This document shows, piece after piece, positions 1 to 47,624 of a DNA stretch of 47,624 nucleotides. The notes under the pieces are model-generated. The model had not been told where the DNA came from and searched no databases. It saw only the letters and a list, made by a program, of their open reading frames with translations. The stretch is from Patescibacteria group bacterium (GTDB lineage: Bacteria; Patescibacteriota; Minisyncoccia; Phycocordibacterales; UBA918). The stretch's first letter is position 1; every line of letters starts with the position of its first letter. Location: assembly GCA_019752815.1 (NCBI GenBank), contig JAIELQ010000005.1, forward strand, positions 1 to 47,624. Direction: 5' to 3'. A program made the translations under genes and the position numbers.

Positions 1-30
1 AAAGCTGACGAGTACGCATCAACGGGTGCG

Positions 31-3000
31 ATGCCAAAGAAAATCTTCTCCATTGCGCCAGCGCCAATGATTGAAGTGCCAGATTTGATTGAACCACAAC
101 GTGAATCGTTTAAGTGGTTTGTCGAGACAGCCTTAAAAGAAATCTTTACTGAGTTTTCACCGATTACTGACTACTCAGAGAAAAAGTTCGAACTTAAGTT
201 CAAGAAATACGAACTGGGTGAACCAAAGTGTACTCCAGAGTACGCCAAGGAAAACAAACTAACCTACGACGCACCACTGCGCGCGCAGGTGATTTTGAAG
301 AACAAAACTTTTGAAAGTGAAAAAGATCAGGAAATGTTCCTCGCTGACATGCCGGTCATGACCGAAAACGGAACCTTTATCATTAACGGTGTTGAACGTG
401 TGATTGTACCCCAACTCGCTCGTTCATACGGTATTTTCTTTACGGCCAATGAAGTAAAGGGACGCACAATGTTTGGTGCCAAAATTATCCCGGCTCGTGG
501 AGCCTGGGTGGAAATTGAATCTGACGTTGATGGCGTAATTTACGTTAAAATCGACCGTAAGAAGAAATTCCCAATTTCATCACTCCTTCGTGTCATGGGT
601 GTTGAAAAAGAAAAGGACATGATTGAAATGATGCAGGGGGTTGAGCGTGGCGAAGAATACATGAAGGCCACTATCGCCAAAGACCCAGCTAAATCAGTTG
701 ATGAATCATTTATCGAAATCTACAAACGTCTCCGAGACGGTGACCTTGCTACTGTTGATTCAGCGAAAGAATTTGTTCGTTCACTCTTTGCCCCAGAGCG
801 ATACGATCTCTCTGAAATTGGACGACACCACTTTAACGAACGGTACGGACGTCCAACTGATAAAAAAGCGACAGACGAACGCACTGTTTCAACCGAAGAC
901 GTTAAATTGATTTTGACTAACATTGTGGCGATGAACCATGATGTGATGGCGCTGCCTGATGATATCGACCACCTCGGGTTCCGTCGCGTCCGGTACTTTG
1001 GTGAAATGTTGCAACAACGTGTTCGTGTTGGTATGACCCGTATGAAGCGTAACATTCAAGACCGAATGTCTACGATTGAAGCCGAGACTTCACTCCCAAT
1101 GCAAATTTTAAACCCTCGACCACTCCAAGCTGCTATTAAAGAATTCTTTAGTACCAACCAGCTCTCACAATTCTCACAACAACAAAACAACCTCGCAGAA
1201 ATTGAACACTTGCGGACACTGTCCGCGCTTGGACCCGGCGGACTCACACGAGAACGTGCTGGTTTCGAAGTTCGTGACGTTCACACTAGTCACTACGGAC
1301 GGCTCTGTCCTATTCACACTCCAGAAGGACCAAACATTGGTTTGATTCTTCGTCTCTCAATGTATGCCAAGGTAAACCGTTTTGGTATTATCGAAACACC
1401 ATATGTTCGCGTAGAAAAAGGTATTGTGACTGGTGAAGTAACGTACATGAACGCTCATGAAGAAGAAAAGTACACTATTGCACATGCCGCAGTAGAACTT
1501 GATAAAAACGGAAAAATTGTTAACGACCTCGTTGAAGCCCGTAAAAAAGGTGATCCTCGAACCGTGCCTCGAAAAGATATTGAATACATGGATATTGCAA
1601 CGAACCAAGCGTTCTCGATTGCGACTTCAATGATTCCATTCCTAAACCACGACGACGCCAACCGTACTCTCATGGGTTCAAACATGCAGAAACAATCAAC
1701 ACCATGTTTGATTGCGGAAGCGCCGATTGTAGCAACCGGTGTAGAAGCCGTAGCTGCCCGCGACACAGGTCGTGTAGTGTACGCACTTGAAGCCGGAGAA
1801 GTTATTGAATGTGATGCAGAGCACATCGTCGTGAAAAACAAAGAAGGCAAGAAGAAAGAATACCCACTGACAACCCTTAAGCGAACAAACGACTTCTCTG
1901 CTTTTTACCACCGACCAGCTGTCACTGTTGGTAAAACAGTAAAGCGTGGCGATTTGCTTGCTGACACTACTTCAACTGACCAAGGACAATTGGCAGTGGG
2001 ACAAAATGCTCTCGTGGCCTTTATGTCATGGAACGGAGCTAACTACGAAGACGCGATTGTTATTTCAGAACGTCTGGTAAAGAAGAGTAAGTTTGCAAGT
2101 ATCCACATGGATGAGCTCGAAGTATCAGTTCGTGATACCAAGCTAGGTCCCGAAGTAACTTCAGCTGATATTCCAAACGTTTCAGAAATGAAACTGCGTA
2201 ATCTCGATGAAAACGGAATTATCCGTATCGGTGCCGAAGTTCGTCCGGGAGACATTTTAGTTGGTAAGGTAACACCAAAAGGTGAAACCCAACTAACACC
2301 AGAAGAACGACTCCTACGTTCAATCTTTGGAGAAAAAGCGAAGGACGTAAAGGACACCTCACTACGTCTTGAAGCTGGAAAGCGTGGGCGAGTGATTGGC
2401 GTAAAAATCTTCTCTCGTGAAAACGGCGACCAACTTGAAAGTGGCGTGATTAAACGAATCCACGTAACCGTTGCCCAAGTGCGTAACATTTCAGTGGGTG
2501 ACAAACTCGCTGGACGTCACGGTAACAAGGGAGTTATTTCTCGCATCTTGCCAGAAGAAGACATGCCGTACACCGAAGACGGACGCCCAATTGATATCTT
2601 GCTTACACCGCTTGGGGTACCTTCACGTATGAACCTTGGACAGATTCTAGAACTCCACCTCGGAATGGCTGCTAACACCCTTGGATACCAAGCGGTAGTA
2701 CCTCCATTTGCGGGAGCCAGTGAAAAACATGTTAAGGCTGAATTGGTAGCAGCTGGTTTACCAGAAGACGGTAAAATCCAACTTCGTGATGGACGTACTG
2801 GGGACCCATTTGCACAACGCACTGCCGTGGGGATGATGTATATCTTGAAACTCCACCACATGGTAGAAGACAAGATCCACATGCGTTCGATTGGACCGTA
2901 CTCTCTTATTACGCAACAACCACTCGGTGGTAAAGCGCAGGTGGGAGGTCAACGATTTGGAGAAATGGAAGTGTGGGCCTTACTCGGTTACGGTGCTGCC

Positions 3001-3228
3001 TACACCCTTCGTGAAATGCTCACCATTAAGTCAGACGATATTGTCGGACGCTCTGCTGCTTTTGACTCAATTGTGCGTGGTGAAAAAATTGGTCACCCAC
3101 ATACTCCAGCAGCCTTTAACGTATTGGTAAACCAACTACGGGGATTGGCGCTTGATGTGAAGTTAACCAAGGATGAACCAGTTCGCCCACGCCGTGATCG
3201 AGAAGAGTCGTCTTATGAGCCTGCATAA
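31..3228 (+). CDS. rpoB: DNA-directed RNA polymerase beta subunit
   Basis: Motifs GTFIINGVERV, GDKLAGRHGNKG, GQRFGEMEVW. The frame is open from base 1, so the true start could lie upstream of the window. Confidence 0.99.
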   Translation: MPKKIFSIAPAPMIEVPDLIEPQRESFKWFVETALKEIFTEFSPITDYSEKKFELKFKKYELGEPKCTPEYAKENKLTYDAPLRAQVILKNKTFESEKDQEMFLADMPVMTENGTFIINGVERVIVPQLARSYGIFFTANEVKGRTMFGAKIIPARGAWVEIESDVDGVIYVKIDRKKKFPISSLLRVMGVEKEKDMIEMMQGVERGEEYMKATIAKDPAKSVDESFIEIYKRLRDGDLATVDSAKEFVRSLFAPERYDLSEIGRHHFNERYGRPTDKKATDERTVSTEDVKLILTNIVAMNHDVMALPDDIDHLGFRRVRYFGEMLQQRVRVGMTRMKRNIQDRMSTIEAETSLPMQILNPRPLQAAIKEFFSTNQLSQFSQQQNNLAEIEHLRTLSALGPGGLTRERAGFEVRDVHTSHYGRLCPIHTPEGPNIGLILRLSMYAKVNRFGIIETPYVRVEKGIVTGEVTYMNAHEEEKYTIAHAAVELDKNGKIVNDLVEARKKGDPRTVPRKDIEYMDIATNQAFSIATSMIPFLNHDDANRTLMGSNMQKQSTPCLIAEAPIVATGVEAVAARDTGRVVYALEAGEVIECDAEHIVVKNKEGKKKEYPLTTLKRTNDFSAFYHRPAVTVGKTVKRGDLLADTTSTDQGQLAVGQNALVAFMSWNGANYEDAIVISERLVKKSKFASIHMDELEVSVRDTKLGPEVTSADIPNVSEMKLRNLDENGIIRIGAEVRPGDILVGKVTPKGETQLTPEERLLRSIFGEKAKDVKDTSLRLEAGKRGRVIGVKIFSRENGDQLESGVIKRIHVTVAQVRNISVGDKLAGRHGNKGVISRILPEEDMPYTEDGRPIDILLTPLGVPSRMNLGQILELHLGMAANTLGYQAVVPPFAGASEKHVKAELVAAGLPEDGKIQLRDGRTGDPFAQRTAVGMMYILKLHHMVEDKIHMRSIGPYSLITQQPLGGKAQVGGQRFGEMEVWALLGYGAAYTLREMLTIKSDDIVGRSAAFDSIVRGEKIGHPHTPAAFNVLVNQLRGLALDVKLTKDEPVRPRRDREESSYEPA

Positions 3229-3241
3229 TTTTTAGTAGTAT

Positions 3242-6200
3242 ATGTCAACATTTTCACCTAAGAAGCCAACTTTGACTCCAAATCAGTTTACTGAGATTGG
3301 TCTTAAACTTGCTTCGCCTGAAACAATTCTTGAATGGTCATACGGGGAAGTAACAAAACCGGAAACCATCAACTACCGAACGCAGCGCCCTGAAAAGCAC
3401 GGACTCTTCGACGAACGTATCTTTGGACCAGTAGAAGACTACGAATGTTCTTGTAAAAAATACCGCGGTATTCGATACAAAGGCATCGTCTGTGAGAAGT
3501 GTGGAGTAGAAGTTACTCGCGCTATTGTACGACGTGAACGTATGGGTCACATTGATTTGTGTGTACCGGTATCTCACATTTGGTTCTTGCGCGGAGTGCC
3601 ATCACGAATCGCGTTGATTCTTGGTATTACCGCTGCCTCAATCGAAAAAGTAATTTACTTTGCTGGGTACATTGTTACCAAAGTAAGCGAAGACGAACGA
3701 GGACGACTCCTTAAAGCACTCGATACTGAATTTAAAGCCAAACTTAAGGATCTCCAAAACGAAGATGCTAAAGAAGCACTGAAGGTGCGTATGGAGGACA
3801 TGAAGAAGGAGATTGAAAGCATCGCACAAGGAATTGTGCTTGATGAAACAACCTTCCACAAATACTCGGTGAAATACAGTACGTTGTTCGAAGCTAAAAT
3901 TGGTGCGGAATCTATTTTTGAACTCTTCAAAAATATCGACATGCCAAAACTGTTGGCTCGATTGGAAACTGAGCGCGAAACAGCTGGCGCAATGGAACGA
4001 GCGAAATTGGACAAGCGCCTTTCACTCGTACGCGGGATGATTCATGCTGGCGTTAAACCAGAATGGATGTTCCTTACTCGTATCCCAGTTATCCCACCAG
4101 CGATTCGCCCAATGGTGGCGCTTGAAGGCGGACGTCACGCGTCATCTGACCTTAACGACCTCTACCGTCGCGTGATTAACCGTAACAATCGTTTGAAAAA
4201 ACTGATTGATATTATGGCACCGGACGTAATTCTTCGTAACGAAAAGCGTATCTTGCAAGAAGCGGTTGACGCCCTTATCGACAACTCAATTCGTCATGGT
4301 AACGCAGCCTACTCAGCCATGGGTCAAGCACAACGTCGGCCACTTAAATCACTCTCTGACTACCTAAAATCAAAACAAGGATACTTCCGTCAGAACCTTC
4401 TTGGAAAGCGTGTGGACTATTCTGGACGTTCGGTAATTGTTATTGGTCCTGACTTGCAGCTTGACCAATGTGGTCTGCCGAAGCACATGGCGCTCGAACT
4501 CTTCCGTCCGTTTGTTATCGCTGAGCTTCTTAAGCAAGAACTTGCGTACAACATCCGTGGAGCAGGACGTTTGATTGAAGACGGAGTACCAGAAGTATGG
4601 GCGATTTTGGAAAACATCATCAAACATAAACACGTACTCCTTAACCGTGCGCCGACACTGCACCGTCAAGGTATCCAGGCGTTCCGTCCGGTATTGATTG
4701 AAGGTAATGCGATTCAGGTGCACCCACTCGTGTGTCGCGCGTTTAATGCCGACTTCGACGGTGACCAGATGGCTGTTCACGTACCACTCGGGGAGGAAGC
4801 ACAATTGGAAGCCCGAGAGATGATCTCAGCCAACAAGAACATCCTCAAACCAGGATCGGCTGAACCGGTTGTATCTGAAAAACTTCTTGATATGGCACTC
4901 GGTGCCTACTGGATGACCAAGGTGGTTAAGGGTGCTCTCGGTGAAGGCAAAGCATTTGCCTCACCAAACGACGCTATTAACGCCTACGACTACGGTATCA
5001 TCGACTTCCGCGCAGTGGTAAAGGTACTTGCTACTGATACAGAAAAATACAAACAATTTGAAGGTAAGGTATTTGAAACAACTGTCGGACGTCTCTTGTT
5101 CAACTCAGTGCTTCCAAGTGATCACCTCTTCATTAACGACGTGGTAGTCCAACGAATGCTCTTTGATATCATCATTGATATTATCGACGACCGTGGTCCA
5201 GAAGCCGTGCCGGCAATTGTCGACAAACTTAAAAAACTTGGATTCAAATACGCTACACAATCTGGAACAACCTGGGGTATTGATGAAGTAAAAGTGCCAG
5301 TGCAAAAAGCTGCCATTGTTGAAGCGTCACGTGAAGAAGAACGAAAGGTATTTGCCTTCTACGATGAAGGACTTATCTCTCGTGATGAACGTCGCCGCAT
5401 GATTGTGTCTATCTGGCACCGCGCGAAAACTGAAATTGAAAAAGTACTGCCAGAAACACTGGATGAAACTGGATCAGCCTACGAAATGTGGAAGTCTGGT
5501 GCTCGTGGATCTCTTGGTCAAATTGCCCAGATGGCCGGTATGAAGGGTCTTATCGTTAATACCCGAGGTGAGACATTGGAATTCCCAATTCTTTCTTCAA
5601 TGAAGGAAGGTATGACACCGATTGAGTACTTCAACACTACTCACGGTTCTCGTAAGGGTCTTGCTGACACCGCGTTGCAGACTGCGAAGGCAGGGTACCT
5701 TACTCGACGTCTCTTCGTAGTGGCGCAAGACGCGATTGTAACGGAAATTGATTGTAAAACTAAAGATGGTACCAAGATTGGTCGCATCAGTGCCTCTGGT
5801 ATTGAAATTGCCTTCAGTAAAGCGATCAAGGGACGTATCCTCTCACAAGACGCAGTGGACAGTAAGGGCAATGTTATCTTCCCTAAAGGTCACTTGATGT
5901 CACGACGGGACGCGATTGCGGTTGAAGGTTCAACCTGTTCAATGGTTGAAGTACGTTCACCAATGACCTGTAAAACACTTCGCGGTGTGTGTCAGAAGTG
6001 TTACGGAATTGACCTCACAACGAACCAGCTCATCGACATCGGTGAAGCGGTCGGAACGGTAGCAGCGCAAGCGATTGGTGAACCGGGAACTCAGCTGACG
6101 ATGAACACCAAACACGCCGGAGGTACTGCCTCAGCCGGTGGAGACGTAACCTCAGGTCTTCCTCGTGTAGAAGAAGTATTTGAAAAACGTCAACCAAAAG

Positions 6201-6925
6201 TGCCTGCCATCGTCAGTAAGTGTGAAGGTCTCGTCGTAGACATTCGTACCGAAGGACGTGAAAAGGTAATTGTGGTTTCTCCAGACATGGGTGCCAAAGG
6301 TGCTCCAAAGAAAAAAGATAACATTGAATACCCAGTTCACTACCGCCGTCAGGTGATTGTGAACAAGGGAGAGACTGTTATCTCAGGACAACTCCTCACT
6401 GATGGTTCAGCCTTGCTTCCAGAACTCTTCAAGTTCGGTGGTCAAGAAGTAGCTCAGGAATACATTATTTCTGAAGTAAACAAGATTTACGAACTCCAAG
6501 GGGTAACGATTGCGCGCAAGCACATTGAACTTATCGTGAAACAAATGATGTCTCGCGTGAAAGTAAACAGTACTGGTGACAGTCACTTTACCAACGGTGA
6601 CGTAGTTGAAGAATGGATCTTTATCGAAGCCAACAACAAGTTGAAAGCCGAAGGTAAAGAAGTGGCCAAGGCCGACCGTTTGATTCTCGGTATTACCGAA
6701 ACATCTCTCTCACGAAAGAGTTTCCTTTCAGCAGCGTCTTTCCAAAACACTACTCGAGTACTTATCAATGCTGCCGTTCGTGGTAGTGAAGATAACCTTG
6801 CCGGTTTGATGGAGAACGTTATTATCGGAAAACTTATTCCAGCTGGATCAGGATTTAAGGGAAGTAAGAAGTATGAGATGATGCAGCAGCTGCAGGGAGG
6901 AGCCACCCGCATCGACCGCGAGTAG
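3242..6925 (+). CDS. rpoC: DNA-directed RNA polymerase beta' subunit
   Basis: Catalytic NADFDGD, N-terminal Zn finger (CSC...CEKC), follows rpoB. Confidence 0.99.
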
Positions 6926-6926
6926 G

Positions 6927-7050
6927 AGAAATTCCACTACACACTCATCTGCGTTGTTGCGACTGCGAAGTTAGACGTTCACCGTACAAGGAGTACGGCT
7001 CACGCCCAACTTCTTGCGCGCCTAGCATCTGAGCACGTATTGAAATTCCT
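6927..7050 (-). repeat. Palindromic element family A, copy 1 (after rpoC stop)
   Basis: Plus strand CATCTGCGTTGTTGC...TCA-CCGTAC-N5-GTACGG-CTCA...CGCCTAGCATCT within an imperfect long inverted repeat. Pairs best on the minus strand (G-T wobbles). Confidence 0.85.
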
Positions 7051-7086
7051 TTAATTGACGAAAGAGAGTAGTCGACAATTTAGAGA

Positions 7087-7123
7087 AAACAAAAACCGCC
7101 TTCGGCGGTTTTTGTTTGTTTTT
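7087..7123. terminator. Intrinsic terminator of rpoBC (bidirectional form)
   Basis: AAACAAAAACCGCC-TTC-GGCGGTTTTTGTTT hairpin with A and T tails. Confidence 0.85.
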
Positions 7124-7161
7124 AAAAAAGAAAAACCCGCACCATGTTACTGAGCGGGTTT
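7124..7161 (-). terminator. Terminator of the minus-strand orphan gene; near-duplicate at 10329-10368
   Basis: AAACCCGC...GCGGGTTT stem followed on the minus strand by TTCTTTTTT. Confidence 0.7.
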
Positions 7162-7182
7162 CGCTTAGTTTGGTGCGGGGGA

Positions 7183-7752
7183 TCAGTGCTTCTTGATGTC
7201 CGTGTCTTGCTCGACCGCCTGCTTCTTCGTCTCGTTCTGGGCCTCAGGGCTGAACAGAAACTCGACATCAAGACGGGGACGACCGTTGCCGAGATCGACA
7301 GCGACCGTGTACCGCTTTGTGACATCTTCGTATTTGATCCGTTGCCCATCGTCTTCGCCAAAACCAAAGCTCGATGGTGGAACTCGGTACGTGTGACCGA
7401 CATTGGTCGAGATTTCGATGGTTTTGCCATCTACTTCGGGGAAGATGTGCTTGATGATGGCGCCTACCACGAATGGCGAGATGTCTGCCCAGTCGAATGC
7501 ATCGCCGATCCCCACTGAAATCTCATACTGCGAGAGTGAACCGGAGCTGACACCTGGAATTTGCTCCAGCGCCTTGGATAGGGCGAGGGCAACAGCACCA
7601 GGTTTCTTTTTCTCGTCGAGCGACGAAAAAAAGTTGTCTTGGCCAAAGCCATAGTGTCGCACAGGGCACACGTCGCGAACGACGTGATATGAGCGACGGG
7701 TCGGGTTCGGATGCTGAACCATCTTGATGTGTGCTTTGATGTCGATGTCCAC
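7183..7752 (-). CDS. Hypothetical protein with Nfu/NifU N-terminal (scaffold)-like domain
   Basis: HPNP...LSKALEQIPGV...YEISVGIGDAFDWADI resembles Nfu_N. Start reassigned to GTG 7752, which has SD AAGGAG (ORF track start 7791). Confidence 0.6.
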   Translation of the reverse strand: MDIDIKAHIKMVQHPNPTRRSYHVVRDVCPVRHYGFGQDNFFSSLDEKKKPGAVALALSKALEQIPGVSSGSLSQYEISVGIGDAFDWADISPFVVGAIIKHIFPEVDGKTIEISTNVGHTYRVPPSSFGFGEDDGQRIKYEDVTKRYTVAVDLGNGRPRLDVEFLFSPEAQNETKKQAVEQDTDIKKH

Positions 7753-7796
7753 AGGCAATCTCCTTCTGTTGTATAGTGAACTAATGTTCATATAGT

Positions 7797-7824
7797 ATTA
7801 TACACAAAAAATAAAATAAGTCAA
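7797..7824 (-). promoter_or_regulatory. sigma70-type promoter
   Basis: TTGACT-N16-TATAAT on the minus strand. Confidence 0.7.
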
Positions 7825-7845
7825 TAGCTTACGATACTCCCAGCA

Positions 7846-7978
7846 ATCAAGTATACTAGTGGCAATCATGGCATCAGGGGACGCGGTACAGCAGATTAAG
7901 GATCGGCTCAATATTATTGATGTGATTTCACCGTATGCGGAGCTAGTAAATGAGCCCCACTTTGTTTCTTGCAACTGA
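7846..7978 (+). pseudogene. Duplicated dnaG 5' fragment with its -10 box (36-aa ORF 7868-7978)
   Basis: 7846-7944 matches 8514-8612 with 6 mismatches in 99 nt. Encodes MASGDAVQQIKDRLNIIDVISPYAEL, then diverges and stops. Confidence 0.9.
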
Positions 7979-8016
7979 TGATTTTATTGTTGGGCGGGTG
8001 GTAGAATTGGAGTAGT

Positions 8017-8406
8017 ATGAAAGACTTTAAACACTGGGTTGGCGTTAAGGAAAAACTCGATAGTTTACTTCATAAACCACCATTTGTGAGTGAGGGTGAT
8101 ATGTGGTGGGCGAGTATTGGTGAAAATGTCGGTTCGGAAATCGGTGGCAAAAGTGACCTGCACTCCAGACCGGTTATTATTTTGCGTAAGTTGTCCCATG
8201 GATTTTACTTTGTGATACCAACAACTACCAAAACCAAAGACGGTAGCTGGTATTTTTCCTTCACCCATGCTGAAAAAGTAACGACTGCCTGCCTTCACCA
8301 ATCAAGAGCAATCGACTATCGCCGACTGTCCTCAAAGTTAGGAACGTTAGCCGAACAAGATTTTGCAGATTTAAAGAGTGCGTTTAGAAATCTGTATAAA
8401 CTCTAA
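8017..8406 (+). CDS. PemK/MazF-family toxin (endoribonuclease), orphan
   Basis: GDMWWASIGENVGSEIGGK...RPVIIL...VIPTTT...QSRAIDYRRL, a typical MazF-fold signature. Confidence 0.88.
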   Translation: MKDFKHWVGVKEKLDSLLHKPPFVSEGDMWWASIGENVGSEIGGKSDLHSRPVIILRKLSHGFYFVIPTTTKTKDGSWYFSFTHAEKVTTACLHQSRAIDYRRLSSKLGTLAEQDFADLKSAFRNLYKL

Positions 8407-8457
8407 ACAATATTCCCCGCCTCTTGCGAGGCGGGGCCGCGGGAAAACCCCGAATGT
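8407..8457 (-). ncRNA. Candidate small antisense RNA convergent with the PemK toxin gene
   Basis: Lies downstream of a near-consensus minus-strand promoter. 9-bp GC stem with a GCAA (GNRA) loop on the minus strand (8415-8436) plus a small CGGG/CCCG hairpin. No ORF. Ends are inferred. Confidence 0.5.
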
Positions 8458-8463
8458 AAATAA

Positions 8464-8492
8464 AGTATAGCCAAATGGATAAAATATGTCAA
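8464..8492 (-). promoter_or_regulatory. Near-consensus sigma70 promoter firing antisense toward the toxin 3' end
   Basis: TTGACA (8492-8487), 17-nt spacer, TATACT (8469-8464). Confidence 0.8.
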
Positions 8493-8535
8493 TATTTTAC
8501 CTAAAATTGCTCCATCAGGTATACTACTAGCAATT

Positions 8536-10302
8536 ATGGCATCAGGGGACGCGGTTCAGCAGATTAAAGATCGGCTCAATATTATTGATGTGATTTCACC
8601 GTATGCGGAGCTGACAAAGTCGGGGCGGCATTTTGTGGCGCGGTGTCCATTCCATTCGGAAAAGTCACCATCATTCCATGTGTCACCAGAACGCGGCACC
8701 TATCACTGTTTTGGCTGTGGGGTGGGGGGAGATATTTTTTCGTTTATTCAAGCAATTGATGGAGTGGAATTCAAAGATGCACTCAAGACCCTCGCCGAAC
8801 GTGCGGGTGTTGAACTGGTGCCAGAAAACCCACAAAAGAAAACCGAACGCGATGAGTTGGTGGCCGTCATTGAAGCCGCTACAAGCTACTATGAGAATCA
8901 GCTACCTAACATGGTAGATGCGACAGCGTATTTAGAGCGTCGTGGTGTCACTAAAGAAACAATTAAAAAGTGGCGCATCGGGTATGCTCCGGGTCCGCCG
9001 CTTGCTGGCTGGCGCGAGCTCAAGACCCATTTGATTAACGAGAAGTTTTTACCGGGCACGATGTTAAAGGCCGGCCTAATTAAAAGTGCCGAAGGTGGCA
9101 AAGAACCATTTGATACATTTCGCGACCGTATTATGTTTCCACTGCGTGACCAGGCGGGGCGGGTAGTGGGTTTCTCGGGAAGGATATTGGCAAAAGATAC
9201 TGATGCGCCGAAATACGTGAATTCACCGGAAACTGAGCTCTACCACAAATCAGAATTACTGTACGGGTACGATATGGCGAAACACGGTATTCGTAATTTA
9301 GGTTTTTGGATTATTGTCGAAGGGCAGTTTGATGTGGTGATGAGTCACCAAGCAGGGTATACCAATACCGTCGCTGTTTCAGGGACCGCATTGACACTCC
9401 ATCATGTGCAGTTGCTGGAACGACTTTCAACCAAGGTCGTGCTCGCGCTTGATTCAGACAAAGCCGGAATTGCCGCCATGAAAAAATCTGCTGACCTCAT
9501 GCTACGGCGGGGGATTGATGTGAAAGTCGCTGCTATGCCTGATGGCGCCGATCCGGCTGATATGATTTTGGCTGACCCTAAATCATTTAAAACTGCTGTG
9601 GGACATGCGGTCCATATCATCGAATTTTTACTCGCGCATTTACGCAAAGAAAATGCCGATGACCGAGCGTATAAATTAAAAGCCACGGCCGAGGTGATGC
9701 CGTTTATCACCCTCATTCCTAATATGATTGACCGCGATCATTTTGAAGGCGTGACTGCAACAGCGCTTGGCACAACCAAAGACGCTGTACATGCTGAGGT
9801 GTTGCGGTTGCTTGAGGAACAAAAGCGCCAACCGGTGCAATACAAAGAAGTAACTGTAGAAAAAACACCTACCCCACAAAACGAAACTATGACCGCAATT
9901 TTACGCAAAGAGGGTACCCTCCATTATCTACTGGCTGCGCTGACTATTGTGCCTGAACCAGTGCGAGAAGTCTTGGAGCGAGAAATTGCGGTAATTGTGA
10001 GTCCCGAGGTATTAGAGAGTGAGCGCATAAATGGCAGCGCCCACATATCGAAACTGACCTTCCAAATCGAGCAATTTATCGAAAAAAGTAGTTACCGATT
10101 GCAAATTGAAGAGTTCACCCACAAGCTCAACCAATTGCACAAATTAACGGTAGAAGGGAAGTTGGCCCAAGAAAAAGCCCAATTGAAGGAGATTGAAAGT
10201 TCTGGACAAGGGGACACCATGCCGGTGTTGCTTCGAGTAAATGAGCTACGGCGACAACTCCAAGCTAATGAGTATCAAGTCTCAATATTTCCAAAGCTCT
10301 AA
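8536..10302 (+). CDS. dnaG: DNA primase
   Basis: CHC2 Zn finger (CPFH...CFGC), KYVNSPET, TOPRIM VEGQFDV and DSD. Confidence 0.98.
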   Translation: MASGDAVQQIKDRLNIIDVISPYAELTKSGRHFVARCPFHSEKSPSFHVSPERGTYHCFGCGVGGDIFSFIQAIDGVEFKDALKTLAERAGVELVPENPQKKTERDELVAVIEAATSYYENQLPNMVDATAYLERRGVTKETIKKWRIGYAPGPPLAGWRELKTHLINEKFLPGTMLKAGLIKSAEGGKEPFDTFRDRIMFPLRDQAGRVVGFSGRILAKDTDAPKYVNSPETELYHKSELLYGYDMAKHGIRNLGFWIIVEGQFDVVMSHQAGYTNTVAVSGTALTLHHVQLLERLSTKVVLALDSDKAGIAAMKKSADLMLRRGIDVKVAAMPDGADPADMILADPKSFKTAVGHAVHIIEFLLAHLRKENADDRAYKLKATAEVMPFITLIPNMIDRDHFEGVTATALGTTKDAVHAEVLRLLEEQKRQPVQYKEVTVEKTPTPQNETMTAILRKEGTLHYLLAALTIVPEPVREVLEREIAVIVSPEVLESERINGSAHISKLTFQIEQFIEKSSYRLQIEEFTHKLNQLHKLTVEGKLAQEKAQLKEIESSGQGDTMPVLLRVNELRRQLQANEYQVSIFPKL

Positions 10303-10328
10303 TTGTTTCTTTCTTAGTTAACTTTTTT

Positions 10329-10368
10329 AAAAAAGAAAATCCCGTAGCATGTTGCTGAGCGGGATTTT
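10329..10368 (-). terminator. Terminator of the minus-strand orphan gene
   Basis: AAAATCCCG...CGGGATTTT with a T tail on the minus strand. Same design and loop as 7124-7161. Confidence 0.7.
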
Positions 10369-10399
10369 AACAGGAAAACGGAGCGTCACTCGACGTCAC

Positions 10400-10738
10400 T
10401 TATTTCACAAAATTTTCTTCGATAAATTGGGTCATGCTGGAAAGAGCTGCGCTGTCTTTGTGAGGATGTTTTTGCTCAAGAACAACGTAATCAAAGGAAA
10501 TGACTATACTGAAATACTCACGTACTTCTCCTATGACTTCTTCGATCAACAGTACCATATAGGGGAGTGGCCTCTTTTTGGCGCCTTTCTTGTTGACATA
10601 AATGTGATGAAGTTGATTCAGACGCACGCCCTCACCAGCAAGTACCTCTTTGAGGCGAAGAGTCTCTTCACCCTTAGGTCCAAGTGCCTTCGCGCGACGT
10701 AAGGCATAATGGATGCTTTTAGTGGTCATCATTGGCAT
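10400..10738 (-). CDS. Hypothetical protein (orphan between dnaG and rpoD)
   Basis: 112-aa ORF with SD GGAG, an upstream TTGACT box and a downstream terminator. Confidence 0.65.
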   Translation of the reverse strand: MPMMTTKSIHYALRRAKALGPKGEETLRLKEVLAGEGVRLNQLHHIYVNKKGAKKRPLPYMVLLIEEVIGEVREYFSIVISFDYVVLEQKHPHKDSAALSSMTQFIEENFVK

Positions 10739-10891
10739 GGTGCTTTTCTCCAGCTCTAGTCGTTTACTGAGGCGTTTCTGTTAATGTTTATATAATAATG
10801 TAATACATTAGTCAATGAGTAGTATTTTTAGGGAAAACTACCCCGTAAACACTGGACATTTTCAAGTTTTTCTGTATAGTATCAGGTACCT

Positions 10892-12316
10892 ATGGCAGTC
10901 AAGAAAAAAGCCAATTCAAGCAGTAAAAAAGCGGTCAAAACCGTTAAAAAAGTCACAAAAAAACCGGTAGCAAAAAAGACTCCAAAGAAAGTCGTTGCAC
11001 CAAAAAAGATGGTAGTTAAAAAACCAGCGGCCAAGAAGGTAGTTAAAAAAGTTACTAAAAAAGCGACTCCTCACAAGGCAGTGGCTAAAAAAGTCGTATC
11101 AAAAAAACCAGCCAAGCAACCTGTAAAAAAAGTAGCGGTTAAGCAACCAGTTAAAAAAGTTGTCACCAAAACCAAATCAGCACCGGTAGTCAAAGAGGCT
11201 CCAAAAAAAGTTGTTCCAGAAGTTAAACTTAAATTAACCAAAAGTGAAAAGGTGTTGGAGCTTAAAGCAGCTGAACTCATGAAGCTTGGTCGTGAACGTG
11301 GGTATGTTACCTATGACGAACTTTTACGCTCATTTCCTGAAATTGAAAAAGACGTGATGTTCCTCGATGACCTGTACGAACGCTTTAGTGTGGCCGGTAT
11401 CGATGTGTTGAAGTCAGGTGGTATGTTGGGTGATGATCCGGCTGAAGAATTATTGGCTCAGAAAAATGCCTTCAAGCGTAACGACAGTAGTTACGACTCG
11501 ATTCAAATGTACCTCCGTGAAATCGGACAGTACCCACTCTTAAATGCACATGAAGAACGAGTGCTCGCCAAACGTATCGTTGATGGTGATGATGAAGCCC
11601 GCAACCTCCTTGCTCGGGCTAACCTCCGTCTCGTAGTTTCCATTGCGAAAAAATATGTTGGTCGTTCCCCTGACCTGACACTCCTCGACCTCATTCAAGA
11701 AGGGAACCTTGGACTCTTCAAAGCCGTTGATAAATTCGATTTTACCAAAGGCTTTAAATTTTCAACCTACGCTACCTGGTGGATTCGCCAAGCGATTACT
11801 CGGGCGCTCGCTGACCAGTCACGAACGATTCGTATTCCAGTGCACATGGTTGAAACGATGGCTAAATATAAACAGGTGTCACGCCGATTATCACAAGACC
11901 TTGGTCGTGATCCAATGCCAGAGGAAATTGCGACCGAAATGGGTGTTGAGGTAGAGAAAATTTACCAAATCGAAAAAATTAGTCAGGACACCATTTCGCT
12001 CGAACTACCAATTGGTGACGAAGACGATAACTCACGCTTATCTGACTTTATCGCTGACGATAAAATTACCGCACCCGACCAGGAAGTATCACACAGTATC
12101 TTAACTGATCAGATTACCGAGATTCTCGATACACTGTCTGAAAAAGAACGGAAAATTCTTGAGATGCGTCACGGGCTACTTGATGGTACGTATCATACGC
12201 TCGAAGAAGTAGGGAAGGAATTTGGCGTAACACGAGAACGTATTCGACAGATTGAGGCGAAGGCTCTCGAGAAGATACGTCAACACGAAAAAGCGAGACG
12301 TCTCAAGTCATACTAA
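10892..12316 (+). CDS. rpoD: Primary RNA polymerase sigma factor with Lys/Ala/Val/Pro-rich N-terminal extension
   Basis: [44 protein letters not shown]. Confidence 0.97.
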
Positions 12317-12440
12317 GAGGAGCTTCCAAAACCCACGCATCTGCGGCGTTGTCACTTTCACTCAAGTCCTCACCGTACAAAAAGTACGGCTCGAACTTTC
12401 GCTCGGTGACACCTTGCATCTACCCACGTTTTGAAACCTC
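12317..12440 (-). repeat. Palindromic element family A, copy 2 (after rpoD stop)
   Basis: CATCTGCGGCGTTG...TCA-CCGTAC-AAAAA-GTACGG-CTC...CCTTGCATCT. Confidence 0.85.
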
Positions 12441-12463
12441 ATCGGAGACGGTGTAGTTCAGAA

Positions 12464-12494
12464 AAACAAAAACCGCCTCACGGGGCGGTTTTTG
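12464..12494. terminator. Intrinsic terminator of rpoD
   Basis: CAAAAACCGCC...GGCGGTTTTTG, same stem as the rpoC terminator. Confidence 0.8.
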
Positions 12495-12560
12495 ATTAAT
12501 TGTAAAAAAGAAAACCCCGGCGAACCGCTAGGGTTTCCGGAGTTGCTGAACCTGAAAAGA

Positions 12561-12755
12561 TCAGGTGAGCGTGGGGTAGTGCTTGTCGAGATCGGCGTCG
12601 ATTTCGGCGAGCAGAGCCTGTTCGGTTTCGGGACTGATGGGCGGCAGATTTGCCACGTCAGTCTCAAGAGTTTCTTCGTTCGCTTCGAACCGGTCGAACA
12701 AGTCACCCATCACGGTTGCGATTGCGTCAGAGGTTTCGGAATCAATCGTCTTCAT
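12561..12755 (-). CDS. Small acidic hypothetical protein (orphan)
   Basis: 64 aa. SD GGAG and promoter TTGACT-N17-TACTAT with TG extension. Confidence 0.65.
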   Translation of the reverse strand: MKTIDSETSDAIATVMGDLFDRFEANEETLETDVANLPPISPETEQALLAEIDADLDKHYPTLT

Positions 12756-12913
12756 TTTCTTGCTCCAAGTTGGTTATGCACTTTTACTATAGTAGCACAA
12801 ATAATTATAAAAGTCAATACAGTGTTATTGTAGATAAATTAATAGGTTAGAGCTATTCACTAAAAGAGTAATAAAGTGGTCGGTATTAGCTTGGGGTTTG
12901 TTACAATATCAAC

Positions 12914-13690
12914 ATGACGAACAAGTGGTTCTTTTTGTTGTTTATTTCTATCTATACGTTATGTACGGCACTGATTTTGGTGTGGGCCGATGCTTCGTTT
13001 TTGATCGTAACCGCACTGCTGTTTGGAGCACCGATTTTTGTGCTTTGGAATCGACTGCAGCTGAAATCCCATCTTGTGCCCTTGGTGGCCACCTTTACCT
13101 TGCTTACGACCGCCATTATTCAAATTTACGCTTATAAGAGTGGTTTGTGGTACGAACTGTCACCATTATCGTTTGCTGTGTTTGGCGGGGCACCCCTTGA
13201 AACCTACATCTTTTCGGTGCTTCATATTTTGTATTTGATACTCTTGTATGAGTACTTTTTTGACGACGGTACGAGCACAAAACGAACTAGTATTTCTCCG
13301 CGCGGACTAGGAATACTGGGTGTTATGTACGCATTGATTCTCGGTATTATTTACACTGACTCGACGATATTGGTGTCGTACCCGTTTGCGTTTTTGTTGG
13401 CGTTCATGAGTTCATTGTTTGCGGTGATGATACTAGTGCGCAAAAGTATGCCGCCACTAGCGTTGTTTAAAAAAGCGGGGTTGTTTGCTGTTGTCACGCT
13501 GCCACTGTCATTAATTTACGAATGGATACTCCTCGAAAACGGCATTCGCTTGTTTGCGAACGTAAACGAATATATTGGATATTTTGAATGGGACTATCAG
13601 GTGATCCCGGTTGAGCAGTTCCTCTTACTACTGATTGTACCGTTTGGGTTGGTGATGTTGTATGAAATGTATATTGACGACAGTCATTAG
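12914..13690 (+). CDS. Polytopic membrane protein, lycopene-cyclase-domain-like (two internal repeats)
   Basis: About 8 hydrophobic segments. Repeated GLWY...GAPLETY and GIRLF...VIPVEQF motifs. Confidence 0.55.
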   Translation: MTNKWFFLLFISIYTLCTALILVWADASFLIVTALLFGAPIFVLWNRLQLKSHLVPLVATFTLLTTAIIQIYAYKSGLWYELSPLSFAVFGGAPLETYIFSVLHILYLILLYEYFFDDGTSTKRTSISPRGLGILGVMYALILGIIYTDSTILVSYPFAFLLAFMSSLFAVMILVRKSMPPLALFKKAGLFAVVTLPLSLIYEWILLENGIRLFANVNEYIGYFEWDYQVIPVEQFLLLLIVPFGLVMLYEMYIDDSH

Positions 13691-13958
13691 AACTCCCAAA
13701 ACTGGTGAATGAAGAAACGAGTGAGAAATGCCAGGGCATTTCGCAAGAGGTTGCCAGCTATTTTGTAAAAATAGCGACAACCCGTACAGCTTCTGTAAGA
13801 AGTAGCGATTATTCTGAATTTATGTTGCTGGAAAATAAGGAGCTTGCGACTATATTTTCTGTATGCAGAGCCGAGATTTTTCCTCCTAAGGAAAATCGCT
13901 GGACCGCATTTCGTTGCTTTCTCACCCCTAGCACTGCACTCAGTTTTGGAAATTCTAA
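13687..13958. mobile_element. Composite MITE-like palindromic element (~270 bp)
   Basis: Terminal inverted repeats TTAGAACTCCCAAAACTG / CAGTTTTGGAAATTCTAA (16 of 18 match). Shares internal modules with the elements at 21101-21164 and 29496-29572. Confidence 0.65.
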
Positions 13959-13982
13959 AAAATTAAGAGGTCCGAGTACTGG

Positions 13983-16079
13983 TTATTTGTGACTACTGGC
14001 AGCGAGTTCGCCCTTGAGGATGATGGATAGTTTCGGGGTAATCAATTCGTTTTCAGTAACGTGTTCAAGTACGTGTTCGGCTACCTTGTGTACTGTTTGT
14101 TGGGCTAATTTTTGGGAAAGGGCATCAATAATCTGAACATTGTTATTGTAGATGGCCTGCATTTTTTGCTGGGATTGATTACGGAATTCTTCGTATAGTG
14201 ATTTGGTGTGATTAATTGCTTCGCTGGTAAATATACTGGCGTGATTGTTGCCTGAAAACGACTCTAATTCTTTGAGGACCTTGCGGGCAATAATCGTTTG
14301 CGCGCGGTAATACATGTAGTTATTTTGAATGTTTGTGAACACTGTCTCTTGACCGAGATATTTTTTAAAGAATGTAGCCATTCGCTCGAATACGTCTTTA
14401 CTGTCTGTATGAATCGACATATTTGAGTTTAGCTCACCGGCTGAGATAGACTCGTGTTGAAGTTGTAATTTACCGGTGAGTCGCTTGAATACCGCTTCGT
14501 TAACTTCGTCGTGATGATACAGTTCTTTGAGGTGACGTTTTTCAATACCAATGGCAAATAATCGTAATACTTGCACTGCAATCGCGTCTTTGGCACTCTT
14601 AGACAAGCTGTCTACCATGGCACATGATTCAGTAAATAATTTGGTATGCTCTAATTGCAGTGTGTGGGCCAGGTCTGCCTGAATGTAGCCGCGTTCTTTA
14701 TAGATTTCAAGCTTGTCCGACACTTCTTTGTGCATGAGTGCACGGGCCTCTTGGTACTCAATTTGTTCAATATCAGTCAGTCCATCAAGTTTAAGCTTGC
14801 GCATAAACCACTGCATAGTTGGAGCTTTGATAAAGAGTGTGGCTGCAATACATCCAATCGTGAGCGATAACAAGAAATCACGCACACTCATATCGAGCGC
14901 CCAATTCGTGAGAGTGAAATCAGCCGGGATGAGGAGTACCATTGTTACCGCGAGTGCGCCACGTAGTGATCCCCATGACAGAAGGTGTTGCCAGGAAAGG
15001 GGGACTCGTTCCTTGGCAGGGACGGTACGGTTAAAGATACCTACGAGCGGGTAAATAGAGATTGCCCGAGCCAAAGCCACTATAATGATAGTACAAAGTA
15101 CTACAAAAAACATTTGTGAGTTAAGTGTTGGGCCAGAAACAAACAGTACACCAATCAAAATAAAAATCAGTGAATTAGCAAAAAATGCTAATTGACCCCA
15201 GAGTTTTTCGACGAACTCTTCCGCGCGCGGATGAATTTTTGGTCGTCCGTAGTTGCCCAAGAGGAGGGCTGCAACTGTCGTCGCAATAATCGGTGAGAGC
15301 GGGAGGTGAGTGCCGGCGATTGCGAGGTGGTGTGACAAGATTTCTGCTAGAATAAAGGTAATGTGCGCGAGTACAACAGTCAGCGTAATGCTGGCAGTTT
15401 CATTTTCCCGGGTTAAACCAATGAGGTAGGAAAATACAACTCCACATAAAATTCCAAATAACACTCCGCCAATCATCATGGAACTAAAACTAATCACTCC
15501 GGCAATAACGGTGTCGTAGCCGTGGAAACCAAACTGGGCAATTTCGAGCAATACGAGGAAGAGCGCTACTGCAGTGGCATCATTAAACAGACTTTCACCC
15601 TCAAAAATAAGTGACAAACGGTTGGGTGCACCAAACTCTTTAAAAAGTGCAAGCACGGCTACTGGGTCGGTAGCTGAAATTAAAGCACCGAAAATTAACG
15701 GAATGATAAACGGCACTGACATTCCAAAAAATTGCAATAGGTAGAACAATGGTATCGCTATACAAATGGTAGAAATGAGCAATCCTACAATTGAGAGGAT
15801 TAAGACAATTGGCGTTTCCTCAACGAGTCGTCGTACATTAATATTGTAGGCTGATTCAAAAATCAGTGTTGGCAGCAAGAGAAAGAACAAAAGTTCTGGT
15901 GTGAGCTTGAATTCAGCAAAAAAGTGGAAACTCGGGATAGTAGCCAGCAAACCTAATCCCATCCCAATTATTACCAAAAAAACCGTATGCGGTAGCTTAA
16001 ACCGTTTTGCCCAGAAAATGGCGAGACTGGAGATTCCCAACATTGAAAAGATTGCGAGCGTGGCATTGGCGGTAAGCAT
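13983..16079 (-). CDS. CPA1-family Na+/H+ antiporter (NhaP-like) with cytoplasmic C-terminal domain
   Basis: LLPTLIFESA, ISATDPVAV, EGESLFND, LRGAL. Start set to ATG 16079. Confidence 0.92.
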   Translation of the reverse strand: MLTANATLAIFSMLGISSLAIFWAKRFKLPHTVFLVIIGMGLGLLATIPSFHFFAEFKLTPELLFFLLLPTLIFESAYNINVRRLVEETPIVLILSIVGLLISTICIAIPLFYLLQFFGMSVPFIIPLIFGALISATDPVAVLALFKEFGAPNRLSLIFEGESLFNDATAVALFLVLLEIAQFGFHGYDTVIAGVISFSSMMIGGVLFGILCGVVFSYLIGLTRENETASITLTVVLAHITFILAEILSHHLAIAGTHLPLSPIIATTVAALLLGNYGRPKIHPRAEEFVEKLWGQLAFFANSLIFILIGVLFVSGPTLNSQMFFVVLCTIIIVALARAISIYPLVGIFNRTVPAKERVPLSWQHLLSWGSLRGALAVTMVLLIPADFTLTNWALDMSVRDFLLSLTIGCIAATLFIKAPTMQWFMRKLKLDGLTDIEQIEYQEARALMHKEVSDKLEIYKERGYIQADLAHTLQLEHTKLFTESCAMVDSLSKSAKDAIAVQVLRLFAIGIEKRHLKELYHHDEVNEAVFKRLTGKLQLQHESISAGELNSNMSIHTDSKDVFERMATFFKKYLGQETVFTNIQNNYMYYRAQTIIARKVLKELESFSGNNHASIFTSEAINHTKSLYEEFRNQSQQKMQAIYNNNVQIIDALSQKLAQQTVHKVAEHVLEHVTENELITPKLSIILKGELAASSHK

Positions 16080-16253
16080 AAATAGATTACGAATTACATA
16101 ATAGGGTGCTACTATACTCCTGTTATATTTGCCTGGCAACCTCAGTCTATAAAAGTACAGATTCTAACCTAGATTTTGCCTGAGTCAGTAATTTGGAATC
16201 CTTTGGCTGCTGAGGGTGTTACGAGATAGGGCCTTAGTGGTATACTTCTCGAT

Positions 16254-19200
16254 ATGTCTCTACTGCAAGAAAAGAAGCAATTGCTTGCCAAATTCACCAC
16301 CGCCTACAATGCACTCAATACTGCTCAAAAAGAGGCAGTTGATACCATCGAAGGTCCGGTGATGGTAATTGCCGGTCCGGGAACCGGAAAGACGCAGATT
16401 TTGACGTTGCGCATCGCTAACATCTTAAAGGAAACACAGTCAAACCCAGAAAATGTTTTGGCACTGACGTTTACTAATTCTGGTGTCCGGGCAATGCGTG
16501 AACGTCTTAAGACATATATTGGGGATGATGCCTATCGGGTTGGTATCTATACCTTCCATTCATTTGCGGAACACATTCTCAAGAAATTTAGCTCATATTT
16601 TCCGTCAAGAGAATTTGCTTCAGTCATTACTGAACTAGAAAAAACAAAAATTATTGAGCACATTCTGTTGCAGCATGATTTTCAAAAAATTGTTTCTGCC
16701 TATGATAGATTCAGTTCATTAACACAAATTGTCGGGGCAGTTAATGATATTAAACAAGAAGGGTATACTCCAGCTGAATTTTTAGAGCTCATACCTGCGT
16801 GGGAAAAGACACAGATGGAGTCAGAAACCATGTTCTACAAACGGGCAACTGGAAAGTTTAAGGTTGGTGATATAAAACCGACCGAAAAGACAAAAGTGGA
16901 AGATAGGGTAGCCAAAGTGCACGAATTGGCTACCGTATTTTCAGCCTACCAACAAGAACTGACCAAACGTAATCTCTATGACTTTTCGGACATGATCCTG
17001 ACGGTACTGGGAGAGCTCGAAAAAAACGAAAATTTAAAATACGATCTCCAAGAGCAATTTCAGTACGTGCTCGTAGACGAACATCAAGATACCAATGACG
17101 GTCAGAATAAACTCATTGAATTTTTAACCGACGCCGAACATTTAAATGGTGCGCCAAACCTGTTTGTGGTAGGGGACGAAAAGCAGTCAATCTATCGGTT
17201 TCAAGGTGCGAGTGATCAAACGTTTTCTTATTTTAAAAATCACTACCGTGATGTGAAAGTGGTGAAGCTTGAGCAAAATTATCGCTCAACTACTCAGGTA
17301 CTGGATGGTGCACATAATCTCATTGTACATTCCTTGCCTGACGCAACTGAGTTGCATGGTAATTTAGCAGTCGACTATCCCGTTTCGGTAAAGGAGTTTT
17401 CCGACTATAAGTTTGAACTCCTCTTTTTAGTGAGGGATATTGAGATGAAGTTAAAAGCAGGAGTGCCAGCTGATGAGATTGCGATTATTTATCGTTCCAA
17501 TAAACATCTGCTTGAAATTAAAAATTTATTTCAACAGTTTAATATTCCCTATACCGTGTTGTCGCGCGACACCCTGCTTGACGATCCCGCTATTATCATG
17601 CTGGTTACCTGCATTAAAGTAATTGCCAATCCGTATGATAACGAAAGTCTCGCTCGGTTACTATTTGCTGATTTTTTAGGACTTGATTCACTCATGGCGG
17701 CGAATACATTACAAAGTTACCGCTTAATCAGTCGAGATAAGAATAATTCGCAAGCGCTGATTGATTACATTAAAACTGATGAAGAGTACCAGGCAGTCAT
17801 AGAAATGATTACTCATTTACATACCTATGCCGCTAACCATCTTTTCTCCGAAACATTTAAAGAAGTGCTTCATCGAAGTGGTTTTCTGACTTGGGTGCTA
17901 CAAAAAACTGATAGTAGAAGTGCGTTGCGAAAAGTAGAGGTTCTGTTTAACCAGGTGCGTCAGTTAGCAGAGCTGTCTCCAATGTATGGAATAAATGATT
18001 TTGTCGAGTTTGTCATGGCGTCACTAAAATACAATCTTAAAATTGAGGTAGCGGCTACGACAGTAGGTAAGGGTGTTCAATGTATGACCGCCCATAGCTC
18101 CAAAGGATTAGAATTTGAATCGGTGTATCTCATGAATACTACCCGCAGTAACTGGGAGAAGAGCCGAGGATTTTCCGGCATCACATTACCACTCAATCGA
18201 TACGCCGGTGAATTAGATGACGAACGTAGACTCTTTTATGTGGCGGTGACAAGAGCCAAAAAACATTTGGTGATTACTTCATCATCCCAAGATTGGGGTG
18301 GTAAATCACAAGAGCCAAGTCAGTTCATCAGCGAGCTAGGAGTCGACTCTTCAGAGGCATCACTCACCGAATCATTTGAAATTGAGAACGAAGCTGAATT
18401 AGTCCGATTCTTTTCTAACGAATCGCTCAAGGATTCGGTATTTACTGTAGATTACTTAGTTTCCAGATTCAAGGAAGAAAATTTGAGTGTTACTGCACTT
18501 AACAATTACATTGATTGTCCAATCAAATACCTTTTTCGAAACCTCATTCAGTTACCTGATGTATATACTCCTTCACTGCGATACGGAAATACGATACACC
18601 AGGCTCTCGAAAATTTCTTTATAGAATCAAAACAAGCAAAAAGTATTCTTCCGCGAGAGCGTTTACTCAATGAATATCAAGCAGCAATTGATGTCTCTGG
18701 TTTTTATGATGCTGAGTATGAACGCTTTTTACTCAAAGGGAAACAAGCCTTGGGAATGTATTACGATTATTACCACCATAACTGGAGTGTAAAAATTGAT
18801 ATCGAGGAATATATTAGAAGTTCTATTGAAGTACATGGTACATCCCTAACGCTTAGTGGAAAAATTGATAAAATTGAATATCTTGATGAAGAGGGGGTGG
18901 GGAGTGTGCGCGTTATTGACTACAAAACCGGTAAACCGTTTAGCAAAAAATCATCTAAATCACAAAAACAGGGGCTTGAGCGACAGATTAGGTTCTACCA
19001 TTTATTACTTCAAGGGTATAAAAATGGTGCCATCACCATACACGAAGCAGTGCTAGATTTTGTAGAGCCAATTGATGGTAAGGAGTTTGAACAAAAAACT
19101 CTGCAGGTAACAGAAGCAGATATCATTGAATTGAAGGGGGAAATTAGTACTATGACGGCAGAAATACTCAGTGGTGAATTTCTTACTAAAGGTTGCGGTA

Positions 19201-19259
19201 AAAAAGATTGTGAAGCCTGTCGATTTTGGGAAGTACTACATGCAAAAAACAAACAGTAA
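16254..19259 (+). CDS. UvrD/PcrA-family helicase fused to a C-terminal PD-(D/E)XK nuclease
   Basis: AGPGTGKT, VDEHQD, QSIYRFQGA, YVAVTRAK. C-terminal CP...IDKI...IDYKTG...C-x4-C-x2-C. Confidence 0.93.
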   Translation: MSLLQEKKQLLAKFTTAYNALNTAQKEAVDTIEGPVMVIAGPGTGKTQILTLRIANILKETQSNPENVLALTFTNSGVRAMRERLKTYIGDDAYRVGIYTFHSFAEHILKKFSSYFPSREFASVITELEKTKIIEHILLQHDFQKIVSAYDRFSSLTQIVGAVNDIKQEGYTPAEFLELIPAWEKTQMESETMFYKRATGKFKVGDIKPTEKTKVEDRVAKVHELATVFSAYQQELTKRNLYDFSDMILTVLGELEKNENLKYDLQEQFQYVLVDEHQDTNDGQNKLIEFLTDAEHLNGAPNLFVVGDEKQSIYRFQGASDQTFSYFKNHYRDVKVVKLEQNYRSTTQVLDGAHNLIVHSLPDATELHGNLAVDYPVSVKEFSDYKFELLFLVRDIEMKLKAGVPADEIAIIYRSNKHLLEIKNLFQQFNIPYTVLSRDTLLDDPAIIMLVTCIKVIANPYDNESLARLLFADFLGLDSLMAANTLQSYRLISRDKNNSQALIDYIKTDEEYQAVIEMITHLHTYAANHLFSETFKEVLHRSGFLTWVLQKTDSRSALRKVEVLFNQVRQLAELSPMYGINDFVEFVMASLKYNLKIEVAATTVGKGVQCMTAHSSKGLEFESVYLMNTTRSNWEKSRGFSGITLPLNRYAGELDDERRLFYVAVTRAKKHLVITSSSQDWGGKSQEPSQFISELGVDSSEASLTESFEIENEAELVRFFSNESLKDSVFTVDYLVSRFKEENLSVTALNNYIDCPIKYLFRNLIQLPDVYTPSLRYGNTIHQALENFFIESKQAKSILPRERLLNEYQAAIDVSGFYDAEYERFLLKGKQALGMYYDYYHHNWSVKIDIEEYIRSSIEVHGTSLTLSGKIDKIEYLDEEGVGSVRVIDYKTGKPFSKKSSKSQKQGLERQIRFYHLLLQGYKNGAITIHEAVLDFVEPIDGKEFEQKTLQVTEADIIELKGEISTMTAEILSGEFLTKGCGKKDCEACRFWEVLHAKNKQ

Positions 19260-19314
19260 ACTGCGACACTGTAAACTGTCGGGACCTTCCCGATAGATAA
19301 GTACATTTTGAGAA

Positions 19315-19348
19315 TTAAAAAACCACGTGCACGCACGTGGTTTTTTAA
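19315..19348. terminator. Bidirectional terminator
   Basis: TTAAAAAACCACGTGC-AC-GCACGTGGTTTTTTAA between convergent genes. Confidence 0.85.
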
Positions 19349-19363
19349 ATATTTAAGCGTGTT

Positions 19364-20095
19364 TTATGAGCCAGCCTGACCGTCAAGTTGGGCAACCAAA
19401 TTATCGATAATTTGTTTAACTACCGTGTATGGTTGTGCGCCATTGATGACTGCCTGTTGTCCGCCAACAGTCACAATCGAGTACGGGGTTCCTTGGGCGC
19501 CAGCAGCCACACCTTCGTTGATTGACTGGGCAACTTTATCTTTGAATTTGCCGCTATTTAGACATTCGTTGAACTTTGCTTTATCAGCACCAGCAGTTTC
19601 AGCAAATTCAGGTAGACGAGTCATGTTGGTAGGAGCGTTAATCTCTCGTTCATTGAAGATGAGATCAGAGAATTTCCAGTAGGCATCACCTCCAGCGAGT
19701 TCACCTACGCAGTAGGCCGCTTCTGAGATGCGTGGTGCATTTGGGTGAAGTTGTTCAAGGGGGAATTGGCGGTAAACCCATCCAACTTTTCCGGTTACTC
19801 CGTATTCTTCCATAATTTGATTCATGGTGTCGTGGAAGTTTTTACAGAATGGGCAATCATAGTCAGAATATTCGATAACTAAAATAGGAGCATTTGGGTT
19901 GCCGCGGATGTAGTCAGTGTCGTCAACTGGCCGGACGGTGGTTTCTTTCGTAGTTTCAGGAGCTGCATCTTTCGTGACGGCAGCTGGTTGGGTGTTGCCT
20001 GAGCCACTAAAGAAAATAGCCGCTGCAATCATCCCAAAGCCAATAACGATAGCTACGGGAATAGCAATAGATGGGGTTGTTGGTCGTGGTTCCAT
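19364..20095 (-). CDS. DsbA-family thiol-disulfide oxidoreductase, membrane anchored
   Basis: EYSDYDCPFC, GTP and GAQP motifs, N-terminal TM segment. Start set to ATG 20095. Confidence 0.92.
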   Translation of the reverse strand: MEPRPTTPSIAIPVAIVIGFGMIAAAIFFSGSGNTQPAAVTKDAAPETTKETTVRPVDDTDYIRGNPNAPILVIEYSDYDCPFCKNFHDTMNQIMEEYGVTGKVGWVYRQFPLEQLHPNAPRISEAAYCVGELAGGDAYWKFSDLIFNEREINAPTNMTRLPEFAETAGADKAKFNECLNSGKFKDKVAQSINEGVAAGAQGTPYSIVTVGGQQAVINGAQPYTVVKQIIDNLVAQLDGQAGS

Positions 20096-20202
20096 AAATA
20101 GTGAAATAGTAATAAGTAAATAAAATGGCGTAAAATCGCTCACACAATTATACACCATTGTACGAGTAGTGCGTATAATTGTGGTATACTTTTGGGGAAA
20201 TT

Positions 20203-21012
20203 ATGACTATTTTTGAGGCTATTATTCTTGGGCTCGTGCAGGGTGTAACAGAGTTTCTACCGATTTCGTCGTCGGGGCACCTCATTTTAATGCGCGATTT
20301 ACTTAATCTTGAAGTAGATGGAGCGCTTGCGTTTGATGCTGTCTTGCAACTAGCTACCGTATTGGCAGTAATATTGTATTTCCGTAATGATTTGTGGGTA
20401 TTAAGCCAAACAGCCCTTCGAAAGCTCGGACGCTTACCGGTTAATCAAAAAGACCTGACGTTACTCTATGCATTGCTGATTGGTACAGTCCCTGCAGTAG
20501 TTGTCGGTTTGTTTTTGGAGTCGACGATGGAGACATTGTTTAGGTCACCACTTTTGGTTGCGGGTGTGCTTGTTGTTGGTTCGTTTTTGTTTATTTACGC
20601 TGAGTGGGTTTACAGTAAAACTGTACCGCAAAATGAAATGACCATTAAAAAAGGTTTTCAGATCGGTTTGTTTCAGTGTCTGGCGTTAATCCCGGGAATG
20701 TCCAGATCAGGCGCTTCAATTGCCGGGGGTATGTTGCTCGGTCTCACTCGTGCCGAGGCGGCTCGCTTTTCGTTTCTCCTCGCGATTCCAATTCTCTTGG
20801 GTGCCGGTAGTAAAAAACTGATTGACTTGATTCAGATTGGGGGAGATGTGTCGTGGGGAGCACTTATTGTGGGGTCTCTTGTAGCATTTGGTACAGGATT
20901 GTTTGCTATTCATTTTTTACTACAGTTTGTAAGGCGGCATACCTTGTGGCCGTTTATTTGGTATCGGTTACTCCTCGCTTTATTCGTCGCCTACACCGTC
21001 CTTGTTGCTTAA
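20203..21012 (+). CDS. uppP: Undecaprenyl-diphosphate phosphatase (BacA)
   Basis: QGVTEFLPISSSGH and PGMSRSG. Start set to ATG 20203. Confidence 0.97.
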   Translation: MTIFEAIILGLVQGVTEFLPISSSGHLILMRDLLNLEVDGALAFDAVLQLATVLAVILYFRNDLWVLSQTALRKLGRLPVNQKDLTLLYALLIGTVPAVVVGLFLESTMETLFRSPLLVAGVLVVGSFLFIYAEWVYSKTVPQNEMTIKKGFQIGLFQCLALIPGMSRSGASIAGGMLLGLTRAEAARFSFLLAIPILLGAGSKKLIDLIQIGGDVSWGALIVGSLVAFGTGLFAIHFLLQFVRRHTLWPFIWYRLLLALFVAYTVLVA

Positions 21013-21213
21013 ACGTCTAAAATCACTTCATCTACTGCCTTACATTTCGATAAATAATCTTCACTGTACAAAAAGTACGGCTCACCTTATTTTTCTCGTC
21101 CTTCTTACAGAAGCTGTACAGGTTGTCGCTCTTTTTCCAAAAGAGCTGGCAACCTCTTGCGAAAGCGCCCCCACGCTTTCTCATCTTGTATCTATAGCAA
21201 TTTAAAACGTTTA
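21010..21213 (-). repeat. Palindromic element family A, copy 3 (composite, after uppP stop)
   Basis: TAAACGT...ACGTTTA ends, TCA-CTGTAC-AAAAA-GTACGG-CTCA core, plus an inserted 64-nt module shared with 13739-13802. Confidence 0.8.
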
Positions 21214-21255
21214 GATCTGCAAGCTTTTATTTATATTAAATTTAATAGTTTCAAC

Positions 21256-21283
21256 GAAAAAGGAGCGGTGGGACCGCTCCTTT
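21256..21283. terminator. Intrinsic terminator
   Basis: AAAGGAGCGGT-GGG-ACCGCTCCTTT. Confidence 0.8.
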
Positions 21284-21288
21284 GGATG

Positions 21289-21606
21289 TTATATGGCTGA
21301 AACCAGTTCGTAGTCTTTGCGCCTGAGTTGCAACCGCTTGATAAATTGCTTGAAAGCAATGTCAGTTGGGTCGGTAGCATCTAATTGCACAATGATGGCA
21401 TCAATCACGTTTCTGAGAATTTGATTTCCGGCCATCGCACAGATACCTTGGATATCGTGTGTTGTGCTGACAAAGCATTTGCCGTTATGCTTAACAGCAC
21501 TGATGCAGTTGTCAGAGTAATTTTTGATGTAATACTGAAGTGTCGCTTCGATGTCTTCCCAGGTTGGTCTCTCCGGAGGGTGATTCCTTGAAATGTCATC
21601 CAACAT
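21289..21606 (-). CDS. Hypothetical protein (orphan)
   Basis: Start set to ATG 21606 with SD GGGAG. Own promoter TTGACA-N16-TAGGAT. Confidence 0.65.
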   Translation of the reverse strand: MLDDISRNHPPERPTWEDIEATLQYYIKNYSDNCISAVKHNGKCFVSTTHDIQGICAMAGNQILRNVIDAIIVQLDATDPTDIAFKQFIKRLQLRRKDYELVSAI

Positions 21607-21665
21607 TTTCTTGCTCCCGCGTCTCTTTTTGAATCCTATCCCATTGAACATTTTTGTCAATAAAC

Positions 21666-21693
21666 AAAGCCGCCCAGTTTCCGGGGCGGCTTT
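21666..21693 (-). terminator. Terminator of the 21704-22027 gene
   Basis: AAAGCCGCCC...GGGCGGCTTT. Confidence 0.75.
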
Positions 21694-21703
21694 AATTCTT
21701 TTG

Positions 21704-22027
21704 CTACTCCCAGCATTCTGGCCTGTCGAGGCCTACAGTTTTGTACAGGCTATAGATGAAGTCTGCCTTCATTTCCTTAAATGCTTCCGGCCAGCCAATT
21801 TCTTCAAAAATTTGTTCAATCCCTTGAATTTTCATCACAACAGTAAATAGGGGACTGTCTAAAGGATTTGCAGATTGAACGCCAGCTTGGATCTTGTTGT
21901 TTTCATCAACGTACGGAGCAATATCTTCGAGGAAATAAGCCATTATTTCCTCAAGCATTTTCTTGAGTTTTTCTGGGTCTGGGTTTTCGTCGAAAGCTCG
22001 ATCGATGGAAGTGAAATCAAGTGGCAT
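21704..22027 (-). CDS. Acidic hypothetical protein (orphan)
   Basis: 107 aa with strong SD AAGGAGG. Confidence 0.7.
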   Translation of the reverse strand: MPLDFTSIDRAFDENPDPEKLKKMLEEIMAYFLEDIAPYVDENNKIQAGVQSANPLDSPLFTVVMKIQGIEQIFEEIGWPEAFKEMKADFIYSLYKTVGLDRPECWE

Positions 22028-22080
22028 TTGAATCCTCCTTTTATCTTTTTAAACTTTACTACAAAGCTTTTAAAATGCAA

Positions 22081-22656
22081 TTAAAACAAAAACGAGTGGG
22101 TCATGGCGGTGTCTTCTTTGATCATCCAGGTTGAGATATCAAGCGGGATTTCACGCTTACGAGAACCGTCTTTGAATTTTACATGGCCGTGAGTCATAGC
22201 GTAGTCAAAAACCTTTTTGGTGACTTTTACATCTTGTTCGCAGTATTTTTTAATCTCGTCGATTTTACCTTCTTTCCACCAGCGAACAGCCTGCAGTCCG
22301 TTCGATGATTTTTTGGCACCAATGGTAGCTTCAGCAATACTGTCGAGTCGCAGTCGTCGCCCGAGTGAGGCACGGATGGATTCTAAAATATCAATACTTT
22401 TAATTTGTGTTAAATCACCCGGGTAGTATTTGTTTAACAAGGGAATATCAAAATGATTACTGTTGTATCCAACAAGGGCATCAGCTTGTTCGAGTAGTGG
22501 CCAGGCTCGTGATATTTCGTCTACACTGATGGTTAAATATTTATCGGTTGCACTGTCATAAAATGATCCAACTGAGATATCGAGTGCCGCCGGATCGCTA
22601 CTTCCAACGTCTTGAAAAATATTTTGAGTTTCTAAGTCGAAAATGATATATCGCAT
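22081..22656 (-). CDS. RNase H-like (DEDD/YprB-type) exonuclease domain protein
   Basis: IFDLET, VGYNSNHFDIP, YCEQDV. Confidence 0.85.
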   Translation of the reverse strand: MRYIIFDLETQNIFQDVGSSDPAALDISVGSFYDSATDKYLTISVDEISRAWPLLEQADALVGYNSNHFDIPLLNKYYPGDLTQIKSIDILESIRASLGRRLRLDSIAEATIGAKKSSNGLQAVRWWKEGKIDEIKKYCEQDVKVTKKVFDYAMTHGHVKFKDGSRKREIPLDISTWMIKEDTAMTHSFLF

Positions 22657-22726
22657 AAGTAAACGTAAGGTCGTCAGTATAGCATAGTATTTTCAGCATA
22701 AAAAAATAAGGGTCGAAGCCCTATTT

Positions 22727-24001
22727 TTATAAATCACCGTCTGTAAACTTTTTCAAAATGTCCTCAATTGAGCCTGTTACTGTCGTTTCTTCGTTGAGGT
22801 TCTTGAGAGTATAGGTGTTGTCTTTAGTTTCGTTTTCACCTACTACGAGTACATAGTTTACTAATTTTTCGCTTGCATCACCTATTTTTTTACCGAGTTT
22901 TTTGGTACTGATATCGGTGGCGACTGATAATCCAGCAATCTCCCTAAATTGCATGGCGATTTTTTGCGCAATCAGATTTTGTGCTGGGTCCATCGGAATT
23001 ACCATCAAATCAGGGGCGGTAATGTTAGCAGTCATTAAATCGTGTGTTTCGAGAAAATCTCGCATGGTAACATCACCCATACCAAACCCTATTCCAGAAA
23101 TAGCCTCACCACCGAACATTTCAGTCAAATTATCATAGCGACCACCACCGAGCATTGCCCGATTGTTTTCACCAGAGACATCAAAGATTTCAAAAATAGT
23201 ACCGGTGTAGTAATTAAAACCACGGGCAATTGAACGGTCGATTTTAACATTAGTAATACCTAGCTCCTTAAGACCATCGACAACTTTGTTTGTGTCACTC
23301 GTGTCTCCGCCGGAAACTAACGTATAAATTTGTTCAACTGCAGTTCCATTACCCACAATTTCCTCTAACGCAATTTTATATTCCGTGGCTGATATTTTAT
23401 AAAACCGATCATTCAAACGTGTAATTGCGTTTTGCGTTTCGATATCCTCAATTCCAAATTCACGATATTTACTTCGCATCTCGGTTCGGTCGTTAATTCT
23501 AATTTCAAAGAGAGAAGAGTCTGCTCCAAAATTAAGAATCAGTTGTGATGCGAGAGCGATGATTTCCACATCAGCCGTATAATCAGTGGCGCCAAAAATA
23601 TCGCAGTTTAATTGCCAGTGTTCACGGAGACGTCCTCGTTGTGGTCGTTCGTACCGGAATAGATTTGGGATTGAATACCAGCGTACCGGGAACGACAGTT
23701 CGCGGCGTCGCCCCGCTACCATTCGGGCTACGGTTGGTGTCATTTCAGGACGAAGTGTTACCTCGCGGTCACCACGGTCAATAAATGTATAGGTTTGTTC
23801 ATTCACCATTTCCTCGTTTTCGGCTCCTTTGGCTTTGTATAAATCTGATGGTTCCAGGACCGATGCGTCGTAGCGTTCAAACCCAAAACTTTCAGCCGTT
23901 TGACTCCAGACGTCAAAAATATACCGTTGTATGGCCATGTCATCAGGGTAAAAGTCGCGCACACCCTTGTATGAGTCTGTAGGTTGAATTTTGTCAGTCA
24001 T
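22727..24001 (-). CDS. hisS: Histidine--tRNA ligase
   Basis: GVRDF, LRPEMTP, FRYERPQRGRLRE, RGFNYYTG, GGGRYD. Start set to ATG 24001. Confidence 0.97.
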   Translation of the reverse strand: MTDKIQPTDSYKGVRDFYPDDMAIQRYIFDVWSQTAESFGFERYDASVLEPSDLYKAKGAENEEMVNEQTYTFIDRGDREVTLRPEMTPTVARMVAGRRRELSFPVRWYSIPNLFRYERPQRGRLREHWQLNCDIFGATDYTADVEIIALASQLILNFGADSSLFEIRINDRTEMRSKYREFGIEDIETQNAITRLNDRFYKISATEYKIALEEIVGNGTAVEQIYTLVSGGDTSDTNKVVDGLKELGITNVKIDRSIARGFNYYTGTIFEIFDVSGENNRAMLGGGRYDNLTEMFGGEAISGIGFGMGDVTMRDFLETHDLMTANITAPDLMVIPMDPAQNLIAQKIAMQFREIAGLSVATDISTKKLGKKIGDASEKLVNYVLVVGENETKDNTYTLKNLNEETTVTGSIEDILKKFTDGDL

Positions 24002-24074
24002 AGTATGGTTGATTGTAGGTGAGGTGGGATAAAATGGCAAGTAAAACAAGCGAAATGACTGAAAACTGGTATCG

Positions 24075-24638
24075 TTAGTCAGCCATTGGAATATTGTTTC
24101 CGAGAGTTTGTAGCCGGGTATCCATAGCTGTTTGGATGAGTGCTTGGAGTCCTCGAGGGTCAGGCAGAAACCGACTTTCAAAGTTACTCTCAGCTGCAGA
24201 TGCTGTTTGGGCACGAACGGTGCCGTAGTTTAGTAACGTTGGAATAAGCCCTTTTACTGACACTTTAATATCCTGCAAGCGCTCCAAGCGGAAGTTACTG
24301 ACTTTGCGATTAAAAAACCCAATTTGGTCAATAACAATGATTCGACGATCAGTAATTACCCAGAGATCAAGGTAGTAATGAGTCCAGGCAGTGGCGGTAG
24401 CCATAGCAGAGAGGAGGAGCCAGCTCGCAAGACCAAAAATGATAATCGGCGTTTGGGTTTCAAAGAATCCCATGACTGCTTCTGATGGTGTCATCATGAG
24501 TAGTCCCATAAAAACAAATACCGGCATTAATCCCATAAAAATAATTAGCAGCAGTTCAAGAGTAATTACAAACCAATGTTTTCGAACTGTTTTAACAACA
24601 GTTTCGTCTGGTTCTAGTTGAATTTTTTCAAATAACAT
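24075..24638 (-). CDS. Bacterial PH-domain membrane protein
   Basis: Two TM helices followed by WVITDRRII...GFF...LQDI...YGTV. Confidence 0.8.
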   Translation of the reverse strand: MLFEKIQLEPDETVVKTVRKHWFVITLELLLIIFMGLMPVFVFMGLLMMTPSEAVMGFFETQTPIIIFGLASWLLLSAMATATAWTHYYLDLWVITDRRIIVIDQIGFFNRKVSNFRLERLQDIKVSVKGLIPTLLNYGTVRAQTASAAESNFESRFLPDPRGLQALIQTAMDTRLQTLGNNIPMAD

Positions 24639-24643
24639 ATGTG

Positions 24644-24862
24644 TTAAATTACTAAGATACTTAGTCCTATAATAGCTAATAGAGGTAGGGTAATGACAAA
24701 ATAGGCGAGGTACGTTTGAAGGGTGGCTTTTCTATCAATCGAGTAATTTTGCCAGTGGTAGTAAAATACGACCGTAAAAATGACATAAGCAATCACGATG
24801 AGGTAAAACGTGATGTGCGCGATTGTCGAGAGCGGTAATGTAAAAGCAGGGATGTTTTCCAT
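24644..24862 (-). CDS. Small two-TM membrane protein
   Basis: 72 aa with YHW between two hydrophobic helices, tight operon spacing. Confidence 0.75.
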   Translation of the reverse strand: MENIPAFTLPLSTIAHITFYLIVIAYVIFTVVFYYHWQNYSIDRKATLQTYLAYFVITLPLLAIIGLSILVI

Positions 24863-24867
24863 ACCTA

Positions 24868-25662
24868 CTATTGTGCCACAGTCAGAACACTAAAACGAGG
24901 GACTCCGTATTGGTCAGGGTGGGTAATTGCAGTAAAGTCATGGGTGTTCGCGAGTATTTTTATTGCGGCTACTTGGGCTGGTTCATGTTCAATCCAGAGT
25001 TGACCAAGCGGTGTGAGGTACTGTGGTGCTTCAGTAATGATTCGAGTAATGATTTCCATGCCCGCAACACCACCAAATAATGCGAGATGTGGTTCGTGTT
25101 CTACAACATTGTCGTCGACAGTATTTGCAGTCGCATCAATGTACGGTGGGTTAGTAAGAATGTAATTAAACTGTTCACCATTGGCGATTTCTGAGAATAA
25201 GTCGCCACCGGAAACTTTATATTTTTCACTATCGTATATGATAGTGTTTTGTTTTATATTTTTTTCTATGGTTGGAAAGTGGGCAGGGTCGAGTTCAGCA
25301 AATGTAACGTTTGCGTCGGGAATAGCTTTGGCCACCGCTATACCAACAGCTCCACTGCCGGCACAAAGGTCGAGAATATGTAAAGACGAGGCAAGACCTC
25401 GTCCACCCGTAAGTTCGAGGTCTTGCCTCGAACTTTGTGATTTGATCGTGGTGATAGCTTGTTCAACCCAGTATTCAGTCTCGGGGCGGGGGATCAGCGG
25501 ATGGGAGTCGAGATGAATGGTGCAGTCAAGAAATGGCACAGAACCAATCAGGTAGGCAAGGGGTACTCCAGACTCCAGTCGAGCGCAATCAGCCTGAAAA
25601 GCCTGGCTTTCCACGCCGTGATATTTTTCCTTGAGGAGCCACGCTATTTCTTGATTTTTCAT
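24868..25662 (-). CDS. prmC: Release factor glutamine methyltransferase (HemK)
   Basis: PLAYLIG, LIPRPETE, LDLCAGSG, NPPY. Start set to ATG 25662. Confidence 0.93.
   Translation of the reverse strand: MKNQEIAWLLKEKYHGVESQAFQADCARLESGVPLAYLIGSVPFLDCTIHLDSHPLIPRPETEYWVEQAITTIKSQSSRQDLELTGGRGLASSLHILDLCAGSGAVGIAVAKAIPDANVTFAELDPAHFPTIEKNIKQNTIIYDSEKYKVSGGDLFSEIANGEQFNYILTNPPYIDATANTVDDNVVEHEPHLALFGGVAGMEIITRIITEAPQYLTPLGQLWIEHEPAQVAAIKILANTHDFTAITHPDQYGVPRFSVLTVAQ
25385..25435. repeat. Inverted REP-like doublet inside the prmC coding sequence
   Basis: CGAGGCAAGACCTCG (25387-25401) and its exact reverse complement (25416-25430). Each unit is itself a hairpin. Confidence 0.8.
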
Positions 25663-25733
25663 CGAATTATGGTATGGTACTACACGGAAGCTTGGAAAAC
25701 AAGCAGACTGCAACCCCTAGATGGAGTGATGTC

Positions 25734-26231
25734 ATGACTATCTCGCACCGGACTGTTGGCAGAATGCGATCGGACTATCTTGCGCAAACACTTACTTTGC
25801 TTGAGCAAGCGCTGGCAATGTGTAAGCAAGAGCATGCAAAGCACCTGGCTCGAATTGAACGGGAGCTCAAAAAACTCCGTGATGTGGAGATTTCAGATAA
25901 ACTCTTCCTCGCCTTTGTGTCGATGATGCGACGGTCTGGTAGTCGTTACGATCTCCCGATACTTGGCAGTGATGAGTGGGTAGATTTTTGGGAAACTGGG
26001 AAAGAGGAGTTGCCAAACCCGGGCCAAAGACATGCCTATTTGATGATTTTGTTTGATGAGATGAAATCATGGCAGGTTGAAGGTGAACAATGCGTTCCGC
26101 GTTTTCTCGAATCGGCGATTGAAACAGTCAAGTTGAATCGTGATGGGGAACTGATTCCGTACAATTATGGGGATTATCCCTTTGATGAAAAGAAGGAGAA
26201 TGTTGGCGACATACTAGTAACCGTGTTTTGA
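25734..26231 (+). CDS. Hypothetical protein (orphan)
   Basis: Start set to ATG 25734 with SD GGAG. Terminator-like hairpin at about 26240-26269. Confidence 0.65.
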   Translation: MTISHRTVGRMRSDYLAQTLTLLEQALAMCKQEHAKHLARIERELKKLRDVEISDKLFLAFVSMMRRSGSRYDLPILGSDEWVDFWETGKEELPNPGQRHAYLMILFDEMKSWQVEGEQCVPRFLESAIETVKLNRDGELIPYNYGDYPFDEKKENVGDILVTVF

Positions 26232-26308
26232 GAGCTTTTAAAAAGGCGCATCCATGTGGTGTGCCTTTTCTTTATGTAATGTTTATCGTGGTATACTGGC
26301 TTATATAT

Positions 26309-27073
26309 ATGTCAGACAACACTAATGTGCCGATGTTGGAGATTAGGGATTTGGTAAAGGTGTATAAAGGGGGAAAGAAAAAGGACGACAAAACTGCCGT
26401 TGATGGCATTAATTTATCTATCCCGCGCGGGGCGTTTTTTGGATTGCTTGGTCCCAATGGGGCGGGGAAGTCGACGACAATTCATTGTATTACAGGCATT
26501 GCACAACCGACGACTGGGCAGATTTTAATTGATGGTGTAGATGTGGTGGCTGACTACAAACTGGCTCGTACCAAAGTCGGTCTCTCGCCCCAGGAATTTA
26601 ACGTAGATATTTTCTCAACCCCAGTAGAACTGATGGATTACATGGGTGGGTATTATGGTATTCCGCAAGAAGCAAAAATGAAGCGGATTAATGAATTGAT
26701 TGCCCAATTTGATTTGGAAGAACACCGCAATGTAAAGTTTCAAAAATTATCAGGCGGACTAAAGCGTCGGGCGATGTTAGGACGGGCACTGGTTCATACT
26801 CCAGACCTACTCATTCTCGACGAGCCAACAGCCGGAGTTGATGTTGAACAACGCCGAGCACTGTGGGCATATCTGAAGAAGTTAAACGAAGACGGTAAGA
26901 CCATCATTCTCACCTCGCACTACTTGGAAGAGATTCAGTATCTATGCCGAGATATTGCAATTATTAATCATGGCAAGATTGTGGCATCTGGCACCAAAGA
27001 AGAGTTTATGAAAGATGGAAAATCAATTGAGGAAGCGTATCTGGCGGTTATTAGTGAATCTGACAACAAGTAA
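26309..27073 (+). CDS. ABC transporter ATP-binding protein (YadG-like)
   Basis: GPNGAGKST, LSGG, ILDEPT, SHY. Start set to ATG 26309. Confidence 0.95.
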   Translation: MSDNTNVPMLEIRDLVKVYKGGKKKDDKTAVDGINLSIPRGAFFGLLGPNGAGKSTTIHCITGIAQPTTGQILIDGVDVVADYKLARTKVGLSPQEFNVDIFSTPVELMDYMGGYYGIPQEAKMKRINELIAQFDLEEHRNVKFQKLSGGLKRRAMLGRALVHTPDLLILDEPTAGVDVEQRRALWAYLKKLNEDGKTIILTSHYLEEIQYLCRDIAIINHGKIVASGTKEEFMKDGKSIEEAYLAVISESDNK

Positions 27074-27074
27074 T

Positions 27075-27989
27075 ATGCAAAACCCAGAAAACAAAAAAAT
27101 GGCCGGTGGTTCTGTGGTGGATGAAATGCGAGGCGCGCAAGAACCTGCGACTGAGGCGTATCGCGCATACGACGAAGAGCAGGTGCGCAGCGGCAACAAA
27201 GCAGTTCGCCAGCACAGGACTACCGGAGTAAACTGGATAGGGTTGTATACGATGCTACGGAGGGAGGTTAAACGAACCCTGCGTGTATCGATTCAAACTC
27301 TCGCCGCGCCGGTTATTTCAGCTGCCTTGTATATTTTTATTTTTGGAACGGTGATTGGTACAAAAATTGATGACTTTGCGGGTGTGCCGTACATTTCGTT
27401 TGTGTTCCCGGGAGTCTTGATGCTCTCGATAATCAATGCCAGTTTTTCGAGTGCATCATCGGCGTTGTTCTTTATGAAGTTCACACGTGGGATTGAGGAA
27501 ATTTTAATCACGCCGTTTTCGTACCTCGAAATGTTAGTTGGGTTTGTGGGGAGTGCTGTGGCGCGGGCTATGATTGTGGCGTTCCTGATTCTGATTGTGG
27601 GAGTATTGTTTGGAGCAGTTACACTCACCAATCCACTCATGTTCATATTTTATGTTGCGGCTATTTCGGCTATCTTTGCGATGTTGGGAATTATCGTAGC
27701 CTTGTGGGCCGAGGGGTTTGAGCAGCTGCAGATGTTAAATACGTTTGTGATTACACCACTGACGTATCTTGGGGGTATCTTCTATTCGATTACCATGTTG
27801 CCTGCACTCGCCGCCCAAATTACGGTCCTTAATCCGTTCTTTTATTTTGCCGATGGTATTCGTGGCGCCATGATTGGCTACCATGAAGCTAATCAGCTTG
27901 TAGGCTTGGTAATTACCGTTGGTTTAGTTCTGGTTCTCGGCACCTTGGTAACACAGATATTTAAACGTGGTTGGAAAATCCGAGCATAG
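27075..27989 (+). CDS. ABC-2 permease (YadH-like) with N-terminal palindrome-derived insert
   Basis: Six-TM ABC-2 pattern (GGIFYSI...LNPFFY). Start set to ATG 27075. Confidence 0.93.
   Translation: MQNPENKKMAGGSVVDEMRGAQEPATEAYRAYDEEQVRSGNKAVRQHRTTGVNWIGLYTMLRREVKRTLRVSIQTLAAPVISAALYIFIFGTVIGTKIDDFAGVPYISFVFPGVLMLSIINASFSSASSALFFMKFTRGIEEILITPFSYLEMLVGFVGSAVARAMIVAFLILIVGVLFGAVTLTNPLMFIFYVAAISAIFAMLGIIVALWAEGFEQLQMLNTFVITPLTYLGGIFYSITMLPALAAQITVLNPFFYFADGIRGAMIGYHEANQLVGLVITVGLVLVLGTLVTQIFKRGWKIRA
27103..27226 (+). repeat. Palindromic element family A, copy 4, translated in frame
   Basis: Outer stem CCGGTGGTTCTGTG/CACAGGACTACCGG. TGCGAGGCGCGCAAGAA...GA-GGCGTAT...ATACGAC-GA...GCAACAAAGCAG matches the reverse complement of copy 1. 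Confidence 0.8.
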
Positions 27990-28106
27990 TAATCTAAAAA
28001 TCACCATCTGCGTTGTTGCTCGGTCGCTCGCTTTTCACCGTACAGATGTACGGCTCATACGCTCACTCGGTCGCGCCTAGCATCTTAGTGATTTTGTAGA
28101 ATACTA
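27987..28106 (-). repeat. Palindromic element family A, copy 5 (begins at the permease TAG)
   Basis: CATCTGCGTTGTTGC...TCA-CCGTAC-AGAT-GTACGG-CTCA...CGCGCCTAGCATCT, with TA at both ends. Confidence 0.88.
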
Positions 28107-28165
28107 TTATGATGTTAGTTGAGCTCGTGCGAAAAATATAGTTTAATACACAACAGAAAAAGGAG

Positions 28166-28393
28166 ATGACGATGAAACGTTTCGTTCGCCTCTTGCTGAA
28201 AGACTGGCAGATTAGCCCTGCACTCGTCATTTTCTATGCATTCTCTTTGGGTTTGTATGAAATGAATGCGTACGGTGTGTATCTGGCGACCACTTTCTTT
28301 TATGATCACTTTGTCATGCTGTTTTTAGGTTTTGTGGTCGCAAAAAACTGCCTGGACGGACTTTGCAAAAAAGTAATGCGGTTTCCAGTGTGA
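28166..28393 (+). CDS. Small hydrophobic hypothetical protein (orphan)
   Basis: SD AAGGAG, two hydrophobic segments, downstream hairpin 28408-28437. Start may be ATG 28172. Confidence 0.6.
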   Translation: MTMKRFVRLLLKDWQISPALVIFYAFSLGLYEMNAYGVYLATTFFYDHFVMLFLGFVVAKNCLDGLCKKVMRFPV

Positions 28394-28453
28394 CCCATGC
28401 ATCCCCACAGCCCCTCACGCAATCGCGTGTGGGGCTGATATACTTTTATCAGT

Positions 28454-29479
28454 ATGAATAAAAATCCAAAATTATATGAAACCGTTGCTGCTCTAATGGC
28501 GCACGGAAAAGGAATTCTTGCCGCAGATGAAAGTGATAGTACTGCCGGCAAGCGACTGGAGATGGTACATCTCCCAAACGATGAAGGTAACCGACAAGAT
28601 TTTCGTGAACTCTTGTTCACCGCGCCAGGTATTGAGGAATATTTGTCAGGGGTGATTCTCTATGATTCAACCTTAAAGTCCGGAACTGATGATGGTACAC
28701 CGTTTGGTGACCTCTTGATTTCACGGGGAATTATTCCGGGTATCAAAGTTGATACGGGAACAAAAGACTTTGAAGGATTTAAGGGGGAAGTGGTGACGCA
28801 AGGATTGGATAATCTTGAGGAACGATTCAAAGAATACTATGACCTCGGTGCACGGTTTGCCAAATGGCGGATGGTAGTTTCAATTGATGAAACTATTCCA
28901 ACTGACGAATGTCTCGAAGCTAACTCAGTGATGATGGCGCGCTACGCACAGATTGCTCAAAAATGTGGCATTGTACCGATGCTTGAGCCCGAAGTTATTT
29001 TTGCGGGCGGACACGATATTGTGCGCGCCGAAGCAGTTACAACCCGAGCGATTCAAATTCTGTTCCATACCATGATGCGGTACAAGGTAGATCTCGAAGG
29101 ATTAATCCTCAAATCATCAATGGTGCTCGCTGGTGATTTATACCCACAACAATCAACGCCAGAAGAAATCGCCAATGCCACCTTGCGCACCTTCCATATG
29201 TCAGTGCCGTACGCTGTGGGTGGAATTGTATTCCTCTCAGGTGGACAGACTCCGAAACGAGCGACTGAGAACCTAAACGCTATTGCCAAATTAGGTGCTC
29301 AACCGTGGCCAATTACGTTCTCATACTCACGAGCGATTGAAGAACCGTTCTTGCTCGCATGGGGAGGGAAGCCAGAGAATGCAGATGAAGCGCAAAAGAT
29401 GCTTCTGCATGTATGCAAGATGAACTCTTTGGCTACCAAAGGTGAGTATGATGGAAGTAAGGACTCAAAGCTAAAGTAG
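28454..29479 (+). CDS. Fructose-bisphosphate aldolase class I
   Basis: GILAADES, GIKVD, FAKWR, EPEV, FLSGGQ, FSYSRA. Confidence 0.96.
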   Translation: MNKNPKLYETVAALMAHGKGILAADESDSTAGKRLEMVHLPNDEGNRQDFRELLFTAPGIEEYLSGVILYDSTLKSGTDDGTPFGDLLISRGIIPGIKVDTGTKDFEGFKGEVVTQGLDNLEERFKEYYDLGARFAKWRMVVSIDETIPTDECLEANSVMMARYAQIAQKCGIVPMLEPEVIFAGGHDIVRAEAVTTRAIQILFHTMMRYKVDLEGLILKSSMVLAGDLYPQQSTPEEIANATLRTFHMSVPYAVGGIVFLSGGQTPKRATENLNAIAKLGAQPWPITFSYSRAIEEPFLLAWGGKPENADEAQKMLLHVCKMNSLATKGEYDGSKDSKLK

Positions 29480-29592
29480 GGGCACATCCAAAAATTGAAT
29501 GAAGAAATGAGCGTTGCGATTATTCTGAATTTATGTCCCGTTTTCCCTCCTAAGGAAAATCGCTGGACCGCAATCTCCTCAACTTTTTGTGA
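29477..29592. repeat. Palindromic element related to 13687-13958 (after aldolase stop)
   Basis: Shares TGAATGAAGAAA, GCGATTATTCTGAATTTATGT and CCTCCTAAGGAAAATCGCTGGACCGCA with the 13.7-kb element. Confidence 0.8.
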
Positions 29593-29626
29593 ACGAGGTT
29601 CTGCGACTTGGAGGTTTTAAAATGAC

Positions 29627-29720
29627 CGTCTTTGCGAGAAGTGCAGCGTATGCGAAACGACGTGGCAATCCAGAGTTTTGTGACTGCGGTCCTGGATTGC
29701 TTTGCAAGCTCGCAAAGACG
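29627..29720. repeat. REP-like nested inverted repeat (different family)
   Basis: CGTCTTTGCGAG / CTCGCAAAGACG (12 bp perfect) enclosing GCAATCCAG / CTGGATTGC. Confidence 0.75.
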
Positions 29721-29756
29721 AAGGTAACAAAAAACTCCCAATTGGGAGCTTTTTTG

Positions 29757-29936
29757 TTATTTCTTTTGTTTGTAGACAGTGTGTTCTTTGGCGATTGGGT
29801 TGAACTTTTTGGTTTCGTACTTCTTTGATGGGTCTTTCTTTACTTTATTGTTAAAACGAGTGTAGTACACGTGGCCTTTTCCAACGCCTTTGGCGTTGCC
29901 GGCTGATACCAACTTTACGAGTAAATCTTGTGACAT
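29757..29936 (-). CDS. rpmG: 50S ribosomal protein L33 (Cys-free form), absent from ORF track
   Basis: Hand translation MSQDLLVKLVSAGNAKGVGKGHVYYTRFNNKVKKDPSKKYETKKFNPIAKEHTVYKQKK (59 aa). Terminator hairpin directly downstream. Confidence 0.93.
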   Translation of the reverse strand: MSQDLLVKLVSAGNAKGVGKGHVYYTRFNNKVKKDPSKKYETKKFNPIAKEHTVYKQKK

Positions 29937-30096
29937 AGTGGGGAGATTCTATCAGAAATGAGCTGATACGTCAATTTATTGTGTTCCAACGAGTCCTATC
30001 AACATGTTTTAGTGGTGTATTGCGGTCCACAAAAAAGTACCGTGGTATTATGGCTTTGTAAGTAAATACAACATTGTATTTACACGCCTTTTTGCC

Positions 30097-31320
30097 ATGA
30101 AAGTACTCACTTTTGGCTGGGATTTTCCACCGTCACGAAACGGTGGTCTTGGCGTGGCTTGTTATGGGTTAACTCGAGAGCTTGCGACCGAAGGAATTGA
30201 AGTACTGTTTGTGCTCCCTAAAAAACAAGAAACAATCGGCACCCCAAAATTTATTTTTGCTGGGCAGGAACATAAAACAACCGTTATTGAAGTTAATTCA
30301 GCGATTGCTCCGTACCACAGTGGTTCGAGCCAGGTTACAAGTGTTATTGGCTACCATAGTGATGGCACACCAAAATACGCCACCCGAACTATGCTTGATG
30401 AGGTACATCTGTTTGCCATTCAAGCTGCTGCAATCGCGCGAACCCATCAATTTGATATCATTCATGCGCATGATTGGACGTCATATTTAGCTGGTGTGGC
30501 CGCCAAGAAGGCTAGTGGTAAACCACTGATACTTCATGTTCATGCGACTTCGTTTGACCAGGCGGCGAGCAACAATGTTGACCCAAGTATCTTTCGGATT
30601 GAACAAGATGCCTTTAACACTGCTGATACGATTGTGGCGGTAAGTGAATTCACGCGGCGGATTATTATTGAAAAGCACCGTATAGCACCGGAAAAAATTG
30701 TCGTCGTGCATAACGGATGTGACACCTTTATTCCTCCCGTACACGATCCGTCGCTGAAAGAATTAAAAGCTCAAGGTAAAAAAATTGTTCTCTATCACGG
30801 ACGTATCACTATTCAAAAAGGAGTCGACTATTTTGTGCGGGCGGCGCGACGAGTCGTTGATGTTGATCCAAATATTGTGTTTGTGATTTCTGGTTGGGGT
30901 GATATGCAGAATCAGATTATTAGGATGGTGGGAGAATTAGGGTTGTCGGGAAATGTTATTTTTGCTGGGGCGTTGTGGGAGGAGGAACGTGACCGTATGT
31001 ATCAGACCGCTGATTTGGTGGTGATGCCGTCGGTCTCTGAACCATTTGGACTCGTGCCACTTGAAGCACTGCAACACGGTACGCCGTCACTTATATCCAA
31101 ACAGTCAGGAGTGGCCGAGGTCCTCACGCATGTGCTCAAGGTTGATTTCTGGGATACGGATGCAATGGCGAATCAAATTTTGGCTACAATGCGGTATGAT
31201 GTAATGCGAACGCAACTGGCGAGTCATGGCCGCCAGGAAATAAATCGTTTGTCGTGGCGTGAGGCTGCTAAAAAAGTGGTGAGTTTATATAAAAATCTTG
31301 TTAATTTAATTCGGGCGTAA
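30097..31320 (+). CDS. GT4-family glycosyltransferase (glycogen/alpha-glucan synthase-like)
   Basis: GWDFPP...GGLG, HAHDW, QKGVD, EPFGLVPLEA. Confidence 0.9.
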   Translation: MKVLTFGWDFPPSRNGGLGVACYGLTRELATEGIEVLFVLPKKQETIGTPKFIFAGQEHKTTVIEVNSAIAPYHSGSSQVTSVIGYHSDGTPKYATRTMLDEVHLFAIQAAAIARTHQFDIIHAHDWTSYLAGVAAKKASGKPLILHVHATSFDQAASNNVDPSIFRIEQDAFNTADTIVAVSEFTRRIIIEKHRIAPEKIVVVHNGCDTFIPPVHDPSLKELKAQGKKIVLYHGRITIQKGVDYFVRAARRVVDVDPNIVFVISGWGDMQNQIIRMVGELGLSGNVIFAGALWEEERDRMYQTADLVVMPSVSEPFGLVPLEALQHGTPSLISKQSGVAEVLTHVLKVDFWDTDAMANQILATMRYDVMRTQLASHGRQEINRLSWREAAKKVVSLYKNLVNLIRA

Positions 31321-31321
31321 T

Positions 31322-32740
31322 ATGTTATCGGTCTGTCCCTATTTTCACGTCCATCAACCATATCGCGTCAAGCAATATCGGGTTTTTGATATTGGTAATG
31401 ACACTGAGTATTTTAATGATGGTAGTGAGACTGATTTAAACAATCGGCGCATCATAGAAAAAGTGGCCAATAAATCCTATCGGCCAACTAATAAAATGTT
31501 AAAAGAACTCCTCGATGCCCATCCGGAATTTCGGTTTGCGTTATCGTTTTCTGGAACGGCGCTCGATCAATTTGAAGCGTACGCGCCCGATGTCCTTGAG
31601 TCATTTCAAGAGCTGGTGGCTACTGGACGGGTTGAGATTTTGGCTGATACCTATCACCACTCGCTCGCGTTCTTTTATTCGGTACCAGAATTTGAACGAC
31701 AGGTACAAAAACACCAAAAACGTATCGAAGATTTATTTGGGCTAACACCAAAAGTTTTTCGCAACACTGAATTATCCTATCGTAATGATTTGGCTAAATG
31801 GTGTGAGGATAATGGGTACTTGGGAATTATGGCTGAAGGGTGGGACAAGTACCTTGGCTGGCGCAGCCCTAACTACGTGTACAGTCCAAAAGATTGTCGT
31901 TCAATCAAGGTGCTGTTAAAGAACTACAAACTATCAGACGATGTGGCTTTTCGATTTGGGAACCAGGCTTGGGAATCGTTCCCACTGCGGGCCGAAACAT
32001 TTGCGGATTGGGTACATGCCCATCATGGGGACGGGCAGACGGTGAATTTATTCATGGACTATGAGACGTTTGGTGAGCACCAATGGGAAGACACGGGCAT
32101 CTTTAACTTTTTACGGGCTCTACCTTCACAAATCCTCAAACATCCTGATACTAGTTTTAAAACGCCCACCGAAACAATTTTGTCCTACGACTCAACAGGG
32201 GAGTATGATGTGCCAGACGTACTCACGTGGGCTGACACCGACCGTGATCTCACTGCTTGGACCGGGAATGATATTCAACGCGATGCGTTAGCTAAAATTT
32301 ATGCGCTCGAGGCTGATGTGATGGAAATTAATGACCCACAGCTTACGGAAATTTGGCGTAAACTGCAAACGTCAGACCACTTCTACTACATGTGTACCAA
32401 GTGGTCTAACGACGGAGATGTTCACGCCTACTTCAGTCCGTACCAATCCCCATATGACGCATATATCGCTTTCATGAATGCGTTATCTGATTTACAATTG
32501 AGAGTAGCAGATAGGGTAATGAAAGTGCGTTTAAAGAAACAGGCAGCACAAGAAGCAAAAGAAAAAAGAGCTGAAGCAAGGGCAAAAGCAAAAGAACTGG
32601 CAAAACCAACCGTTCGCCCTGAGCCACCGCTTGAACTTGTTGTTGCCAAGGTAACTATCAAAATGAGAATAGAAGCCTGGTTGCGACATTCGCACATAGG
32701 ACGAAAAATATGGGGGTTATTCCACAAGAATAAAAAATAG
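31322..32740 (+). CDS. GH57 alpha-amylase/amylopullulanase-family protein
   Basis: HVHQP, FRNTEL, MDYETFGEH, LQTSDHFYYM. Confidence 0.92.
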   Translation: MLSVCPYFHVHQPYRVKQYRVFDIGNDTEYFNDGSETDLNNRRIIEKVANKSYRPTNKMLKELLDAHPEFRFALSFSGTALDQFEAYAPDVLESFQELVATGRVEILADTYHHSLAFFYSVPEFERQVQKHQKRIEDLFGLTPKVFRNTELSYRNDLAKWCEDNGYLGIMAEGWDKYLGWRSPNYVYSPKDCRSIKVLLKNYKLSDDVAFRFGNQAWESFPLRAETFADWVHAHHGDGQTVNLFMDYETFGEHQWEDTGIFNFLRALPSQILKHPDTSFKTPTETILSYDSTGEYDVPDVLTWADTDRDLTAWTGNDIQRDALAKIYALEADVMEINDPQLTEIWRKLQTSDHFYYMCTKWSNDGDVHAYFSPYQSPYDAYIAFMNALSDLQLRVADRVMKVRLKKQAAQEAKEKRAEARAKAKELAKPTVRPEPPLELVVAKVTIKMRIEAWLRHSHIGRKIWGLFHKNKK

Positions 32741-32746
32741 TTCTTT

Positions 32747-33160
32747 ATGAAAACAACAATTAAAAAAGAAACAAAAACAGTCACCAAAAAAACTACTCCA
32801 AAAAAAGTAGCTAAGACAAAATCAACAAGCGTTAAAGTAACAGGCGTTGCTCCAAAAAAAGTAGTAGCAAAAAAGGTTGCGGGTCCAAAGTCAAAAAAAG
32901 AGATGGTGGTAGCATCAAACTATAATTCATTTTGGATGAATGATGGGCAAATTTTAAATTCACTTGCTGCTCTTGAAGGTGCTCTTAAAAAAATGGACAC
33001 TGCAGTTTATAAATACCATACTGCTCTTGGACGACATGATTTTGCTAACTGGGTAGAAGATGTGTTACAGGATATTGAATGCGCCGCGGCACTACGTACT
33101 GCCAAGACTCCAAAGTCTGCTCATACGGTTGTCGTTAAGTTTTTGGCAACCTACAAATAA
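32747..33160 (+). CDS. Lys-rich N-terminus plus DUF5752-like domain
   Basis: FWMNDGQILNSL...YH...HDFANWVEDVLQD, located in the glucan operon. Confidence 0.65.
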   Translation: MKTTIKKETKTVTKKTTPKKVAKTKSTSVKVTGVAPKKVVAKKVAGPKSKKEMVVASNYNSFWMNDGQILNSLAALEGALKKMDTAVYKYHTALGRHDFANWVEDVLQDIECAAALRTAKTPKSAHTVVVKFLATYK

Positions 33161-33163
33161 AAT

Positions 33164-35134
33164 ATGGCGCGCGCACTTACTCTTGGAAACGGCAACATGC
33201 TGGTTGGTATTGATTATCGCGGACAAGTGCGCGACTTGTATTGGCCGTATGTCGGACAAACCAATCATGTTAGTGGCGCCAGTGGCAGCTTCGTTCACCG
33301 CATCGGCGTGTATGTCGAAGATACTATGTACTGGCTTGATGATGCCAGTTGGGATATTACGATTGGTGCTGTCGGAGACAGTGTGCTCGGTAACTTCACC
33401 GCCGTACATCAAACAGCCCAGGTGACACTCTCGAGTAAAGATGCCGTACATAACGAGCATGATGTGTTTATTCGTCAGTTTACGCTTGTTAACAATAGTG
33501 AAGAGCCGCGTGAACTTAAACTTTTTTTAGCACAACAATTTCGGATTGGTGAATCCAGGCGAGGAGACACAGCATTTTATGATCCTCGTGTTGGTGCGAT
33601 TATTCACTACAAAGGTGATGATACGTTTTTAATTAATGCGACCCAAAATGGAAAACAATTTACCGAATTTACGATTGGACTGTTTGGTATTGAAGGTCGT
33701 GAGGGTGCTTACCATGATGCCTATGATGGTGTTTTAGAAAAAAATCCAATTGAACATGGATCAGTAGATTCTATTATAGGCTTTACCGCGCAACTAGACG
33801 CCGGAGAAAGTAGTGATATTTCCTACTGGATTGCTGCGGGGGAGTCAATCCCAAAAACCCATACCCTGGATGCCTTTGTGATTGAGGAAACACCAGAGCG
33901 GTTGCGGGCTTCAACTGATGCCTATTGGCGAGCCTGGCTTACCAAAGACGGTCGTGACATCTCTGCATTATCGCAATCACTTCAAACATTGTACCGACGA
34001 TCATTGGCCACGATTCGTGTTCATACTGATAACCGCGGAGGAATTATCGCCAGTAGTGACACTGATATGTTGCATCATGGACGAGATACATACAGTTACG
34101 TCTGGCCCCGTGACGGTGCATTAATCGCGCACGCACTTGATCAAACTGGATACAACGAGGTGGCCGAACGATTCTTTTCGTTTATGTCCAAGTGCCAAGA
34201 GCCAGCTGGGTATTTAATGCATAAATATTTAACGGACGGTTCGTTAGGTAGTTCGTGGCACCCATGGCTCCAAAATGGGCAAGCCTATTTACCGATTCAA
34301 GAAGATGAGACAGCGAGCGTGTTGTTTATGCTGTGGCGACATTATGAACTAACCAAAGATTTAGAGTTTATCGAAGGTCTCTATAATTCATTTATCGAAC
34401 CAGCTGCTAAATTTATGTGTGAGTATATTGAACCGCTCACAGGACTGCCCTCAGCATCATTTGATTTATGGGAAGAGAAATACGGTACTTCAACCTACAC
34501 CGCAGCGTCTGTATACGGGGGACTGATGGCAGCGATGCGATTTGCGAGTTTGCTCGGTAAAGATAACGATGCGCGTACTTGGCAGGTTGTTGCCTCACGC
34601 ATGCAGAAGGCCATTGTAGGGGTGCTGTATGATCCTGATATAAAAATGTTTGTAAAGCACGTGACGCATACCGAAGATGGGGAATTAGTGTTTGATCGTA
34701 CAATTGATACTAGTAGTTTCCATGGAGTGGTATTTTTTGAGGTGTTAGAACCGGACGATGCACTCGTCAAGACTTCACTTAAAACGATTGAAAAAGTATT
34801 ACAAGTAGAGGGTAGTAGCAAAGGCTTTATTCGCTACCAACATGATCGCTACTATACGATGCAAGAAGCTGGCAGTCCAAACCCGTGGGTTATCTGTACA
34901 CTCTGGATTGCACAGTACTATATCCGGATTGCTAAAAAAGCAGCTGACTTGAAACCAGCTATGGAACTACTTGAATGGACCGCATCACACGCTTCACCAT
35001 CAGGAACGTTGTCTGAGCAAATGCATCCGCATACGCGCGAGCATTTGTCGACGTCGCCTTTAATCTGGAGTCATGCCGAATATGTTTTGACAGTCGACCT
35101 TTACCTGCGCAAGGTACAATCGTTTGCCAAGTAG
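33164..35134 (+). CDS. GH15 glucoamylase-family glycoside hydrolase
   Basis: GNGNML, YSYVWPRDG, QEDET, DLWEE, LSEQ, PLIWSHA. Confidence 0.93.
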   Translation: MARALTLGNGNMLVGIDYRGQVRDLYWPYVGQTNHVSGASGSFVHRIGVYVEDTMYWLDDASWDITIGAVGDSVLGNFTAVHQTAQVTLSSKDAVHNEHDVFIRQFTLVNNSEEPRELKLFLAQQFRIGESRRGDTAFYDPRVGAIIHYKGDDTFLINATQNGKQFTEFTIGLFGIEGREGAYHDAYDGVLEKNPIEHGSVDSIIGFTAQLDAGESSDISYWIAAGESIPKTHTLDAFVIEETPERLRASTDAYWRAWLTKDGRDISALSQSLQTLYRRSLATIRVHTDNRGGIIASSDTDMLHHGRDTYSYVWPRDGALIAHALDQTGYNEVAERFFSFMSKCQEPAGYLMHKYLTDGSLGSSWHPWLQNGQAYLPIQEDETASVLFMLWRHYELTKDLEFIEGLYNSFIEPAAKFMCEYIEPLTGLPSASFDLWEEKYGTSTYTAASVYGGLMAAMRFASLLGKDNDARTWQVVASRMQKAIVGVLYDPDIKMFVKHVTHTEDGELVFDRTIDTSSFHGVVFFEVLEPDDALVKTSLKTIEKVLQVEGSSKGFIRYQHDRYYTMQEAGSPNPWVICTLWIAQYYIRIAKKAADLKPAMELLEWTASHASPSGTLSEQMHPHTREHLSTSPLIWSHAEYVLTVDLYLRKVQSFAK

Positions 35135-35253
35135 TAACGAAAAAATACTCCATCTACGTTGTTGCTGCTCGCACTCAAGCATTCAATGTGCAAAAAGCAC
35201 ACCTCATGCTTTCGCACTCACGCGCCTAGTATCTGAAGCATTTTATCGTCACT
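35132..35253 (-). repeat. Palindromic element family A, copy 6 (begins at the GH15 TAG)
   Basis: CATCTACGTTGTTGC...TCAA-TGTGC-AAAAA-GCACA-CCTCA...CGCGCCTAGTATCT. The core stem sequence differs but pairing is kept. Confidence 0.82.
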
Positions 35254-35271
35254 TCAGAGTATTCTTTAAGC

Positions 35272-36090
35272 CTACTTGAAGCATCTCTTCCAAAAACCTA
35301 AGCCGAAAGGTAATTTTTGGTATTGACCAATTTTCGTGCGGTGGATGTGGTAGGCGAGGCCGGTGGTTTTGCATTCCTTTGCAATTACTTCGGCGAGGGT
35401 GCGCATGTAGGTGCCGGAACTGGCGGTGCAGGAAAAGGTGGCAATAGTAAATGTATCAGTCGGTTTGCCAGTGGCAAAAAATAGCTTCCAATCTTTGCGG
35501 ACGTCGACCCGTCTAAAGTCATTGCCGAGGGCTTTGCTGGCGTCCGTGACGGGTTTGATTGATTCGATTTTTGTTGAGACTTCGTCGTAAATTTCCTGAC
35601 GAGTTTTTGTTTCTAGTTTTTTTATAGCGAGGTTGTAAATCGTCGATTCCTTTGTTGGGATTTTGATTTCGTGTAGGCGGCCTTCGAGGGTCCAGACATG
35701 CAGCGGTTTACCCTTAACGGTTTTGGATGAAAAGTGTGGGTAGGGCAGATTGACGGGGCCAACTAATTTTTTAATAGAAGTTACAAGTTGTGATTTTGAA
35801 ATTGTAGGGATTTTGAGTGCAATTGTGAGTCTGCCTAATACATCAGCGGTGTCAGAGGATACGCCAAACAAAACCGAGAATTCATATTGTTTGTCTAGAT
35901 TATGATATTTCTCCTGCACTTTACATTCATCACTTATGAGAATTAATAGTTTACCTGAAGCCATTGGATCCAGTCGTCCGGCATAGGCAAGTGGTACGCC
36001 CGTGTATTCGGTATGTGCCGCGCGCCATAATTCAGCGCACTCCAGTGGCGTTTGTCCAACCGCTTTTTCTAAAACCACATACTTTTGCAT
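35272..36090 (-). CDS. truB: tRNA pseudouridine synthase B-like protein
   Basis: YAGRLDPMASGKL, SDTAD, SGTYMRTL. Confidence 0.8.
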   Translation of the reverse strand: MQKYVVLEKAVGQTPLECAELWRAAHTEYTGVPLAYAGRLDPMASGKLLILISDECKVQEKYHNLDKQYEFSVLFGVSSDTADVLGRLTIALKIPTISKSQLVTSIKKLVGPVNLPYPHFSSKTVKGKPLHVWTLEGRLHEIKIPTKESTIYNLAIKKLETKTRQEIYDEVSTKIESIKPVTDASKALGNDFRRVDVRKDWKLFFATGKPTDTFTIATFSCTASSGTYMRTLAEVIAKECKTTGLAYHIHRTKIGQYQKLPFGLGFWKRCFK

Positions 36091-36106
36091 AATTTCTACT
36101 CTAACA

Positions 36107-36193
36107 TTTAGCCCGTTAGAAGTACAAATGTAAATTATTTAAATTTTTTAGGTATCATTTAGTTGTCTTGGAGATAACTTCTAACGGGCTAAA
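36107..36193. mobile_element. 87-bp MITE-like element with perfect 17-bp terminal inverted repeats
   Basis: TTTAGCCCGTTAGAAGT / ACTTCTAACGGGCTAAA around an AT-rich spacer. Confidence 0.65.
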
Positions 36194-36244
36194 AAGGAAA
36201 GAGCCGGACAAAAGAATGCCGGCTCCTGTATGCGACCTGTGACC

Positions 36245-36571
36245 TCAAGAGGTCGGTGCATCATTGCACTGAGGTTTGAATTCGTCAAAACGAATCCATT
36301 CCCCGTTGTAGTAAATGCGCTCGTTCCCGTCTTCATCCTCGACATATGAATCGAGCAGGGGATTGTCCTCGGTGACGAGCTTCACGAACACCTGCGATCC
36401 ACTGCATGACACAACTTGCCACGGGAAGTCTTCCATGAAGTCGATATCATCCGGGTTCACCGTGGTGAAGTTGTGAATGACTTCTGCTTCAGTGCATGTG
36501 CACAGAGCTTCTTGGGCAGTCGCGTTGGTGGCGAAAGCGATAACGAGAAGTGCTGCAACGAAAAGTTTCAT
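36245..36571 (-). CDS. Secreted acidic hypothetical protein (orphan, 4 Cys)
   Basis: Signal peptide MKLFVAALLVIAFATNATA. Promoter TTGATT-N17-TACTAT, SD-like GAGG/AGGA, downstream hairpin. Confidence 0.75.
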   Translation of the reverse strand: MKLFVAALLVIAFATNATAQEALCTCTEAEVIHNFTTVNPDDIDFMEDFPWQVVSCSGSQVFVKLVTEDNPLLDSYVEDEDGNERIYYNGEWIRFDEFKPQCNDAPTS

Positions 36572-36680
36572 TTTCCTGTCCTCGTAACTGGCTGGTCGAG
36601 CGTTGGTGCCGACCTTGTCCAGTTACTATAGTACCATAGATTTATGTAAAAATCAAGTACTGGAGGATAAAATCTATAAC

Positions 36681-37658
36681 TTAGGCCATATTTTCTTCAT
36701 CCTGCGCGTCTTCCTCGTCTTCGATTTCAGACTGAATAATTTCTTCGATAATGTCTTCAAGAGACAACACACCAATGGCTTCACCAGAGCTTTTTTCTAC
36801 AATCGCAATGTGTTGTTTCTTTTTAAGCATGCGGGCGAGCACGGTATCGAGGTAGGCACTGCCTTTGAGGCGCATAATGTTGGTATCAAAAGCCTCTTCG
36901 GTTTGTTTGATAGAAATATTTTCGTCTTCAGTCAGGAGATCTTTGGCAAAGAGTACACCAACTACATTAGTTTTGTTGCCACTATAGATGGGGAATCGAG
37001 AATAGCCCTGTTCAGAAACTTCATTAAAAAACTGATCGTTCAAACGTTGGTTTTCATCAAACATGGCTACGTTTTCAATGGGGGTCATTACTTCACGAAC
37101 TTGCCGGTGTGAAAACTGCAGAGCACCATGCACAATACGTTCCTCATCTGCATCGATTGGACTGTGTTCTGAATCTTCATGTTCAGAAATAATCTGCATG
37201 ATCTCGTGTTTGGAATACATCGCTGGGGTAGCGTGACCGAGTAATCGATCGAGTGTATATGCCACCGGGAAGGCAACTGGATAGCCAATAAACATAAGTG
37301 CCCGAGTAAGTGGTGCTAGCGCACTCCCAAATTTGAGTGCATGTCGTGAAAACAATGCCTGGGGACCAATTTCACCAAAAATAAAAATAAGGGCAGTGGC
37401 CATAAAACTCGCCATAACACCACTTGCCAAAGAACCAAGAAATACTGAAAGAATGGTATTAACGGTGACGTTGCCTAATAGTAGGGTGGTAAGTAGTAAA
37501 TTACCTCGTGCTCGTAGTGGATAGATGGCGATAGCTTGTGGGTCACCGGTGTTGGCACGACGACGCAGTGAAGCGAGATCAAGCGAGAAATACGCCAAAG
37601 TCAGCCCGGAGAAAATCGCCGAACAGACAATAAGAAACAGTGAAATTATTAGGGTCAC
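36681..37658 (-). CDS. CNNM/CorC-family (DUF21 + CBS) membrane protein
   Basis: FSGLTL, LLTTLLLGNV, IFGEIGPQA, YSRFPIY, LEDIIEEII. Confidence 0.92.
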   Translation of the reverse strand: MTLIISLFLIVCSAIFSGLTLAYFSLDLASLRRRANTGDPQAIAIYPLRARGNLLLTTLLLGNVTVNTILSVFLGSLASGVMASFMATALIFIFGEIGPQALFSRHALKFGSALAPLTRALMFIGYPVAFPVAYTLDRLLGHATPAMYSKHEIMQIISEHEDSEHSPIDADEERIVHGALQFSHRQVREVMTPIENVAMFDENQRLNDQFFNEVSEQGYSRFPIYSGNKTNVVGVLFAKDLLTEDENISIKQTEEAFDTNIMRLKGSAYLDTVLARMLKKKQHIAIVEKSSGEAIGVLSLEDIIEEIIQSEIEDEEDAQDEENMA

Positions 37659-37667
37659 GATAGGGGA

Positions 37668-37748
37668 TTAGATAGGTTCACCACCTAGGAATGAGTTCAC
37701 GATAAGCAGAAGCACAAAGCCTGCGAGCACGAGAATAAGAAATTTCAT
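37668..37748 (-). CDS. Putative 26-aa single-TM peptide, absent from ORF track
   Basis: MKFLILVLAGFVLLLIVNSFLGGEPI. Extended -10 TGGTATTGT lies 9 nt before the ATG. Ends 9 nt before the CNNM start. Confidence 0.55.
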   Translation of the reverse strand: MKFLILVLAGFVLLLIVNSFLGGEPI

Positions 37749-37787
37749 ATAACTCATACAATACCACATTTTCCCGTATCGTAAACA

Positions 37788-37818
37788 AAAACAACCTCCC
37801 GTGAGGGAGGTTGTTTTT
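37788..37818. terminator. Terminator hairpin, direct-repeat copy 1
   Basis: AAAACAACCTCCCGTGAGGGAGGTTGTTTTT. Confidence 0.85.
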
Positions 37819-37842
37819 GTTATAAATCATTGCGACCATTAG

Positions 37843-38538
37843 TTACATAATCTTAGCTCCTTTTTCCAGATTGTGACGAGCGCATAATAGTTGAATATTT
37901 TTTGCGTCATCACTGCGCCCACCCTTAGAGTAAGGTAATACGTGGTCATAGTGTAAGCCGTCACCAGCACCACAGGTGGTACATTTGCCGCCGTCGCGTT
38001 TCCATACTTCAACTTTGACATGTGCTGGTATCATCCGTTCGTGAGTATATTCAAAAATTTTATCAGGGTTTTGTGCACTGACCTGTTTTGGATGTAAGTG
38101 GAAGGTGAAGACTTTTCTGTTTCCGCGCACAATGATTTCCGCATTTAATAATTCAAACAAACCTTTGTCGTACCAAATACCAGGCATCAATTTTTCATAT
38201 ACTTGAATTTCGAGCGGTGTAGTTCGTTCACTGTTTTTATATCGTTCAGACTCTCGGAAAAATTTACCATTATCAGTCAAGGTGCTTCCGCTAGAGTACA
38301 TCGGTTGATCAATTTCTTTGCGTTTGTCTCCAGCGCCATACACATCATGACCCTCATAAATTAATATTTGTTTTTCTTCATCCCACACATCTGCGTAGGG
38401 TGCATTATCTTTAACCGACATCAAGAAGACAGATGGTCGACTATCTTTTCTAAAATTCATTCCTTTTTGCAAATGAGCCTTTTCTTTGATTACCAATTCG
38501 AGGTACGAAATGATTTGGGTAGAATTACGATTATCCAT
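37843..38538 (-). CDS. HNH endonuclease with N-terminal putative SRA-like domain
   Basis: C-terminal CTTC...HYDHVLPYSKGG...NIQLLCARHN. N-terminal PYAD...IYEG resembles SRA-type folds (inference). Confidence 0.85.
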   Translation of the reverse strand: MDNRNSTQIISYLELVIKEKAHLQKGMNFRKDSRPSVFLMSVKDNAPYADVWDEEKQILIYEGHDVYGAGDKRKEIDQPMYSSGSTLTDNGKFFRESERYKNSERTTPLEIQVYEKLMPGIWYDKGLFELLNAEIIVRGNRKVFTFHLHPKQVSAQNPDKIFEYTHERMIPAHVKVEVWKRDGGKCTTCGAGDGLHYDHVLPYSKGGRSDDAKNIQLLCARHNLEKGAKIM

Positions 38539-38623
38539 GTTTGCAGCTTATCACGTTAGATATTTTATTGCAGCAAAGTTTAAAGTTGTTGAGTAAGAGC
38601 CGTATATCTTCAATAGCAAACAC

Positions 38624-38654
38624 AAAACAACCTCCCGTGAGGGAGGTTGTTTTT
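38624..38654. terminator. Terminator hairpin, direct-repeat copy 2 (DEAD-box gene terminator)
   Basis: Identical 31-mer to 37788-37818. Confidence 0.85.
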
Positions 38655-38675
38655 TAATCAACTAAGTTACTGAAA

Positions 38676-38791
38676 GGTTTCAAAAATAGATGGATTCCTA
38701 GGCGATGGAGTAAAATATTTGGAGACGTATTTTTATACGGCGGAAAATATTTTGCGAACAGCAACAACGGAAGGCGCTATTTTTGGAGACT
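38676..38791 (+). repeat. Palindromic element family A, copy 7 (after DEAD-box stop)
   Basis: CTAGGCG...GAGACGTAT-TTTT-ATACGGCGGA...GCAACAACG within GTTTCAAAAATAG/CTATTTTTGGAGAC ends. Confidence 0.75.
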
Positions 38792-38795
38792 GATA

Positions 38796-40199
38796 TTATT
38801 TAGTGACGAACGTAAGAGCCATCCCTTTCTGATCAGCCCGTCCCGTTCGGCCGATGCGGTGCACATAATCTTCGTAGGCATTTGGAAGGTCGTAGTTGAT
38901 AACGTGTGAGACGTTGTCTACGTGAATACCGCGGGCTGCCACGTCGGTTGCTACCAGCACTTGTACGCGACCAGTTTTAAAGTTCTGGAGAGCACGTTGA
39001 CGTTGTGGGTGACTCTTGTTTCCGTGAATCGCGTCGGCTTTGATACCAGCACGAGACAGTTCCTGTGAGAGCTTTTCTACACTGTGCTTCATGGCGCCGA
39101 AGATAATCACGCGAGTAAAGTCAGGTTTTTTAAGAAGGGCAGTGAGCGTGTCGAACTTGGTGTGTGGTTCGTAGTACACCACGTCTTGGGTGATACTGCC
39201 GGTAATATCTTTTTTACGAACTGAAACCGTAATTGGGTCATTCATAAATTCATGAATCAAACCTTTTACCGTGTCAGACATTGTGGCAGAGAAGAATAGA
39301 GTTTCGTGTGGGTCTGGCACGTCTTTCAAAATTGCGCGCATGTCATGGATGAATCCCATGTCGAGCATCCGGTCAGCTTCGTCGAGGATGATAGTTGAGA
39401 ATCCGGCAGGTTTAATGTGACCACGGTCAATCAAGTCTTGCACACGTCCTGGAGTACCAATAATGAAATGGTTCTGACGTTTAAGTCCCATGATTTGAGG
39501 ACGGATGTTCATACCACCTACACAAACGGTTGAAAAGATTTTCATCTTCTCAGTTAACTTTTTAAGTTCTTGTTCAACCTGAATTGCAAGTTCGCGCGTT
39601 GGGGCTAGTACTAATGTCTGTCGATTGTATTGCTTGAGGGTTTTGTTGATAGTTGGGATAAGAAACGCAGCTGTTTTTCCTGTACCAGTTTGTGCGAGTC
39701 CTACAACATCACGACCATCCATTATGTGCGGGATGATTTGATCTTGAATCGGTGATGGAATTGTGAGACCCATGTTGGTAATCGTGGTAACAAGCGGTTG
39801 CTCGAGACCAAAGGTTTTGAAGGTGTGAGTGGCCTTGTACACTTCTTCGGTCGCACTCGTATCTACCGGGTTAAGGTTGATGTATTTTGAAACGTCAAAG
39901 GTTTGCATTTTGCGTCCACCACGTCCGCCGCCAGAACGACCACTTGATCCACGACCACTACCACTTGAAAATGGGCGACGGCCTTGGCGTTGTGCCGGGC
40001 TAGAAAAACTACGTGCATGACCATTACCAGAGCGGTCAGTTGATGGAGCTGAGTATGAACGACGAGCGCCACCCGAGGCACTTTCGCCTCGACTAGCGTT
40101 ACTACTAAAACGACGTGCTCCTCCAGCTGCATGTCCACCAGTGCGGGGACGACTAGAAAAAGCGGGTTTCCGACTAGGTCGGCTTGTTGATGAATACAT
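38796..40199 (-). CDS. DEAD-box RNA helicase (RhlE/CshA-like) with Arg/Gly/Ser-rich N-terminus
   Basis: AQTGTGKT, PTRELA, DEAD, SAT, HRIGRTGR. Confidence 0.97.
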   Translation of the reverse strand: MYSSTSRPSRKPAFSSRPRTGGHAAGGARRFSSNASRGESASGGARRSYSAPSTDRSGNGHARSFSSPAQRQGRRPFSSGSGRGSSGRSGGGRGGRKMQTFDVSKYINLNPVDTSATEEVYKATHTFKTFGLEQPLVTTITNMGLTIPSPIQDQIIPHIMDGRDVVGLAQTGTGKTAAFLIPTINKTLKQYNRQTLVLAPTRELAIQVEQELKKLTEKMKIFSTVCVGGMNIRPQIMGLKRQNHFIIGTPGRVQDLIDRGHIKPAGFSTIILDEADRMLDMGFIHDMRAILKDVPDPHETLFFSATMSDTVKGLIHEFMNDPITVSVRKKDITGSITQDVVYYEPHTKFDTLTALLKKPDFTRVIIFGAMKHSVEKLSQELSRAGIKADAIHGNKSHPQRQRALQNFKTGRVQVLVATDVAARGIHVDNVSHVINYDLPNAYEDYVHRIGRTGRADQKGMALTFVTK

Positions 40200-40222
40200 A
40201 TATTAGAATAATCTCAGTTAGA

Positions 40223-40341
40223 GACCAAGGTAAACGAGGGCAGTTCTAGGCGTGGAAGTTAATTTTTCTTGAGCCGTACTTTTCGTACGGTGAGAAAAAA
40301 TTAACGCACCACAACAACGAAATGCGCCGTTTACGTTGGTC
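40223..40341 (+). repeat. Palindromic element family A, copy 8 (in the DEAD-box 5' leader)
   Basis: CTAGGCG...TGAG-CCGTAC-TTTTC-GTACGG-TGA...CAACAACG within GACCAA/TTGGTC ends. Confidence 0.82.
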
Positions 40342-40449
40342 GAATGTGCAGGTTATAAACCAATCGAAGGGGTAAGGGTGGCAGAGATAGCCACAAAAAA
40401 TCTTCTACTGCCACTCAAGAGCCCTACACGAGAATCTTAAGGTGTTATG

Positions 40450-40478
40450 AGAATAACATATAAACGCTTTTGCGTCAA
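40450..40478 (-). promoter_or_regulatory. sigma70-type promoter of the DEAD-box helicase gene
   Basis: TTGACG-N17-TATTCT with TG extension. Confidence 0.65.
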
Positions 40479-40510
40479 ATAATAGACTGCGTGCTACTAT
40501 TTTATGAATC

Positions 40511-41632
40511 ATGAAAGAAAAATTTTCTTTGAAGGATCACTTGTTTAACAAAGACTCGGTTACGTATCTGGCTGACTTATTTGTAGTGGTTGATGCTACT
40601 TTTAACAAAAAAAAGTTTGTGACTGAGGTAATGGGGAAGTTTCCTGAACTTGAACTCAAAGACCGTATTAATTGGATTACCGAAGTGTTGGCCAAGCATC
40701 TCCCAGCTGACCCCGAGGCAGCAATGAAGCTGATTGTAGCTGCATTGCCACCACCACTTGATCCAACTAAAACCGATGATGATTTTGGGAGATTTATTCT
40801 GGCACCATTGGGCGAATATGTGGTGCGACATGGGTGTAGTAAAAAATATCTCAAACAATCACTTGCAACTCTTAAACAAATCACCATGCGGTTTTCGATG
40901 GAGGATGCGATGCGAACGTTTTTAAATAATTTTCCAACAGAAACATTAGCCGAATACGACAAGTGGGTGAGTGATAAAAATTACCATGTGCGTAGATTAG
41001 TGAGTGAAAGTACGCGGCCGAGTTTGCCGTGGTCGCAGAAAATCGGTATTGATTACCAAGTGCCCGTAACGTACCTCGACAAACTGCATGCTGATACAAC
41101 GCGCTACGTGACACGTTCAGTGGCTAATCATGTAAATGACATAAGCAAAAAAGACGGAGAACTAGTGGTGAGAACTCTCAAACGTTGGCACAAGGAACAG
41201 ACGCAAAATCCTCTGGAGCTCGATTGGCTGACGCGACATGCATTGCGCACCTTGGTGAAAAGGGGAGATGTGCAAGCGCTTGGACTCTTGGGATACAGCG
41301 CACACACAGCGCCGGTAGTTTCAAATTTTGCGGTTCCTAAAAAAGTAAGGGCGGGGGATAGACTCCAATTCTCGTTTGATGTTACGTCGAGCATCTCGCA
41401 AAATTTACTCATTGATTACGTGATTGATTTTGTAAAACTAAATGGCGGCACCAAACCTAAAGTATTTAAAATTAAAAAAGTGAGCGCACTACCACAGGCA
41501 ATAATTTCAGTAGAAAAAAATCACCACCTCAAAGCGGATGCCACCACCTTCAAACTTAATGCTGGCACCCACTCACTCACGATTCAAATAAATGGACAGA
41601 AACTAGCAACAGCACAATTCGAAGTAATTTAG
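40511..41632 (+). CDS. AlkC-type HEAT-repeat DNA alkylation repair glycosylase with C-terminal Ig-like domain
   Basis: HVRRLVSESTRPSLPW, YVTRSVANHVNDISK, beta-rich C-terminus. Confidence 0.85.
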   Translation: MKEKFSLKDHLFNKDSVTYLADLFVVVDATFNKKKFVTEVMGKFPELELKDRINWITEVLAKHLPADPEAAMKLIVAALPPPLDPTKTDDDFGRFILAPLGEYVVRHGCSKKYLKQSLATLKQITMRFSMEDAMRTFLNNFPTETLAEYDKWVSDKNYHVRRLVSESTRPSLPWSQKIGIDYQVPVTYLDKLHADTTRYVTRSVANHVNDISKKDGELVVRTLKRWHKEQTQNPLELDWLTRHALRTLVKRGDVQALGLLGYSAHTAPVVSNFAVPKKVRAGDRLQFSFDVTSSISQNLLIDYVIDFVKLNGGTKPKVFKIKKVSALPQAIISVEKNHHLKADATTFKLNAGTHSLTIQINGQKLATAQFEVI

Positions 41633-41659
41633 AAATTAAATACAGATCGTGCCTTGTCT

Positions 41660-41983
41660 TTAATTAAGTTCAGAGAAGTCGTAGAAAATTTCTTCGAAAT
41701 CGATGATGTAGCCGCGGTCATTTAGTTTGATACCCTCACGTTTGTAGAGTTTTAACCGTGCGGCTTCGTATTCGGGATTCATCCAAACCTTACCACCGGC
41801 GTAGACGATACGGTGCCAGGGAATGACGTTGGGATTGGGAGCTTTACTTAAAATGCCCGTGATACTGCGCGACGCCATAGACCCGCCACCGGCGGCTTTC
41901 GCTATCGCTCCATAGGTTGTTACGCGACCGGGTGGTATCGAAAGTGCAAGGTCGTATACACGCTGACTGAATTCTCGTGCCAT
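41660..41983 (-). CDS. Alkyltransferase-like protein (MGMT/ATL family)
   Basis: IPPGRVTTYGAIA and PWHR (Trp in place of the catalytic Cys of PCHR). Confidence 0.88.
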   Translation of the reverse strand: MAREFSQRVYDLALSIPPGRVTTYGAIAKAAGGGSMASRSITGILSKAPNPNVIPWHRIVYAGGKVWMNPEYEAARLKLYKREGIKLNDRGYIIDFEEIFYDFSELN

Positions 41984-41985
41984 AG

Positions 41986-42552
41986 TTAATTGGTGTCTGG
42001 GGTCGGTAAGGCACCTAAGAATTCAATTAAGTTTTTAATATGGTCATCGAGACTGATATTAAATCCAATAATGGCATTAGTTATGTGTTCACGACTAATG
42101 CCGGGAGCAAATTTTGGTTCATTAAATTTCTTTTTTATGGAACTGACTTTTATCTCACCCCACGGCACCGGATTAAGTTTTTGGTAGGCGTAAAAAATCC
42201 CACATATTTCATCGCACGCCAAGAGAGCATGCGCGAGAGGAGTTTCTGGTTTTTGAGTGAACCCGTTAAATCCAATAGCGTGGGCTTCAACCGCATGAAT
42301 AAGTGACTCGGGGTAACCCCAGAGCTTGAACCAATCCAGTGATGGCCCGGGGTGGAGATTCGGGTGTAGATCATAATCAATGTCGTGGAGGTAGCCCGTC
42401 AACCACCACAGATGCGTGTCCTCGCCTAATTTTTCCGCATAGCCTTCAACTGCTCGTCCGACCATCTCCGCATGAAATCGTTGGTAAGTGTCGGTGACAT
42501 GTTCAGCGAGTAATGCTCGCGCTTCGTCTTTGGTAGGGAGAATAGTTTTCAT
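41986..42552 (-). CDS. HD-domain metal-dependent hydrolase
   Basis: H...GYLHDIDY...H...AH...CDE. Confidence 0.85.
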   Translation of the reverse strand: MKTILPTKDEARALLAEHVTDTYQRFHAEMVGRAVEGYAEKLGEDTHLWWLTGYLHDIDYDLHPNLHPGPSLDWFKLWGYPESLIHAVEAHAIGFNGFTQKPETPLAHALLACDEICGIFYAYQKLNPVPWGEIKVSSIKKKFNEPKFAPGISREHITNAIIGFNISLDDHIKNLIEFLGALPTPDTN

Positions 42553-42667
42553 AATAAAACTAGTATAGCAAAAATTTATTTTAAAACGTAAGGAATGAAA
42601 AAGCGGGCCTAACTCACCAAATTGGAGAGCGGCCCGCGGGGTATCCCAGCTTTCAGGGATTGCTATG

Positions 42668-43183
42668 TTATTTTTCTGGCCTCAGAACTTCGTAGGTCAA
42701 TCCTTTAAGGAGACCAATTTCTTCGGCAGGCCGTCCTCCGCCAAGAGTCTCAAGGAGTCCTCTCGACAAATCGGGACGTCTGGTGACGTGTTCTCCGCCT
42801 CGGTCTTGCACCACAGCCAGTTGGCTGATACCCGTTTTTGGGTTCGTGATACGCAAGACTGTTCCCTTGGGTAGGGAATTATAGGCAACAACGGTCACGT
42901 CACACTCGTGATAGAGAGTGCCTGAAGCCATAGGGTTACGGTTGTGATAACGGCTCGCATAGTAGCTGCCGTCAGCTTTGAACGTCTTGATGGTCTCAAA
43001 ACGCTCTGCTTCCAGATACGGGTGACTAGCAAAGAGCTCTTGGCATTGACTGCCTTTTTTGTGTCCTGCAAAATCACGTTCGTATCCTTGCCCGGGAATG
43101 GGCTTCGCTACCGCACTACTGGCCGCCAGTGCTAGACTGATGGCAACGAGAGTGGTGACGAAATTACTTCGAGATTTGAGCAT
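42668..43183 (-). CDS. Secreted RlpA-like double-psi beta-barrel protein
   Basis: Signal peptide; SYY...MASG...AYNSLPKGTVLRITN...VQDRG...DLSR. SD AAGGAG. Confidence 0.85.
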   Translation of the reverse strand: MLKSRSNFVTTLVAISLALAASSAVAKPIPGQGYERDFAGHKKGSQCQELFASHPYLEAERFETIKTFKADGSYYASRYHNRNPMASGTLYHECDVTVVAYNSLPKGTVLRITNPKTGISQLAVVQDRGGEHVTRRPDLSRGLLETLGGGRPAEEIGLLKGLTYEVLRPEK

Positions 43184-43352
43184 TCTGATGCTCCTTCTGC
43201 TGTTTCAGTTGCTTCTTTGGTCTCTGCTACACTCCTCTCCGAACCCTATGACGACTGAAGTGGGTAAATCTTACCAATTTAATAATATGCTTTAAAATAA
43301 GCTTATCTTGTAACTTTAAAGAGATGTTTATTATCTGTGCTAGGCTATAGGT

Positions 43353-44081
43353 ATGAGACTTATTCTATTTATTTTCATTGTGGTAGTTATCCTGGCAATT
43401 GCCTGGTTTACCGGTACCCTCCGTACCCTTAAAACCATTTGGTTAATTGTGGAGGTGCGGCCGTATGAACAAATGGGTTCGGGTGAAAATCCGGCTACGA
43501 TTTTTGTCCTCGGTGATAGTACCGGGTATGGTACTGGGGCAGGTAAGAAACAATATAGTGTGGCGGGGTTGCTGGGGGCGGATTACCCAAACTATAGGCT
43601 AATTAATAATAGTAAAAACGGTCGCACGATTGGCGAGGCCTTGGCGGAAATTAGAACCTTGCCACAAGACCAAAAACACACCTTGTTGTTACTACAAATT
43701 GGCGGAAATGATATTTTACAAAAACGTGATTTAGATGTTGTGCGCTCGGAATTGGCGCAGCTGTATGAAGAAGCCAAAGAGAGAAGTGAACATGTAGTTA
43801 TGATTAGTAGTGGTAACGTGGGGACAGCCGCTGCATTTACCGGTACTAAAAAAGCAGATGAGTATGAGCGTGTGACGCGCCAGTTCCGACAAATGTTTAT
43901 TGAAGTGGCAACCGAGTCTGCGGTGACGTATGTTGATTTATTTCAAGAGCCGGAGGACGACGCGTTTCTCAAAGAACCAAAAAAGTATTTGGCTATCGAT
44001 GGTCTTCATCCAAGCAGAGAAGGGTATGCGTACTGGTATCAGGTGCTCGCTCCAACACTTATAGAGAAGTTACGTAATTAA
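43353..44081 (+). CDS. SGNH/GDSL hydrolase, membrane anchored
   Basis: LGDSTG, GGND, DGLHP. Confidence 0.92.
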   Translation: MRLILFIFIVVVILAIAWFTGTLRTLKTIWLIVEVRPYEQMGSGENPATIFVLGDSTGYGTGAGKKQYSVAGLLGADYPNYRLINNSKNGRTIGEALAEIRTLPQDQKHTLLLLQIGGNDILQKRDLDVVRSELAQLYEEAKERSEHVVMISSGNVGTAAAFTGTKKADEYERVTRQFRQMFIEVATESAVTYVDLFQEPEDDAFLKEPKKYLAIDGLHPSREGYAYWYQVLAPTLIEKLRN

Positions 44082-44767
44082 AACCAAGTAAATATACCCT
44101 GTATTTTTTGGAGCCACGTTACAGGGTCTGAAGTCAAATCGGCCACTTCACAAGTAAGACCGCAACTTTCTGTTGGAGGAGTACCACGTTCAGGGCAGGT
44201 TCCCGAGTATACACAGGAGAGATCAGTAATGCCTGCTACGTAGTCTGCTATTTTAGGATTAGTAGCGTCTCCATAATAGAGTAAAATTCTATCTTCTTCG
44301 GAAAAGATGTATTCGGTTATGTTAGTTACTCGTTCACCGTTTACAATTAGGAGCAAAGTGTCGTTGTTATTTGTGCAGTATTCTGTGGCTGTGTCCAAAG
44401 TGACGCAATCGTTTGTGAGGGTTATGCCTAACGAATGAAAAAAATCTGTAAGTGTCACACCATCAGCGTGGCGATGAATTACTTCATCATTCCCATCATG
44501 AAAATGCAAAGAAGCATGATGGGTGTGTTCAGGTGACGATTGATATTTTTTATCCGTAAAACGAATTCGTTCGTCACCAAGATACATTCTGAAATCACCA
44601 TGTACGTGCACTTCTTCTGTAGAGCCAGAGCCAATGGGGTGTTGATTAGATTCTGTATGTTTAGAAATTAAAAAATGATATCCAATGGTTACTAATAATC
44701 CAGATATGATAAAACCAGTCAACAACAGCAGATAGAATTTTTTAGTTACAGACATGGTTGTTGGCAT
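44078..44767 (-). CDS. Membrane-anchored His/Cys-rich hypothetical protein
   Basis: TM helix, HVH, HFHD...IHRH, C-terminal Cys cluster. Start set to ATG 44767. Confidence 0.75.
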   Translation of the reverse strand: MPTTMSVTKKFYLLLLTGFIISGLLVTIGYHFLISKHTESNQHPIGSGSTEEVHVHGDFRMYLGDERIRFTDKKYQSSPEHTHHASLHFHDGNDEVIHRHADGVTLTDFFHSLGITLTNDCVTLDTATEYCTNNNDTLLLIVNGERVTNITEYIFSEEDRILLYYGDATNPKIADYVAGITDLSCVYSGTCPERGTPPTESCGLTCEVADLTSDPVTWLQKIQGIFTWF

Positions 44768-44768
44768 T

Positions 44769-45665
44769 TCAAAGTGATTGTACACTAAATTGAGGATTGT
44801 GAATAAAAGTTGTGGGAAGAGTAAACTGGGCTACTTTCAGTGAGTTAGTTAGAGCAAATGCTGACATTTTTTCAGCCGTAGCAAGTAACGTTACGGTTGC
44901 AAATACGTCTGCAGTGACAGCGTCAGACGCAATGATAAAACTAGCATCTGAGCATGTTGATGGCTTGCCGGCTGGTTTCGTATCAATAATATGATGGTAC
45001 TTTATTCCATCAGCAGTCCAGGAACGTTTATGAATAGAGCTAGCAGCAAAACCCTCATGCATGATGGTGGTAGTGCCGAGGTAGGTTTGAGGGTCGGTCG
45101 GATGTTCGAGAAATATAGTGATGGGGGTGCCGTAATTGCTCGTGCCATACATATCACCACCACCATTTATTAAAAAATACCGTAATCCAAATTCACTACG
45201 AAGTCTTGTGGCCAGTAGGTCAATCGCTACACCTTTACCATAGCCACCAATATCAATTAATCCATGACTGAGGCTGATACGTTCATCAGATATCCTAAGT
45301 ACCTCATGAGGGTTTGGAATTTCAAATACACTTCCTTTGGGAGTAAAAGAATAGTCCGCATCGTAGCCATGAGCGATGATAGTTTCGCCAACCATGAGGT
45401 TGTGAATACCATCAGTGCGGTCAAAGTATGATATTCCCATTTGTAGAACTCTGACTAAATCTGGTGGGGGGTTATCAATAAATTTTTGATTATTTAGGAT
45501 GCTTATGTATGAATCAGGTTTAAATCGGGAATATGTATGTTCAAATTCAGAGAGCAAAAACTCGAGGTGGGTGTGAACCGTCTCGAGTGTTGCGTGGGGT
45601 ACTTCATCCCAAATTTCTACCAAAAATTCCGTTCCAAGAGCTTTTATTGGAGGGAGTATGGCCAT
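44769..45665 (-). CDS. apbE: FAD:protein FMN transferase
   Basis: SRFKPDS, IDIGGYGKG, NGGGD, HHIID, ADVFAT. Confidence 0.92.
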   Translation of the reverse strand: MAILPPIKALGTEFLVEIWDEVPHATLETVHTHLEFLLSEFEHTYSRFKPDSYISILNNQKFIDNPPPDLVRVLQMGISYFDRTDGIHNLMVGETIIAHGYDADYSFTPKGSVFEIPNPHEVLRISDERISLSHGLIDIGGYGKGVAIDLLATRLRSEFGLRYFLINGGGDMYGTSNYGTPITIFLEHPTDPQTYLGTTTIMHEGFAASSIHKRSWTADGIKYHHIIDTKPAGKPSTCSDASFIIASDAVTADVFATVTLLATAEKMSAFALTNSLKVAQFTLPTTFIHNPQFSVQSL

Positions 45666-45668
45666 GTT

Positions 45669-46208
45669 TTATGATTGAGCTGAAGACTTTATCTGTGTCA
45701 GAGCCTCGTTGTAGGCGTTTGTGGTGAGCGATGCTCCGCCAATGCGTGAAGCTGAAACATCGGTAAGCTTTTTCCCTATAATTTCAGTTTGTAAGGCGGC
45801 GGTAAATTTACTTTGCCAGTTAGTTGATGTTGGATGTGTATCTCCTGAAAATGTTACAGTAGTGGCTGTAATGACATCATTAGTCAGGGTAACTGATGTG
45901 GTGACAGTGTGAACTGAACGACTGGGCGCTATGTAGGTAGTTACTTCAGAGTATGTTCCATTTTGGTACTCCATACTTGAATCAGCTGGTGCTGAAATTG
46001 GAGTTGGCTCAGTTGGCGTAGGTGTCGTAATTTCTGGCTCGCTCACTACAGAAGTAGGGGGAGTTTGTTCTACTGCAGGACTAGATTCCTCAGTACGTGT
46101 TATTGGCGTTACTGGTTCAGCTGTGGAGTCATTGGGGCGGGAGATAACTAAAAAACCGCCTACTCCTAGTATTGCAATGAGTCCAGCGACAATTAAAATC
46201 AAAGGCAT
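45669..46208 (-). CDS. Membrane-anchored FMN-binding (flavinylated) domain protein
   Basis: N-terminal TM helix, Pro/Thr linker, YQNGTY, C-terminal GGASLTT flavinylation-type motif. Adjacent to apbE. Confidence 0.85.
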   Translation of the reverse strand: MPLILIVAGLIAILGVGGFLVISRPNDSTAEPVTPITRTEESSPAVEQTPPTSVVSEPEITTPTPTEPTPISAPADSSMEYQNGTYSEVTTYIAPSRSVHTVTTSVTLTNDVITATTVTFSGDTHPTSTNWQSKFTAALQTEIIGKKLTDVSASRIGGASLTTNAYNEALTQIKSSAQS

Positions 46209-46306
46209 AAAACGTTACTTATTGTATAAATGAGTTAAGTATAACGTACTAATTCATTTTTTCGAATACTACATATTCTGGTATACTGTGAAGGTAAAAT
46301 ATCTTC

Positions 46307-47624
46307 ATGCGCACACTCGTGTCACCTTACCATCTGATTCATGCCTTCATAGATAAAACGACCATGTATATGTTGGTGCTGTATATGTTGAGTGCGCTTG
46401 CCGCATTCTCATTACTATTTGGAGCACTAGGTCTAGTAGCTTTTAGTGTTGGTAGTCAGCTACTGTCGCTTGTTGTGGTGGTGACAGCAGCATTCGCGTC
46501 AAGTGTGTTGCTGGCATTAATTACTAAAGTTCCCGCCAATCATCATTCGTCAGTGATTACCGGACTGATTATTTTCTTTTTGATTACACCAGGATCAACT
46601 GTTACTGAATATGTAATTTTGGCGGGAACGATAGCATTTGCGATTGCAACAAAATACATTTTTGTATACCGCAAGCAACATATTTTTAATGCTGCCGCGT
46701 TGGCGGTTTTTCTGTTAAGTCTCTCGGGGCTTGGCGCAGCTGCGTGGTGGGTCGCTACCCCATGGCTTTTTATACCACTCGTGATTACGGGGTTGGCAGT
46801 TGTTGTAAAAATCAGACGGCTGGCTATGGTTGGCAGTTTTCTACTCGTCGGTTTTTTGGTTTTTATGCTTGAAGGTTTGTACTACGGTGATGACGTGGTA
46901 GTAGGTACAACCACGTTTTTTCTGTCCTACCCAGCATTATTTTTAGGGTTCTTTATGTTGACGGAACCATTTACCATGCCACCGACGCGCACATCACAAA
47001 TGTGGTATGGAGCATTAGTGGGGTTACTATCAACTACCTCAATATTTAAACCATTGGTAACACTCTCTCCTGAGCTAGCACTCTTAATAGGGAACTTGGC
47101 AGTGTATCCGTTAACGCTAAAACGCAAATTGTATTTAGAAGTAATGGCGGTTGAAACGATTGCGCACAACATCTACGAAATTATTTTTAAAAAGCCGGAT
47201 GGAATGAAGTTTGAAGCGGGGCAATATCTAGAATGGATGGTACCGCACACCAAGGCCGATACTCGTGGTGTTCGTCGGTATTTCACCATTGCGTCATCGC
47301 CAACAGAAGACGTAGTGCGAGTGGCACTTAAAATTCCTGAGGTATCCAGTACATATAAAACCCAACTACGCGCACTTAAAGCGGGAGATGTAGTTATTGC
47401 GAGCCAGCTCGCAGGAGATTTTATTTTACCCAAAGACACTAATCAGAAAATTGGTTTGATTGCTGGCGGTATTGGCGTCACTCCATTTCGTAGTCAGTTA
47501 CAACACATAAATGACAAAGATGAAGTGCGTGATGTAGTGTTGTTTTATGGCAACAACACAATTGCTGAAATTGCCTACGGTGAATTGTTTGCGAAACTAG
47601 GATCAAAAATTGGGTTAAAAACAG
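46307..47624 (+). CDS. RnfD/NqrB-like membrane domain fused to an FNR-type FAD/NAD(P)-binding oxidoreductase (3' truncated by window end; absent from ORF track)
   Basis: Hand translation from ATG 46307 is open to the window end: KQHIFNAAA, FFMLTEPFTMP, GQY, RRYFTIASSP, IAGGIGVTPF. Confidence 0.9.
   Translation, partial: MRTLVSPYHLIHAFIDKTTMYMLVLYMLSALAAFSLLFGALGLVAFSVGSQLLSLVVVVTAAFASSVLLALITKVPANHHSSVITGLIIFFLITPGSTVTEYVILAGTIAFAIATKYIFVYRKQHIFNAAALAVFLLSLSGLGAAAWWVATPWLFIPLVITGLAVVVKIRRLAMVGSFLLVGFLVFMLEGLYYGDDVVVGTTTFFLSYPALFLGFFMLTEPFTMPPTRTSQMWYGALVGLLSTTSIFKPLVTLSPELALLIGNLAVYPLTLKRKLYLEVMAVETIAHNIYEIIFKKPDGMKFEAGQYLEWMVPHTKADTRGVRRYFTIASSPTEDVVRVALKIPEVSSTYKTQLRALKAGDVVIASQLAGDFILPKDTNQKIGLIAGGIGVTPFRSQLQHINDKDEVRDVVLFYGNNTIAEIAYGELFAKLGSKIGLKT

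Follow-up and report, generated by a model that had tools for sequence, protein, structure and literature searches.

The eight structured palindromic elements of the window (the whole stretch of Patescibacteria DNA analysed here, 47,624 nt in length) are members of an uncatalogued family of hairpin repeats of about 121 nt, which we call R1. R1 duplicates slowly, its copies trade central tiers with one another, and gene ends acquire and lose copies. Throughout, the strand antisense to the gene at which a copy is docked retains its fold. Since it is the antisense fold that is kept, the selected form would be a single strand of antisense polarity. The reading that we prefer, at a probability of about 0.45, is that R1 copies are long-lived non-autonomous palindromic repeats in which this strand is selected and is read by a trans-acting factor.

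Definition of the R1 family

We built a covariance model from seven of the eight window copies and scored every position of the window with it. Seven full-length matches of about 79-109 bits were obtained, together with a partial match of 26 bits (21044-21099) inside the element at 21010-21213; the next best window matches had E >= 0.13. The eight elements reported in the earlier note were confirmed in their places, seven as full-length copies and that at 21010-21213 as a copy with a nested module. The covariance model search of the 1.04-Mb genome to which the window belongs (G000) gave 71 copies.

Each copy consists of five parts: an outer stem of about 10 bp, site-specific and usually with the stop codon within it; an A/T-run tier; a conserved tandem G-A loop with AGATG on both arms; a conserved asymmetric loop; and an apical hairpin with a second tandem G-A beside a conserved G-U pair. 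The core motifs listed earlier (CCGTAC/GTACGG, TGTGC/GCACA and CGTAT/ATACG) are present and correspond to the apical stems, and the tandem G-A sites are found as CAGATGC...GCAGATG and TGAGCC...GGTGAA. The gene-side arm contains stop codons in two frames, hence a copy can overlap a gene's final codons, or take their place, harmlessly.

The window gave no match to Rfam 15 at the gathering score. A relaxed Rfam search with two copies returned only chance-level matches to eukaryotic families, and literature searches gave no match. E. coli genomes carry ERIC and REP; blastn of R1 against E. coli genomes, phages and PLSDB plasmids found nothing. The closest known kind is the REP/REPIN-type repeat.

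R1 copies in the window

Six copies lie at stop codons, as had been claimed. Copy 1 (6927..7049, folding strand -, 108.8 bits) begins 1 nt past the TAG stop of rpoC and has two terminator-like hairpins downstream of it; its minimum free energy is -59.3 kcal/mol on the folding strand vs -31.7 on the other. Copy 2 (12319..12440, -, 102.8 bits) is 2 nt past the TAA stop of a sigma-70 gene, identified by Pfam, and the composite copy 3 (21010..21213, -) has its R1 element starting at the TAA stop of UppP/BacA. Copy 5 (about 27987..28105, -, 77.5-79.4 bits) overlaps by 2 nt the TAG stop of an ABC-2 permease gene, copy 6 (35132..35253, -, 109.5 bits) overlaps by 3 nt the TAG stop of a GH15 glycosidase gene, and copy 7 (38674..38793, +, 97.1 bits) is 2 nt from the TAA stop of a minus-strand DEAD-box helicase gene.

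Copy 4 (27105..27225, +, 97.8 bits) is the exception. Placed between the two genes of an ABC operon, it is in frame with the ABC-2 permease ORF and within its 5' end; here the sense strand is the one that folds, and translation is open through the copy. Copy 8 (40222..40343, +, 100 bits) is not stop-docked and lies in a divergent region, 22 nt upstream of the start of the same helicase gene. The strand named earlier folds better in 8/8 window copies. A comparison of 41 window ORFs with Pfam gave no transposase or integrase family, in agreement with the earlier statement that no mobilising enzyme is encoded there.

Conservation of the fold and strand asymmetry

Covariation in three alignments supports the claim that structure rather than sequence is selected. 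RNAalifold on the seven full-length window copies gave a structure of 39 pairs, in which compensatory changes were seen at 32. Among 37 sequences from G000 and 20 other genomes, 93.1% of cells were paired vs 62.0% in shuffles (0/500), and 35/39 pairs were double-changed. In a wider set of 47 distinct, hand-picked sequences, taken from Patescibacteria, Rokubacteria, Acidoferrum, Treponema-MAG and Gammaproteobacteria-MAG loci, the corresponding values were 92.1% vs 62.1%, with double changes at 37/39 pairs. Copies within one genome share 55-61% identity yet pair near-perfectly, which looks like selection at each site and not like recent spread, a point against the preferred reading.

The two strands are not equivalent. 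The folding strand was the better one in all 71 G000 copies (mean -48.7 vs -33.8 kcal/mol), and it holds 301 G-U pairs vs 8 A-C 1x1 mismatches. One G-U pair is kept in 30 of the 37 aligned sequences.

Docking at stop codons and orientation

We considered a copy as docked if the 3' end of its folding strand was <=12 nt from the stop codon of a gene on the opposite strand. By this definition, and with crude ORF-based gene calls, 57/71 copies of G000 are docked, while random placement gave 4.3 +/- 2.0 and at most 13 (2000 placements). The antisense position of the fold proposed for the window is therefore borne out genome-wide. At least two of the three stop-codon bases are paired in 40/57 docked copies, and TAG stops are enriched (23/57 docked genes vs 229/946 genes overall). 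Only 2/71 copies overlap a called gene by >30 nt.

Docking was also found in other genomes (12/18 top loci vs 0/18 in the opposite-orientation control) and outside Patescibacteria, in 7/11 Rokubacteria copies and 7/11 Acidoferrum copies. Copies within a single replichore of contig C1 point both ways, 15 in one direction and 6 in the other, and each matches its gene; orientation is tied to transcription, as had been supposed, and follows the gene and not the replichore. An IS200/IS605-type ssDNA transposon should follow the replichore, and so this result counts against one.

Distribution, turnover and recombination

The scan of relatives proposed earlier found R1 in 36/40 other sampled genomes of the genus, in 45/150 genomes of the order and in 6/150 of the phylum. 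Full-length multi-copy relatives are present in Rokubacteria, Acidobacteriota and Treponema MAGs, and the genomes of other phyla hold 11, 14, 4 and 5 copies each.

Occupancy differs between species. The rpoC stop is occupied in 5/30 genus loci, the copy 4 site is empty in G007, G010 and G019, and 23 loci from these three genomes and G001 gave no R1 match. In a 19-kb syntenic block, the related genome G023 has 4/5 of the R1 sites; its copy orthologous to copy 7 is 69% identical, and its copy at the site of copy 8 is 93% identical, while flanking matches are 74-79%.

Copies are also mosaics. Between copies, outermost-stem identity does not correlate with core identity (r = 0.06). Identical sequence gives way to unrelated sequence at sharp, nested boundaries, and near-identical cores are found at different genes; the core of copy 5, for instance, shares 85-92% identity with copies that G023 has elsewhere. 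On contig C19, the copy at rpoC resembles the sigma-70 copy (78%) more than its positional counterpart (65%), with flanks that are 90% identical. One outer stem, that at the aldolase stop, encloses a family-B core in G000 and an R1 core in G023. From these differences in site occupancy and this mosaic composition we conclude that R1 duplicates and recombines. Empty hairpins with an AGATG loop, as excision footprints, were not found, and inspection by eye gave no support for a TA target duplication.

Candidate enzyme

The earlier note had proposed a mobile non-autonomous element. Variable site occupancy, the near-identical cores at different genes, the nesting in copy 3 and the in-frame position of copy 4 are consistent with this; the lack of a fitting enzyme speaks against it. 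G000 has a single Y1/RAYT-like gene (C1:193380-194000, 207 aa), which is a weak candidate as mobiliser of R1. The protein matches Pfam Y1_Tnp with 31 bits (cut-off 23) and can be aligned to ISDra2 TnpA at the HUH motif; its sole NCBIfam match is the REP-associated tyrosine transposase, with 35 bits (cut-off 80). Within the genus, the median was 13 R1 copies in genomes with a Y1 gene vs 4 in those without (Mann-Whitney p = 3.6e-4, a test that ignores kinship), and 8/8 other genomes with at least 24 copies carry a Y1 homologue.

Across the order, Y1 presence was unrelated to R1 presence (29/16 vs 61/44; odds ratio 1.3, p = 0.59), and the gene is present in 5/12 and absent in 7/12 genomes with at least 10 R1 matches. 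Five genomes (G128, G129, G061, G161 and G159) have no Y1 homologue; their top copies keep the fold (33/35), the docking (27/35) and the G-U excess (119 vs 11), and an RT is present in 2/5 of them. R1 does not flank the Y1 genes: within 1.5 kb on either side of 19 Y1 loci there was one strong R1 match, and none beside the G000 gene. No TnpB domain was found in G000, no IS110 or IS630 family in the genomes checked, and no DDE_3 family in 5 genomes.

Interpretation

In the preferred reading, the selected form of R1 would be either ssDNA or an antisense transcript. The putative trans-acting factor would recognise the two conserved loops, and it may cut or exchange strands at AGATG, as the breakpoints at this motif suggest. 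A Y1/HUH enzyme is the best candidate for it, weakened by the results above.

A somewhat unlikely alternative is that R1 is a gene-end structure of benefit to its host, selected site by site. Precisely, the hairpin would act in antisense RNA transcribed into a gene from the 3' direction, and the antisense transcript would be stopped, marked for cleavage (e.g. by RNase III) or trapped; the tandem G-A and G-U pairs weaken the sense copy of the structure, so that the mRNA would be spared. The orientation by transcription and not replication, the fold kept in nearly all copies in spite of their divergence, its retention in genomes without a Y1 gene, the persistence of architecture and docking across phyla, and the conservation of copy 8 above its flanks are all in its favour. 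Rho is the usual suppressor of antisense transcripts, and no Rho RNA-binding domain scored above the cut-off in 151/151 genomes of the order. However, this absence fails to separate R1 carriers from non-carriers. Moreover, no promoter signal is conserved ahead of the folding strand and, as read from the sequences, the full hairpin has no U-tract after it on that strand. Docked copies are not enriched at convergent gene pairs (17/57 vs 242/937 gene ends overall), close species differ in gene-end occupancy, and 4/40 genus genomes have no copy.

That R1 is a classical REPIN-RAYT system, in which the 207-aa Y1/HUH protein binds the folded strand, cuts it at AGATG, or at GTAG in Betaproteobacteria, and copies the element, we regard as improbable. 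Its domain matches, its HUH motif, the Y1 homologues of all copy-rich genus genomes and the enrichment of TAG stops, which GTAG REP termini are known to supply, point to such a system; the NCBIfam score far under the cut-off, the lack of an order-wide association, the copy-rich genomes without the gene and the Y1 genes not flanked by R1 point away from it.

The comparison with REP and REPIN repeats is similarly divided. According to Di Nocera et al. (2013, PMC3733652), REP/BIME and GTAG-/CGTC-tagged REP are interspersed palindromes that lie mostly downstream of genes, between unidirectional or convergent ORFs; their termini often supply a TAG stop, their units join into larger folds, and some copies are intragenic. 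R1 shares these features: it is extragenic and mostly 3' of ORFs, the stop codon is often paired, and TAG is enriched at docked genes. It differs from the 20-40-bp tagged palindrome of REP in being a single 121-nt hairpin whose internal loops are conserved and whose stems vary. Patescibacteria copies have no GTAG tag; AGATG is found in Patescibacteria, Rokubacteria and Acidoferrum, and weak betaproteobacterial relatives have GTAG where AGATG stands. R1 further differs in its strict antisense strand asymmetry, its one orientation to the gene and its cross-phylum architecture. According to Bertels and Rainey (10.1101/2021.07.10.451892), REPINs are extragenic hairpins of about 100 nt, slowly duplicating, long-lived and vertically inherited. 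R1 is like them in size and fold, in slow duplication, long life and vertical inheritance, in the single-copy Y1 gene of G000 and in a copy number that tracks Y1 in the genus. However, its arms are not small inverted palindromes like REPs, and it is conserved inside and variable outside, the reverse of a REPIN.

We consider it quite improbable that R1 is an element of the sense strand, whose hairpin in the 3'-UTR would protect the mRNA 3' end, end transcription or tune termination at the stop codon, with the antisense bias as a by-product. Copies do lie between the stop codon and an intrinsic terminator, and are thus transcribed with the gene; the stop codon is within a helix, and a fold of about -34 kcal/mol remains on the sense strand. 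Such a role is known from REP, ERIC and Correia repeats. In the mRNA, however, the kept G-U and tandem G-A pairs become C-A and U-C/C-U mismatches (301 vs 8; 71/71), known mutation biases would be expected to give the opposite skew, and a T run of at least 5 was found within 80 nt downstream in only 26/70 copies. ERIC/IRU, Correia (CREE), BOX/RUP and bcr1-type repeats are imperfect palindromes of about 100-160 nt in transcribed intergenic DNA, sometimes intragenic, with orientation-dependent effects on mRNA. R1 is similar to them in size and imperfect palindromy. Unlike these MITE-like hairpin repeats, it lacks conserved terminal inverted repeats and a parent IS, a TA duplication is not supported, and its stems differ from copy to copy by covarying changes where near-identity would be expected.

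The preferred reading also has to be set beside other mobile repeats. A MITE of an IS630/Tc1-like DDE transposon does not agree with ends that differ between copies, and a PATE derived from IS200/IS605 does not agree with the orientation by gene. RPEs are palindromic repeats of about 100-150 nt that may occur in frame within genes. Copy 4 has such a placement, which in R1 is exceptional. Finally, R1 copies could be sites like the attC of integrons, which a tyrosine recombinase would use as folded bottom-strand substrates and which would stand 3' of movable genes. Integron attC sites resemble R1 in that they conserve structure over sequence, fold antisense to the cassette gene and abut its stop codon, and the swapping of R1 cores within a kept outer stem is also in favour. 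This is a very remote reading, since R1 is docked at core housekeeping genes of either strand (rpoC, sigma-70, UppP) with no cassette arrays, the ends have by eye no RYYYAAC/GTTRRRY core sites, the motif of attC, and the window ORFs gave no integrase.

Composite and family-B elements

The family-B element at 29483..29605 starts at the aldolase stop and shows no strand asymmetry (-23.2 vs -27.4). In copy 3, a module of roughly 85 nt (module M, boundary set by eye) is nested in the 3' internal loop of R1, and 21101-21164 is 94% complementary to 13739-13802. The latter lies in a composite element missed by the earlier note (13691..13958), which begins at the stop of the gene at 12914-13690, has an inverted repeat and a fold, and in which a family-B module and module M are joined to an outer stem and a 3' motif that are R1-like.

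Identity and anatomy of the R1 elements in the window

The eight stretches that the earlier note had read as one family, lying at genes such as rpoC, sigma-70, UppP/BacA, GH15 and a helicase, are copies of one element: the seven that were aligned share conserved blocks, differ in the sequence of their stems and form one long hairpin. The strand named there as the folding strand was the more stable one in 8/8 copies (for copy 1, at rpoC, -59.3 vs -31.7 kcal/mol), and the claim that pairing is kept while the stems diverge agrees with the RNAalifold consensus of the seven window copies, which has compensatory changes in 32 of its 39 pairs. The covariance model R1, built from these seven full-length copies of about 121 nt and scored at every position of the window, gave the seven at 79-109 bits and a partial match inside 21010-21213; beyond these, no window match lay below E = 0.13. 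The partial match belongs to copy 3, in which a module of about 85 nt is nested in an R1 element; a second instance of this module stands inverted at 13739-13802. The comparison with Rfam envisaged in the earlier note gave no Rfam 15 family at gathering scores, and relaxed searches returned chance-level matches only.

On the folding strand, from the outside inwards, the element consists of an outermost stem of about 10 bp, different at every site, an A-run/T-run tier and a symmetric internal loop with AGATG on both arms, which gives tandem G-A pairs. Further in there are an asymmetric loop, typically TAGG opposite AACAAC with variants in the subfamilies, an A/U-rich middle stem and, at the apex, a second tandem G-A beside a G-U pair (conserved in 30/37 sequences), followed by the apical stem-loop. 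The fold is one-sided, since on the opposite strand the G-U pairs turn into C-A mismatches and the G-A tandems into U-C/C-U.

Pairing was evaluated on two alignments, both fitted to the R1 model and hence biased in its favour. In 37 sequences (G000, the genome of the window, and 20 other genome handles) 93.1% of the cells were paired vs 62.0% after shuffling, with double changes in 35/39 pairs; in 47 distinct sequences picked across phyla the values were 92.1% vs 62.1%, with double changes in 37/39 pairs. For both alignments none of 500 shuffles reached the observed pairing, and slid controls gave 32-41%.

Copy 4 (window 27076-27300) stands in frame with an ABC-2 permease gene, where it would add about 50 hydrophilic N-terminal residues; this insert is missing from the relatives G007, G010 and G019. 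It shows that an in-frame insertion within a gene can survive.

Docking, strand asymmetry and orientation in G000

The genome G000 has 1.04 Mb in 22 contigs and is 99.97% complete, with contamination estimated at 2.12%. R1 gave 82 matches in it at E <= 1, of which the 71 at >= 45 bits were considered as copies. Genes were taken from our own crude ORF-based calls (952 genes, 85% of the genome), and we considered a copy as docked if the 3' end of its folding strand was <= 12 nt from the stop codon of an opposite-strand gene.

R1 docks at stop codons in a single orientation relative to the gene. Docked copies were 57/71, with offsets concentrated between -5 and +4 and at 11 nt into the element, and only one copy had its other end also at a stop. 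When copies were placed and oriented at random in non-coding DNA, 2000 trials gave 4.3 ± 2.0 docked copies (at most 13), so that the rule proposed from the window, a folding strand antisense to the adjacent gene, is borne out genome-wide. The stop codon has at least two of its three bases paired within the helix in 40 of the 57 docked copies. TAG is over-represented and TGA under-represented among the stops of docked genes (32 TAA, 23 TAG and 2 TGA vs 624, 229 and 93 overall; p = 0.007). A stop-bearing arm as the cause of the orientation rule was rejected by reasoning, because the outer stem is palindromic and both orientations would offer the same stops.

The fold is selected on one strand. 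The folding strand was the more stable one in 71/71 copies (mean -48.7 vs -33.8 kcal/mol), and its helices contain 301 G-U pairs vs 8 A-C single mismatches. A palindrome decaying without direction would give G-U and A-C in about equal numbers, and we infer that the usual deamination biases would favour a skew opposite to the observed one.

The orientation bias had been linked to transcription in the earlier note, and it does follow gene direction. On contig C1 the GC skew is positive throughout 0-170 kb, so we considered this region as one replichore; it holds 15 copies one way and 6 the other way, each antisense to its own gene, which rules out a replication-linked orientation. An insulator between convergent genes was also discarded: the gene after a docked copy is co-directional in 40 cases and convergent in 17, against a genome baseline of 695 to 242, so there is no enrichment of convergent ends (17/57 vs 242/937 gene ends). 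As for a promoter of the folding strand, the 80 nt upstream of 70 copies contained no positional signal, and TATAAT-like matches were equal on both strands.

Distribution within Patescibacteria and in other phyla

At E <= 1e-5, R1 was found in 36 of the 40 other genomes sampled in the genus (between 0 and 61 matches per genome), in 45/150 other genomes of the order, across 38/130 other genera, and in 6/150 other genomes sampled across the phylum; all per-genome counts outside G000 are lower bounds or best matches. Taking one best locus per genome from 18 other genomes, we saw an opposite-strand ORF of >= 90 open codons ending at the 3' end of the folding strand in 12 cases, and in none of 18 in a mirror-image control. 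The docking rule was kept in 3/3 genomes that came from the phylum-wide draw and lie outside this order.

The family spans several phyla. A scan of species-representative genomes with the apical motif gave at least 117 loci, with about 50 expected by chance (18 fixed bases, 596 Gb; our own arithmetic), and R1, run on 80 listed loci, gave 66 matches. Among these listed loci, full-length matches occurred in MAGs titled Rokuibacteriota (88 bits), Acidoferrum (84 and 78), Treponema (79.5) and Gammaproteobacteria (48), the phylum of each carrier outside Patescibacteria being that of its record title, and weak ones (23-38 bits) in Myxococcota and several Burkholderiales. In Rokubacteria and Acidoferrum the copies have the same AGATG and apical motifs in a context of 65-70% GC; the weak betaproteobacterial matches have GTAG where AGATG stands elsewhere. 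Whole-genome counts in the carriers from other phyla were 11, 14, 4 and 5, and a Janthinobacterium genome had 3 weak matches.

For the copies from other phyla taken with 600-nt flanks, the folding strand was the better one in 29/29. Docking judged by open frames alone is unreliable in GC-rich genomes and was therefore repeated with longer flanks and GC3: a high-GC3 ORF was docked antisense at 7/11 Rokubacteria copies and at 7/11 Acidoferrum copies (three Acidoferrum copies had ORF ends on both sides), and 2 Rokubacteria and 1-2 Acidoferrum copies were docked only in the opposite sense.

Turnover, mosaics and age

R1 turns over and exchanges modules. The empty sites in relatives that the earlier note had in mind were seen both at rpoC and in a 19-kb syntenic block. 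At the rpoC stop R1 is present in 5/30 loci of the genus, and at the empty sites the stop codon is followed, after 5-30 nt, by an intrinsic terminator. In the syntenic block four of the five window sites carry R1 in G023, the closest relative; R1 was not found in 23 loci of G001, G007, G010 and G019, in which the readable stops are empty or bear another repeat (G001 is readable at only 2/5 sites).

The copy at the GH15 stop of G023 is 91% like window copy 5, which is located at another gene. Contig C19 of G000 (7.6 kb) carries a second rpoB-rpoC stretch, 90.0% identical to C1:1-6921 over 6,922 nt, and is probably a co-binned relative; the copy at its rpoC stop resembles the sigma-70 copy (78%) more than its positional counterpart (65%). 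The outer stem at the aldolase stop is common to G000 and G023 and the cores differ, and across 2,485 pairs of G000 copies the identity of the outermost stem was unrelated to that of the core (r = 0.06). Close pairs of copies show sharp nested boundaries, the shared part being the whole core or the central tier only, and one boundary, judged by eye, lies within the AGATG motif. An element can also provide the final codons and the stop of its host gene, as in the RpoC and GH15 tails of G023.

Copies within one genome are on average 55-61% identical and almost all intact. Because the copies are divergent yet intact, and mosaic, we read R1 as an old element that rarely duplicates, exchanges central segments and is kept in shape. 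As for excision footprints, CATCT and AGATG hairpin loops were no commoner than loops of six control pentamers. The TA seen at both ends of some copies found no support as a target duplication, a purine (the third base of the old stop) following the distal TA in 7/14 cases by eye.

Interpretation and host factors

We considered as the leading reading, with a probability of about 45%, that R1 is a long-lived, non-autonomous replicator. Its working form would be a single strand of antisense polarity, and a trans-acting factor may read it through the conserved loops.

A host gene-end device acting on antisense transcripts is a tentative alternative. The Rho RNA-binding domain (PF07497) had no match over the cut-off in 151/151 sampled genomes of the order, and the same search was positive in 9/14 control genomes; this order appears, judging from its sequences, to lack Rho, which fits such a device. 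The same absence does not separate carriers of R1 from non-carriers, and Rho was thus dropped as a discriminator between the two.

Equally doubtful, in a wider form, is a non-selfish reading in which R1 is a very old gene-end signal common to several phyla, working only as a single strand of antisense polarity, capping the stop codon and read by a conserved host factor. The tandem G-A and G-U pairs stabilise the helix on one strand and weaken it on the other, and the target would in that case be backward traffic into the gene, that is antisense RNA polymerase, antisense RNA or an exposed template strand. In Rho-less Patescibacteria R1 could then be the main guard against antisense transcription.

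Candidate enzymes and comparison with known repeats

The earlier note's statement that the window encodes no mobilising enzyme stands, no transposase or integrase family being found among the 41 window ORFs scanned. G000 has one Y1/HUH gene of 207 aa (Pfam Y1_Tnp, 31 bits), the product of which has REP-associated tyrosine transposase as its only NCBIfam match (35 bits vs a cut-off of 80) and an HUH motif that aligns to ISDra2 TnpA. Y1 homologues occur in 21/40 genomes of the genus, including all 8 others besides G000 with >= 24 copies, and the median number of R1 copies is 13 with Y1 vs 4 without (Mann-Whitney p = 3.6e-4, kinship ignored).

Across the order there is no association (Y1 present in 29 and absent in 16 of the genomes with R1, against 61 and 44, respectively, of those without R1; odds ratio 1.3, p = 0.59), and only 5/12 genomes with >= 10 R1 matches have the Y1 family. 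In five copy-rich genomes, 93-100% complete, no Y1 homologue was found; their best 35 copies keep the fold in 33/35, the G-U excess (119 vs 11) and docking in 27/35, the choice of top-scoring copies biasing the fold measures upward and leaving the docking measure unbiased. Of the transposase genes that the earlier note had proposed to look for next to copies, those of the Y1 (RAYT) kind are not flanked by R1 (1 strong R1 match in 19 Y1 loci), and an IS630 transposase as mobiliser fared no better, DDE_3 not being found in 5 genomes. TnpB domains were not found in G000, nor IS110 in the genomes checked. Reverse transcriptase is encoded by one gene in G000 and is present in only 2 of the five copy-rich genomes without Y1.

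The REP/REPIN world is the closest known kind. GTAG REPs are described as lying downstream of genes, with ends that often supply TAG stops (PMC3733652), and REPINs as hairpin repeats, about 100 nt in length, that persist over long times and are linked to a Y1 gene present in one copy (10.1101/2021.07.10.451892). By their defining features R1 belongs to neither: it is without the tagged 20-40-bp palindromes of REPs, the conserved and variable parts of REPINs are reversed in it, and it has no flanked RAYT. There are also copy-rich genomes without Y1. A classical REPIN-RAYT system, which the genus-level copy numbers favour, is accordingly an unlikely account of R1.

A canonical terminator, where present, sits downstream of the R1 element, so the element is part of the 3' UTR of the gene. 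That it acts there, on the sense strand, is less probable still, next to a fold that is one-sided in the antisense direction. Sites of the attC kind, also folded single strands, we hold to be scarcely credible.

No description of the family and none of its motif strings was found in the literature searched, supplements aside; blastn of R1 against E. coli genomes, phages and plasmids gave no match, and the apical motif had 0 matches in viral contigs. The order-wide Y1 test, the study of mosaic copies and the matches that the R1 model gave in other phyla are added by this analysis, within which gene calls are our own and counts in other genomes are lower bounds or top matches.

If our reading holds, about 6% of the called genes of G000 (57/952), rpoC and sigma-70 included, end inside a conserved structure that is absent from databases and that is met again in Patescibacteria, Rokubacteria, Acidobacteriota and a MAG labelled Treponema (names taken from record titles). 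R1 is a clean natural case of a helix built for one strand only, which makes testable the long-standing question of whether REP-like repeats are parasites or serve the host. The model can be used for annotating the elements, for correcting gene ends, since the repeat supplies several C-termini and stop codons, and for flagging recombination-prone sequence that breaks MAG assemblies.

Neighbouring repeats and other features

Terminator-like hairpins (A-run, GC-stem, T-run) lie at window 37788-37818, 38624-38654, 7087-7120 and 12464-12497, downstream of R1 copies and between convergent genes; two of the 31-nt copies are identical. A 231-aa ORF at window 37843-38538, with a C-terminal HNH endonuclease domain, is 135 nt from R1 copy 7. 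The reverse transcriptase of G000, a single one of 383 aa at C6:29774-30361 (locus L044), we take to be of the DGR type from its motif.

Family B (opening AATGAAGAAAYGAGCG; window 13691-13958 and 29483-29605) likewise begins directly at stop codons. This module of several hairpins shows no strand asymmetry, and in G001 it is nested in an R1 element at the asymmetric loop. Module M (with CTTCTTACAGAAGCTG), of which the window instances 21101-21164 and 13739-13802 are 94% complementary, is nested, either way round, within R1 and B elements and is seen again after stop codons in G001, G007 and G048. Family C (opening AATGAGCC or AATAAGCC, with a conserved CCGTGAG hairpin) follows three consecutive stop codons at loci L186 and L190 of G007, where it occupies gene ends that bear R1 in G000; several unrelated small elements thus compete for the gene-end position. 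Strand asymmetry was absent from both families B and C.

The opening 99 nt of the dnaG region occur twice (window 7846-7944 and 8514-8612, 94% identity), with a PemK/MazF-like toxin ORF at 8017-8406 between the two, and it looks as if a toxin-antitoxin cassette had been inserted with duplication of the 5' end of dnaG.

Follow-up and report, generated by a model that had tools for sequence, protein, structure and literature searches.

A solitary MazF/PemK-family toxin gene of Patescibacteria is followed by a conserved, convergent small RNA gene that is a candidate antitoxin

In the stretch of Patescibacteria DNA analysed here (47,624 nucleotides in all, hereafter the window), a gene for a predicted MazF/PemK-family endoribonuclease of 129 amino acids (8017..8406, plus strand) is followed by a predicted convergent gene for a small RNA (sRNA) on the minus strand. 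In the sampled genomes of Patescibacteria type the toxin and sRNA genes are co-inherited. We consider it likely that the sRNA is, by one route or another, the antitoxin of this toxin, in place of the protein antitoxin that is missing.

The toxin was identified by sequence and by predicted structure. The open reading frame at 8017-8406 matches Pfam family PF02452 (PemK_toxin; E 4.3e-9, 37 bits, cutoff 23.1), and when the whole genome was searched with PF02452 the window toxin scored 36.8 bits, again over the cutoff. The NCBIfam match to MazF was weak (E 5.6e-4, far under the cutoff), and PADLOC returned no match. By sequence, B. subtilis EndoA/MazF provides the nearest chains of known structure (4mdx and 1ne8, E 4-5e-9). 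An AlphaFold2 model of the toxin (pLDDT 84.1, pTM 0.78) was compared with the PDB using Foldseek, and all of the matches listed were to MazF, YdcE, MoxT or a B. cereus mRNA interferase, with a probability of 1.00 and target-normalised TM scores of 0.67-0.78; judged by this model, the toxin is a soluble protein with a true MazF fold. Residues K2, W7, K11, G35, N37, G39, E41, G44, R51, P52, P68, Q95 and R103 are invariant among 67 toxin sequences. The catalytic residues of B. subtilis MazF are Arg25 and Thr48; R51, the arginine of an RPV motif, aligns exactly with the catalytic-site arginine, and T70, which is nearly invariant, lies one alignment position off the place where EndoA Thr48 aligns. 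An N-terminal helix (residues 4-16) is specific to the subfamily of the window toxin, being extra relative to canonical MazF, and this subfamily comprises at least 6976 protein sequence clusters.

The toxin's own promoter is likely to be the extended -10 element TGgTAGAAT (7999..8007, plus strand), as read from the sequence. This element lies only 9 nt before the ATG, so the toxin mRNA would have almost no leader. Among 41 family members, 10 have an extended -10 at 4-9 nt ahead of the start, compared with an expectation of 0.5, and only 1 has a Shine-Dalgarno-like motif.

The sRNA gene begins with a sigma-70-type promoter on the minus strand (8464..8492), consisting of a -35 hexamer TTGACA (8492-8487), a 17-nt spacer and a -10 hexamer TATACT (8469-8464). 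The first-pass annotation of this DNA had singled out this promoter as being near consensus, and it does match at 11/12 positions, which is the joint best score, with 7824..7797, in positions 1-20000 of the window. The scan found 32 promoter-like sites where 30.7 were expected from shuffles; the match at 8492..8464 is by itself within chance, and its weight comes from conservation. Transcription is predicted to start near 8457, 6-7 nt past the -10, and the transcript would open with a single-stranded leader, UACAU... (8454..8458, minus strand). With respect to the -10, the leader keeps its place in 40 loci, and its family consensus is (U/C)ACAAAU. Both of the hairpins that had been proposed were found, i.e. 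a small one (hairpin 2, 8437..8453, minus strand) with a GGG-UUUU-CCC core, which is seen in the fold and in the alignments and has a GGC-UUCG-GCC hairpin as its counterpart in most family members, and a 9-bp GC stem (hairpin 1, 8415..8436, minus strand), which in the fold is capped by a GCAA loop of the GNRA type. None of 200 shuffles was as stable as the minus-strand fold of 8395-8460 (-27.7 kcal/mol, z -3.28), and the plus-strand fold was nearly equal (z -3.45).

A U-rich tail, AAUAUUGUUUA (8404..8414, minus strand), appears in the scan as a terminator-like site; it extends into 8404-8406, opposite the stop codon of the toxin gene, and is the probable 3' end of the sRNA. The scan also lists the minus-strand GC stem with the tail AATATTGTTT as terminator-like, and relatives from the same genus have a better U-rich tail at the matching place, e.g. 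AAUAUUUUUA. Of the earlier idea of a leaky terminator, the stem survives as what is most likely the sRNA's own intrinsic terminator, giving a predicted RNA of ~50 nt, and a leaky stop ahead of a long antisense transcript is disfavoured. On the plus strand of the window no T run follows the GC stem and no terminator was found between the toxin stop and the sRNA gene; a toxin read-through transcript would be fully complementary to the sRNA. Among public sequencing runs, the best holds 0.36 of the sequence words and those labelled as RNA hold 0.07-0.14; contigs from four public runs gave no coverage of 8397-8560, which is evidence neither way. One contig of 197 nt falls within the toxin gene (8172-8367); its run is presumed to be of RNA.

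Conservation of the promoter and hairpins downstream of toxin homologs had been set in advance as the test on which the idea could fail, and the idea withstood it. Working outwards from toxin homologs (27-62% identical in amino acids to the window protein), we found the promoter, leader and two hairpins after 41 of 42; the recurrence of the whole arrangement at these loci, together with the covariation of the stems presented below, takes it beyond chance. When 40 loci were aligned over 82 nt, no columns other than those of the -35 and -10 hexamers were invariant or nearly so, with TTGAC present in 32/40 loci and TAnnnT at a spacing of 16-18 nt in 36/40. In a second, RNA-first search, one genome per species was scanned for the pattern of promoter, leader and hairpin, which gave at least 120 loci; the 80 loci that were retrieved contained 81 motif hits (79 with sufficient flanking DNA). 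A convergent toxin gene was present at 71 of the 81 hits, intact at 61 and partial or broken at 10; the remaining hits were either without a toxin (8) or at contig ends (2). Of the 401 genomes in the phylum sample, 55 carry the toxin subfamily, a single genome having as many as 8 matches, and within the window's genus the module occurs in 4 of the 36 other genomes.

The commoner form elsewhere has a third hairpin across the toxin stop codon, which is predicted to be a terminator for both strands; the predicted RNA of this three-hairpin variant is 90-110 nt long. The toxin stop lies inside this hairpin in 52 of 58 RNA-first loci, 33 of these having a U-rich 3' end, and in 58 of 61 loci the leader stands 39-62 nt from the toxin stop; the examples that were inspected have an A-tract/stem/U-tract layout on both strands. 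A U run after the stem, our first criterion for a terminator, identified one in just 14 of 61 loci, in 9 cases at the toxin stop, since in the RNAfold structures the U tract is paired to the A tract; the 52 of 58 loci above come from the criterion that replaced it.

The structure of the sRNA is supported by folding and by covariation. The two hairpins were in place in 34 of 40 loci, compared with 5.3% of 4000 dinucleotide shuffles, and 6/40 loci failed the minimum-free-energy two-hairpin test. The covariance-model check asked for in the first-pass annotation bore the stems out: they covary, with 9/9 and 8/9 pairs compensatory and none of 500 shuffles reaching the score. In alignment A7 (22 sequences) the 9/9 compensatory pairs were made up of 4/4 in hairpin 2 (helix 1) and all 5 modelled pairs of hairpin 1 (helices 2-3), and the covariation score was 0.637 against 0.235 for shuffles (0/500), slid controls scoring no higher than 0.117. 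Alignment A9 (52 distinct sequences) scored 0.551 against 0.167 (0/500), with 5/5 pairs of hairpin 1 compensatory, and compensatory changes were also seen among the same-genus copies of hairpin 1. Paired cells amounted to 91% in A7 (66% when shuffled), 96% in A9 and 93.7% in hairpin 1 of A9, figures that are inflated by the fitting of covariance-model alignments to the structure. Covariance model R1 was narrow, recognising 22 of 44 sources at E<=0.1, model R2 captured only 3 pairs and was left unused, and MAFFT alone did not align hairpin 1 structurally.

These features also distinguish the two strands. It had been claimed that the GNRA loop exists on the minus strand only; this is the case in the window, where GCAA on that strand reads TTGC on the other, and it extends to the family, in which 19 GNRA and 19 UNCG tetraloops occur among 77 loops on the RNA strand and none among 67 loops on the toxin strand. 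On the RNA strand G·U pairs outnumbered A·C pairs by 21 to 0 in A9 and by 13 to 4 in A7, wobble counts that are inflated by the same fitting to the structure. In single-sequence folds the G·U counts by strand (18 vs 20) were uninformative, and fold energy differed little, the RNA strand being the more stable in 24/40. The loops, the G·U pairs and the promoter fit the minus strand only.

As had been noticed at the outset, no antitoxin ORF lies beside the toxin: upstream there is only a 39-amino acid 5' fragment of dnaG (7859-7978) and a 21-amino acid ORF (7950-8015), and neither has a Pfam match at E<=1. The DNA upstream of the toxin is unconserved in three homolog loci from the same genus, an antitoxin-type Pfam domain was found in 0 of 26 small ORFs upstream of toxin homologs, and no conserved ORF was found up- or downstream of the toxin homologs in the loci examined. 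The window's own genome, which is 99.97% complete, has no match to MazE/AbrB (PF04014); it contains one intact PemK-family gene only, plus a truncated remnant on contig C13. The toxin resembles the type II MazEF/PemIK toxins (B. subtilis EndoA-EndoAI, PDB 4me7) in family, fold and RPV arginine, but the protein antitoxin gene that in type II systems is adjacent to the toxin gene and co-transcribed with it is absent from the loci examined, as is any MazE-type gene from the genome, and the extra N-terminal helix with its invariant K2, W7 and K11 is a further difference.

The fate of the RNA gene where the toxin has decayed is informative. The RNA gene is retained beside broken toxins in G023 and G074, on contig C13 of the window's own genome, at L037 and at the 10 RNA-first loci with partial or broken toxins, and lone RNA genes without a toxin also occur, e.g. 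L066 and L067. The single toxin without the RNA (L065, 1/42) has PPSS in place of the family's P-L-T-T and a replaced C-terminus. The survival of the RNA beside broken or lost toxins, taken with the alteration of the RNA-less toxin, points to an RNA antitoxin.

In the known type III toxin-antitoxin systems (ToxIN, AbiQ/antiQ, CptIN and TenpIN), the antitoxin RNA consists of tandem repeats that lie upstream of the toxin gene, are co-transcribed with it and are processed by the toxin. The present system is similar in that a MazF/Kid-related endoribonuclease toxin has a candidate non-coding RNA partner, the RNA being expected in excess. It differs in that the RNA is a single-copy, two-hairpin one with its own promoter, downstream and convergent, and in that the toxin is a member of Pfam PemK/MazF and not of the ToxN/AbiQ type; within 7000-9500 there are no tandem or direct repeats beyond the 99-nt dnaG duplication, which counts against a type III-like mechanism.

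Our preferred mechanism, to which we give slightly less than an even chance, is that the sRNA neutralises the toxin by direct binding, in a type III-like manner. The plus-strand gene would produce the MazF-family endoribonuclease from its own extended -10 promoter, and the minus-strand gene (~8457 to 8405) would produce an RNA of ~50 nt from its near-consensus promoter; with the sRNA made in excess, the toxin would be harmless. The toxin dimer would be bound directly by the conserved 5' module (leader plus both hairpins), which would obstruct the RNA groove of the dimer, the N-terminal helix of the subfamily (with its invariant K2, W7 and K11) possibly serving as the docking surface for the RNA, and the 3' overlap of the sRNA with the toxin mRNA would be secondary. 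Where the toxin stop lies within the two-way terminator, the toxin mRNA should end ahead of the leader and two hairpins; these lie beyond the expected end of the mRNA and yet are the most conserved parts, which favours direct binding. The true MazF fold, as modelled, and the conserved RPV arginine also count for it. At L005, however, two tandem paralogous modules have near-identical 5' RNA modules and differing toxins (both with identities of about 37-41% to the toxin of the window), which argues against a specific, insulated RNA-protein interface. C(UUCG)G hairpins and GNRA-capped GC stems are the most stable small hairpins, and the hairpin sequences could be conserved for RNA stability and termination instead of recognition. 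The wider proposal, that there is a widespread CPR toxin-antitoxin class in which a MazF is bound by a single-copy two-hairpin RNA through the N-terminal helix as a docking adaptor, without repeats or processing, is possible, and we put it forward tentatively.

Alternatively, the sRNA could act as a type I-like antisense RNA, pairing with the 3' end of the toxin mRNA to form a duplex that triggers cleavage and 3'-to-5' decay, with the 5' hairpins merely stabilising the sRNA; we think this unlikely, though the likeliest of the alternatives. Pairing would involve the whole sRNA in the window, if the toxin transcript reads through, and the shared terminator hairpin elsewhere. The convergence of the genes, the sRNA tail or terminator that reaches or spans the toxin stop (inside the hairpin in the 52/58 loci) and the lack of a plus-strand terminator between toxin stop and sRNA gene in the window all suit such a mechanism, as do the generic 5' modules of the tandem paralogs, since specificity would then reside in the antisense part. 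There is precedent for it in B. subtilis: bsrG/SR4 and yonT/SR6 also have a convergent RNA gene whose terminator overlaps the 3' end of the toxin gene, with shared terminator hairpins (PMC3834814, PMC5848175), and the first contact of SR4 with bsrG is described as being made via the SR4 terminator loop (PMC3834814). However, the overlap in the commoner variant is just a very stable terminator hairpin, as in any convergent pair, and the parts of the RNA that are most conserved, phylum-wide, lie outside it. Pairing with the 5' end of the toxin mRNA was not cognate-specific (-12.5 for cognate vs -12.2 for non-cognate pairs, median rank 18/40). The toxins of type I systems are usually short, hydrophobic membrane peptides (yonT encodes 58 amino acids, PMC5848175), unlike the 129-amino acid enzyme found here, which is predicted to be a soluble MazF-fold protein.

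It is also conceivable, and in our judgement rather unlikely, that the sRNA is real and linked to the toxin but is not an antitoxin, i.e. that it is an insulator or transcription-interference unit, or a regulator of other targets. The modules often adjoin housekeeping genes on their upstream side (dnaG, pheS), and an insulator could halt toxin read-through into an essential downstream gene, but it would need no conserved promoter, leader and pair of covarying hairpins. The MazF-like protein would then be non-toxic or be checked in some other way, e.g. by a protein encoded elsewhere. In M. xanthus the solitary MazF-mx, whose gene has no neighbouring mazE, is described as being neutralised by the unlinked MrpC (PMC4803016); there the surrogate antitoxin is an unlinked transcription factor, whereas here there is a linked, co-inherited RNA gene. 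Against a non-toxic protein or a remote protein antitoxin stand the retention of the MazF catalytic-site arginine and the lack of a MazE-type gene in the window's own genome, and the persistence of the RNA after toxin loss would be left unexplained, as would the near absence of RNA-less toxins (1/42, altered).

In the window the two genes lie between two direct copies of a 99-nt sequence that are 94% identical, identified by a repeat search. Copy A (7846..7944, plus strand) contains the dnaG promoter (-10 TATACT, 7852-7857) and the first 27 dnaG codons, and runs on as the 39-amino acid dnaG fragment ORF; copy B (8514..8612, plus strand) contains the promoter and 5' end of the intact dnaG (8536-10302), which was identified by its domains. 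The window's closest relative, G069, is toxin-free, and its single dnaG upstream region is 92% identical to 7808-7941 of the window, with identities of 91/98 to copy A and 90/98 to copy B. The intergenic DNA to the left of copy A is native and copy B marks the right edge of the inserted module. On our reading a module of ~570 bp with two predicted promoters and without helper genes has been inserted just upstream of dnaG. The module is clearly mobile and patchily distributed.

This mobility could mean that the downstream sequence is a DNA-level element, e.g. a site of recombination or attachment, or one end of a mobile cassette, and not an RNA gene, and the patchy occurrence (55/401 genomes of the phylum sample, 4/36 other genomes of the genus) and the duplicated target DNA that flanks the module in 3 of 42 loci would suit this. 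We nevertheless regard it as highly improbable: a DNA hairpin is strand-neutral, yet the loops (38 vs 0) and the G·U pairs (34 vs 4, counts inflated as above) are one-stranded, the promoter stands at a fixed distance from the hairpins, and an unsystematic look at the ORF listings around the loci brought no recombinase gene to notice. Almost no credence can be given to the minus-strand promoter being a leftover of the promoter of a divergent 202-amino acid gene, duplicated with the dnaG 5' end, and the hairpin an unrelated terminator: the two -35 boxes lie in 16-nt stretches that match at 15/16 positions (7818-7833 vs 8480-8495), and in BLAST the flanking repeat is longer, 7811-7944 / 8479-8612 at 87%, but the stretch from the -35 to the dnaG -10 is unlike the native spacer of copy A and G069, and we rejected this explanation because toxin homologs at unrelated sites, where there is no dnaG repeat, are followed by this promoter and these hairpins too.

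The sRNA does not correspond to a family in Rfam 15. A search of 7000-9500 of the window at E<=1 gave as the sole overlap a sub-threshold match to PsrR1 on the minus strand (E 0.13, 24.1 bits against a gathering threshold of 42), and in 15 homolog loci at E<=0.1 the matches were confined to rRNA, tRNA and a single LOOT RNA, all lying off the sRNA element. The pemK RNA motif (RF02913; bioRxiv 10.1101/2021.11.03.467129) is likewise a structured RNA named for its association with pemK, but at the thresholds used in these searches RF02913 gave no match to the sRNA. The antisense RNA aMEF is also tied to a mazF-containing locus; that locus, however, keeps MazE, and aMEF, which is reported to stimulate expression of mazEF, has a fine-tuning role and is no substitute for an antitoxin (PMC8749433). 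The first-pass annotation had not recognised the arrangement as one already described, and we too found no account of it in the open-access literature searched.

Solo type II toxins have been presented as an open puzzle (Makarova et al.). In the subfamily studied here the toxin nearly always has as its partner a single small RNA, which is absent from Rfam 15. If true, the direct-binding reading would account for solo MazF genes in very large numbers (at least 6976 protein clusters). If confirmed, the system would be the first in which a MazF-family toxin has an RNA antitoxin of its own and would blur the boundaries between types I, II and III, and the RNA would provide a marker with which annotation pipelines could call complete systems in place of orphan toxins.

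The 129-aa product of the ORF at 8017-8406 (+) hits the Pfam PemK_toxin family profile (PF02452) at E 4.3e-9, scoring 37 bits where the cutoff is 23.1, and the solved chains closest to its subfamily profile are those of B. subtilis EndoA/MazF (4mdx and 1ne8; E 4-5e-9). When an AlphaFold2 model of the toxin (pLDDT 84.1) was searched with Foldseek, the matches listed were all MazF-type toxin chains (MazF, YdcE, MoxT and a B. cereus mRNA interferase), with target-normalised TM scores of 0.67-0.78. Across 67 family members R51, the arginine of RPV, is invariant and T70 nearly so; in B. subtilis MazF, catalysis depends on Arg25 and Thr48, and T70 lies one alignment position off from where Thr48 aligns. 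The family alignment and the model also revealed an extra N-terminal helix in the subfamily (residues 4-16; K2, W7 and K11 invariant), which solved MazF chains lack, alignments to them starting near residue 23.

As the first-pass annotation had claimed, no antitoxin ORF flanks the toxin: the upstream DNA holds just a 21-aa ORF and a 39-aa fragment from the 5' end of dnaG, neither with a Pfam match. The toxin family shares no upstream partner gene, neighbours being unrelated and at varying distances, and an antitoxin-type domain was found in 0 of 26 small ORFs upstream of family toxins. No MazE/AbrB-type match turned up in the genome that the window comes from, which is 99.97% complete and whose only intact PemK-family gene is this one, alongside a truncated remnant on contig C13.

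The near-consensus minus-strand promoter reported downstream of the toxin is TTGACA-17-TATACT (8492..8464, -), which matches at 11 of 12 positions and shares the top score within the first 20 kb, in a scan that as a whole was at chance level (32 sites versus 30.7 expected). From the predicted start near 8457 the sequence reads as a leader, UACAUUC, and folding puts both of the annotated hairpins in place: a small one (hairpin 2; 8453..8437, -) and a GC stem of 9 bp capped by GCAA (hairpin 1; 8436..8415, -), 3' of which comes the tail AAUAUUGUUUA, extending into the sequence complementary to the toxin stop codon. The minus-strand RNA folds at -27.7 kcal/mol (z -3.28), with a similar result on the plus strand, and a terminator scan scored the hairpin 1 stem and tail as terminator-like on the minus strand only. 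Elsewhere, between rpoC and a gene for a 202-aa protein, a perfect 14-bp palindromic hairpin with A/T tracts on either side (7087-7117) is a textbook two-way terminator and shows that the organism uses canonical intrinsic terminators.

The toxin family is very large (at least 6976 clusters reached E<=1e-5 when 8000 candidates were scored), and its clusters, where named, are PemK/MazF in Patescibacteria-type MAGs. Its distribution is patchy: the toxin was found in 4 of 36 other genus genomes, in 12 of 61 relatives including the window's own genome, and in 55 of 401 genomes of an even phylum sample, with at most 8 matches per genome. We examined 42 toxin loci (the window and sets of 12 and 29, one duplicate place having been dropped). 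The opposite-strand -35, -10, leader, hairpin 2 and hairpin 1 could be aligned in 40 of these, and L037, a toxin locus with an internal stop codon, is the 41st when the true gene end is taken; the check for conservation downstream of homologs thus found the unit in 41 of 42 loci. In the single toxin without an RNA (L065) the conserved P-L-T-T reads PPSS, and the C-terminus has been replaced. The broken same-genus toxin copies in genomes G023 and G074 still have the unit beside them, its stems bearing compensatory changes. Invariant or near-invariant columns of the 82-nt RNA-strand alignment are limited to the promoter boxes, TTGA in the -35 and TA...T in the -10; TTGAC occurs in 32 of 40 loci and TAnnnT at 16-18 nt spacing in 36 of 40, the spacing being 17 nt in 20 of those.

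Minimum-free-energy folds placed both hairpins correctly in 34 of 40 loci, versus 5.3% of 4000 dinucleotide shuffles (median z over the RNA loci -2.83), and RNAalifold on 10 sequences found compensatory changes in 9 of 9 pairs. The covariance-model check also came out in favour of the hairpins. In alignment A7 (22 sequences) 91.0% of cells were paired versus 66.1% when shuffled (0/500), all 9 pairs were compensatory, and the covariation score was 0.637 versus 0.235 (0/500; slid controls at most 0.117). In A9 (55 matches, 52 distinct, of which 47 come from loci that the RNA pattern had picked out), fitted like A7 to the covariance model and with hairpin 2 partly set by the search pattern, 96.2% were paired, hairpin 1 was compensatory in 5 of 5 pairs, and the score was 0.551 versus 0.167 (0/500; slid controls at most 0.143). 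The GNRA loop described as specific to the minus strand has its counterpart family-wide: 19 GNRA and 19 UNCG among 77 RNA-strand loops, versus 0 of 67 on the toxin strand. Wobble pairs point to the RNA strand as well (G·U versus A·C, 21 to 0 in A9 and 13 to 4 in A7). Fold energy did not discriminate between strands (24 of 40 loci favour the RNA strand), nor did G·U counts in single folds (18 versus 20).

Searched from the RNA side, the exact leader and hairpin pattern occurred at 7 places in 401 phylum genomes (reversed control, 2); four have an intact convergent toxin 50-70 nt away, one is beside a truncated toxin (own-genome C13) and two are lone RNA genes. With one genome per species, the promoter, leader and hairpin pattern gave at least 120 loci, nearly all titled Patescibacteria lineages. 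Eighty of these held 81 matches: 61 with an intact convergent toxin, 10 where the toxin is broken or partial (contig ends being the limit in 2), 8 without a toxin, of which 3 are in MAGs labelled other phyla and are possibly chance matches, and 2 with too little DNA. Since the RNA stands beside broken or absent toxins and the lone RNA-less toxin is altered, the RNA outlives the toxin, and the toxin hardly ever occurs without the RNA; this is the pattern expected of an antitoxin.

In the genome of the window, the second module (G000:C13:5575-5843; locus L068, about 726-1053) has an intact three-hairpin RNA gene with its promoter, and a toxin gene cut down to its first ~63 residues. Lone RNA genes with promoter, leader, hairpins and terminator, and no recognisable adjoining toxin, occur at L066 (G273:C4) and L067 (G432:C7), and likewise at L069, L071, L138 and L140; these lone genes resemble orphan antitoxins. 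In another genome a LOOT RNA (Rfam RF03000, 74 bits; L046:2153-2270) lies ~0.7 kb from a toxin/RNA module, a closeness that is probably coincidental.

The RNA has two architectures. In the window type, predicted at ~50 nt, a U tract after hairpin 1 runs to the toxin stop codon; in the commoner type an A-rich stretch comes after hairpin 1, and then a long third hairpin. The leader is 39-62 nt from the stop codon in 58 of 61 loci, the stop codon falls within the third hairpin in 52 of 58, and the 3' end of that hairpin is U-rich in 33. Examples inspected on both strands show a third hairpin laid out as A tract, stem and U tract, in the manner of a two-way terminator, so that the toxin mRNA of the commoner type should end ahead of the RNA's leader and two hairpins. 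An extended -10 is located 4-9 nt ahead of the toxin start codon in 10 of 41 loci (0.5 expected), and a Shine-Dalgarno-like motif precedes the toxin in 1 of 41. The window's extended -10, TGgTAGAAT (7999-8007, +), is 9 nt ahead of the ATG and suggests a nearly leaderless toxin mRNA from a weak promoter, opposed by the strong RNA promoter. The dnaG -10, TATACT, is just 10 nt ahead of its ATG with no obvious Shine-Dalgarno (8520-8538 and 7852-7870), and translation of dnaG, too, may start on an almost leaderless mRNA.

The module lies between two 99-nt copies of the dnaG promoter and first 27 codons (copy A, 7846-7944; copy B, 8514-8612; both +), which are identical at 93 of 99 positions. Copy A keeps the native intergenic spacer, and the closest relative (G069) has one copy of the repeat and no module. 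At L005 (pheS, 92 nt, 99%) and L003 (42 nt) the module is similarly flanked by a duplicated 5' end of the gene downstream; the other 39 loci have no such repeat, and no recombinase stood out among the ORFs listed around the loci. A 507-nt contig from public metagenome run X2 spans 7851-8262, across the dnaG-fragment/toxin junction, with 7 differences, and related strains therefore carry the same insertion. The 202-aa ORF (7183-7791, -) runs divergently from dnaG. Its promoter (TTGACT-16-TATAAT, 7824..7797) is close to consensus, matching at 11 of 12 positions; the ORF itself has no significant Pfam, NCBIfam or PADLOC family, its sole match being a sub-threshold Nfu_N.

It is likely that the RNA is the toxin's antitoxin by one route or the other, direct binding or antisense. 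Binding of the RNA to the toxin protein, as in type III systems, has a little less than an even chance of being correct: in the commoner variant the conserved 5' module (leader and hairpins 2 and 1) lies outside the transcript overlap, this module is constant while the 3' overlap differs between variants, and the toxin has its added basic/aromatic N-terminal helix. However, hairpins of these kinds are simply the most stable small hairpins, and the two tandem paralogs at L005 have nearly identical 5' modules. Type I-like antisense action on the 3' end of the toxin mRNA seems rather unlikely, even though the genes are convergent and overlapping and SR4/bsrG (PMC3834814) and SR6/yonT (PMC5848175) offer precedent. 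Pairing with the 5' end of the toxin mRNA was not cognate-specific (-12.5 versus -12.2 kcal/mol; median rank 18 of 40), which leaves direct binding and 3'-end antisense.

No Rfam 15 family matched the small RNA above threshold in the window region or in 15 homolog loci, and the open-access literature searched described no MazF-family toxin with a convergent small RNA of its own. The nearest items are the solitary MazF-mx, which pairs with the protein MrpC (PMC4803016), the aMEF antisense RNA, which belongs to a complete mazEF locus (PMC8749433), and a 2009 remark that small-RNA antitoxins are possible for solo toxins (Makarova et al.). The original observation is confirmed, and its interpretation as a MazF-fold toxin with a convergent sRNA survives the conservation test proposed with it. 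We infer that the module, not previously described in the open-access literature, is an RNA-antitoxin system built on a type II toxin family and widespread in CPR bacteria.
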